Shown: positions 1 to 64,000 of the stretch, in pieces
How positions within the stretch are numbered: position 1 is the first letter of the stretch
Layout of the letters: each line of letters opens with the position of its first letter
Source: Balanoglossus misakiensis
Taxonomy: Eukaryota > Animalia > Hemichordata
DNA length: 64,000 nucleotides
Direction of reading: 5' to 3'
Assembly: GCA_040954595.2 (NCBI GenBank)
Contig: CM082578.2
Coordinates: forward strand, 4,074,831 to 4,138,830
Notes under the pieces: generated by a model
Databases searched by the model: none
What the model was told of the DNA's origin: nothing
Seen by the model: only the letters and a program-made list of their open reading frames with translations
Translations under genes and position numbers: made by a program

Positions 1-700
1 CAGAATATACTGACATTTTGTAAAGCTTCATAAAATGCACGACGTCAATCGAGGTCTGCCTCCACGAGAGCGAGGATGATTACTGTACACGGCAGTGGTA
101 CTTCTATCTTCCGGGCCCAGCTTACAAGCAGCCCAGTGTTCTGATCTGCGCGCGATCTACACTGCCTGGGAATACCTGTTCTCGTACGCTAAGCAAAGAA
201 CCATCTTCAGTTTTCCTCTCAGTCGATTATAATTTCTTTCCGTCCGAACACAGAATATACTGACATTTTGTAAAGCTTCATAAAATGTACGTCAATCGAG
301 GTCTGCCTCCACGAGAGCGAGGATGTTTACTGTACACGGCAGTTGTACTTTTATCTTCCGGGCCCAGCTTACAAACAGCCCGGTGTTCTGTGCGCGATCT
401 GCACTACCTGGGAATACTTTTTCTCGTACACAAATCCAAAGAACCATCTTCAGTTTTCCTTTTAGTCGATTATAATTTCTTTCCGTCCGAACACAGAATA
501 TACTGACATTTTGTAAAGCTTCATAAAATGTATGTCAATCGAGGTCTGCCTCCACGAGAGCGAGGATGATTACTGTACACGGCAGTTGTACTTCTATCTT
601 CCGGGCCCAGATTACAAGCTGCCTGGTGTTCTGCGCGCGATCTACACTGCCTGGGAATACCTTTTCTCGTACGCTAAGCGAAAGAACTATCTTCGTTGTA
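1..700. repeat. Tandem repeat, ~245 bp unit, ~3 copies (continues off the left edge)
   Basis: cagaatatactgacattttgtaaagcttcataaaatg recurs at 1, 251 and 494, and the intervening sequence is near-identical. Confidence 0.9.
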
Positions 701-755
701 GGGAGTTATTTTTCATACCAAACAGTGTAAGAATCCCCAAGTAAGGTTTTAACCA

Positions 756-905
756 GGGACCGTTCAGTTTTTACGGCTGGGGGCGGCAAAATCCAGGGGA
801 GGTCACTTAAAGTTTGATGTCCAAAAGGGGGTCATCTTTTTTTAAATCGTTTAGGGGGAGTCCTCAAAATTGCAGTTTCGCGCCCTTTATTTTACAAACA
901 CATTA
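756..905 (+). mobile_element. Truncated end of a non-autonomous DNA transposon (GGGACCGTTCAG terminus; Harbinger-like MITE family inferred)
   Basis: About 150 bp match the reverse complement of 21735-21932 (gggaccgttcagtttttacggc...ggcaaaatccaggg...gtcacttaaa). Confidence 0.6.
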
Positions 906-1301
906 GAAGATTCTAGGTTTGTCACTTCATTACACCCCATTGCTGACGTTTTCCGATCTCGAACTTGTGACACAGACTTTGGTCGCCGCCATCTTCTCTG
1001 CTGTTAGGACAGAGCACTGCCTTATTGGATTGACTGTTCACTAAACGTCTGTGACCGAGGCTACGGCTGGAACATGGCATGCGTGTGAGACGAGCTACGC
1101 GCTTTAACGCGGGGAACTTCGTGACGAAGTCAAGCGCTGCATTATGAATTCTACTGCCCCAACGAAGTACGTCATCTTCGTCTACGAACAAGTTCAGTTG
1201 TCGGACGATAGGGGCACGTTTACTCAAGTTCAACTAAACAGATTGGACAGTGTCCCTATAATACTGGTATTGTACAGCTTTAACTTGCTCCACTATCAAA
1301 T

Positions 1302-1830
1302 TTGACACAAGCACAGTCTACATTTCCACCAGATGACAACCAGCTGTATCTTTCATTTTCTCATCGTGACTCTCCCTCAGCCCTGTCTTCGATTGAAACC
1401 TGCATTCTCGATATCATGGAATGGATGACCCATAATAAACTCCAGCTCAATGACAGTAAAACCGAAGTGCTTCTGATTCACTCCAAGTTTAACAGCTCAC
1501 CTGATCCTGTTAACAGTGTCAACATTGGTTCCACTTCTGTCACACCAGTTTAATCTGCTCGCAATATTGACATGATCTTCGTACACCTGCAAATCGATCT
1601 ACAGTCACCTTCGCCGAATTGGATCTATACGACGTTACATCACCAACGAGACTTGTCGGAATTTTAGCCAAACTTGACTACTGTAACTCACTCCTGCATG
1701 GTCTCCCGGAAAACACAATCGCCTTATTACACAAATAGCTCTGAACACTACAGCCAGAATAGTCATACAAACCTGGAGACTTTCAAAAGAAAACTGAAAA
1801 CTCATATGTTCAAAAGAGCATACAGTGTGG
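1302..1830 (+). mobile_element. L2/CR1-type LINE 3' fragment (RT C-terminus), nested in the Pao element
   Basis: DDNQLYLSF...WMTHNKLQLNDSKTEVLL followed by degenerate KLDYCNSLLHGLP and FKRKLKTHMFK. Confidence 0.8.
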
Positions 1831-3177
1831 TTTAACCATGAGCGTCATTGGCAAAATTTCTTGTTTTGGATTTTGGCGCTTTATAAACCTTTGTTTGTTT
1901 GTTTGTTTGTTGGTTGGTTGTGATTCTGTTCATTCTTCCGTGCATTATATAGGTAGGTTTCCGCAACCGCGCGATGAATCGGAGAACGTAAGTTGTCACT
2001 CGCAACAACTTATCCAAAGCGTTGAATCGGGAAATATCGACCACAGTAAAATTTCCGAAATCATTGCAATCAATTAGTGGCAGTAACTTCCGCTTCAAGA
2101 AGTAGTGGTGTCCCTGAGTGGATGCGGAATCTCGGAGTTTGCGCCGGGTACATGTCAAGTCCGCTTTGTTCAAGAGAGTGTACCGTGTCGGTTTCGTTTG
2201 GTACGGTTCCGGAATGTAGTGCGCGTGTATCGACCACAGAACTGGGCCATTCATTTGTCGATTTCAATCTGGTAGAAATCACTTGCAGTATGCGCGCGTT
2301 CGGATCAGCTGACTTACAGGGAATACGTGCGGGCCCAGAAAGCAAATAACCAAACTTAGACGATACCGTGGTTGGGCCGTTCGCGCCCGAAATAACATGC
2401 GAGCCAACAAAATTCCAATACTGGTCGGCACCATTAGTACACAGGCCACGATTCATTACTGAAGACTGGATGAGCGAACGGCAAACCCTTCAAGTGACTA
2501 AAATTGTGAATTTCGTGGGTGATGATGTTGGTCAAGTCCGATGATATTTCAGGGGTGATCATTATGTCAATTGTTGGAGTATTCCCGTTTAATTCAAGCT
2601 CCGTTAATTCGGTAAATGGCACGGTGCGAACATTTGAGGATTTGTCCCCGAAAGTAGACGACTTGATGTGTTCATAATGCGTAATTTTTGCAGACATCAT
2701 GGGAGCAAATTTCTCAGTCACGAATGTTTTGTTTGCTCCCACATCAAACAATATGACAGCACGAACGGGGGGATTCTTTTCCGCGGACAACGGAACGAAC
2801 GCGGTCTTGAGTAACACCGGTCCTGGGTTTCGCGGCTTATCGTCCGGAGATGTAGAGATTTTGGTAAAAGCTACGGTGCGTTTGTTGTGTCTGGGCAGAT
2901 GACGCGGTCGGTTGACCCCTTGGTCGGAGTCGTTGCGGTGGCAGCTGTATTATGTTGTAGCGTGGAGTGGTGGCGTTTCTTACAGATTCTGCGGGAGTAT
3001 TTGGATTTACATTCTTCAACTCTGTGTTTACCCAAGCAATTAAAGCAAGGTCCGCCTTTCTTGACAATATCTAGTCTCTGATGTGTATCTGTAATCACGG
3101 TGCAGTTCGATGCGAAATGTGACCCCTGGCAAAATGGAGAGGTCTTAGGCGTGGATCTCGGTTTTTGTTTAGTCCTA

Positions 3178-3965
3178 CGGTGGACGATACCGACACTCCT
3201 CTGCTAACTTAATCTGCTCTGCTAACTATACCTGCTTTGCTGTCGACCTGCTCTGCTATGCTAAGTCTGCTCTGCTGAGTTAATCTGCTCTGCTAACATA
3301 ATCTGCTCAGCTGACTGCTCTACTGTCGACCTGCTCTGCTATGCTAAGTCTGCTCTACCATGGAGGTACTAGTACCCCCATGGCTCTACTGAGTTAACCG
3401 GAAGTACTGGAGTACATTTTATGGATAAGATATTCACATGCTATTTCTATTATCACTTACCGCTTTCTCCGTTCTCCGGCCGTCCAAATCAGTGTCCGAG
3501 TATATAACAACTTCAGCAAGTCCGTGAGACGAGCGTATGTTTGTTCGTAAAAATGTACTCCAGTACTTCCGGTTAACTCAGTAGAGCAGACTTAGCATAG
3601 CAGAGCAGGTCGACAGTAGAGCAGATAGTTAGCAGAGCAGATTATGTTAGCAGAGCAGATTAACTCAGTAGAGCAGACTTAGCATAGCAGAGCAGGTCGA
3701 CAGTAGAGCAGATAGATAGCAGAGCAGATTATGTTAGCAGAGCAGATTAACTCAGCAGAGCAGACTTAGCATAGCAGAGCAGGTCGACAGTAGAGCATAA
3801 TGACTTAGATATAGTTAGCAGAGCAGATATAGTTAGCAGAGCAGATTATGTTAGCAGAGCAGATTAACTCAGCAGAGAGCAGGTCGACAGCAAAGCAGGT
3901 AGTTAGCAGAGCAGATTAAGTTAGCAGAGGAGTGTCGGTATCGTCCACCGTAGTATCGTCCACCG
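3178..3965. mobile_element. Foldback-type element with long modular inverted repeats, inserted at TA in Pao gag
   Basis: cggtggacgataccgacactcctctgctaac... at 3178 is inverted at ~3900-3950. The arms are built of ctgctctgct subrepeats. An inner IR spans 3384-3420/3550-3586. Both flanks are TA, and the terminal 14 bp is duplicated on the right. Confidence 0.8.
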
Positions 3966-5905
3966 TATGATTTTGGGTGAAACGCTGCTGTGAATTCAAC
4001 GGCCGGGTGTACTGAAGTGTCAGCTATTGACATCTCACCTGAATGTTTTCCGGTTTGAAGGACGTGTATCTCGTGAAGAATGGCTTTCCTCAGAGCCGCG
4101 CGCTAGTGTCCATGGAGAATTGCCGTGGTCTCTCGCGATATGTTCTCGTATGTTGGGCGGCAATTTCTCTCGTATCATAGGCACTAAAAGTTCGCCATAA
4201 GTGTTTCCTCCTTGCCCAGCGACTGGAGGCCCCGTACGTGATTTTAGATACAGTCGTAAAAGTCGTTCAAACTTTGTGCATCTCCGTTTGGTTTCTGTAG
4301 ATTCCATAACGCGGTCATGTGAGCGTCAACTATGGTATGGTTTTGTCCGTACCTTTCTTTGAGCATTTCAGTCGCGTGTGAGTAGTTAGCCTCGGTGAGC
4401 GACAGTCCGCCAACGGCTCTCGCTGCTTCGTCTTTCAGCACACTTCTCAGATAGGTAAACTTCTGAATGTTATCTAAATGGATGTCCGAATCGATCGAGG
4501 ACTTGAAAACTTCGAAGAAAGATGGCCACTCTATCACATTTCCAGAGACAGTTTGTAGCTGGAGTTTCGGCAATGTTACAGTCTTTTGCTGGGCGGGAGC
4601 GTTTGGGTTGACGACGACTGGATTGGCTGTGTTTTGCATAGGAGCGGATGTTTCTAGTTTCATTCGATTTCTCCTCATAAATGTTGTGATGCGATGGATT
4701 CGATCAAAAATTGATGCTTGGTAATCACCAGAAGTTTCGTTTTCTTCATCAAATTGAGCATCGTCTGTCAACTCTAGTATTTTGATTTCAAGATCGGAGA
4801 GAAGTCGATACTTGCTTGAAAGTTGATTGCCAGGCCCCTCTAGTGTGTCGAGTGTATCTGCTTTTTCGATACTTTCGTCTTCAAAATTGTTCAGGAAAGT
4901 TTCAGCTCGGTTGAGTAGTCGAGTCAATTGTCCACGTTGACCACGATGTGATCTCCTGAGCTTCAACAATGGTGCGGCTGCATGATTGATCCTCAGTATG
5001 TCCCTCTGCCTTGGCGTTTGATTCCTCTTCCGTTGTGTTGGCTTCGAGTGTATCCTGGTCTCGGCGCCAAAAAATGTGGGGGATTTATTAGGTAGGCCGT
5101 GGACTCCCTCGCGTATGGTTCTTTTAAAATCCACTGGAACAGACAACAAATTGGTGTCGTATAAACCAAAAGATTCGGTTTATTGTGTCGACACGTTCAA
5201 CAGAGAACAGAACGACACGTGCAAGGACGCTTACAAGTCTTGTCAGCTACAAGCCTATTCGAAAAACTAACGGCTCCTTCTACCCCCACCCCCAAAACTT
5301 GCAATTTGTGTATGCAAATATAGTTTGAGCGGGAAAAACACTCAGCAGTGATTGGGTGAAAGTGATAACGGCCAGAACAACATACCTCCTCAGAATCAAA
5401 ACAAGAACATGAAACTCATTTCTCTAAAATGTGTGTATTTTTGCGTTTTCTTATCCCAAAGGTTACACTATGCTGCTAAAAATCACTACCTTTGCACTTC
5501 TGGTATTTTGTCAAGTTTGAGTTTTATGTTTTGGTAACTAACTTTACCTGCTATATCGTCTGAATTACGAAGCGCAATTTGAGCATGATACTTTACAGCT
5601 AACGCTCATTGCAGTATCATTCCAACATGTGCCTTACAGCATAATACACATAGGATGTAGGACATTTATCGGACCCATGCCCATACAAAATTCGACTTTT
5701 AATATTCAACGATTTTTAGAAAATAAAGGCAGGGTATGGCTGCACGGTTAACGATTTTTTCGATAATGCAAACTTTGCAGGTTGGTCATGAGGCCATTCT
5801 GTAGCGATCATTATACACCGTATGATGATCACTAAAGACACTGTACAGTAATCATTGTAGACATCGTAAACTTCAATAAGCATTGATCAGCGAATCTTTA
5901 TACAG

Positions 5906-8900
5906 GTATCGCTCAGGTAAATGTGAATGGTTCACTGAAGACTGTAGTAAACCACTGTTTTTAATTTGCGAGGATAACGGTAAGTATATTCAGACAGTCC
6001 TTTCCAACACAATTGACCACCTGTGTAATTATGTGGTGTGTATACATTCAACATATTCCATTATACATGGAACGTAAATAAAATGCATACGCATGGTAAA
6101 TACATTTATCCGCGTGGAAGGGAGTCACATTGGAAATATCAAAATGAATCACGGACCATTATTTGTTGCTTTTGGTAAATGGATAATTCAAACATCTTTG
6201 ACCCAATTTATGGAAATTCGGTATATTGTCATGCAAACATACATTTCCCTGGGGAGATTATGTTTCAATACATTTGTTGTATTTCATAGAAATTTGGCAT
6301 TGAATGGCAAACATGTCTCTTGAGAGAACGTGTAATATATTCCTGTGCTACTTTAAGTCATGAGTGCATTCGCACTTTTAGAAATTCAATTTATATGCAT
6401 TTTACATTTGCAACATTCAGATGATGACTTACTTCTGCTGCGGGAGAGATTGGTCAAGATAAGTGCCGATGAATTCAGAACAGCAGATGGGGTAAGAAAG
6501 GTGTCAAACATTTGAGACTGATGTAGTTCACTGTATTGTATAAAGCCACGGGTTAGTGAAATGCACTTAAACGTACTATTTTGTTGACATCTAAAGCTAC
6601 ATACTAAATGATTCCATATAAAGCCACGTACTAAATTATTGTCTTCTCTTTTCCAGGGTATTAGTGTAATTGACAAGTTGGACACGTTAACCTCTGACCT
6701 TTCGAAGGAAAGTGTTATATTTGAAGGAACAATTCTGTTTGCAAAAGGTATTGTTATATGTTGTTGTTTTAACCAAGATGATTATGTGACATCGGTTTCC
6801 ATCACAACACCGTCCGCATTCAATATCATCCAATGATGTAAATAGGATACTCGTATCAGACGCAGAAAAAATAGCACCTTGCAATTATTGAGCGCATCGA
6901 AAATGCGTTCATTGGTTTCCACAAATCATGCAAATTATCGGTGACCGTCAGATACCTTACATGTAGCTAAGAGAAACTTTTAGAATTGGACGGGTCCAAC
7001 TGTTGAATGATACGCTGAATTCGAAGTGGGAAGATAGGTCTCCATTATCTCTTCAAAATTTTCCCCTCATCATTTTCCCCCAATGGTTACAAGAAATGAA
7101 ACTCACTTCAGATTTTTCGGGCATTGGTGTAAAGCCGAGACTGACAGTCAGACAGAGTAAAAAACCTTTTAATGCCAATGATTACACATTTCAGAAACAC
7201 TGAATGTCATGCAAAAAGTGATTGACAGAATGCAGAACCTAATTGACACCAATCCGAGCGAGAAGCTGAATCCTGGGCAGGCAAACCACATGACAAAGAT
7301 AACAACGAAAGTATTCGACCAGTTATCAATGTTTATACTGAACAAGGCGAATTATGGGCACGGACCAATCATCGTGAACACTTCTTCTCTTGTGCTGCAT
7401 CTGGAAAAGAACTTTGTGCAGGACTTGTGCGACACCAATGTAATGATTGGAGATGGAAGTGGATTCAATATTCCACCAGTAGACAGTATGTTTCCACAAT
7501 TGCCGCGGGACTCAGTCTTGAACAGGATGGTTTGTATACAAGTCGATAATCAGAAGACAATCTCACTTTCGTTTTCTATCGTACATTGCTCTATTCTTTT
7601 ATATTGATATTTGTCTAACTGTTGATCTTTAGGCCAGTCAAGTCATTATGGGAATGAATTATACGCTGATATTTGCATCGAGTTAGTGCATCTGTTGTCA
7701 TATTTTACAAAATAAGTCCATAAACATTTTTAATTATGATCTTTGGTTTAATGTACGATTGCGTTGTTGTCACAATGCATTCAGATGCTCGAGGAATATT
7801 TTTTTGTAGATTTTCCGTTTTGGTGGGAACCCCCACGGATTGGCAAACAAGACACATGGCTTCACTACCGATATACTGTCCCTGGAATTCAGAGATGAAG
7901 ATGGTAATGAGATAAAAGGTTGGTTTTCATTAACGCCATCAGTGGCGTCCTAACATTCGCATGGAACTCTCAAAAATACTTAGAAATCTTTGGAAATGAC
8001 GTGCATTTCGGTTATAGATTGGGCTTGGGCATCAGCAGTGTCATAATGAAATACTTAATATTGTGGATATAATCAGTTACGGAGAAATACATCATTTTAC
8101 TAGTTAATGTGGCACCATTAAAACTAGATTGAAATGGCTCATATCTTTTTTAACAACTGTACACAGAAAGCCAGCGATGTATTAGTATAACAATGCTCGC
8201 TCATATTTTCATCGTGCGGGCGGAACTCGAGTAATGGCCCAATTGTGAGTTTAGTGTTGACATCAGTTTGAATTATCACAGAATATTTTCATTTTCAGTG
8301 AAAAATGCATCAGAGGATCTCGGCGTATGGCTTGGTAATTTTCAGACACCTATAAATGAAAGCACCGTCTCCGGATTGTACGTGGACAGTGAATCAGTCA
8401 CCCACTATGCATTGGCAGTAACGGTAAACCTCAAACACTATATACAACTAAGCGACTTTTGCATGTTAGCAACTCTACTCTTTGAAAGTACCATCAAACA
8501 ACCCATCTTGGAGTGATGCTCAGCCCCCCCCCCCGGGGGGGGGGGTAAAGCCCTATGTAAAAGCGCACAAATCATAACCATGGGGATTTATTTCTTAGCA
8601 TGCAGCATGAACCATGCAATCACCATCCTCTCTGTCATCATGATCCCAGATGTGATGCCCAATGACACAACACGTGAATGTAACTCGCAAAACCAAACAC
8701 AGCCAAGGTTTACCTCAAAAAGTTCATTTGTGCCAATTGTTGAGTTCATTTTGTATTGATCTCTTATCGTTGTAGGCACTATCAAGGTTCTTTGCAATGC
8801 AAATCACCATGGAAACATCAGCGCCTGTCTTCGAGACTACTACAGCATACGTGTCACTGGAAAGACCTGACGCTGTCGGTGGCAACGTTGGTTTCCATTA

Positions 8901-9958
8901 TGTAACTGACTTGGTATTTGCAGGGTGTACATCATCCATATTTCTACCTGAAGCAAATATCACCAGGACGGGCTTGTATTACATAGTCTTTGACCTTACC
9001 AGTGGTAAGATTGTGGAATATTTTCATGATTAATGCAACTATTGTACAATGATCCTTGATTAAAATATATATAGTTTTTCTTACCTTTTTGGCTGTTCAT
9101 GTTACTGTTAATTTCAAAAATCAACATGCATATGTAGAAAGTTATGCTACAATCTTGCGGTTGTAATATAGAGCTGCCATTTGTTTTTTAATTTTACTAT
9201 TCAACTTAGACCGGTCCATCTAAATATGCTTACCAATTTATACATTTACATCTTGTTGATGCCAGATTATGACTGTATGTTGCAATTTGAACAAGCGATA
9301 ACGGCCGCTGAACCCGTTCAATCATCCTGCATACACAAGTGTACACAAAACACATGGTATGCGTCCTGTATTTCTTTTGCCATTAGCAATATCAGTAAAA
9401 AAAATGTTAATGAATGTCATTGTCTGGGTGCACACTACCAGTTGATTTTATATGGAATCGGTTAATGTAACTGTTCTGTATTTCTTTTTCTCTGCAGCCC
9501 ATGGGATTGACATCAAGGTTCTCACTACTCAACACAGATGTAGCTACTTTGATGAGAATAATTGGCAGAATGATGGTTGTAAGGTATGCAACTTGATTAA
9601 TATCTTCTAAATGTTGCAAACAAATTGAAATGCTCCATGTACTTCCAAGTGATGAAACTAAAGACAAGTGGCAATCAGTGTGATTTTAGGGGATACTAAT
9701 CATAAATATGCAGCAGAACTAAAACTGCAGAAGGTGATGCACCTTCCGATTAATGTCTACAAGTTCTATTTAAAGTAACGCTGGGACGTGAACCAGGTGT
9801 TTGATCTTGTTTTAATTGCAAAGAAACACCCACTGATGTGTCAATACGTATTTTCTCTGCTTGATATCGTGCAGGTGTCACCAAGATCCAACTTCAATTC
9901 TACCCTGTGTCTGTGTAATCACCTGACTGTTTTCAGTGCAATGGTCGGAGTTGTTTAA
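5906..9958 (+). CDS. 3' part of a C-type lectin + GAIN/GPS domain protein (PKD1-like/REJ family), ending right after the GPS
   Basis: GT-AG exons 5906-5979, 6421-6491, 6657-6747, 7195-7529, 7810-7918, 8299-8423, 8776-9004, 9498-9583 and 9875-9958 splice in frame. CTL end WFTEDCSKPLFLICE, GAIN-like GNP...ILSLEFRDEDGNEIKVKN, GPS CSYFDENNWQNDGCKV...TLCLCNHL|TVFS, then stop TAA at 9956-9958. Confidence 0.8.
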
Positions 9959-11244
9959 TCTGATGGACGATTCCACGTTTAGCACAGGGGCGTCCGTTTG
10001 GTCTACAGAAGTGACTAATCAGCTGATGCGACGAGTTCCAAACAAATGATGTACCATTCAACATGATTTCGTTTTTTCTTCTCAGATTTATTTTAGACTT
10101 TATGAAGCAAAAGATGTTCATATAAGCGTTTTGGAAATCGATTTTTCTTGATAATGCATTAAATGTAAAAATCATAGATTAGTTAGAGGTGCCCATAACT
10201 TTTCCGAAAGACAAGCGTTCCGTTGAGAATTTGATATGTCTTTAATAAGAATGCATTTTGTAAATTGGTTGCATGCGTCTATGATTGAGTTTGTTCATAA
10301 AAGACATGTACGATGTAATTTATTAATTTCTTTGTAATCTGTCGGGATATGATATCTATCCATGTATACATGTATACATTGATCAATATTTCTGTTTTGT
10401 AAAAAACAGTACTGTCACTTGCCATTTTAATAATCCGTAATTGTACTAGTCATTAATTGGTGGACTTATAGTATTCTGAAACTTTAAAACAAATTGTATG
10501 TGTTTGTCTTGGATTGCTCTGGATTATTCTGGTTGACATTAAAGCGTACGCTTACTGTTCACTATGTTTGTGTTGCGCTTTATTTTCCACGAATCAAATT
10601 ATATTTAATTGATGAAGCCCTCTTCCGCCATTTCCATCCCTTTTGGGGGCACAAAACAACCGTGCAAGTTGTGCATAGTTTTTTTCCTGAATAACTGAAA
10701 TCAAACGTAAGAAATATGCAAAATCAACTGAACTGAACTTTTCCTTTGAGAAGAAATAAACCACAGAAATCACAGTAATCATGACCATCACTAAAAACTA
10801 CTTATACCATTGTTTGTAAATGTATCCCAATATTGACCACGAAAAGTGTTAACGAACAATAACAGGTAAAGAAAACGATTCATGTTCCCTCTGTATCTTG
10901 GTTAGAATTCTGAACCAAATCATCTCTTCAGTATGTGATGAGAAATTCCTGATGTGTGTAAGCTTTGATATAAAGTCTACTGAATCACGTGTTTCATTTA
11001 CAAATACCATTCAGAACAGTGTACCTTATTCATTGGTGCATAAGGCCAAGGAATTACACTATCCAAGTGTTCTAGTGGATGAGGTCAAGGTGGGCAATGG
11101 AACCTTTTTCATACAATTTAGCATTTTCCAAAAGTGGCGGCCATATTCCTTAGCGGCAAAGCTTCGTTATTTATCTGGTTAAAACGTTTCTGGGTAGATT
11201 TTGCAGATACTTTCTGACCATATGTGCTGTGTTGAATTCATAAG

Positions 11245-11428
11245 TGTTGTGATTGCCGATGTCTCACCTTAGTGGGTAAAGGATACTAATCAAAGGTTTC
11301 TAAGGGTCTCTTGGAGGTCAGTAAAAGGCGTGCTGCTTGGTCTCTGCTCTAAGGTGGAAGAGGTAGAATAAACTATTTCCGCCCAAGGGGTGGGTAGGGT
11401 CAGTGACGTCATGTGCAGATCCACAACA
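11245..11428 (-). repeat. 3' LTR
   Basis: Direct repeat of 15877-16060 with TGTTGTG...CACAACA termini. Confidence 0.95.
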
Positions 11429-11699
11429 CTCATCCCCACCATATTTTGAAGGGCTTCGTCTTCTTCCCCCAAAACACCGGGGGATAACACAACATAGAAC
11501 ACAGCGATAACAAAATAGAAAAATAGAATGTCCAGCTGGGCTTTACTGGGTATGCCCCACTGGTCGGCCTGTTTGTTTCATTTCCCCTTTTTGACAAAAA
11601 TTTCCTCCAGTTGGGCTTTACAGGATATGCCCCACTAGTCGTTTGCTGAATACAAATTCCCTCTGGATCCAAATTCCCCAGTTACTTCCCGTCCTTCCC

Positions 11700-12140
11700 C
11701 TATACATGTATTTGGCCTTTCGGGCAAAACCCCTGGTACCCCCATCCCCAAAAATAGGCTCCCAAAATCCCCACCAACATCAGGGCCAGGGCATGGACAT
11801 CACTGGCGGGTGGATCCTTCCTCGCGCCTCTGATGTGGAGTATTACTGGCTTATCTTCTGGTGCCTCTTCCAACAGCTGTCGGAGGGCTTCCTCCTGTTG
11901 GCCCCATTCGTGGACGGGCACGGTTCTGTCAAGGCCTATCTCGCCCATGGCCGCTACCAGGGGATGAGTTACCAGTCCACGAATCTGCTGCATCAGCTCC
12001 CTTGTCAGTTTCTTTACCTTTTTGGGGTGAAGCCCGACCGCCACTTTCCACCCCTGCTCCCTAAGCAGGAAGTGGTGACACCTTCGCTTCGGTGAGCCTG
12101 GGCTCTCATGTGGTCCGAGTGGAAGTGGGTATCTATAGCC
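11700..12140 (-). pseudogene. TatD DNase-like domain (N-terminal two thirds, frameshifted) inside the LTR element
   Basis: Motifs in TatD order: AIDTHFHSD (12108-12140), AVGLHP (~12024-12040), AAMGEIGLD (~11928-11950), QEEALRQLL..PVILHIRGA (~11825-11900). The C-terminal HCF/ETD motifs were not found. Confidence 0.8.
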
Positions 12141-12999
12141 TGGGATAGCCCCCTGGCTGGTGATGCTGCACTTGGTCGTCTCATTTCTGGGCTTCCGGCG
12201 CTTGCTTGGGGCTGTTTCCCTCGGGGCCAATTCTTGATGGTTTCTCTCTCCGCCGGCGACAGGTCCACCAGGAGCGTGAGGAGCACCCTCCAGTGAGTCA
12301 ACACCGCTGGTGTGCTGGGTGGCGACAAACGTATCTTCTGGGGCACTTCCCACTCCATTCGGTGGCACACTCTTCTCATCACTTCCTCACCCTCCGGGAG
12401 AATCTTCGCTGTCACCGGAAGACGCCCGAGGCCATGCGTTAGAAAGTAGTGGAATAGGGCGACGATGGGCTGCTCCGCCCCCACAAGAAACTGGGTTAGG
12501 CCCCAGCAAACCGACTATGGCATCCAGGTCGATATTGCGGGTGCCTCCCCGCATGTAGGGGGGTAAATGGCATTTATACACGTGTTCCTTCAGCCATTTG
12601 GATGAATGCCCGCAATCCGGGATGGGGCAAGTTGACTCTTTCCCCGGAATTGGGCAGAAGGACGTTTTCTCGCGGGGCTGTGTCATGGTGCCGCTGCTGA
12701 TTTCTTTCCAGATGGGGGCCCTTCCACTGTCCCCGAGAGGTCAGGTGGCCTCTCTGGGCTTGCTTTCTCAGGTGGCCTCCCCTGCTCATCCTCTGGCGGC
12801 CTTTCCTCTACCCTCTCCACCGATGCTGACTCCACTCGAGGGCGGGATCCCGCGGATTTCCAGCGCCTGCTCGAACGGCTTCTCCTCCTCCTCCTGCGCC
12901 TGATGGTGGCTGTCGAGGACGCAGTGCGAGTTGGGTTTGGTAGATGTCCCGCTGGCCTTAGGATCAGTCCTCTGGACAATGTAACCTTTGCCACTTTCC

Positions 13000-15123
13000 C
13001 TTTCGTCCCTTGCCGACCATATGTCATGTGTACACTTTCACCCCCAAACCGCAACTGATTTCTTCGCATATCTAGAATCACTCTCCTTGACCGCATACAG
13101 TCTGCCCCTAGCAACATGTCATCTCCTATCGGCGCTACATACACATCCTCTGTGAATTTGGTCCTTCCCAACTTCAGACGCAAAGGACCTACTTTATGGG
13201 CTTTCATTTCCATTTCACGCCCTGCAGTTTCCATGATGGTGGTTTTGAGTACTGGGGGCGGTTCCCAAGACGGCTAAAGAGACGGTCTGAAATGATGGTG
13301 ACTTCTGCTGCCGTGTCTACTACTGCCTGTACTTTAATCCCTTCAACTAAAATGGGCACACTGTACATAGACCCTGACACTAACTGACATATAGTTATGG
13401 GCTGGGTGTCATCACCGCTGTGGGGTTCATTTGCTGTGGATTCATCAGCGTCCGAATTCGGGGAATCATACTCCTGTTCGTCCAAAGACTCCCCTGACGA
13501 GTTGTACTGTTCGTTGGTTCGTGCATCCCTAGGGTGTAGATAGAACCCGTGCCCTTGCAATGTATTGTCAGTGTGGGTATCTAAAGTGGCCTGACACACT
13601 GACCCCCCTTCCCGGATTTTGGCACAACCCTTGGTGTCAGTGTGTGTTGTCACCCTGCCAATTCCATTTCCTCCCCCCTTCACTTTGGGATCATTTCTTC
13701 TGAGTATTGGGCCCTTTGGTGGCTCCTGGGTCAAACTTAGGCCCTCTGGTCTGACCCTTTCCCGTTTAAATGCTCAGCGAATGTTACCCGTTTCTCCCCG
13801 GAATCTGAGGTCACTCTTTCCCTTCCCTTGGGGCATTCCCTACAGAAGTGTCCAGGTTCCCCACAGTTAAATCATTCCCGTCCCCTAGGGGAGGGTGACC
13901 GAGACCGGCCTGCCACGCGTGAGGATAGGGCAACCACTGTCTTTCTCAAACTCTCTAAAGTTTTGGCCATTTCAGTCATTTGTTCGCGAAGGGTATTTAT
14001 CCCGGGACTGGGACTCAGGTTACATGTACGTGGGGTTCGAAACCTCTCCCGCGAGCCTGTTCCGCTGTCGGTGGGTGATAAATCCCGATCTCTGGGGGGT
14101 CGCTCCCGAGTGGCTGATCGCACGCGTATGAACACGTCGTCGCTATCTGTCTCAGATGTTACTCGTTTTACTTCCCAGCGTGAGGTTCGGTGGCCAAAGA
14201 TCTCGCGATTGTTATATTGGAACCAACGTATTTGGTCTATGGCCTCTTCCATGGAGGATGCGCGTTGGTTAGCAACGTAAAGCCCTGCCTCGCGATCGGA
14301 GCATCCCTGACAAAACTTCATTATTGCCTGACGGTCCATAGCGCGTTCCGTCAGTTCGGGGAAAGCGTTTGTCGCGAGGGACAGGATTCGATCGGCCCAT
14401 TTTTCGGCTAGGACTGCTTCCCGCTTGAGAGGGTGGGCCATAGTACATGGGATAGGGGGTCCCCGGTACTGGAGGGGCGCCACCACGGTTTTCGGTGGGA
14501 AATCGCCAATCAGCGCGTTCGTAGGGGCTGGCTGGGAGCGGTGTGGACCCCATCGGATATGGTGGCGGTGGGGTAAAATACCTTGGGAAGTTCTCTGGTG
14601 GATATTGCGGAGACATTCCAACCGGATTCCATGGGTAACCGCTTTGCTCTGTCGTGTGGAAATTATCCCTGTCTCTCGGTCCCCTCCCTCCTCCTTCATT
14701 TGGGTCTGACCCTTCATGGCCATTTTGTGAGAAACGGACCTTACGTCGCAAAGCACTTCTGGATTTGGGCCCGGGACACCCCTCCCCATCGCTGGCTCTA
14801 CCTGACCCCCTGCAGTACTCACTTGCTGTGGGAGGGTAACCCCCACTATCCAATTCTCGATGTTGGCCCATTTTCTCCCCTCCCCTGGGAAATGGGGTTG
14901 TCTTGGGCACTGTACTATTCCCCCTCCCATACTCCAGTGATGACTGATCACTTTTGCTAGCCAGCTCTGAAACTGGGATTTCCGGTGGCCCCTGGAATTT
15001 CCCCGTTTTGCGTGTATTTCTGCAGGCCGGTGTTTGCCAGTCCTCATCACTACTGCTACTGTAGATATTTGAGTTGGTCGGAACTGGGGGAAGTTCAGCT
15101 TCCCTTATTTCATAAGACACCAT
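13000..15123 (-). pseudogene. Disrupted gag-protease region of the Gypsy-type element
   Basis: Gag-like helical region (ADRILSLATNAFPE...FCQGCSDRE), zinc knuckle whose first Cys is TGA (13872-13874), retropepsin DTAA and LLGAD motifs, several frameshifts. Confidence 0.8.
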
Positions 15124-15876
15124 TTCGTGAAATTCAGGTGTGAGCCTGAGACGGGGGATTTCCCCTAATGTTTCTTTTTAGACCCTCCCGTATCTATTTC
15201 TGGCTCTCAAGATTGCCTTTGCCACTTTTTTACCTACCCCTGGCAAGGTCTTAAGGGTCATGAGGTCACATGTGTTGATATAAACTGGACCCCTGGAGGC
15301 CATGATGATGTGATCTATTGGCCCTTTAAACACACTAATTATTAACTACACACTCCCTCACACTCGAGACAACACGTAGGGTTTACACGAGTGAACCCTT
15401 TAAAGAATAATCTCAATCACACAAAAGCTCACTCCCACACAAAAGAAACTTCTATGCATACAGAGAAAAGTTCTCTGCGCATGCGCCGACCGCTACCCCA
15501 AACACGTTTTGGGAATGAAGACCCTCTAACAATGGAAAAAAGGCCCTACGTGCCAAGCTCGCGGCCGAATTTCCGCCCACGCGGTAGTGGGGAAAAACAC
15601 AGAAAATTGACTCAAACTACCTCCGAAACCCTGGTACCTACCCAGTACCGTCCCTAAACTTCGTTAAACAATCCCCGCGGTCCCCGAGAGTTTGCCCAGT
15701 GTCTTCTGGCCCCGGCAATCCACGATATCCCGTTTTTCCTATGCCCAGAAAAACCCCACGTCGCACCCGGACGCAATCGCTGAATTCCGACCACACAGAA
15801 ACACCACTCTCCCTCCCCCGCGTATCAAAAAAAGCAGTTCCCCGCACTAGGCTCGAACACAGGCTCGCAGCGCCAA

Positions 15877-16060
15877 TGTTGTGATTGCCGATGTCTCACC
15901 TTAGTGGGTAAAGGATACTAATCAAAGGTTTCTAAGGGTCTCTTGGAGGTCGGTAAAAGGCGTGCTGCTTGGTCTCTGCTCTAAGGTGGAAGAGGTAGAA
16001 TAAACTATTTCCGCCCAAGGGGTGGGTAGGGTCAGTGACGTCATGAGCAGATCCACAACA
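15877..16060 (-). repeat. 5' LTR
   Basis: Direct repeat of 11245-11428, followed on the - strand by the PBS TGGCGCTGCGAGC (tRNA-Ser-like 3' end, inferred). Confidence 0.95.
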
Positions 16061-16690
16061 TAAGCATATATCTTTACCAACATTTCCCACAGCAGAAGTA
16101 AAGCTGCAATTCTAGAAAGACAATTTGTCATTTTCCACCGCCTCTCACGTCATCTGCATTAACATTTGCATTATTCAGATTCTAACGGGTAAAAATTCTT
16201 ACTCGCTCAGGCGTTTATGTGTTCTAGGCATCACTATACAATTCCGTAAGTCATGAAAAAACACTTATTAGGAACACCGTGTCTTTGCAGTGCAAATTCT
16301 TAGCTAATTTCATTTTTCCGGGAGAACCGACCTTCGCGTGCACGCAGCGCTCGCGTTCAGAACAGTGACTTCCAAAAAACCTATCAGGACGATGCTTGAT
16401 TGAATGTGTTCACTTCATTGAAAACCTCATTCCAGCGAGAGAACATTGATCTAAAGGCACATGAGCGGCAACTGGATAAAAATAGCGTCCAGGACACATG
16501 TTGCTCTCTCAGTGTGTAGTCGATGATGAGCAGCATGTTTGGAGAACAGTGGTTTGGTATATGGGTGAAAGGAACAATTTGCAAACACCAAGGTGAAATG
16601 CTGAACTGTTTTGCTCATGTAATATTCAATGCAGCCTGATAAGGTGCACGTATTATCAGTTACTCTTTCGTTTTCAATTATGATTTATTT

Positions 16691-16840
16691 AAGCAATAAA
16701 ACACCCCCAGCCATGGTATACCACGAGATTTTGACCAGTTCACGACATATACGCACGAGCGATAGCGAGTGCGTATATGGAGTTGAACTGGTCAAAATCG
16801 AGTGGTATACCATGGCTGGGGGTGTTTTATTGCTATTATA
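16691..16840. mobile_element. Palindromic (hairpin) non-autonomous element; related hairpin at 26476-26623
   Basis: aagcaataaaacacccccagccatggtatacca...tggtataccatggctgggggtgttttattgct is a near-perfect ~150 bp inverted repeat. Confidence 0.7.
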
Positions 16841-17378
16841 TTATGCCAGTATATTGAAACTTGGCATAAAACATTTTAAAAAGGCATTTTCTTTGACTAT
16901 GATATATGACTGTGGTATATGGCTAATATATCACGGTCACGTGTCGTGTCTCGACCAATCAAATAGCGTGATTTACACCATCAATATACTGGTATAATAT
17001 AATTTGAAATTTACAATTTAATTGTGATTTTGAATCGGATTTAAAAAAAACGAAAACGATTTTTAAAACGATTTGATTTTTTCAACCTTTGAACCCTGTA
17101 CTCTGAACTTGCTGGTTGTCACGTGATACCAATAGACCAATGAAAAAAGTCTTCAGTCTTGTTTGATCACGTCCACTGCACTGTCACAACATAGACGGGA
17201 ATCCATATTCCTTGCATGGCAGTACTTGTCTCCGCGTTTTCTGCAGTTGAGTTGTAAACACAAAAAACTCGGCACATTCATGGACGCACTACGCCTCGTC
17301 CGATCGTAGCAAAGTTCAACTTCTATAAAGATAGAGAAGCGGTGAGAAAGTCGGCACGGAATTTGCGGGGAACACACT

Positions 17379-18390
17379 TTGGGATATCAGAAGATTTTTT
17401 CAGACGAGATCCGGCAAGTGCGGAAAAGACTCTACCCAGTCATGAAAGCAGCGAAAAGGGACAACAAACGAGTGAGGATGGTTGTTGACATACTGTATAT
17501 TGATAACAGACTATATTCTGGTCCAGAGGCAAGGAGAAGCTACGTGACGACGATGGAAAGAAGAGAAGTCTAAAACATAACCAAAAGAACGGTACAGTTT
17601 AACATTCTATGACAGTCAAATACATTTCTTTAAATACACATGGAATCAGAGGCTTTCTCAAACTGAAGAAAGTTTTTAATTGGTTAAAAAAGCAAAAGTC
17701 ACAGGTTTACTTCCTACAAGAAACTTACAGCAAACAATCGGATGAATTATTATGGCAGCAACAGTGGGGAGAGGGGAGTATTTTCTTTTCTCGTGGTTCA
17801 GTACACAGCAAGGGCACGGCAATTTTGTTTTCAAAGAGTATTGAATTTTGTGTAAGAAACAAAATCTGTGACGATGACGGTCGTTACATTATATTGGATG
17901 TTATGCTTGAAGGTGACAATTACTTGTTATGCACCTGCCACAAATATTCACTGTCAAGCTGAATTCTTTCGGGAAGTGATTATTTTGTTAAACAAATGTA
18001 ATACATAGCCGATGGCAAATATTGTTATTGGTGGAGATTTCAACTGCAGCTATCGGTCGATGTTGTGGCAGGAGCTGGGCTGAGTATGTCACTGAGAAAC
18101 ATTCTGTAATTTCACAAATTGAGCAACTCATCACTGTTCTTGATCTTCAAGATATTTTTCGCGCCAAATATGGTGATAAGGCCAGGTTCACCTTTAGACA
18201 AAAGAATCCTTTCATGCAGTCACGTATTGATTTTTGGTTAATTTCGCACCACCTCCATGATGATGTGAAAGCAGCGAATATTACTCCAAGTGTCTGTTCT
18301 GACCATTCAGCGATTGTCTTGCATTTGGAAAGGGATGACTTTGACCAAAGGAGAGGTCCTGGCCATTGGATTTTTAACAATGATCTATCC
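17379..18390 (+). mobile_element. Tx1/L1-like LINE fragment: ORF1 C-terminus plus APE endonuclease, 3' truncated
   Basis: ORF1 end RKRLYPVMKAAKR..VDILYIDNRLY. APE motifs SLNTHGI, FLQET, GGDFN, SRIDFWL, SDHSAI and RGPGHWIFN. Confidence 0.85.
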
Positions 18391-18399
18391 AGAAGACAG

Positions 18400-21363
18400 C
18401 TGGTATATTGAAGCAACGCCCAATCAAAACTATCCGTACACCTCACCACCTGTTCAATCATAATAGACTTGCCAACTGTCAGCTTGACAGGAGAATTGAC
18501 AACTTCATGCCGACTTCTGGTGTCAACTATAGTAATCTGGTGATTCCTAAAAGGACCGACTCCGTAAGATCTGTCATTGGATATCGTCCAAAACCAACAA
18601 CTAGTGATCAGCGTCAGGTAAATCTGGATAACTTAACATTATGATCAATGTAAGAACCTTTCAATCGGGTTGTGGAATGCCAGGTCCATCAACAACAAAA
18701 TTGCTACCGTGTGTGGACACATCATTGAAAGCAAGTCTGATGTCTTTGTGGTGACTGAAACCTGGATAGCCAAGTCCAATCAGTGTACCGTCCCTCAAAT
18801 CCGCTCAGCCCTCTATGGATATAAAGTTCATCAAAACCCAAGGTCGGACAAGAAGGGAGGTGGTGTAGCAGGCATCATGAGTGAACACCTTACGGCCAAG
18901 CCGGATAAGACTATGAAGACTACTTTCCGATCACTTGAACACTTGAATATATACATAACTCTTCCATGTGATCTTGTTCATCTTGTCATTGTTTACCGTC
19001 CACTACCGTCTCGGAAAAATGGTTTGAATGTGTCGACTTTTATGACTGAGTTTGCAACATTCATGGAGAGTATTGTAATTTCACCAGGTCGCTTAATTTT
19101 ATTAGGGGACTTCAATTTCCATGTAGGAAATGAAAATCGCAACGATACCCGACAATTCATTGACTTGATAGACAGTCTTGGTCTTAAACAACATGTACGG
19201 GGCCCCACTCATGAACGGGGGCACACACTGCATGGATTTAGTAATTACTCGTATAAATGAACCATGTGTCATGAAATTTCAACTGAATGACATTCTCCCA
19301 TCCGATCATACTTTAATCAGTTTTGTTACTGATCTGTCACGTCCATCTGTACACCATAGGAAACGCATTTCACGTAATATTTCATCTGTAACCTCTGATG
19401 ACCTCAGTCAGGCCATAAATAGTATTCAAAAGGCCAAAATAACGGACTGTACCACAGTTGATGATTTGGCTGAGTGCTTTCATGCGGACATGTCATCTGT
19501 ATTTGATATTGTTGCTCCGGCCAAAGTAAAGATCGTTCGTGACAAACCGCGCGCCCCTGGTATGATGAGACTCTGCGTGAAGAAAAACGTACTCTTCGGC
19601 AAGTTGAAAGGAAATGGAGAAGACATCAACTCGAAGTAAATAGACAGATCTTTATGGGAAAACGTGCGAACTATAATAGACTCTGTAATGAAGCACTTGC
19701 ATTGTATCATAGGACTCGTATTGAAACAGCTGATCAAACTAAACTATTTAGCATTATTGATGATTTAATAGGCGAAAAGAAATCCTCCGCTTCAATTTTA
19801 CCCATTCATGATGATAAAGCAAAGTTGGCACAGTCTTTCGCCGATTTCTTTACAAATAAAATATCCAAGCTTCAGAAGCAATTTCCTAGATCTTTGACCT
19901 TAGAAAAGGTCAATGAAGTACCAACGTATTTCTTCAGAGAGTTCACCTCTGTCACCATGGCCAGTCTTACTAAAATTATTGATGCCATGAACTCAAAATC
20001 ATGTGCACTTGACCCAATTCCGACTAAACTTTTGAAATTGTGTCTTCCAAATGTAATTCATGATCTAGTCAAAATAGTTAATACTTCATTCGATTCGAGT
20101 ACAGTTCCTAAAATGTACAAACAGGCTGTAGTCCGCCCTTTATTGAAAAAGTCCAGTCTCGACTCCAATGTTTTATCTAATTATAGGCCGGTGTCTAATC
20201 TTGTTTTCGAACATAAATTTCTGGAGAGAGTTGTTTTAATTCAACTTGATGAGTATTTTAGTCAGTTTTCATTGTATTCTAAATATCAGTCTGCTTATAG
20301 TCATCATCATAGCACGGAAAGTGCCTTATTGAGAGTTCAAAACGAAATTTTACGTGCTCTTGATAGTCATAAAGAAGTTATTCTTACACTGCTTGATTTG
20401 ACAGCAGCTTTTGACATTATTAATCACAAGGTATTGCTGTATCGTTTAGAACATAAGTTTGGTATTAAGGGCAAGGCACTTGCTTGGTTTGAGTCGTACT
20501 TATGTGATAGAACACAGATTGTGTGCATTGATGGTGTATTATCAGAGCCAAGTAATCTTGATTGTGGCGTCCCTCAAGGAAGTGGACTGGGCCCAATACT
20601 TTTTACACTGTATGCAGCACCATTAGAGGATATAATCATTAGACATGCTTTGGATCTTATGTTATTTGCTGACGATACTCAGTTGTATTTGATATGTGAA
20701 CGTGCCACGGACTCGTCATTTATGGTTGAACATTGTATTGATGATATTCGTCAATGGATGATTGAAAATCGTTTGGTTTTAAATGATGCCAAGACAGAAG
20801 TGATCCATTTTCGTTCAAAATTTAAGAAATCTGTTGACCTGCCATTTCTCAGAGTAGGGAATACTAATGTTACCACGTCTAGATCCGTCCGCGATCTTGG
20901 TGCTTATTTAAACCGCTTTGCAGATATGAGTACTCACATTGTCAAATTATGTCAGTCTGCGTCATTTGCTCTCCATAGAATTGGACGTATTAGAAATGTT
21001 TTAGATCGCTCAAACACTGAAAGACTTGTGCACGCTTTCGTTACATCACGCATAGATTACTGCAACAGTTTGCTGTTTGGTATCGAAGATAAGCACCTTC
21101 ATAAACTTCAGTTACTTCAAAATTCTGCTGCACGTCTCGTCACACGCACAAAAAGGCATGAGCATATCACACCAGTGAAACGGGAGCTACACTGGCTGCC
21201 TATCCATGCTAGAATCAATTTCAAAATTCTTCTTTTTGTCTATAAAATATTGCACAACCAAGCTCCTGCCTATCAGTCTGATCTGATCACAGTTCATGAA
21301 CCTAAACGGTTGACACGCTCAGCTCCTCACACCTCAATTATATATTTCTTAAAGTATTATTGA
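18400..21363 (+). mobile_element. L2/CR1-type LINE ORF2 (APE endonuclease + reverse transcriptase), frameshifted
   Basis: WNARSINNK, VTETW, LGDFNFH, SDH, YRPVSNL, LLDLTAAFD, GVPQGSGLGPILF, FADDTQLY, RIDYCNSLL and LHWLPI, spread across ORFs 18670-19260, 19178-19639 and 19654-21363. Confidence 0.92.
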
Positions 21364-21439
21364 AGTATATAATAGTATATCGTTGCAATAAAGAAATCTA
21401 TGAACAAATTAAAATGACAAGTCAATACAATAGTTGCTA

Positions 21440-21932
21440 GAATCGGTAAAACAAGAAAAGTGGCGGGGGTGGGCGTGGGAGGTGTCCGCCTCCCACATAA
21501 GAAAATTTTGTAAAATACGGTGCTCAAAGTTGCAATTTAATGAACTCAAAAAGCAAATTAACTCAATGTTAGGGCGGACAAATTTTAATTTTGCCACTCC
21601 ACTCAAAGTTAGCATCGGGGTGGGGTGGCAAGAAATCTTCCCTGGTACACTAGACAAACCAGTGAATAAATGCAATGTGGCGAATAATGGAGGGGGTGGG
21701 TATGGGAGGGGGTGTCCCCCTCCCACATTAGAAAATTTTGTAAAATAAAGGGTGTGAAACTGCAATTTTGTGGACTCAAAAGCAAAAGTTCGGTGGCAAA
21801 AGTATGTGACCCCCCCTAAACGTTTAAAAAAACCAGATGACCCCCCCCCCCTTGTGGACTTCAAAATTTAAGTGACCCCCCCCCCCCTGGATTTTGCCGC
21901 CCCCCCCCCGGCCGTAAAAACTGAACGGTCCC
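21440..21932 (-). mobile_element. Non-autonomous DNA transposon fragment (same family as 756-905, opposite orientation)
   Basis: Ends ...ccgtaaaaactgaacggtccc followed by TTA. Internal duplicated ctcccacat..gaaaattttgtaaaata blocks. Confidence 0.6.
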
Positions 21933-22647
21933 TTAGAACAGCATACTGCCTGAGTCTCCAGTTTGGCTCATGAGCATAACAGCCAGAACGCAACACCCTC
22001 ATTAGCATATTATCGCCTATCCAGATCAGGACCGTTACATTTTGAATGGCCGCTCACAGACCGTTTTTTGAGGCATTTTCAACTTGCCGTAACTTTCGCT
22101 AGAGTGCATTATTTTAAATCATGTAAAAGCGAAAACCTCTCCTGACATGTCTTCTTTCGTGCCATCCAAATGGATTTTAGAATTATTTACTGAAATATTG
22201 ATATTATGGCGATTTTCCGAAGGTTACTTTAGCGGTCGAAAATATGGTCCAGTTTTTCGCTTCCAGTATCCATAATATGCACCGGAAAGTTTACAGAATT
22301 CAGGGTAATGTGGGTTTTTGTACACTTTAAATGACCGTGTAAAGAAATTTGGTAAAGATACAAGTGCAACGGTCAGTTCAAGAATTTTCGCTAAAAAACG
22401 GGCGATTTTACCCGGAAGTCGTCACATGACCTACGTGACCCGAGGTTTCCCGGCCGCTGATGTAAACACTTGTAAATACGCAATTATTGTTTATTGTTTA
22501 CGTCCCACATGTACATGTAGTGTTGATAAATGCACACGTTGGAAATGAGTTCATTATACATCGGCTATTAAGACTACCTTTTATTCTTGAAAATTATCGA
22601 TGATCATCGAGATCTGCCTAAACTGCGTTAGCACTGGCGGCTGCGTA

Positions 22648-22842
22648 TTAGTCTCGGTTACCCAGACTCTCTTACTCTTTCGCGCAGCGCCCTCTTGAGA
22701 CGAGAGAAAGAGTAAGAGAGTCTGGGTAACCGAGACTAGCTGCGTGTATGAATTGTAGGGCTGTGTGTCCGCTAGTCTGGTACCCTGCCCCCTTTCTCCC
22801 GCTGCTGGCGCTACACTCACGAAAGGGCAGGGGACCAGACTA
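22648..22842. mobile_element. Two tiny adjacent hairpin MITEs (tagtctc...gagacta; tagtctgg...ccagacta)
   Basis: Inverted repeats at 22648-22739 and 22772-22842. Confidence 0.6.
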
Positions 22843-24098
22843 TGTGTCCGCTTACGGCGCAGCGTACAACCATGCGATGCCTCCACACCACATCCTTTGG
22901 AAGAATAAAATACAGATTTCGTCGAATGTGGTGTTTCACAAAAAGAAAAACATTATTGAGCGACAACACATACGTTTCTAAAAAATCAGTCCGGTAACTC
23001 CGCAATCGCGTTAAACAGAGACTGCAAACAGCAACTGGGATATACACACATTCTGCACTGAACGCTCGACAATGGGTTATGCTGTAAACTCCCACCATTT
23101 CCCACTGAAAATGATCTCGTCACAGCAAAAAGTAAACAAATTAAAACCGTTATAACTTCGTTAATATGCCCCGGAAAGTATACAAACTTCACAGTAAGAA
23201 GGGCCAATGTCTATTTTTTATAAATATATCATCGGATTTCTACAAAAAGTTGGTGCAACAGTCCGTTCAAGAATTTAGCGAGGCATGTTTCCAAAACGTG
23301 AATTTTCATTACTCTGTACTTTTCGTTATTTCTCTGCAACTACTGCAATAATCATCAAAAATACTCCTTGAGATATAGTTCGATATATGTACTATCAAAT
23401 AAATCCAACAAAAATACTCAGAACGATCGCCATTAATAGCGGTTGGTGACCATAGTTGGGGGGAAAAATGACCCAATTCAGACACCCTTTTCGGGGCTCA
23501 GTGTAGTAACGGTCTCGTTTTTCGAATCAGATTCCGCATTTGCATATGTTAATGAAGGCGTTGCGTTCTGGCTGATAAGGCGTATGTGGCATTCAAAAGT
23601 AAATATATGTCGTTGAGGGCGACATAGCTTTCGCTTTTAGTAAGGGGGGGGGGGCAAACCATACACAATACAAACAAGTAACAGCGAGATCACATGAAAC
23701 TGCGATATTTTTCACAAGTTCAAGATTGCATCTGTCGTTTTTCAACCTTCCAAAGTACCACTATACGGTTCGCACTATGTCTAAATGCGACCAACCTCCT
23801 ACATGAAATCAGTAAAATTCAGAAATGTTTAACAAATCGATCTCGAGGGTGGGTACGTAAAGACAAAAGCTATTCACCTCTATCATTTCTCTGAACAGAA
23901 AGGAAAAAACTATCACACACACATATGAAATATTTTGCCAATGGATAATTAGGTCTTTTGTTTTATTGTGATTTTTCTGTACATTTCATATATCAGTGAA
24001 ACGTTGTAAAGGTCGTCTGTGTCATAAAATGTAAATACGAATATCTGACACAAAAGCATTTCTGTCATCCTTGTTTTCGCAGTGATATTTTAGCACAA

Positions 24099-25681
24099 TC
24101 AGGCAATATAGTAATCGCAGAAGCAGTACCCTTCACCGAAGCGCGGGAGTTCCTCCAGACAAGTTCCACCAGATATGGAAGCGGTGTTTGGTTTGAAAGG
24201 AACCCAGGAAAAGGGACTCGAGAATGCGCCGTGACATTCCGATTCCTGAAAATAAAAAACACAATGTTAACTCTTAGACACACAACATAATATGACCATT
24301 GGGATAATTGGAGATTGACGAATAAGCGAACAAAGTCTGCTTGACCATCACGCGTGTAACATTGTCAAGCAGACCACCCGATCGTTCCCAACCTCCACGC
24401 GACTGCAGTGCACTTTGCAACGACACTTTGTTTCGGCCAGTGGCACAGGGGAAAATCATAAATGTTTAGTTCATTCAGGTCCCGCAATAGAGGCAATGCG
24501 TGACAAAAACCATGCACGTATGGACATACCTTACAATGCCAAACACCAATTCCGTTGGCATACTCTATCACATCGCAATTCTGACAACTGGAAATCGACT
24601 TGCTTCCGTCTCCAGGGCCCTGCATTCAAACGAATGAATATATGAGGTACAAGATTGGCGCAATGTTATGACACCATTTTGCGATTCAGGTTGTGAGTAC
24701 TATCTTTTAAGGCTTTTTGCAATTTGATTACACCATAGTCCAGTTACTGCTTACTGGTTGTGATTAAAACGGCACCTTGATCTGAGTATTTGGTGTTTTC
24801 TTGACACATTGGTAGAATTTCGGGTACGGACCTGTCTGCTATATAAGACTTACAAGAACAGTGGCAACGACATAGACCCAATTTTTTATGGATGAAGTCC
24901 GGATTGCACGACCGCCAGTGTTCGCAAAGAGTCGACCGAGGACTTACACAGCTGTAGACTTACCAGATCGATATCTGCAGTGATGTGCCTCTCTGATATT
25001 GCAACGATTAAGAGGCGAGTGTCGTTCTTGAAATCCGTCGCTTGCAAAACCGTACTCCGGCTTCGTTCCTCTACAAGCCCGCCCTTGACGTCATTCACTT
25101 TGGCCACCAGCTCCGACGGGCACTCGTTTGTTATGTCACAGTCGAAGTAATACACCCCGTCATCTGCATTGACGCCAATCTTGCATCTATCGCAGGCGGG
25201 ATTACCATTTTCGCTTATCGGCATGGGGCGACTTGGATGCAGAGACATTAACGCAACTATTGAGGCGAAAAGAAGCCCTCGAAGTGTCTAAGATAGAAAA
25301 CACGTGCGGTTATTTTTTTATTTCATTTTCCCTTGTTGGAAACGGTGTAGTATGCGGATTTCGTTCTTTCAAACATTCGGATTAAATATCAGTTATTATA
25401 CTCAAATATTGGCTTTGTATTGTTTAACTCGGACATCTTAGTCATCTTTGCCCATTCATCTCTACTTCTCAAAACACCATTCCAGATTGTTATTACGGTA
25501 AGTCCATTATGTCGTAATCGCGAATAACACTATCCAAACGATGACAAACGTATCAAGTTGACAGTTATCACAACGTCAAATATAAGAACCTGTTTGGGGC
25601 ACATCAAATGCAGTCAATTCCTGTGCAGATTGTGCTTGTAAATATATACTACGTCTCTGGAAGGAAAAAAAAACTTACCAT
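24099..25681 (-). CDS. Small secreted cysteine-rich protein, paralog 1 (~187 aa)
   Basis: Exons 25681-25679 (ATG only), 25287-24964, 24619-24530 and 24245-24099, all phase 0 GT-AG. Signal-like MTLRGLLFASIVALMSL. Ends GTCLEELPRFGEGYCFCDYYIA*. Confidence 0.85.
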
Positions 25682-26099
25682 GATAGTGTATGTATCAGGA
25701 CCGACTGCACACTCCAACTGTAAGTAAGCTCTGTACACGCTTTGTTGAAAAATTCTGCTTTCTCGTAACTTTATTGCTATAAAACATATTGTAGTCAGGA
25801 GATCCAAATTAGTTTTGTACCGAGAGTTTACTTTTTCGCACAAGAAAGCAGAAACATACGGTGCTTTCGTATTCGACCTTTTCTATAGGAGCAGCTCACA
25901 TGTAGCTGGGCGGATGACATACGGTAATCAGTAATAAAACATCCCGAGAAAAGTTTTTATATATACCAGCGCGCATGTGTAGAACCATAATTGGCTATAT
26001 ACTGTAGAGCAGAGTAGTGGCCTGTAGTGAGATATGTAACCCTGGCAGCTAGAAAAAAAATATTGAGTCGAGCGATCGCTGCACGGCCAGTGCATAAAA

Positions 26100-26623
26100 C
26101 ATAAATTATATTATATCATGCTACCATCCGCGATTCTGATTGGACGAAAGCGATGGTAAAATACTGTTTTACCACTGCTGGCAGTTGAAAAACGGGCCGC
26201 TGAACTAGCATGCAGCAGGGAAAATATGCGGTTAAACCACAGTCATGTGGATTTAAACCAAATAAGTAACATAAAAACACTTGCATTTACGGATTTTGTG
26301 AATTGCACTTTTGTCACTTTTTGTGCTTCATGTTTAATGCTCGATCCCAGGCCGCTCGTGTTTACAATCATCGTCGCCATGTTGGTTCACAATCGTAACT
26401 TCTTTTTCTGACGCTGTTTTGTCAAGAAAATGACACTGATATGCCACAAAATCAATTGTTGATATACATGTAATATAATAGCAATAACCCCCGCCTCAGT
26501 CTGGTATACACTCGATTTTGGTACAATTCGCTCCATATAGCACTCGACTGACGGCTCGTGCTATATGTCTCAAATTGTACCCAACTCTCGTGTATACAAG
26601 CCTGCGGCGGGGGTTATTGCTTA
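26100..26623. mobile_element. Non-autonomous element ending in a ~150 bp hairpin (family shared with 16691-16840)
   Basis: atagcaataacccccgc...gcgggggttattgctt inverted repeat at 26476-26623. Left boundary is approximate. Confidence 0.5.
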
Positions 26624-27054
26624 AATATCGGTTATAGTTAGCTTTTCTGATGAATTCTCTCCCGATGATGTACATATTCCATCATAGGTCGCGCTAACCA
26701 TTTTCGGATGACGTTTTGAATGCATGTTCATTGGCAGTTCACAACGTGTGGTTAAATCCTTATCGTCAATCAATAAGAAAATCACATCAAAATATTGCAC
26801 ACGAATTAAACACGTGCGAAGACATGACCAGCTCTCTTGTTTTTATTATGAATTTTTAGTACATTTCTGTGAATCTGAGGAGTTTAGTTATGTCATAACG
26901 AATAAGGGACACAAAGCATGTATATTTTGCAGTTAGGCCTATTTGTGTTCGTTTTATTTATTTGTCATTAAAACATTTCCAATTTACAAACTCAAATGGG
27001 GGTAAAGAGAGTATATAAGCTTGTAATCTACCATGGGGTCCTACATAAAATTTC

Positions 27055-28596
27055 TCATGATATTTGACCAAAATTAGACAAAGTAGTAGTTGCAGTAGAA
27101 ATACACTTCACCGAAGCGAGGGATTTCTTCGACACAAATCCCACCAGATATGGAACCCAAGAAAACGCACCTGAGAATGCGTGTGGACATTCCGACTCCT
27201 AACAAATAAAACAAAACAAACCAAAACATACATCGTTAATATTCAGGCACAAAATATAATATATAAACGTTAATATCGCAAATTTCTGGTCGTGTGAGAA
27301 AAAGAATCTCACACACTCGTCGGGATATTTTGTTGGGGATTTTTTGTCCCACACGAGCCAGCAAAAAATCCCCAACTCGTGTGAGAAATACGATCCCAGG
27401 TCCTTGGGAGTGTGAGATTATATTAATCACTTATTTTATATCCCCAACACATATGCAATTTGAGAGCAACATGAATGTGTCCAGAACGGTCCAGAATATA
27501 AAAAAAAATCATGAGAAGCTGTGCATGATCCAAGATGTACATACCTTACAATGAAAAAGACCAATTCCGTTGGCATAATTTATCACATCGCAACTCTGAC
27601 AACTGGAGATCAACTCGCTTCCATTCCCAGGACCCTGCATCCAATTAAATGAATAGGTCGGGTACACGATTAGCCAAACGTATATTGCGCTTTTGTATCT
27701 TATCCAAACTTGCGTAAATGATTCAGACACCAACGTTACCTTTAATATGAATGTTTGTCGCTTTCTCGAAACATGGACATTGCCCCCGTAGAGACCAGTC
27801 TTTCGAATATGTAGTACCCTACAAAAACAGTATGTATGGATGATGGCAAATCGGGAGCCTTACTATCATTGATTATAAACAGCCAGTATACGACATAATA
27901 CATAGCTGTTGACTTACCATATCAAGTTCCTCTAAATCAGAAGGGTGCTCTCCAGACAATACAACGACTAAACGGCGAATGTCACTCTTTAAATCCAAAG
28001 CGTACGAAAATGAACTCCGACTTCTTTCCTCTACATTGACGCCATTCATTTTGGCTACCAGCTCCGACGGGCACATGTTTCCTATACCGCCACATTCTAA
28101 GTAAGTCAAACCGTCCTCTGCATTGACGTCTATGTTGCATTTATTACAAGAGAGATCGTCGATCACGCCATTTTCTCTTTTCAGCAGGGCTCCACTCACA
28201 TGAATTGAAAATGACAAGGCTATTTCTGTGATAAGAAACCGTCGAAGTGTCTAAGATAAGAAACAGATAGTTAAATTGTCTCCCCCGTGTATGGAATGAC
28301 GTATTAAATATTAGTGATTATACTCTTACAAAGCCTGGGGTATGGCTTGCATGTGTTATCAGCTACACAGAAAACTGAACAAGAAACCCTTTATCTATTT
28401 TTCTGCAATCCAGATGGTAACATATATCCAATATGCCCTACGCTCTAAAAGTCCCTCCCACACATGACAAAAAAATATCAGCGTGAAGTCATTAATTAAG
28501 TCATAGATAATAAAATTTGGGGGTACAATTTGATCAAATCCTCATTCACATATGAATATTACTAGTATGTTCCACTTGAAAATGCACACTTACCAT
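27055..28596 (-). CDS. Small secreted cysteine-rich protein, paralog 2 (last exon frameshifted; possible pseudogene or null allele)
   Basis: Exons 28596-28594, 28250-27918, 27634-27545 and 27198-27055. A 22 bp deletion after SWVP shifts the frame. The ancestral frame (ISGGICVEEIPRFGEVYFYCNYYFV*) is still visible, with its stop at 27074-27076. Confidence 0.8.
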
Positions 28597-29512
28597 ATTG
28601 TTCATAACGACTGCCCACTGTAAGCTTTGTCCTCGATTAATTCTTGAAACAAAGTGCCCATAATTTTATTAATAAACATGTACAACATATTGTAATCGGG
28701 TCAACCAAACTATTTTTATACGGACTTTTTTTGTCGGGAAAAACACGGGGTCGTGATACAGTTATATGCAAAGATCAGTGTGGAGTAGTTTATGCAGACG
28801 ATAAACTGAGTTTGACACACCAATTAAAAACAAATGAAATAAATTTTGCCAAGACAAAACTACATGTTTTGTTTTTATTATGATTTTACAATACATTCCT
28901 GTGAAACGTATTGTTATCAGGTGAACCGTGTTATTTTTGTAGTGAGAGTATATTTTTTCCTGACAGGAAAACATTTTCACGTGGTGGATCATATTTGTTC
29001 ATGTGTGGGAGAATTCCATATGTGTGTGCGGTTCATCAGCAAAAAACACCCTTTTGTAACACTGTACTGTAGTGTGCATCTATATATGATAACCCCAATA
29101 TGCTATATATCGTAGGATAAAGAGAAGCGGATTGAGAAATGTAACCCTGGCAACAAGAAAACCCCTTAAGCTTGATTTCATTATCTGCAGACCACGTGAC
29201 GTAATGCACGTTTGCATTATTTATCCCACTCATTGTCCTAAGGTATTGGTCTTCTGCAAATATTCGATCTCTGTGATAGTCACATCATGGGAGAGGTAGG
29301 GTACGCTTTGCCAATTTCTCTGGACAGAAAGGAAACATTGCAAACAAATGAAATATTTGCCAAGAGACTATCTCTTGTTTTTATTGTGATTTTTCAGTAC
29401 AGTCCCAAGAAACACTGTAAAGTCTAGTTAAAATATGTCATGAACTTTAAAGTTGACATAAGCATGCTTATTTTCAACAGTCCACTCTTTCGTCAAGATA
29501 ACTGACCACAAA

Positions 29513-30803
29513 CTAGGCGACATAGAAATTGCAGTAGCAGTATAATTCACCGGAGCGAATTTCCTCGAGACAGGTTCCAGCAGACATGGACGTGGTAACT
29601 GGTTTGAATGGAACCCAGGAAAAGGGACCCGAGAATGTGTCGTGACACAGGGATTTCTGAAGATAAAACCAAAACATCAATCGTCACTCTTCAGACACAA
29701 AACATAACGCGGACCGTTTTGGGGAATAATTCGGAATTATTAAGACTATATTAAACGAAAAGAATTTCTATGAAAAGTCAAGTCTTATAAATCGATTAAG
29801 CGATGTGACAAGATAAAACTTGCAATATATTGAGGTTATCCATTATCACCCTGCATCTATGCAATGTACATGGCGATCTATGTGTTCCGGCCCTGCTAGC
29901 TATACAACAACAAAAACCTGAAAAAACATGTATGGTGCCGAACATACATACCTTACAATGAAAAAGGTTAATTCCGTTAGTATACAATATCACTTCGCAA
30001 GTGTGGCAGCTGGATATCAGCTGTTTTCCGTCCCCAGGGCCCTGTATTCAATAGAATAGGGTACAGGATTAGCTAAAAGGATGAACAAAAATTTCTTCAC
30101 TGTATTTATTGTGAAATGATGAAGCCCGTAGACTTGGAGCAAAAGTATGTTAGCTTGTGGATGGTGTCCAAATTCCGAGAATGGGCAATTATTGTCAGCT
30201 GACGACTATAACACGTGCAGTTTTTGACTTACCAGATCAAGATCTTCAGTGGGGTGCTGACCAGATAATAAAACGTGTAAACGGTTATTCCCAGTTGAAT
30301 CCAAAGCGAACGAGGTCGAGCTCCGACTTCTTTCCTCTGTAAGCCCGTCCTTAACGTCGTTCACTTTGGCCACATGCTCCGAGGGACACGGGTTTCCTAC
30401 GACACAGTCCAAGTAATACACTCCGTCATTCGCATTAACGTCAACTTTGCATTTATCACAGGAGAGATCATTGACACCATTTTCTCTTTTCAGCAGGGCG
30501 CCATCTGCATTCATGGACAGTAACACAGCTACTGCTGCGGCCAGAAGACTTGGAAATTTCTAGATAGAAAACAGACAATTTCAGATTCGTCTCCCCACTA
30601 TTCATTTTGTTACAAATATCGATCCTTATTCTGTCATATTGGCATTACAAATGTTTTAAGCTAGATAGAAAGCTACAGGTCTATAAGAAATATTTTATCC
30701 GTTTTATGCAGTCAAGATGGTTATTACATGTCCATGCCCTATTCGCTAATAATCCCATCCACATACCACAAAAGGTATAAGAAAGAAAATATACACTTAC
30801 CAT
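29513..30803 (-). CDS. Small secreted cysteine-rich protein, paralog 3 (~187 aa)
   Basis: Exons 30803-30801, 30559-30233, 30041-29952 and 29656-29513. MKFPSLLAAAVAVLLSMNADGALLKR...GTCLEEIRSGELYCYCNFYVA*. Confidence 0.87.
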
Positions 30804-31588
30804 GATGTTCATATCAGGAACGATTGCACACTGTAAGCTTTGCCCTCGCTTTCTTTAAACAAAGTGCCTTGTAACTGTATTATTAAACATGTAAACCATA
30901 TTGTAATCAGGTCAACCAAAATTATTTTTTGCACGGACTCGTGCCAGGAATCATAAGGTCGTGGTAGATATGCGTATAGTTGAAGCAGCTCACGTATACA
31001 TGTACAGCTCTTTAAGTCAGTAAGGTATTGTAATATACTTGAATATTATTCAAGTACTATAAAAAAAACTCAGTGGCGCGTGGACGTGTCATTTTACATA
31101 TTGATATAAAGTATTAATATAAAGGGGTTTCCTTTGACAAAACATTGAGAACAATTCGGCAATTTAAACGTTTATGTGAAGAGCAAGGTTGCAATTAACT
31201 AGTTCTCAATTATTTATCCGAGTTATTTTACTATCACCTACTATCACCTTTCTCTCTAAGTATAGAAATAACAATCAAAAAATTCATTCACCGTCCTCCT
31301 TACATGTTTTGTTTGCCAAGAAAAACGCTGAAAATTCTACAGCTCTTTTCCATCGCTCTAGCGCCAGTACCAGCATCTCTCTCCATGCACGATGCACGCG
31401 ACATAAAACAATGGAATGTATTCAGTGATATTTGCCAGTAAAATAATTTTAGCGTTCTATAATTTGCAAGGTAGAAATACGACAGAATTCAAAATAGCTG
31501 CAACAACCGCCAAACTAGAAACAATATATTTCTTTGATACCAACAACGCGTTATCTCTAAAATTGTAACAACGTCACAATTGTGGGTA

Positions 31589-31930
31589 CCTTAAATAGGT
31601 TTTCACTTTGCGCTAGAGGGTCAAATCCCATTGCATTCTGGTCGAAAATTCGACAACCCACTGTAGTAAGAGATAGAAGAAATGATATGTTTACTGTACT
31701 TCATGACTTCCTTGGGTCAAACATGTCTGTCTTTGTAGTTACCATATTAAACTCATTAAAAAATTTTCACATTTTGTTATTTTTTCTATTAAAAAGTTTC
31801 AGAATGACCCATCATCACTTTAGCTTATGAACTCCTATTCCTTAAACATGGCAAAAATCGGCCATCTTGAAATTGTGTCGACCATGTGATATTTTTATCA
31901 CCCACCTAGGTAGCCAAAACCTATTTAAGG
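31589..31930. mobile_element. MITE ~340 bp with CCTTAAATAGG TIRs (second copy at 58372-58710)
   Basis: ccttaaataggttt...aaacctatttaagg. The interior matches the reverse complement of 58372-58710. Confidence 0.75.
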
Positions 31931-32434
31931 TCGGGAGAATTTAGTAGACAAAGAGGCGCCCCCCCCCATCCCAATTGCGCAGTTGAAGTAGTGCGTGTTG
32001 AGAGAGACGTGAACAGAAAGGGGTAGAAGATTCGAGCACGGGCGAGGAGAGTTGTTTAGCGTGTTGAACGCTGCTCTATGAAGCTCGTAGTTACCTTCTG
32101 ACCGGGACATTTACGCTTGAACGGACTGGGTTCCCCCGCTGAACAGCCGACTGCTAAAAACTAACCGTAGTTCAAGTTCCAAGACTTTCAGAGAAGTATT
32201 GCGATTAGCCCACCTGGTCAAACAGATTACGCAGATAAACTACCAACGCTTCCAACCATTAGTTAAACAGTGCATGACGACCACTCCCAAATAAACTATC
32301 GTACAACTGATAACATAGTCACATTTACTAACCAAGAATTAACGTAGCAAAAATTACTGATTACGTAGTAATTTTTCCTGACCAATAACGTAGTAAAATT
32401 TTAGATAACGTATCAATCAAAACTGATAACATTT

Positions 32435-32600
32435 CTATCCATCCATCCATCCATCCATCGATCAATAGTTCAATATCTAGATAGATCTATGAATCGACAA
32501 ACAGACAGAGAGATAAGATATATAGATAGATCACGGTTAGATAGATAGATGGATAGATAGATAGATAGATACATACATACATACAGGGTACATACATACG
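32435..32600. repeat. Compound tetranucleotide microsatellite (ATCC/GATA/CATA)
   Basis: Runs of atcc, gata and cata. Confidence 0.85.
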
Positions 32601-33777
32601 TTATTGGCTGTAACATCCCTCTCACCACCGTACTTTGGTCCAACTCCATTGTTTCAAATAGAAACGCTGCACTTTATACAGAGAAGGGGGGGGGGGTGAC
32701 AGGATTTGGGATTCTCCACCAGAACCAAGCCAACAGGGTCCACCGCCATTATATATCCCACCTCACCGTGCAGACCATGCTGATTAAGGAACATTGGAAG
32801 CGAGACAGTAGTGTCGGACTTTCAAACATCTTCAATTTATAATCTAACCTCAATAGGAAATGTTATCGATAATATTTTCAAAGTAACGGCTGTCATTTAT
32901 TTTATTTTGAGCTGATACAACCCCACCCCCTGAAAAGGGAAACCAGTCCTGGGTTGAGTTCTGATGTTTGGAGTGTCAGAATTCAGAACATTTATCTTCA
33001 TTGTATGCGGGCGATTTTTGGTGATTTTTTAACTTTGGTGCCGAGGATCACAATATTCAACATGTTTAAGATTTTTCCTCGCGGGGAAAATGACCAAAGC
33101 ACAAGAGAGAAGTTTGCTTAGCAAAAGTCCTTGAATGACTTTTTGCTGAGCAAATTTCTGTGTGCAAACACAACTACACTCTCTCACACAAACACTTAAG
33201 GTATATTTGGTAGTTTGCATTTATATTCAATTCTGGGGCACAATAACATCAATAAATGAAACATGTAAGCTGAATTCATAAATATCAAAACTATTGTTCT
33301 TTTATTTAAGACATGGTCTGCTGTTGTCTTAAAGGACTATAAAACTTCTCTTTTGTAATAAATGGTAAAAACTTTAAACATCTTTTTAAACTTTAACTTT
33401 ATGTATGTGGATGTACAAAAATGCCTTAAAATGTACTACTGTACTTTTTACATAAGACATGCTTTCATAAAAAACAAAAACTTTCACAGGGTTTAAAGCC
33501 AGTGTACAAAAATGGTACAATGTGCCATAAACAGAAACACTAATGGCAACACACCTATGACTTGTCAAACTGATGTTACATGGATCATCATTTTTTGTAA
33601 CGCTTGAATTCACAGGATTTCTACGATAACGTTAGATGAATGATTATCAAGTGGGACATATTATTTTTGTTCTGCTCAAAGCCATTGGTGTATATCAGTT
33701 TATAATTCTGAACTGTTACCCAACCCGGCAAAACTTCAACACCCTTTACCCCATTAGGAGTTTGTGGAAAAGATGCT

Positions 33778-34125
33778 TTAAAGGGACAAAGTCTCTCTCT
33801 CGCTGCCCTTTTTTCCATTCATTATGTTTGATACAAGAAAATGTTATTCTACATGAAGATATAGTGAATCAACGTTCAACCACACACAACTTCCATCCCG
33901 TTTGTAGGATATGAGAGTTAAAATCTCGCAAAAATGAATAAATGGTAAACACCAATTATTCATTTTGGCGAGTTTTTCACACTCGTGTCTGCAAGTGGGA
34001 TGAAAGTTGTGTGTGATCGAACGTTGATTCACTATATATCCACCTGTAGAATAACATAAATGGTGTATTGTATCAAGCATAATTAATGGGAAAAGGGCAG
34101 CAAGAGAGAGACTTTGTCCCTTTAA
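33778..34125. mobile_element. TTAA-flanked hairpin MITE (~345 bp; Kolobok-like inferred), copy 1
   Basis: TTAA-agggacaaagtctctctctcgctgccc...gggcagcaagagagagactttgtccct-TTAA. Confidence 0.85.
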
Positions 34126-34628
34126 GTGCCTGGGCATCAATGATCAATTCTGTGAGTTTTGTAGCAAAACACCTGGTGATTTACTATTGTGAGTTGAAAT
34201 TTCTCTCCCCGTATTTAAGACACCCCAGAATGGATTATTTTACCTAGCCTTTGGCCCCTTCAATGAAAACTGACATGATGTGACTAAAATTCCAACACAG
34301 AAAGAGGTATGTTGCCATCCTTATGACAGTCAATGTGTATATACCAGAAAGGTTTACTAAACTTCTAAGATGAAACAAAACTACTTCAGCAAACATCAAA
34401 ACATTGAAACTTTTGGTAAAAAGGGGAAAACAACCCTTGTTATCAGACTGGACCTCTCGAGGCACAAAAAGAAGTGATTGGAATCAATATCAAAATGTAA
34501 TGCCATAAACAGATAAATACATGTCACAAATGGTCTTACTACCGGTACATGAAGTATCTTTCACACTTGTTTTGACTTGTTACCGTTATTCTAAACGTCA
34601 CGTCAGCCCCCAACGTTGTTAGAAGTGT

Positions 34629-37600
34629 CTACACATCGCAAGCATAATACTCTTTGAGGGGTGACAATAATCGCTTGACAAGAGGCAAACTCCAGGCTGT
34701 ACACAGTAAGTGCTGTTGGACGTCTTCATCCAGGGTATCAACGTCTGCGTAGTGTTCTGGAAAACCAAACAACCTGTACGGATGCAACAGAAAATACGGG
34801 GACATCATCATTATAGAGGTGTCACTGCTGAAGATCTATCCTACCGGTATTGTGAGACCCTAAATGCTACTTGGTGTCCAATCTGATTAAAATCAGATGT
34901 AGGGAACGGCGACTTGGTTTTTTTATGCTGTCGCCTCACACTACATCTGACCAACTCTCAATGGAGATCCCGCTGAACTCTCGCGTTCCGACCCGGCCAA
35001 TCAGATTGCGTGTTATGCCGACTAAAGAATTGCACTGGGAGATGGGAGAAATGTTGTTGTTGACTTCGAGTATCGCACAGAATACGAAAGATTGGCTTTC
35101 TCTTGTGAACAATTACATGTAATCCCATGGTATCTTTCTTTGTTTGGCGTCATCGTATGCGAGTGGTTTTCGTAGAGCAGTGAAACGTCGAGCTGTAGCC
35201 ATATACAAATGATGAACTGTCGTTGATCATTTATAAACTCTCCTAACAAGTCATGTTCGCCCTCGTATAGTCGTAGTCATGCTGCCTGTCGGGAAAATGA
35301 CGTACTTCATGTAAAAGTTTATAAAAAATAAACCAAATTTCACTGCCATGTATCCCAAAACAATTTATGTGACATATTTTTAAAAAGAACGCTAACTTCG
35401 GCTAAGGAATGTCAAGTCAATGCTCCGCGTTCAGGTCTGTGTGTTCCCGACGCACCACAGCCCTGCATAAGGCCCCATAGACAAAACTGGTGCGTCTGCA
35501 GTCCGGACCCGGACGCCCGACCGCAGCTTTTTCTGTCGAAATTCGATTTTATCGAAGCAAAATCCTTTCCCTGTCTACTTCAACCGACCCCAAATATGAT
35601 GCGATTAACTTCTCCTAACGTCCGTGTAACGCCGGGAACACACAGACCTACACGCAGAGCTAGTCAAGTCAGTGCACTCTCGTGTATACAAACGATCGTG
35701 GCGACAGAATCTCTCCCTGGGACGGCCTTGCACAAATGTAATCGATTCTCTAACAATTTTACTGCGACTTGTTGCCACGTCTTATACATTTCATTGACCA
35801 GTGGAATATAGAGGTTCATTCGTCACGCTGAACTGGCTCGAAATCATTCCCCACGCTGATTCGACTCTCGCGCCCGGGATATATGTCTGTGGTAGCTCCA
35901 TGGTAACAACCGAAAGGGGCCAGGTCATGTGATTGTGGGTTGCCTATCGTTTGCTATAAGGAGCCTTCTGATTGGATTAGATTCCCAGTAATTCTCGTAG
36001 AGTTCAGCGAGATCTCCATTGAGAGTTGGTCAGATGTAGTGTGAGGCGACAGCATAAAAAAACCAAGTCGCCGTTCCCTACATCTGATTTTAATCAGATT
36101 GCTTGGTGTCATACCTGTTTAGAGTGTCAAGTCCCTTAACATACGTATTTGCCACTTTTTCTTCTGAAACATATTTTGACTGTCTTGACATGGCTCTCAT
36201 ACGTACTTAGACACACTTGGCAGTCTGAGCCCCCTGTAAAATGTACCAAATCGCACTAATTTGCACTGTATTGGTCTGAGGGTCTTGTATATTGGTCCTA
36301 CTGATTAACACACACTTGGCAGTCTAACAGGCCTGGGAGCCACGATTCTAGGCACCCTGGAAATCAAACCAGTTTCAACTGACTTGGCAGCATTAGGGTT
36401 AATGGAGACACAATTTTTTTTTCAAGAATCCTATAGAATCACAGACTTTACAATACTTTAAAGACCTTCACAAAGGAGCTTATGTTACACTTTTTTCTGT
36501 CTGTCAATCTGTCCGTGTCATCATTATCCCCAGGCTAAACAGATTTGAAGCAAACCTGGTGGACAGTAATTGATTTGGAATGGCCAGACATGATTAGATT
36601 GTCATGGCTGTGGTTTGCATAACATTATCGAAGACCAAACCTCTTTAATGAAGGTTATCTACTACGGGGCGACGGCTTGGAATTACTGAATAAAGACTGA
36701 CTACTATTGAGGGATTACACAAGAAAAAGTCTACACCGGAGTACATGGCCATGTACAGACAGACAGACACACACACACACACACATAGAGAGAGATCAAT
36801 GGGCAAACACCCCATAAGCTGCCAATGGCATATGTACTGTACATACACTAAATAGAACAGCTGGTCTCTTAAGAAGTTAGCCAGTTATGTAATCATGCAG
36901 GAATTTGCTGTGTATACAAATCTCAGGAGGGGGTTCCTGCCTATAATTACAAAGAACTCAATAAAGTAAATACACACCACTTTGCAAAGCAATCTGACCA
37001 GTAGTTCTCGAGTTACTGAGTTTTGACCAAATTCACATTTTTCCAGCTAATTTGCATATTTTTGGCAATGACAACTTCATTTGAACAAACTCCTATCTAC
37101 AGCCCAGCCTGCATCTGCACACCAAATATCAAGGTGATACACGCAGTGGTTTTCAAGTTTTTGATGTTGACGGACATACAGACATCCATCCATCCATACA
37201 GACGCAACTGATCCCATGGTATAAACCAATGGGACCTACAAATCTCACGATCGACTGTCTATATTGCCAAGCAATTTGAACGGAGTATTCACAATTCTGT
37301 AATGTAAAAGAAACATTCACTACTAATCTATTAAGACTTGATAAAATACAATTCTTCGATATCAAATGACGTCAGACGCGATCAGGTGGCAGTTGCGTTG
37401 GCATTCAAATTTCCAGATGACGGGCAACTTCAGCAACATGAACTTACATGGTGCAGGCAAAGACTGTGCAGATGAAACGCCATGAGACTGATGAGGCACC
37501 ATACCTGAATACATGTTACATGTCTGGCAGTTCTAAAGTAAAAACATACTCGGAAAAACTTTTATTGGATGCCGAAATATTGCTTGTCCGTCATCTGGAA

Positions 37601-40600
37601 ATGACAACGCCGTGGGTCACATGGCCAGATCACGTGATTGATAGTACAGAATATTGAAGCAAAAAACCCCCTGTGGGTTACACACTAGATTTGGATTATT
37701 ATTCTCATTTGAGCACCACATGCATACCTTTCAAACTCTATGTTCCATAATTCATCATATTCATCCCCAACTTTCACGGGCAAGTTCACCTTTCCAACCT
37801 CCCTTGCATAAGACTTGGTCACGATTGTTTGCAGCTGGTCGACCTGTGGGCAAAGATCAAATGAACAAGGTGGGTATTGATTCAAGGTTGTAACTCCAGC
37901 AACAAACATAGGTCAAACTCTAACGGGAATGCACACGCACCTAAAATGTTAACATAAAAATACCTAAATTAGGGTCAAGATGGACAATGGCGGTTGCATA
38001 ATATGGGGATTATTTTCCACACGGCTTTTGTACAACAAGTACATGTAGTTCAAGTCCAGTGTTATTTCCAAGGGGTTGTACTGTCTGCCTACCCATGAAC
38101 CTCCAGTCTTTTCCAGGTTAACTTCAGCATTTGAAGCATTTTCGTACAGCTGCAGGCATGATATAAATCTTTGACTGGTGGGGCCCTATGCCCCTCAAGG
38201 CCAAAAATGTCTGGTTATTTTAAGAAAGAATGGGGTCATACCAAAATCAATTGTCTAATAACACAGAATGCACTTATTACATACCAATATGTAAGACCCC
38301 ACATAGACCCGATCTGAGACCATATTCTGAGAGTCTCAAATGTGAGTAAATGCTATCTGAGACCGCATTTGAGACTGCTTTGGAGACTCTCAGATACAAT
38401 GTAAACTGCAATTGAGACCGTATTGGAGATCGCTTTTGAGACTCTCAGCTTGCGTTTAAATGCTAATTGAGAGTGTACATGTAACAATCAACAACACACA
38501 ACATTGCCCATAATCAATGAAAGTATCGCGTCTGTATCACGTATAACTTAACTCCTCACGAGACTTCAATTCACTGTCTTGCTGTCCGATATCGCGATGA
38601 AGTTCAGTGCTAAGCGTTTGTTAGCGGAATCTGCTACACAAGAGTGTTTCCTGACAAATCGAAAGAGGAAACTTTGTGTCGCTCCCCCGAAAACTGACGA
38701 ATGATTTTTGCATGCATGTACACACACGATCGATACCTGCCATGATTCAACACTGCCACACACACACTTGTACTTTATTCACTCAAAAGAAAACAACAAG
38801 CTATGGTACTAGTATTTACATTTAAATCAGTGATAAAGAAACAGTCGGTGGTTACTAGTTGATTGCAAATAGACTGGTGAATACAAATACTAAAAGAGAA
38901 ACTCGCAAAAATTTCCCAGCCTAAAAAGAATCCCGTTTTACAGTAGCTTATCTTATAATAGGGTACTGCACACAATTTAACGTCGGTGACACAAAGATCT
39001 ATCTAGTGAGATTGACATGTGTATAAAACAAATGATCAAAGACCCGCAAAGTCGCCCTTTTGTGGATATATATATTTTCTGTAATGCCGTACATTGACGC
39101 CCCGTTCACACATATTGTTGCCGTATTGTTGTTGAGTTTGCCGATGATACAGACTCCCAATCTCATGAATGAAAAAACAGTTCACACTTCGCATGGAAAT
39201 TGTTCTTTTCATTTTGATTCTCCGAAACCATTTGAAAAAATCATCGTTTTTTTCAATTGAGCTTCAATTTCTACCTTCCTCAGTGTGATTGTATACGCCT
39301 TGACCCCTTCACGAACTTCCACTGTTTAGGTAAGAGCAGTCATGGATAGTGGCTACGTTGCGGCGACATTCGATTCGTGACCTCATTAAACCCGACGGCA
39401 GTTGCCTCTAGTACATGTAATTCTTTCCTTACTTCTTTTAGCTTTGAAGTGACGTACGTGTTAAAACTGACCTCCTCTGGGTGGGAGTCCGTTTACAAAA
39501 TGAACAACTTTCTATAAATCTAAGATTAAAAAAGGGCAATGTAAGCCTTTATCATATAATGACAAACGTGAAACATTATTGAAAAAAAATTATTTTATTA
39601 CAACTTTAAAGCTTTTACCCAACTTTACATGTATTGTGACAGATGTTTGTATCGGCAGCGAAAAAAACTGCATTGGTATGGTCGAGTTATCGGGACCATA
39701 CTTGACAACATTTTTATTTTGTCTTACATGTAAGCCGGCCTCACTCTGCTTCGGCGATAGAGAGAGATCAATAGATCTACGATTACTATAGTAACCGTTG
39801 ACACGTCCTAGCGTCTACGTATAACACTACCACGTCATTCACTCAACTCTTTTGTCGGCCCCGGAAACAAAGTTGCCCGTGAGTTAGTTCATTGTTCCAC
39901 GGTCGACGCGTGGGTCATGGAGTGACTTGATCGTTTATTACAATGTCAAGTCATAGTACAAGTACAATTACTAGTAACTTCTGGTCGCCCATGTACAATT
40001 ATACTCATCGTATGTTATAACCGACGCCCGGTATTCGGGCTATGTCTGTACGTTTTGAGATAATTACTAGTAGATAGATCTAATATCTTAAAAAAGGACA
40101 CACAGCACGACATTTCACCGCACCGCGCTGTCGGTCGCTCCGATCTGCATGATGTACGTGAGCTCTCTACAGATCGTGTCGCGCACCATTCGCCCTTGTA
40201 AAAACTTGACGCCCTCGTTTGAAAGCTGAGAAAATGTCCTATCTTATAGTCAGAACCGATTACAAAACATTCAACTCCAATATATGAGATGATGTCCAGT
40301 ACGGCATGCACAACTTTTGAGAGACCGTGGAAGAATTAACATCTCGATCGCCATAAAGGCTGGGTGTTAGGTCATCTTTATTACTGTAACTTCTGTTGGC
40401 TCGATATGACGAAGTTGACGGTCTCAATTAGCATTTAAACGCAAGCTGAGAGTCTCAAAAGCGATCTCCAATACGGTCTCAATTGCAGTTTACATTGTAT
40501 CTGAGAGTCTCCAAAGCAGTCTCAAATGCAGTCTCAGATAGCATTTACTCACATTTGAGACTCTCAGAATATGGTCTCAGATCGGGTCTATGTGGGGTCT

Positions 40601-43600
40601 TACATACCTCCATACCAGGCATTATATGGTCAGTTGTATATGATGTTTTTATGGCAAAGTAATGTAAATGGAACATTTGAATATGAACTGCACAGTAATG
40701 AACTTTCAGCAGCTTTTGCAGGCTCAAATTGTAATTACGGACTTGACATTCTCAACTGCCTTCTGAAATTCTGGAATCATAGAATCTGCAAGTACTGCAG
40801 CCTTGTGATCATTACTGTCTGCATGACAAGTGAGAGTACTTGTACGGAAATTCACGTTCGCCCCAGTCATCGTATTTCGTTTATTATTTTCGCGGTTAAA
40901 ATGCAGCCATTTAAAATCTTGAAGCCATTCATCTTGAAATGCAATTTGATTAACTTTCACTAATGTCCGAAGTCGCTCGCTTTCTGAAACCTTTTGTACT
41001 TTTGTATATATTCACCCGTGGAGATCACATACTGAATGCAACGCTCACTCATCCCCAGGAGAACACCATTAACAACGATGTTAACGGCATAAGTAGAAGT
41101 TAATCGCATCATTATTGGCGTCAGTTTGGAGGTAGAGGTAAAGGCAGGGAAAGGATTGTGCCCCGACAAAATTGAATTTCGGCTGAAAAAGCTGCGGACA
41201 TGATGCGGGCCGCAGATGCGCAATTTTGGTCTATGGAGCCTTGCAGGGCTGTGGTGGGGAGTGCCTATAACACAAGGAACACACAGAACCGTACACAGGG
41301 ATAACTATTCTATGTGCTTGTGAAGCTCATATTTAAAGGCAATAGATCGTCTCACGCGCATGGGTATAGCCAGCAAATGTTCAGCAAATTTTCCATTCGA
41401 TGCATTTAAATAGTGGACTGCCTTCACTTCCTTCCATACGGTATTTCATGCGCACCGTATAAGTAGATTCTGGTTTTGTCCCTCGTTTTCACCCAAGCTA
41501 GTGTCTTTTCACGATCTCCGACACAGATTATGGTCGCCGCCATCTTCTCTGTTGTTAGGACAGAGCACTGCCTTATGGGATTGACTGTTCACTACACGTC
41601 TGTAACCAGTGGCTACAGTTGGAACATGCGTGTGAGACGAGCTAGGCGCTTTAACCTGCTGTATGGAGATAGACAGCAATCTGTTTTCTGGCAACATACA
41701 TGTATAGAAATAGATGCTTAGGATTACCTGTGCTATTCTGTTCAGGTTGGGTTCTAAGCAATCTTGCACTGTTTGCCGCTGCTCCATTCTGTGAAAACTT
41801 TGTCTGCAAGAAATATGCTTGTAAGATTGCTTGGCTTCAAATCCATGAAATGCATAATGTGACTTTAATCACATGCATAGCTTCACGTAACTAGAGTACC
41901 ACATCAAAGTATGGTAATATGTAGTCTTGCTCCAAGACTGTGTGATACTGAAATGCGCGTCCGCGTTACGCATTGAACGTCCTGTGGACCCGACGCTAAT
42001 CACACAGTCTTGCCGATTCTGTAAACGCCCTCAAGTGGTTTTACCAGATTTTGGTAAGTAGCGGAGAACATTCAAACTTCATATGTCTGTCAATCAAACT
42101 AGCGTCGCGTCCACCTGATGTTCTATACGCGTACATACCACGTACAGAATACCCATTTTTGGACGTTATCGCGAGCGTGTGTGCGCTTCTAGATGTTCTA
42201 TATGCGAATTAACGCCGCTCATGAATATTCATATCAAATATATGTGTACATAAACGTACAGTCGCTCTGCCTGGCGACGCATCATACGCAGTCTGATGAA
42301 AGTTCCATTCTTATCGACAGGCACAGCGACTGCTATAGTGTCTAGGTAATATGGTGCAAATTATATTGTTATACTTCTTCTAACATCACCAGCTAAACTT
42401 CTTTTAGCTTGTAAACAGAATACTCTTTGGTCAACAAATCACACATAGGGACGTGTCTCATTGGCTGAGATTGCTTTCTCAATGGCCAAATACAAACTGT
42501 GGTTAAAACAACTGAGGAAGCATATAAGCATCAAGCTATCAAATAACCACAGGAACAATACCGGTAATGGTGAGACAAAGCGATGGTACCACAGACGAAC
42601 CAGACACTTATCCCATTATGTAAAATGTCCATGCATAGCTGGATCAATACATAACTATGAGACCTAAATCACCTGTTAGATGGGACAGCATAACATTGAC
42701 ACAATACAAGTCTCACAAGATCATCTTTCTATCATATATCCATGCCAATTTCTATAATCGCGACATTTTTTGATTTCTCAGTTCAAGATTCGATTTCACA
42801 ATGCAACATTTGATTTCCAAATCTCCAGTACATGCAATTCTATCTGCCAAACTTGACTAATGTAACTCACTCCTGTATGGTCTCCCTGAGAAATGGAATG
42901 TTGCATTGTGAAATGGAATCTTGAACTGAGAAATGGAATGTTGCATTGTGAAATGGAATCTTGAACTGAGAAATGGAATGTTGCATTGTGAAATGGAATC
43001 TTGAACTGAGAAATGGAATGGTGCATTGTGAAATGGAATCTTGAACTGAGAAATGGAATGGTGCATTGTGAAATGGAATCTTGAACTGAGAAATGGAATG
43101 TTGCGTTGTGGAATGGAATCTTGAACTGAGAAATGGAATGTTGCGATGTGGAATGGAATCTTGAACTGAGAAATGGAATGTTGCGTTGTGAAATGGAATG
43201 TTGAACTGAGAAATGGAATGTCGCGTTGTGAAATGGAATCTTGAACTGAGAAATGGAATGTCGCGTTGTGAAATGGAATCTTGAACTGAGAAATGGAATG
43301 TTGCATTGTGAAATGGAATCTTGAACTGAGATATGGAATGTTGCGTTGTGAAATGGAATCTTGAACTGAGATATGGAATGTTGCGTTGTGAAATGGAATG
43401 TTGAACTGAGATATGGAATGTTGCGTTGTGAAATGGAATCTTGAACTGAAAAATGGAATGTTGCGTTGTGAAATGGAATCTTGAACTGAGAAATGGAATG
43501 TTGCATTGTGAAATGGAATCTTGAACTGAGAAATGGAATGTTGCCTTGTGAAATGGAATGTTGAACTGAGATATGGAATGTTGCGTTGTGAAATGGAATG

Positions 43601-46600
43601 TTGAACTGAGATATGGAATGTTGCGTTGTGAAATGGAATCTTGAACTGAAAAATGGAATGTTGCGTTGTGAAATGGAATCTTGAACTGAGATATGGAATG
43701 TTGCGTTGTGAAATGGAATGTTGAACTGAGATATGGAATGTTGCGTTGTGAAATGGAATCTTGAACTGAAAAATGGAATGTTGCGTTGTGAAATGGAATC
43801 TTGAACTGAGATATGGAATGTTGCGTTGTGAAATGGAATGTTGAACTGAGATATGGAATGTTGCGTTGTGAAATGGAATCTTGAACTGAAAAATGGAATG
43901 TTGCCTTGTGAAATGGAATCTTGAACTGAGAAATGGAATGTTGCATTGTGAAATGGAATCTTGAACTGAGAAATGGAATGTTGCCTTGTGAAATAGAATG
44001 TTGAACTGAGAAATGGAATGTTGCGTTGTGAAATGGAATGTTGAACTGAGAAATGGAATGTTGCATTGTGGAATGGAATGTTGAACTGAGAAATGGAATG
44101 TTGCCTTGTGAAATGGAATCTTGAACTGAGAAATGGAATGTTGCGTTGTGAAATGGAATCTTGAACTGAGAAATGGAATGTCGCATTGTGAAATGGAATG
44201 TTGAACTGAGAAATGGAATGTTGCATTGTGAAATGGAATGTTGAACTGAGAAATGGAATGTTGCGTTGTGAAATGGAATGTTGAACTGAGAAATGGAATG
44301 TCGCGTTGTGAAATGGAATCTTGAACTGAGAAATGGAATGTCGCATTGTGAAATGGAATGTTGAACTGAGAAATGGAATGTCGCATTGTGAAATGGAATC
44401 TTGAACTGAGAAATGGAATGTCGCATTGTGAAATGGAATCTTGAACTGAGAAATGGAATGTTGCCTTGTGAAATAGAATGTTGAACTGAGAAATGGAATG
44501 TTGCGTTGTGGAATGGAATGTTGAACTGAGAAATGGAATGTTGCATTGTGGAATGGAATGTTGAACTGAGAAATGGAATGTTGCGTTGTGGAATGGAATG
44601 TTGAACTGAGAAATGGAATGTTGCGTTGTGAAATGGAATGTTGAACTGAGAAATGGAATGTTGCATTGTGAAATGGAATCTTGAACTGAGAAATGGAATG
44701 TCGCGTTGTGGAATGGAATGTTGAACTGAGAAATAGAATGTCGCATTGTGAAATGGAATGTTGAACTGAGAAATGGAATGTCGCATTGTGAAATGGAATG
44801 AAATTGAATGTTGAACTGAGAAATGGAATGTTGCATTGTGAAATGGAATCTTGAACTGAGAAATGGAATGTCGCGTTGTGGAATGGAATGTTGAACTGAG
44901 AAATAGAATGTTGCATTGTGAAATGGAATCTTGAACTGAGAAATGGAATGTTGCGTTGAGCAATGGAATGTTGAACTGAGAAATGGAATGTTGCGTTGTG
45001 AAATGGAATGTTGAACTGAGAAATGGAATGTTGCGTTGTGAAATGGAATGTTGAACTGAGAAATGGAATGTTGAACTGAGAAATAGAATGTTGCATTGTG
45101 AAATGGAATGTTGAACTGAGAAATGGAATGTTGCGTTATGAAATGGAATCTTGAACTGAGAAATGGAATGTTGCGTTGTGAAATGGAATCTTGAACTGAG
45201 AAATGGAATGTTGCGTTGTGAAATGGAATGTTGAACTGAGAAATGGAATGTTGCATTTTGAAATGGAATGTTGAACTGAGAAATAGAATGTTGCATTGTG
45301 AAATGGAATGTTGAACTGAGAAATGGAATGTTGTTGAGGAATGGAATGTTGCGTTGTGAAATGGAATGTTGAACTGAGAAATGGAATGTTGCGTTGTGAA
45401 ATGGAATGTTGAACTGAGAAATGGAATGTTGCGTTGTGAAATGGAATGTTGAACTGAGAAATGGAATGTTGCGTTGTGAAATGGAATGTTGAACTGAGAA
45501 ATGGAATGTTGCATTGTGAAAGGGAATGTTGAACTGAGAAATGGAATGTTGCGTTGTGAAATGGAATGTTGAACTGAGAAATGGAATGTTGCATTGTGAA
45601 ATGGAATCTTGAACTGAGAAATGGAATGTCGCGTTGTGGAATGGAATGTTGAACTGAGAAATAGAATGTCGCATTGTGAAATGGAATGTTGAACTGAGAA
45701 ATGGAATGTCGCATTGTGAAATGGAATGAAATTGAATGTTGAACTGAGAAATGGAATGTTGCATTGTGAAATGGAATCTTGAACTGAGAAATGGAATGTC
45801 GCGTTGTGGAATGGAATGTTGAACTGAGAAATAGAATGTTGCATTGTGAAATGGAATCTTGAACTGAGAAATGGAATGTTGCGTTGAGCAATGGAATGTT
45901 GAACTGAGAAATGGAATGTTGCGTTGTGAAATGGAATGTTGAACTGAGAAATGGAATGTTGCGTTGTGAAATGGAATGTTGAACTGAGAAATGGAATGTT
46001 GAACTGAGAAATAGAATGTTGCATTGTGAAATGGAATGTTGAACTGAGAAATGGAATGTTGCGTTATGAAATGGAATCTTGAACTGAGAAATGGAATGTT
46101 GCGTTGTGAAATGGAATCTTGAACTGAGAAATGGAATGTTGCGTTGTGAAATGGAATGTTGAACTGAGAAATGGAATGTTGCATTTTGAAATGGAATGTT
46201 GAACTGAGAAATAGAATGTTGCATTGTGAAATGGAATGTTGAACTGAGAAATGGAATGTTGTTGAGGAATGGAATGTTGCGTTGTGAAATGGAATGTTGA
46301 ACTGAGAAATGGAATGTTGCGTTGTGAAATGGAATGTTGAACTGAGAAATGGAACGTTGCGTTGTGAAATGGAATGTTGAACTGAGAAATGGAATGTTGC
46401 GTTGTGAAATGGAATGTTGAACTGAGAAATGGAATGTTGCATTGTGAAAGGGAATGTTGAACTGAGAAATGGAATGTTGCGTTGTGAAATGGAATGTTGA
46501 ACTGAGAAATGGAATGTTGCATTGTGAAATGGAATGTTGAACTGAGAAATGGAATGTTGCATTGTGAAATGGAATGTTGAACTGAGAAATGGAATGTTGC

Positions 46601-49600
46601 GTTGTGAAATGGAATGTTGAACTGAGATATGGAATGTTGCGTTGTGAAATGGAATCTTGAACTGAAAAATGGAATGTTGCGTTGTGAAATGGAATCTTGA
46701 ACTGAGATATGGAATGTTGCGTTGTGAAATGGAATGTTGAACTGAGATATGGAATGTTGCGTTGTGAAATGGAATCTTGAACTGAAAAATGGAATGTTGC
46801 GTTGTGAAATGGAATCTTGAACTGAGAAATGGAATGTTGCATTGTGAAATGGAATCTTGAACTGAGAAATGGAATGTTGCCTTGTGAAATAGAATGTTGA
46901 ACTGAGAAATGGAATGTTGCGTTGTGAAATGGAATGTTGAACTGAGAAATGGAATGTTGCATTGTGGAATGGAATGTTGAACTGAGAAATGGAATGTTGC
47001 CTTGTGAAATGGAATCTTGAACTGAGAAATGGAATGTTGCGTTGTGAAATGGAATGTTGAACTGAGAAATGGAATGTGGCATTGTGAAATGGAATGTTGA
47101 ACTGAGAAATGGAATGTTGCGTTGTGAAATGGAATGTTGAACTGAGAAATGGAATGTTGCGTTGTGAAATGGAATGTTGAACTGAGAAATGGAATGTCGC
47201 GTTGTGAAATGGAATCTTGAACTGAGAAATGGAATGTCGCATTGTGAAATGGAATGTTGAACTGAGAAATGGAATGTCGCATTGTGAAATGGAATCTTGA
47301 ACTGAGAAATGGAATGTCGCATTGTGAAATGGAATCTTGAACTGAGAAATGGAATGTTGCCTTGTGGAATAGAATGTTGAACTGAGAAATGGAATGTTGC
47401 GTTGTGGAATGGAATGTTGAACTGAGAAATGGAATGTTGCATTGTGGAATGGAATGTTGAACTGAGAAATGGAATGTTGCGTTGTGGAATGGAATGTTGA
47501 ACTGAGAAATGGAATGTTGCGTTGTGAAATGGAATGTTGAACTGAGAAATGGAATGTTGCATTGTGGAATGGAATCTTGAACTGAGAAATGGAATGTCGC
47601 GTTGTGGAATGGAATGTTGAACTGAGAAATAGAATGTCGCATTGTGAAATGGAATGTTGAACTGAGAAATGGAATGTCGCATTGTGAAATGGAATGAAAT
47701 TGAATGTTGAACTGAGAAATGGAATGTTGCATTGTGAAATGGAATCTTGAACTGAGAAATGGAATGTCGCGTTGTGGAATGGAATGTTGAACTGAGAAAT
47801 AGAATGTTGCATTGTGAAATGGAATCTTGAACTGAGAAATGGAATGTTGCGTTGAGCAATGGAATGTTGAACTGAGAAATGGAATGTTGCGTTGTGAAAT
47901 GGAATGTTGAACTGAGAAATGGAATGTTGCGTTGTGAAATGGAATGTTGAACTGAGAAATGGAATGTTGAACTGAGAAATAGAATGTTGCATTGTGAAAT
48001 GGAATGTTGAACTGAGAAATGGAATGTTGCGTTATGAAATGGAATCTTGAACTGAGAAATGGAATGTTGCGTTGTGAAATGGAATCTTGAACTGAGAAAT
48101 GGAATGTTGCGTTGTGAAATGGAATGTTGAACTGAGAAATGGAATGTTGCATTTTGAAATGGAATGTTGAACTGAGAAATAGAATGTTGCATTGTGAAAT
48201 GGAATGTTGAACTGAGAAATGGAATGTTGTTGAGGAATGGAATGTTGCGTTGTGAAATGGAATGTTGAACTGAGAAATGGAATGTTGCGTTGTGAAATGG
48301 AATGTTGAACTGAGAAATGGAATGTTGCGTTGTGAAATGGAATGTTGAACTGAGAAATGGAATGTTGCGTTGTGAAATGGAATGTTGAACTGAGAAATGG
48401 AATGTTGCATTGTGAAAGGGAATGTTGAACTGAGAAATGGAATGTTGCGTTGTGAAATGGAATGTTGAACTGAGAAATGGAATGTTGCATTGTGAAATGG
48501 AATGTTGAACTGAGAAATGGAATGTTGCATTGTGAAATGGAATGTTGAACTGAGAAATGGAATGTTGCGTTGTGAAATGGAATGTTGAACTGAGATATGG
48601 AATGTTGCGTTGTGAAATGGAATCTTGAACTGAAAAATGGAATGTTGCGTTGTGAAATGGAATCTTGAACTGAGATATGGAATGTTGCGTTGTGAAATGG
48701 AATGTTGAACTGAGATATGGAATGTTGCGTTGTGAAATGGAATCTTGAACTGAAAAATGGAATGTTGCGTTGTGAAATGGAATCTTGAACTGAGAAATGG
48801 AATGTTGCATTGTGAAATGGAATCTTGAACTGAGAAATGGAATGTTGCCTTGTGAAATAGAATGTTGAACTGAGAAATGGAATGTTGCGTTGTGAAATGG
48901 AATGTTGAACTGAGAAATGGAATGTTGCATTGTGGAATGGAATGTTGAACTGAGAAATGGAATGTTGCCTTGTGAAATGGAATCTTGAACTGAGAAATGG
49001 AATGTTGCGTTGTGAAATGGAATGTTGAACTGAGAAATGGAATGTGGCATTGTGAAATGGAATGTTGAACTGAGAAATGGAATGTTGCATTGTGAAATGG
49101 AATGTTGAACTGAGAAATGGAATGTTGCGTTGTGAAATGGAATGTTGAACTGAGAAATGGAATGTCGCGTTGTGAAATGGAATCTTGAACTGAGAAATGG
49201 AATGTCGCATTGTGAAATGGAATGTTGAACTGAGAAATGGAATGTCGCATTGTGAAATGGAATCTTGAACTGAGAAATGGAATGTTGCCTTGTGAAATGG
49301 AATCTTGAACTGAGAAATGGAATGTTGCATTGTGAAATGGAATCTTGAACTGAGAAATGGAATGTCGCGTTGTGGAATGGAATGTTGAACTGAGAAATAG
49401 AATGTCGCATTGTGAAATGGAATGTTGAACTGAGAAATGGAATGTCGCATTGTGAAATGGAATGAAATTGAATGTTGAACTGAGAAATGGAATGTTGCAT
49501 TGTGAAATGGAATCTTGAACTGAGAAATGGAATGTCGCGTTGTGGAATGGAATGTTGAACTGAGAAATAGAATGTTGCATTGTGAAATGGAATCTTGAAC

Positions 49601-52600
49601 TGAGAAATGGAATGTTGCGTTGAGCAATGGAATGTTGAACTGAGAAATGGAATGTTGCGTTGTGAAATGGAATGTTGAACTGAGAAATGGAATGTTGCGT
49701 TGTGAAATGGAATGTTGAACTGAGAAATGGAATGTTGAACTGAGAAATAGAATGTTGCATTGTGAAATGGAATGTTGAACTGAGAAATGGAATGTTGCGT
49801 TATGAAATGGAATCTTGAACTGAGAAATGGAATGTTGCGTTGTGAAATGGAATCTTGAACTGAGAAATGGAATGTTGCGTTGTGAAATGGAATGTTGAAC
49901 TGAGAAATGGAATGTTGCGTTGTGAAATGGAATGTTGAACTGAGAAATGGAATGTTGCGTTGTGAAATGGAATGTTGAACTGAGAAATGGAATGTTGCCT
50001 TGTGAAATGGAATGTTGAACTGAGAAATGGAATGTTGCCTTGTGAAATGGAATGTTGAACTGAGAAATGGAATGTTGCGTTGTGAAATGGAATGTTGAAC
50101 TGAGAAATGGAATGTTGCGTTGTGAAATGGAATGTTGAACTGAGAAATGGAATGTTGCGTTGTGAAATGGAATGTTGAACTGAGAAATGGAATGTTGCGT
50201 TGTGGAATGGAATGTTGAACTGAGAAATGGAATGTTGCGTTGTGAAATGGAATGTTGAACTGAGAAATGGAATGTTGCATTGTGAAATGGAATGTTGAAC
50301 TGAGAAATGGAATGTTGCGTTGTGAAATGGAATGTTGAACTGAGAAATGGAATGTTGCGTTGTGAAATGGAATGTTGAACTGAGAAATGGAATGTTGCGT
50401 TGTGAAATGGAATGTTGAACTGAGAAATGGAATGTTGCGTTGTGAAATGGAATGTTGAACTGAGAAATGGAATGTTGCATTGTGAAATGGAATGTTGAAC
50501 TGAGAAATGGAATGTTGCATTGTGAAATGGAATCTTGAACTGAGAAATGGAATGTTGCATTGTGAAATGGAATCTTGAACTGAGAAATGGAATGTTGCAT
50601 TGTGAAATGGAATCTTGAACTGAGAAATGGAATGTTGCATTGTGAAATGGAATCTTGAACTGAGAAATGGAATGTTGAATAGAAATAAGAATAGCAAAAT
50701 GAGGAGTTGTAATTTTGTCTGGATTGGACACCATATAATGGTGAGCAGCTGTACCTGTTCATCCCAGGCAAATTTCCCCAGAAGTATCTTGTTCTGTTCA
50801 TTGCAGACACATCTTCGGCATCGAAAGTCACTGGATCGTCCTGTTTGAGATAAACTAGCTTTTGATGAATGGATGTCTGATAAATTATCACAATATGGAC
50901 ACTCTTTATAGATATATATATATGCTAGCTTTGGGTTCAGTTATTCAAGAAAACCCCATGTTCCGCATGTACCGTTATAACTTGCATAATTGTTTTTTTA
51001 TGGAAAAAACAAACCAAGGGCTCGTCTTGACTTCCGTCACGTACAATGATATGGCAGGGACCATTTTCCGATGGTGGGCAGGGTCTTATTGGATGACAAA
51101 GAACAGTAATCACACAAGCAAACAGATACCGGTAGACTGTTCAACTGTTGACACCCGCTTGTGCTTTTTGACAATTCTTTCTCACACTGTACATGTACAG
51201 TCAAACCTGTGTTAGTGACCACCTCTATATAGTGACCACCTCTATATAGTGGCCACTTAGTTACAGTCCCTGTACAATTTACACGTGTATAAATTAACCT
51301 GTCTATAAAGACCACCTGTCTATAAAGGCCAGTTTGGTAAAGTCCCTTGACTGGCCACTATAGACAGGTTTGACTGTATATATAACTGTGTGAAAATTTC
51401 TCTATACATACCATGTATACCAATTGGGACCTAACTCGGCCTAAGTTACAACTATATAATGACCCTTAACCATAATTATTTATAAAAATTTCACTGAGCA
51501 GTTTGCTTACAAGTCTCTGCGTTTCTTCTTCCAAAATAAAGAAGGAAAATGTGTGTCTTACCAGCAGAAATCTCGTAATTGTAGAGAGATCCTCTTCTAT
51601 GATATCAGTCTCACTTTCAAACAGCCAAAATAATGGTCTGTTGGTATTGACATTCTCCGTCAAAATTTTATACATCCGATAAAATTCAAACATTCGGTTG
51701 ACACTGGGCCCTATAGAATATAAAACAAATTTATAGTAGCTATGTCATCAAAACAAACCTCAAATAGACAGGTAATTGTCTAATATGTGGGTCACACACT
51801 CACCATTAAAAAAACAAGAGGTCCGTGCACAGTGGTTCTGAAACGTGTCAGATTTGAGATAGCTTTGCCAGCCAGACCAGAGCCGGTGAAAGGATTAACA
51901 CCTCTCTGCAAACCATTGTGTATGGGGCTGACCCTCAGCGCCTATACAAAAACTTTGTGTGTGTGGACACAATGTGACTCTCTGTGTTTACCATAGATAA
52001 TAGTTTCTCAAGTTTTACCCTGTGTGAACCTGGTATAACTGTCGTAACTGTCATATATCATTCTTAATAAACAGAATAAATAAGCCCCCAAAAATTCAAA
52101 GAGATATAATCAAATTCACGTTCCATTATACTTTGGATACAATGTTTAGGGGTATCCTTCATTTAGATGGCATATTTACATATCTGGTGTAAGGAAAACT
52201 ACAATCTACATCACTGAAGGTTAGAACAATGACATGAGATTTTCTTATGTTCTTCAGAATACTTACACAATGCCGAATTGCTTTGATCTAGTAGCTTCAT
52301 CCTCTTCTTTTTGGTAGCTGTGAGTTTGATATCACTCACTTGACAATTTGCAATCAGAAGATCGATGGGACCCCATTCTTCCAGCTGCCGAGAAAACAAT
52401 AGCATCAATATTCTGCTTCGATTTTGATCACAGGTGACACATATGAAAGATTTGCTTGCTTGGTTCCTAGAAATAACCGACTTTTTGAGGCCCACACCTT
52501 TGTAGTAGATTAATATGTGCTTATTGTCAGTGGTTTACTGTTTTGTAAGATTTTTCCTCTCGCCAGTGGACTTTTGAACTGTGACCTCTTGTTTTGAGAT

Positions 52601-55600
52601 TTTGCTGTGTTTTTCTGACATTATCAGGAAACTGGCGAGGAATTCTGAAATGTTTATGCATTTTCACATCAATTCAATGTCAAGGTTACTTGGCCTTAAA
52701 GGGACAAAGTCTCTCTCTCGCTGCCCTTTTTCCATTAATTATTTTAGATTCAAGACACTGTTTATGTCAATGTACATGTGTGTATGTAGTGAATGAACTT
52801 TCAATGCACACAAATTCCATCCTGCTTGTATGATATGACAGTAAAAACTCGCCCAAAATGAATAAATGGTAAACACCGATTATTCATTTTGGCGAGTTTT
52901 TCACTCTCGTGTCTGCAAGTGGGATGGAAGCTGTCTATGGTCGAACATTGATTCACTATATATCTACATGTAGAATAACATAAACTGTGTCTTGTATCAA
53001 ACATAATTAATGGAAAAGGGGCAGCGAGAGAGAGACTTTGTCCCTTTAATAGCTCCATCTTGTTAGCCTTTAGTGTTTATTAATCTCCCACAAACAGAGC
53101 AAAATAACCAGATGCTTGACTTCATATGCAATGCAGGGATATAAATGTCAATATACAAGTTTTAACCAGAAAATCTTGCAGTGTTTTCACAAAAGTGTTA
53201 TCCTTGGCTAACAAGTAAATTTTCAGTACACTTAAATAAGAAATATATAAAGGAACTTTTGCTTCACCATGTGTTTCAAAAGGAAGGTGGGTTTCTGTCA
53301 AAAACAATAGCCAAACACCGTCAAAGTTGCATATCGCTGGTAAATTTCCAAATTTCACAGCAAAATGGACAAGGTGTTTCTGAGATATAATTTTTGACCA
53401 AAAATGGCACTGACAAGTTGCACTTCTCCAAGTAGAGACCTTTCAACTATATATAACACTTACATTTTGCCATGATATTTCACTGACATCACCTACGAAA
53501 GTGATGGCATCAGAATGATGTGCTGCGGCTACAGTAATGGCTTCTGGGTTGACTTCAGTGGCAAAATAACACTCAACTTTAATACCAAGCTTCTTCAGAC
53601 TCACCAGGACTTGTAAAATAAATCATAAACAGCATGACATGCATTATTATGTAAAACAACATCATGTAACAGAAGTCTTAAGCTTGGCTTTGTTCAAGAT
53701 AATAATCCCCAACATTTAAAGGATCGAAGTCTCTCTCTCGCCCCCCTTTTTTCATTAATTATATTTGATACAAGACACCATTTATGTTATTCTACATGTG
53801 GATATATAGTGAATCAACGTTCGACCACACACAACTTCCATCCTTTTTGTAGGATATGAGAGTATAAATCTTGCCAAAATGAATAAATTTTGGCAAGGTT
53901 TTACTCTCATATCATAAAAGCAGGTTTGAAGTTGTGTGTGGTTGAATGTTTATTTACTATATATCCACATGAATAACATAAACGGTGTCTTGTATCAAAT
54001 ATAATTAATGGAAAAAGGGGGGGGCGAGAGAGAGAAATCCCTTTAATTCCAATTTCAATTTGTGTACGATACGTTACCCTGAGCAAAATAATGAAGTATC
54101 CCTACAATAAACTCTGCCTCATCAGGATATCAGGCCCCAACTCAGCGTGCATATATATCATTCTGAATTTAATGTACAAAAGACAATTGCAAAAAAATTG
54201 GGAAATAAATGTTGTTCAGGTATATGTTACAGTTGGGTGAAATGCTGACAACTGACGTTTCAACTTTCTAGTTCCAGTATCATTAACAATGTAGCGAATG
54301 AAGTACAGAAACATCATGAAAGAGATTGTGCTAGTTTTGCGTGCACACATTGTAATTTTGCAGTAATATAATTGGGGTGAGTGAAAATCTGTACAAACTT
54401 GCATACAGACTATTATCCCATGAGCTTCCCCAGTATATAGTGTAACATATGGGAGTTTTTAGTCATAAAATTCTACTGTTAAAGGTGTGACTATTATAGA
54501 AGCAATGGACGACGCCCTGACCAGAAACGTTTGTTTAAGGGCGAGGGGAAAGCCAAAAATTCATAGGCGAGGCTCGCGAGCCCATGAATTTTGGCTTTCC
54601 TCGAGCCCGAGCCCATAAACAAACGTTAATGGTCAGGGCGGAGTCAGTTATTTCCACTATATTACCAACGAACTCAAGAAAACCGTCAAAATTTACGAAA
54701 ATGTCCCACGCACAAGACTAGGCGCCCCGGAACTTGTGTTACGCAAAATGTTGTATTTACTGAACTGTTTGTTAATTTTACTATTCAGATTTACGGGCAT
54801 AAAACAAACCATTACTGAGTATTTGTGGTCAGTGACGTTGTTCATCTCGACCAATTAAAATGCGACAACGCACAGGCCATGGTACCGGTATTATAATTGG
54901 TTATATTGGTCAAAAGAGTCCACAAACCTGGTGAAATGCCATCAAACAGTGACAAGACTCTGATTGGTCTTCGCTGCCAGACTGGAATAATCTGGAATTC
55001 GTCCATGTATGTGACTGTCTGGCAAGTGTCATCACTCTTCATGAGCTGATAAAGATTCTCTCTCCAGTCTTTTCTGCGTCTCAAAAACCCATTTACACAC
55101 TTCTGTTTACACATGAAACAGGTCCACGAATCATTCTGCAGTTCCTGACAGAGAAAACATTTCTGTAATTCAGTCCCAGTAATATGTGAGCTTATCTAAT
55201 ATTCGATGTGGTGACACTGGCCTGACTAACGGACACAACTGTGTCGTAAAGCATCAACTGACAACTTTTTGAAGTACCCTTCTTTCTCGTTTGAAAGCAT
55301 ATCTTTTGGTAGAGGCAAGCAAAGCACAATATTCAAACCAGAGATCCTGCTAGCCAAAGACAAGCACAACATTTTTTCTCTCATATAAGACTACTACATG
55401 CCCTCTGTACAATACTACCTGGGTTCCCGCTGCCGCTCATAAATGGCGTAAATTATGACAAAAATCAGATTTTCATGACAAATTATCAGAGAAGGTTGGT
55501 ATTTTTACGAGAGAAAACAATCAGCTGGGGGCATCATTGACAGCACATAATCAATTCATTCCGGCATCAAAGTTGTCGAGTGGTTCTAAAAATTAACTTC

Positions 55601-58600
55601 CACAGTACCGGTACATGAAAAGTTGGTTGACCTGCACCTCACGTATTATGTCAATTGTCATATTCGTGATTAGCTGAGACACTCTCATATAACATAGCAA
55701 AAAAAAGTGATAGTGATATAACATGGCAAGAGTTGATAAAGCCCTGTTGATATTGCCAGCTGGGTTGTTTTGGTGTTCTGCGAATGACTTGTAACAAACT
55801 GTCATTCAATGACTTCCTCCACGATCAGTCAACTCCCGCATCTATGGCTTCAAAGCGACACACAGGCTTAACACCTGTTCAACTGGACGATATTTTACCG
55901 CAAACGGACAGTAAATACACCAAAATTGCAACCAACAGGGCAGTATCCTCAAAATTATCTGAGTTTGAAGTAAGTATATACACCTACAGTTTTTGGGAGG
56001 TCGAGACATTTTAGTTCACTGCAATGCAACGCACAACGTTCTTCTATGTTGTATGACTGTTCAAATGTTCGGTGTAATAAAATTAATAACACATGATGCT
56101 CTGGCAACATCACGATTTGAAGCCTCAGCCTGCCCTTGGGATGGTGCTCTCTGACCATAATATTGATGATGCCCGAGCCACAGAAGATCACCATCCCTCG
56201 TGCAGGCTTCAAATCATGATGTTGCCCTCGCTATCATGTGTTATTATTTAAATATGTTGCAATTGTTTTTATCAGTGTACTCAAAGGTCACAATTTGAGA
56301 CAAACAGAGCAAGGTCAACAACCTAGTCAACGTATGAAAATGACACTGATGTGGGGATGGTGATTTTCGAATACCTACACTAGGGCCTACACATTCATAA
56401 ATTTTGACACCATGTTGTGGGAAAGTTTTTAAAGCAAAATTTACGCGTGACTACAGAAACATGTTGCAAAAGGCAAGACAAATTCTGACACTTGGGAACA
56501 TTGAGATCGTACTGGTGAACTTCCTAGCCCTGCCTGCAGGTCTGTGTCAGTGCATGTGTGTTCTCGGTGTTACACCGCTGCAATGATGGGAGGCTTTAGG
56601 GCTTCCCAGCTGGCAAGACTTATTGGCTGGAAACCTAACTCCAAAAAGGTTGGATTTTCCAAATTTTCACTTTCCTCAGCAAAAAGATGATTCGTGCAAC
56701 GGATGATGTGGAACATGGTTTGCTTTACAGAAAATCACGAACAAGTAAACAGTCAGCTTCGTAGAGCAGCATTCAACACGCTAAACAACTCTCGCCGTTT
56801 GCAACACGCCATTTTTTTCCAAGTCCACGTTTTGTCGGACAAACGATTTCTGACGGTTCGACAGACAGTGGGTATAGACACGTCTGCTTGCGAAAATTCC
56901 GCCAATTTTTGTTGAATTTCTTCGTATGAAATCAAAAGGAGTTTGTCGTTTTAAATACTCGATATATTGCTCTTCATCATTAGGAAGTTTCCTTGGTTGT
57001 CAGTGCAAAACATCCTCATACAAGGTTCAGAGAGACTACAGACAATCTCACAGTGGGATTACGAACGTTTGAAACGGTAACTTTGTTGCAAAATAAACAA
57101 AGTGCGGTATTCAGTTTCATGAACTTAGACGTTTTTTCTTATCATTTGAGACGTTTATTGTAACACTCGAACACAAAGAATTTCCAAGGTATTTTGAAAA
57201 TGGTAGTATATGGTGCGCATGAAATACATGTCTGGAAGGAAGCGAAGGCAGTCCACTATTTGAATGCATTGAACGGAAAATTTGCTGGGAAGTTATGTGC
57301 ATGCGCGTGAGACAATCTATTGCCTTTAAGGACTTACTATATAAATACCAGTACCGTTTCTTATATTTACTGCACAATTAATTTCTTTAATAACACATAC
57401 CTTCTGATATGTACCGTGACCAACTAAGATGTCCAGACAGGAAGAGCAAAACACTTGGTTGCAGCATGTACGACCACATTGTAACAGTTCATCATTTTCT
57501 GAACAGACGGCACAGAAAGCCTGTAAAATACAAAAACATTTTTTTTACTGTCACATTTTTACAAAGCGTATGTATTATAAACAGAGTAAGCTATTGAAAA
57601 CCAAACCCTGCCTAAACTGGTAACCTTTCTGAACTGGACATACCACCCCCCCCCCCCACCCCCTGTACCTTAAAACCCCCTCCAAAGAGGCAACTACTAG
57701 TATGCTTATACATGGCCTGTAAATTGAAGGTTTCACAGTCCCTATGAACACTATATACTGTACAGGTATACTGAAATGTCAACTCTTGACAGAAGATCAT
57801 ACGTATGCACAGACAGACAATGACAGACAACCAACATATCTGATAAGCTCCTCACCATTGACAGCAGAGCTAAAAACATTATGCTACAACTCCATTAAAA
57901 AGATGCAGCTAACCCCAAATTTTTGTCTCAGAGTTAGACAAGTAATGTACACACAAGGTAGGCAAGATCCAGGCTTTTGCTGCCTGACCAGAGCCAGTAC
58001 TGAGCTAAAAATTGTAACATCATGGCTGCCTGGCAGTATTGGACATGTATCATGAAAACAAATGTATCATGAAATGATGTGCATTCCATCTTGAAATATT
58101 GAGTTGGGTCAAATTTGTACATGCAACAAGTTTGTACGATAATTTTCTTTCCAAATAAACTTACCCGATAACCATTAACATCATACAGGAAAGCAGTTTC
58201 CATAAAATCCACCTAAAATGAGAAAATGAACATTTTTGAGATATGTTTCTTTCAGTCATGCGGCAGGGCCAGCACTGACATTTGCAAAGAAATGGATGAA
58301 GTGGCAAAAAAATATGTATTCACAACGTGTTGCAAACAGTAAGTCACAGAAGTTGAGTTCAATTCTCCCTACCTTAAATAGGGTTTTCCTACCTAGGTGA
58401 GTGACAAAAATTCCACATGGTAAACATAATTTTGGCCAAGTTTAAGAAATGGGAGTTCATAAGCTGAAGTGATATTCGGTCATTCTGATAATTTGTAACT
58501 GAGAAAAATACAAAAATGTAAATAAAGGTGACTGGCTTTTAATAATTTGTCAATTACAAAGGCAGAAATGTTTGACCAAAGGAAGTCATAAAATACAGTA

Positions 58601-61600
58601 AACATATCATTTACATATCTCTTACTACAGTGAGTTGTCGACTTTCACCCAAAATGCAATTATTATAATGTGATTTGACCCCCGAGCACAAAGTGAAAAC
58701 CTATTTAAGGCAGCCAGAATTACTAGCTTAGCAACTACATGACGTCTACTATCTGCAACTCACGTATAGCAAGGTGTACTCTGAATATCCCAGATGTATC
58801 AAGTACTGTTTAGAGGTCAAAAAATGTTTACATTATTATACATCTAGCACCAAGAACAATAGAATTTAGCGTGCACTAAAAAAGCCGTACGGAACGGTAC
58901 GTACGGAACGCCTGTTAAATACGCCTTAAGTTTCAAGGCGCCCCAACTCACTGTGTACAGGTATGCGGACGGTTTCAAGACACCCCCACCCCAACGCACG
59001 TAAACAAAAAAGAAAGATGGCTGCTCACTGCTCAAGTCAACTGAGCGGTTTTCGATCGATTGTATCAGCATTTTGGGCCTTTTGAAAGCCAAGTAACATG
59101 CAACACAAGAACTAACGGAGATGTAAGATGTATAATAATAAGGTTATTACGAAAATACCGCAAAGTATGCACGAGGACATTAGCGCAGCGCGTCGGGCGA
59201 TACTGGGCGCTAATGTCCTCGTGCATACTTTGCGGTATTTTCGTAATAACCTCATAGTATACACTGCTTATGTAGACTCTATCAAAGACTGGCGTTAAAC
59301 AAGGTTAAAAGCGCCAAACAATGCACAAGGCCTATACCCCTTCTGCTCCAGCAAAACCATTGAAAAATTCTCATGTAAAAAAACAAAGAAACAGCTAAGG
59401 AGGAAGTTTTGAGGCAAGTCTGTACTGTCTGACTGTGAAATGTGTCTTAATATTTTAAAATTGGTGACATTGGGGCTGACTATTCCAGCAACACCAGTAG
59501 AATGATATGTGGCGGATCATTTTGGCATGTTGATTCATTGTGACACAACCTGTTTGTAGAAAAACCAGTTCTGTAATACCCGGTATGCTGAATACGGTCT
59601 GGACAACATTACGGTGGCCTTTACTCTACTACTTATCCCGCTCGTTTTGGGTCGCATTCCCATAGGAATGCAGTGATGGTGATTTCTCTCTTGTTCATAA
59701 CTTGATTAATTTGCTGCCTGCTGTCACTGATAACTAATCAGTTCTTGCCATTTGAAAATAAAACCAGTGTACCGAAGCTGATTGAAATCTGATCAGCCAT
59801 TGTTGAGATATTGTTCTAACAGACAGACAGACACACTTACACACACACACAAGGCGATAACATGTACTTGATCACGTACATGAGGTAAGAACAACTGATG
59901 TTAGAAATTTGCTGAGAACAGAGTCTGTGAGCAGACTGTTGGGAAATTGATACCACGGACGGGCCAGAGGATTTTAGCTCCAGAGAATTGTTAAAAATTA
60001 CAGTCAATTCTTTGTACAGGATACAAGAAATTTCGACAAATTGTTAAAGAATCAATGAAAACATAAACAGATAACTGATGCTGATGAAGAGGGGATGAAC
60101 AAACTCTGTCACAATCAATTGAGCCCAGTAATGGCTCTGATGGGTAATCATGCAATTGCCAGTGAAAAAGATAAGGTTTTGGTTTTGCATCTACAAGTTA
60201 GGCATGGCTGATGAAAATTACCTGTGGCTACAAAAAATTAGACTTCGGCAGTTTTCTTCAATTATCGACTAAATTCATAGCCTTGTACATGGTGATCAAC
60301 CCTTATTTTTTTATTATGGACTTTCATTGTACATACAAAGGAGAATCCAAAAATCCACAATTAAAAGAAATGACAATACTTTCATCCTTAGTTTAACCAC
60401 TGGTCAACTGTACCGGTACATAATACCTGACCTACCTTGCAATTCTCACACAGACCTCCCTCAAAGTATGGATGCTCAGTTACCACAGATTCATTTCCAC
60501 AAACCAGACAAAAATCTGTTGTAGAGAATTCAAAGAAATGCATGTACAAATGTATTTGTGCATTCATGACATTTGACACTTTAAAGTGACAAAGTCTCTC
60601 TCCCACTGCCCTTTAAGCATGAATTATGTTTGATAGACGATACCGTTTATGTTATTCTAGATGTGGCCAATATATAGTGAATCAACGTTCGACCACACAC
60701 GTACAACTTCTATCCTGTTTGTAGGATATGAGAGTAAAAACTTGCCCAAAATGAATAGATGGTAGAGACCAATTATTCATTTTGGTGATTTTTGTCACTC
60801 TCGTGTCTACAATTGGGATGGAAGTTGGTGTGTGGTCAAACGTTCATTCACTATATATCCACATGTACATTAATATAAACAGTGTTTTGTATCAAACATA
60901 ATTGATGAAAAAAGGGCTGCGAGAGAGAGACTTTGTCACTTTAATTAAAATGCTAATAATTCATGAAATGCATTTCAGTGTCAAGCGCTCAAAACAAATC
61001 TCTAATTTTGTCAATTGTGGGCCATGTTGAAAGTGTTATTTTCAAGAATACATTCACAGGGAAATGTTATGTTCAGAAATAGCTTTATATTGGTACTTTT
61101 AATAGGTCTTTTTGACATTACACATTACTTGTTATAACACACCATGCAGCGAACCCTCGATCGTGATTCGTCAATACGACGTCAGGTGACCTTAGTCATT
61201 TCGAACTGCTCCCTAGGGCATCAGTTTGGTCGGTTTGGTGTGTTATAAAACACTTGATGACTGACATATTCGGGCAACAGTGTATTTTTGATAACCTTGG
61301 GACTGCCAGTCACACGAAAACAAGACTGTTTTAGTTGTGACTAGCAGTGCCCTCGGTCATCAAAATACACTGTTGCCCTCATTGTCAGTCATCATGTGTA
61401 TATTGAAACATAAGGTACACCTCGAAGCTCATCAAAAATGCCAAGTAGGTCACATTGAAAACTGCATTAATTTTGCTTCTCATCAAAGCAAACTTGGCAT
61501 CGCGTAGCTTGCGCTTGACAGTTTTTGATTGTCAGCATGGGCGCCGCCATCTTGGTTTGCCATAACCAAAGAAAAGTGACCTAGCCATGACCCCATTTTA

Positions 61601-63731
61601 GGAATACGTGCTCCACCAAGCATTTGACACACAGCAGCGCGCTGGGCCGCAGCAAAATATACAATCTTCTCTCATTGTGTCAAAATAATGCGTAACATTA
61701 CGAGAACTAGGAAAACGATTCTTTCTCTTAATAGAAGTCGTTCCATTAAATTCTATAGAAAATAAAACAGAAGTCATATAATGGAACCACAATGAGTATA
61801 TTCTTACCCTTCATCTGTTTTTCCCCTTCTTTAACAGCATTCACATTCGCTTCTCTGCACTCTTTCTTTATGTTCACTGTGCATTGAGTATGAAACAAAA
61901 CAATTATTAAAACTGAAATAAATATTAATTTCTGAGAAACCATCATGATTTCTTGGGTACCTGAGACTATCCCCATCTAGTTAAAGGGACAACGTCTCTC
62001 TCTAGCTGCCCTTTTTTCATGCATTTTGTTTGAAACAAGACACCGTTTATGTTTTTCTACACGTGGATATATGGAGAATCAACATTCAACGACACACAAC
62101 TTCCATCCCGTTTGTAAGATATGACAGTAAAAATCCCGCCAAAATGAATAAATGGTAAACACCGATTATTAATTTTGGTGAGTTTTTCACTCTCGTGTCT
62201 ACAAGTTGGATAGATGTTGTGTGTGGTTGAATGTTGATTCACTATATATCCACATGTAGAAAAATATGTAAACGGTGTCTTGTTCCAAATATAATTAATG
62301 GAAAACGGGCAGCGAGAGAGATTGTCCCTTTAAAGTGACGTTTGTATTTAGTCAGTATGTGACTGCTTCCTTCAAGATGGATATATGGCGGGCGCCAAAT
62401 GTGGAGAAAGATTTGCTGACTATTTTTGAAACACACGACTTCCTCATCATTTTTGCCATAGGTTCATAATCTGTCTTTCACGGACTTTACTTTGTTCTGT
62501 GTTTTCTTGATAGTCTCTATCGTTTTGTGACTGTCTCTGCAACTGGTGGTGTAAATACTGTATATTTGACCTATGAACCCATTGTTTGGTAAAGTTGCAC
62601 CTCTAAAGAGGGGACTGGGGTGAAAGGGTTATTAATTAAGCTTTTCCTGCAATAAAAAAAATTGCCACTGGCCAAAAAAATGCAGAAGGAATCTTCAAGA
62701 AATTGCAGCTACCAAATCTTTGTTCAAAGGCGCTGTTCAAATTATATAGCAAATCTCATATTAAAGCCAAATTTATTTCGTATACTTAGGGCTTGCTTGA
62801 GAGAGCCAGGGGCAAGTGGTGGAAAGCCATCTAAGGCCCAGCTGACCAATATCTCATGCTGTTCCTTCAACTTTAAAGGCGGAAATTCTTGGCCAACTCG
62901 ATGTGCATCTACCTGGAATTGTGAGATAAAAGTGAAATGTGTCAAGCTGATGCAACTCTTTAGTACAAGGGGCCTTTAAAACAAATCCATGGTAAAAAGG
63001 AATTTCTTTGTTGGTTGCAATTTCACACTAGTCTACAAACTCATGCAAATTTCGCAAGTGCCGTAGCCAGATATGGATACTTTTCTTGTGTCATCAGTGA
63101 GCTTAGAAGAAAACTGGTGTGTTAAGTTACTTTATCAATCAATAATCTATCCCATTTGGGGCAATCAGCATTGCACCAATGCCATACACAACTATATATG
63201 AACTGATATGTGAATTGCTTATAATTGACAAAGACTACAAATGCAATAATCAGTGTTTACAATTTATTCATTTTGGCGAGATTTTCACTCTCATATGGGA
63301 TCCTACAAACGTGATGGAAGTTGTGTGTGGTCGAACGTTGATTTACCATATATCCACATGTAGGAATAACATAAACGGTGTCTTGTATCAAACATAGTTA
63401 CTAGAAAAAGAGCAGTGAGAGAGAGACTTTGTCCCTTTAAACTGAGTGCGACTGAGAATTTTAACATGAATCTGAATCCCAAATGTTTCATTTTTCTTAC
63501 CCAAAATCAACCCAGTGTTTTTCTGTTGTGACTGCCCGACAAACTCCATACTAAAATCAGAATGCAGTATTTCAACAAACATGTATTATGCCACAGCATA
63601 GACCAGTCTGCGTATATACTTACCACAATGGCACTGAGCACAGCACATCGGTATAAAGGCATCTTATTAAACGAACTTCTATGAAAATATTCATTGAAGT
63701 CTTTGAAGTGTTTCAAATTCTTTGTTTTGAC
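34629..63731 (-). CDS. DNMT3: DNMT3-family protein (PWWP-ADD-methyltransferase fold), predicted catalytically inactive; 5' end outside the window
   Basis: 14 GT-AG exons splice in one frame (534 aa + stop): 63731-63624, 62912-62786, 61876-61808, 60515-60436, 58212-58165, 57520-57401, 55144-54928, 53609-53464, 52384-52267, 51710-51562, 50840-50755, 41803-41728, 37843-37728, 34773-34629. The donor at 62786 is the weakest. Hallmarks: FNKMPLYR and WALDGFPP (PWWP end), FCLVCG..HPYFEGGLC (ADD), RPIRVLSLFDGI, WGPIDLLI, RPLFWLFE, RYFWGNLPGMNR, FGFPEHY, PLKEYYAC. Confidence 0.93.
34879..36101. mobile_element. Non-autonomous Mutator-like element (~90 bp TIRs, 9 bp TSD) in the last DNMT3 intron
   Basis: TIR caatctgattaaaatcagatgtagggaacggcgac... 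at both ends. TSD cttggtgtc at 34870-34878 and 36102-36110. Confidence 0.9.
38288..40606. mobile_element. 2.3 kb non-autonomous DNA transposon with ~185 bp TIRs rich in GAGAC subrepeats
   Basis: 38288-38472 is a near-perfect reverse complement of 40422-40606. No transposase ORF is visible inside. Confidence 0.88.
40724..40960 (-). pseudogene. Fragment of a hAT/ZNF862-like TTF zinc finger (transposase N-terminus)
   Basis: FQDEWLQDFKWLHF...NFRTSTLTCHADSNDHKAAV. Confidence 0.55.
41333..41654. mobile_element. TTAA-flanked MITE (family also at ~965-1107 and ~57297-57330)
   Basis: ttaaaggcaatagatcgtctcacgcgcatg...catgcgtgtgagacgagctaggcgctttaa. The right half matches 965-1107. Confidence 0.7.
42886..50678. 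repeat. Intronic minisatellite, 40 bp unit (two diverged 20-mers, GAAATGGAATG core), ~7.8 kb
   Basis: The unit CTGAGAAATGGAATGTTGCGTTGTGAAATGGAATGTTGAA repeats throughout, between DNMT3 exons 50755-50840 and 41728-41803. Confidence 0.98.
51198..51376. mobile_element. Tc1/pogo-type MITE (TA TSD, CAGTC termini)
   Basis: TA-cagtcaaacctgt...acaggtttgactg-TA with internal gaccacct repeats. Confidence 0.8.
52696..53049. mobile_element. TTAA hairpin MITE, copy 2
   Basis: Same TIRs as 33778-34125. Confidence 0.85.
53716..54046. mobile_element. TTAA hairpin MITE, copy 3
   Basis: Same family, diverged TIRs. Confidence 0.8.
54495..54662. repeat. Imperfect hairpin element
   Basis: cgccctgacca..aaagccaaaaattcat / atgaattttggctttc..tggtcagggcg. 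Confidence 0.55.
58372..58710. mobile_element. MITE with CCTTAAATAGG TIRs, copy 2
   Basis: Inverted copy of 31589-31930. Confidence 0.75.
59141..59252. repeat. Near-perfect palindrome (~46 bp arms), probable MITE
   Basis: aggttattacgaaaataccgcaaagtatgcacgaggacattagcgc ... gcgctaatgtcctcgtgcatactttgcggtattttcgtaataacct. Confidence 0.8.
60581..60944. mobile_element. TTAA hairpin MITE, copy 4
   Basis: ttaaagtgacaaagtctctctc...gagagagactttgtcactttaa. Confidence 0.85.
61250..61400. repeat. Hairpin element
   Basis: gatgactgaca..gggcaacagtgtatttt / aaaatacactgttgccc..tgtcagtcatc. Confidence 0.6.
61981..62333. mobile_element. TTAA hairpin MITE, copy 5
   Basis: Same TIRs and TTAA flanks as copy 1. 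Confidence 0.85.
63248..63440. mobile_element. TTAA hairpin MITE, copy 6 (right half only)
   Basis: Ends gagagagactttgtccctttaa. The left arm is absent. Confidence 0.75.
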
Positions 63732-64000
63732 CTGTATTAAAAGAAGTAACATGTTTTGTCAACCCACCATTCAGACTACATTCAGCAAATAAAAGACAAG
63801 TTTCCGTTTGCGCTGGCAAAAAGAATACGGTGTCAATGATCTCATAGATATATGAGGTGTGTGGGTATCACTGGTTTTTAAAAGAAAAATAACTGTACTA
63901 ACTTTACTCATAGCAAAGGTGAGTCAATTTGAAAATCTTAATTTTGACAATAACATGGAGTGCAGTTTACAGACGTCAATGGAGGGTAGTATATTGAAGT

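Follow-up and report, generated by a model that had tools for sequence, protein, structure and literature searches.

An intact DNMT3 paralog without the motif IV Pro-Cys in an acorn-worm clade: a candidate non-catalytic accessory subunit

What does a DNMT3 gene encode when its reading frame is intact and its catalytic centre is gone? This question is raised by a 64,000-nt stretch of DNA from the acorn worm Balanoglossus misakiensis (the window), whose minus strand carries an intact DNMT3 paralog without the Pro-Cys of motif IV, belonging to an acorn-worm clade with three genes of Ptychodera flava. We infer, with somewhat more confidence than doubt, that the product serves an active DNMT3 as a non-catalytic accessory subunit.

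Fourteen exons on the minus strand are predicted to splice into 1605 nt (534 aa plus a stop) with no internal stop, and all 13 introns are GT-AG, which bears out the single open frame noted in a preliminary description of this locus. Twelve exons were placed by tblastn with mouse DNMT3B (P0049), which is identical to the spliced model at 214 of 520 aligned positions (41%), and the quoted motifs were located by a six-frame search; the exon at 41803-41728 came from a splice-site scan, and that at 61876-61808 was read directly off the sequence. The gene extends upstream past the window edge, and its first exon in the window, encoding a 36-residue tail of the PWWP region, matches an alternatively included 36-aa segment of a P. 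flava relative. The features are listed below in gene order, with residues numbered as in human DNMT3A (set via whale DNMT3A, P0364, by its C-terminus).

63624-63731 (-): exon of 108 nt, C-terminal helices of the PWWP region (tblastn)
62786-62912 (-): exon, end of the PWWP region, with a weak donor at the homologous position
61808-61876 (-): exon, helix before the ADD, read from the sequence
60436-60515 (-): exon, GATA-like finger of the ADD (Pfam PF17980, E=1.5e-11)
58165-58212 (-): exon, H3-binding segment of the ADD, D529 kept, D531N (tblastn)
57401-57520 (-): exon, PHD finger of the ADD (Pfam PF21255, E=1.2e-09)
54928-55144 (-): exon, end of the ADD, linker and motif I (tblastn)
53464-53609 (-): exon, motifs II-III, E664 and D686 kept (tblastn)
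52267-52384 (-): exon, motif IV in degenerate form (S708C, P709Q, C710V), with a longer loop rich in Lys
51562-51710 (-): exon, FF-interface helices (F732, E733, Y735, R736, R771 and F772 kept) and motif VI as FESE
50755-50840 (-): exon, motif VIII, R790 and R792 kept (tblastn)
42886-50686: satellite in an intron, 194 copies of a 40-bp unit over 7.8 kb
41728-41803 (-): exon between motif VIII and the TRD, with an in-frame alternative acceptor at 41788
37728-37843 (-): exon, TRD loop (T834V, N838Y) and motif IX (tblastn)
34629-34773 (-): last coding exon, acidic RD segment (R882E, R885Q, R887H), motif X (G890C) and stop

One exon may be absent from the model, since the donor at 62786 is weak and the relatives have a linker about 35-40 aa longer. 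Three candidates for such an exon, listed between 62785 and 61877, do not resemble the relatives' linker. A strong donor-like site (CAA/GTGAGT) at 52340 sits inside the motif IV exon. Its use was considered and rejected: the frame would shift, and the equally lengthened loop of the P. flava relatives speaks for reading through the site. DNA contigs of run X1, which is possibly the window's own source and hence not independent support, span six exons including those of motifs I, IV and VI without a differing letter (the contig at 52009-52720 covers the motif IV exon with no difference), and the changes in these motifs are therefore not assembly errors. The contig comparison covered the repeat-swamped interval 50700-64000, with 40 of the 537 differences listed; among those listed, one at 63625, in X1 only, changes Val to Ala. 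The satellite array shows a strong strand skew, and its stop-free frames of ~2000 codons are not genes. A short dispersed repeat of high copy number recurs many times in the introns at 52.7-63.4 kb, as seen in the depth profile.

Motif IV aligns without gaps to solved DNMT3A and DNMT3B chains and reads S708C, P709Q and C710V, so that the nucleophilic Pro-Cys is replaced by Gln-Val, followed by a Lys-rich loop about nine residues longer. The claim that Pro-Cys is gone is thus confirmed, and the alternative exon that might have restored it was not found: no PC-type motif IV occurs in the six frames of the whole 64-kb window, and none of the ten alternative exons listed for 52340-51711 supplies PC. 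The other degenerate motifs also read as first described and at the same places, with FDGISPV for motif I across the 54928/53609 junction, FESE for motif VI and LLCTAW for motif X. In motif VI the Glu is kept, and N757S and V758E replace the ENV pattern in all four members of the clade. The Cys noted two positions before the lost one is present in this gene (S708C), but only two of the four clade members have it, the others having Ser. The residues kept in the window's gene are E756, R790, R792, W893 and, on the SAM side in motifs I-III, the F-D-G of motif I, E664 and D686; among these, E756, R792, F-D-G and E664 are kept in all four members. A new Cys at 890 is found in all three members that reach that position. 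The roles of F640, E664, D686, E756, R790, R792 and W893, in DNMT3A numbering, are presumed here. The dead catalytic loop at 52384-52267 contains a Lys/Arg run, which we take to resemble a nuclear localisation signal pattern, and two P. flava copies are also Lys-rich there. The roles of C710, of the three DNA-contact segments and of the R885-D876 bridge follow the available part of PMC7210271, and the part of PMC2965745 at hand calls the motif IV Cys essential. Judged from the sequence, canonical catalysis is very probably absent from this protein.

The methyltransferase (MTase) fold is otherwise retained. Its motifs are in order, identity to 15 canonical DNMT3s is 37-46% over ~280 positions, and the best PDB matches are DNMT3 chains. 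Since the whole fold is kept, the lesions are easy to read: the catalytic and DNA faces are lost and the FF face is kept. Among the 15 canonical proteins 86 positions are invariant, 85 of which align with the window's gene. In the catalytic loop, the loop of the TRD and the RD segment, the three DNA-contact segments defined after PMC7210271 (in part), the gene retains 1 of 13 invariant residues; at the other positions it retains 54 of 72 (Fisher p=7e-6, with adjacent sites not independent of each other). The loss of catalytic residues is targeted, as had been proposed, and takes in the DNA-contact residues. The same contrast in the P. flava copies gives p=0.004, 0.018 and 0.06, the third not significant. 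F732, R736 and F772 as FF residues, and the roles of R882 and R887, are taken from the available part of PMC10908127. The FF surface, to which DNMT3L binds, is intact in the window's gene (F732, E733, Y735, R736, R771 and F772 are kept, the register at 729-731 being uncertain), and the RD surface has become acidic through R882E, R885Q and R887H, which remove the salt-bridge partner and DNA contacts. The charge of the RD segment is -5, as against +2 to +3, and the net charge of the MTase-like domain is -14, compared with +4 in DNMT3A. In the window's gene a kept FF interface is thus paired with a lost RD interface. Some FF residues differ in the P. flava copies (F732 to L/H/V, Y735 to H/Y/H, F772 to L/F/L); FF docking therefore may not be the common role of the clade.

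The zinc fingers of the ADD are retained. Both of its fingers score above the Pfam cut-offs (PF17980 and PF21255) and all 12 of its Cys are kept. In its H3-binding segment D529 is kept and D531 is replaced by Asn; these we take to be H3-reading positions, and D531N may weaken the reading of H3K4. The roles of the PWWP cage residues are likewise assumed. That the gene keeps PWWP, as first described, is probable: the tail lies in the window and PWWP is present in the three P. flava relatives, but most of the domain would lie outside the window, where the claim rests on the relatives because only the last 36 residues of the region are inside. Pfam PWWP has no match in the window's gene, and the W-W-P motif does not occur in the gene's part of the window. 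All three P. flava relatives match Pfam PWWP, and these copies keep the PWWP cage residues and all 12 ADD Cys.

A homology search over 1.84 billion representatives gave 71 matches; in the first homology search, the best 120 of 369 were mammalian DNMT3B/3C and unnamed rows only. By whole-model bit score P0133 reaches 491 and P0121 435, the best canonical protein 382, and P0128, which is C-terminally short, carries the same motifs at 351 bits. These three are RefSeq proteins of P. flava, apparently from three loci on two long contigs, and RefSeq labels the three genes only as DNMT3A-like or uncharacterized (XP_070555444.1; XP_070579606.1, isoforms X1-X5; XP_070580695.1). They lack PC and carry PWWP and ADD; none of the three matches Pfam DNA_methylase, which is matched in a sea-star protein. 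Like the window's gene, they have the derived motifs I, IV, VI and X and the lengthened loop. They are 47-54% identical to it in the MTase domain and differ in that FF residues, R790 and D686 (the last two in all three) are changed, whereas all are kept in the window's gene. Eighteen derived states are common to these four genes and absent from the 15 canonical DNMT3s. FESE-type motif VI occurs in seven proteins, all from P. flava and from three loci, among the 441 proteins fetched; the clade-specific query searches covered proteins of at least ~720 aa, and further members may be missed. One P. flava locus has five RefSeq isoforms, which are taken to imply transcript support for it, and isoform X5 skips the PWWP core. 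Comparison of P0121 with P0309, P0201, P0308 and P0310 shows one P. flava dead-DNMT3 locus with full, truncated or no PWWP; splicing may therefore switch this locus between DNMT3B3-like and DNMT3L-like layouts.

In a 28-row tree of ADD and MTase, the window's gene and the three P. flava genes form one clade (support 100/100), placed among invertebrate deuterostomes (85/87), and DNMT3L falls inside vertebrates (97/99). The clade also holds in an ADD-only tree (100/99), which has no canonical hemichordate row and could partly reflect taxon; it used 21 of 26 rows, five having been dropped where the motif I pattern failed. The proposal of an origin independent of DNMT3L fares unevenly: the free tree separates the two, but the AU test does not reject their union (p=0.058 for ADD+MTase, p=0.41 for ADD). 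On sequence grounds a separate origin is favoured but not proven. The alternative that the clade descends, together with vertebrate DNMT3L, from a dead ancestor produced by a deuterostome duplication, and is not convergent, draws on that same failure to reject. It would have to account for the positions in the free tree and for differing lesions, DNMT3L having lost F-D-G in motif I, the Glu of motif VI and its C-terminal motifs, all of which the clade keeps; long branches, too, attract each other, and we consider this alternative very improbable. DNMT3L was introduced in the preliminary description as an amniote gene, which agrees with its published dating (PMC7814119, in part). DNMT3L-like proteins were, however, seen in two sharks (P0184, P0438, P0439); of these P0184 falls together with amniote DNMT3L at 100/100 in the tree, which runs counter to the amniote origin in the available part of PMC7814119.

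Long selection on the dead state would follow from the sequence data, because the terminal branch of the window's gene carries 0.6 changes per column, whereas in a simulation of neutral substitution the frame stayed open in 0 of 500 copies at 10% change and in 49% at 1%; very recent relaxation is still allowed. The 18 shared derived states and the common clade with P. flava therefore point to an old selected lineage rather than to recent decay. Coding CpG across codon boundaries numbers 16 against 32.9 expected, a value as low being reached in 0 of 5000 shuffles, and GpC is not depleted. The observed/expected CpG ratio is 0.58 over 50.7-64 kb against 0.84 over 0-34 kb, but reaches 0.83 in the 3' introns. 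Methylated gene bodies go with stable transcription in annelids (PMC11292947, in part), and the CpG depletion fits a gene-body-methylated, transcribed gene, which gives weak indirect support for expression.

How might such a protein act? As an accessory subunit, it would dock on an active DNMT3 through its FF helices, its acidic RD face could neither extend a filament nor grip DNA, and it would thus cap a DNMT3L-type heterotetramer as the outer subunit. The ADD and the probable upstream PWWP would add reading of the H3 tail and H3K36me, and such histone reading would help to target or stabilise the active enzyme. The earlier suggestion of a selected regulatory or scaffold subunit gains from the preserved frame, the targeted loss, the intact FF surface and a dead state that three P. 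flava genes have conserved, but no active partner appeared among the P. flava matches listed. Neither the best 120 of 1958 matches nor the best 120 of 1855 included an active P. flava DNMT3; this absence is weak because canonical proteins of lancelet and purple urchin are also missing from the best 120 of 1855. Two DNMT3 pieces from Saccoglossus have canonical motifs I, VIII, RD and X, with motifs IV and VI not visible (supplement of PMC8330077, in part), and an active partner therefore plausibly exists in acorn worms. Against the accessory reading, the kept E756, R792, motif I F-D-G and E664 are not obviously needed by a pure scaffold, and loss of DNMT3.1 in Daphnia pointed, in the available part of PMC8016896, to a role apart from DNA methylation.

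These last points lead to other readings of the same protein. Through PWWP and ADD it could act as a reader of chromatin or as a repressor, with no need of catalysis or of an active DNMT3, the canonical DNMT3 being possibly lost or minor. All P. flava DNMT3s retrieved (seven proteins, three loci, among 441 fetched) are of the dead type with no canonical one among the matches listed, FF drifts in the P. flava copies while the PWWP cage and the 12 ADD Cys are kept, and the methylation-independent role suggested for Daphnia DNMT3.1 (PMC8016896, in part) agrees with such a function. However, the P. flava count covers the best 120 rows, where known canonical proteins are missing too, canonical-type pieces are kept in Saccoglossus, and the window's gene has a complete FF surface and a full-length fold; we regard this reading as rather unlikely, if worth keeping in mind. 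Less likely still is its extension, by which in some acorn worms an expanded family of dead DNMT3s, full-length and with PWWP, outlived or replaced the active de novo enzyme as pure chromatin readers. If this were true, the expansion (three P. flava loci, none canonical among the matches listed) would fall in the deuterostome lineage closest to echinoderms.

The gene might instead be a formerly functional dead paralog that has become redundant, or a recent pseudogene, in this species. The weak donor, the short linker, the strong competing donor in motif IV and the 7.8-kb intronic satellite fit decay of this kind, as does the simulation, in which 49% of neutral copies are still open at 1% divergence; the 13 GT-AG introns, the lack of a stop or frameshift, the 12 of 12 ADD Cys, the depletion of coding CpG and the intact relatives at ~50% identity make it quite improbable. 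Retention of E756, R790, R792, F-D-G, E664, D686 and W893 in the window's gene, with the new Cys 890 in three of three members reaching it, could also be taken to mean an atypical active enzyme that uses a shifted cysteine or another substrate. Activity through the shifted Cys was rejected, since only two of four members have Cys 708 and the rest have Ser; none of the three P. flava copies keeps R790 or D686, the face that would bind DNA is acidic, Pfam DNA_methylase matches the sea-star protein and none of the three from P. flava, and PMC2965745 (in part) calls the Cys of motif IV essential. An active enzyme is accordingly a very slight prospect, and the accessory subunit remains the reading that we prefer.

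The concept of an invertebrate DNMT3L-like protein is not new, Daphnia DNMT3.1 and aphid Dnmt3x being PWWP-bearing precedents. In the available part of PMC8016896, Daphnia magna DNMT3.1 is an invertebrate paralog with a diverged MTase that is likened to DNMT3L and proposed as partner of the intact paralog; PWWP is absent from that other paralog, so that DNMT3.1 is the PWWP-bearing one, as in the acorn-worm clade. It differs in being an arthropod protein, tested by CRISPR, and far more eroded, lacking five of six motifs, and it is likened here by description, not by sequence (PMC8016896, in part). Aphid Dnmt3x keeps PWWP and ADD, misses activity residues, is at least 106 My old and has been proposed as Dnmt3L-like; it is an insect gene with germ-line expression shown, and its split from the other paralog is described as subfunctionalisation (bioRxiv 10.1101/2024.02.14.579807, in part). 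Vertebrate DNMT3L resembles the window's gene in having no PC, a kept ADD, a kept FF and no RD dimer surface (PMC10908127, in part). The acorn-worm clade differs from it in keeping the full-length fold and, in the relatives, PWWP; the DNMT3L traits of no PWWP and a truncated catalytic C-terminus are not found here, a PWWP tail and motifs VIII-X being present.

The DNMT3B3 isoform is an inactive, PWWP-bearing accessory at the outer FF position that anchors to the nucleosome acidic patch by R740 and R743 (PMC8891314, in part). The suggested resemblance to it fails at these arginines, which map to Glu and Gln in the window's gene in the 6pa7_N and 9lq1_A alignments. DNMT3B3 is also a product of splicing and keeps PC. 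Plant DRM3 belongs to a conserved dead-paralog clade in which motif IV has no Pro-Cys and motif X lacks a glycine, and both lesions recur in the window's gene; DRM3 is of the DRM family, with rearranged motifs, UBA domains and an independent origin, and is needed genetically for methylation (PMC2965745, in part). Vertebrates and plants have known dead DNMT3 helpers, Daphnia and aphids proposed ones, and the acorn-worm genes would add a multi-copy case from invertebrate deuterostomes. In this clade nature provides a clean test of two questions, whether tetramer capping of the DNMT3L type evolves repeatedly and what such a subunit gains from PWWP. Counts of DNMT3 genes would overstate the de novo methylation capacity of acorn worms. 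The gene is a real, well-preserved pseudoenzyme and apparently unreported: no account of dead hemichordate DNMT3s was found in the open papers and preprint texts covered. In the parts available, PMC11618098 had no text on methylation, bioRxiv 2020.04.09.033167 and PMC8821070 had nothing relevant, and the supplements of PMC10538959 had no hemichordate row.

Outside the DNMT3 gene, the window holds several other elements. At 11245-16060 lies an element with 184-nt direct repeats at both ends that are 99% identical. Its minus-strand ORFs include a long one, one resembling an aspartyl protease and one for a TatD DNase (Pfam E=3e-14). Among the three ORFs scanned, none matched a reverse transcriptase. 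The whole resembles a non-autonomous LTR element of recent date with a TatD-like nuclease, an unusual combination. A broken LINE-like retroelement with endonuclease and reverse-transcriptase ORFs follows at 17603-21360 (+). Two related open stretches on the minus strand, 24889-25287 and 27876-28250, are 46% identical over 120 aa and have no Pfam match; they are probably either exons from a nearby repeat-domain gene or paralogs in tandem. A 51-nt inverted repeat is present at 16692-16834.
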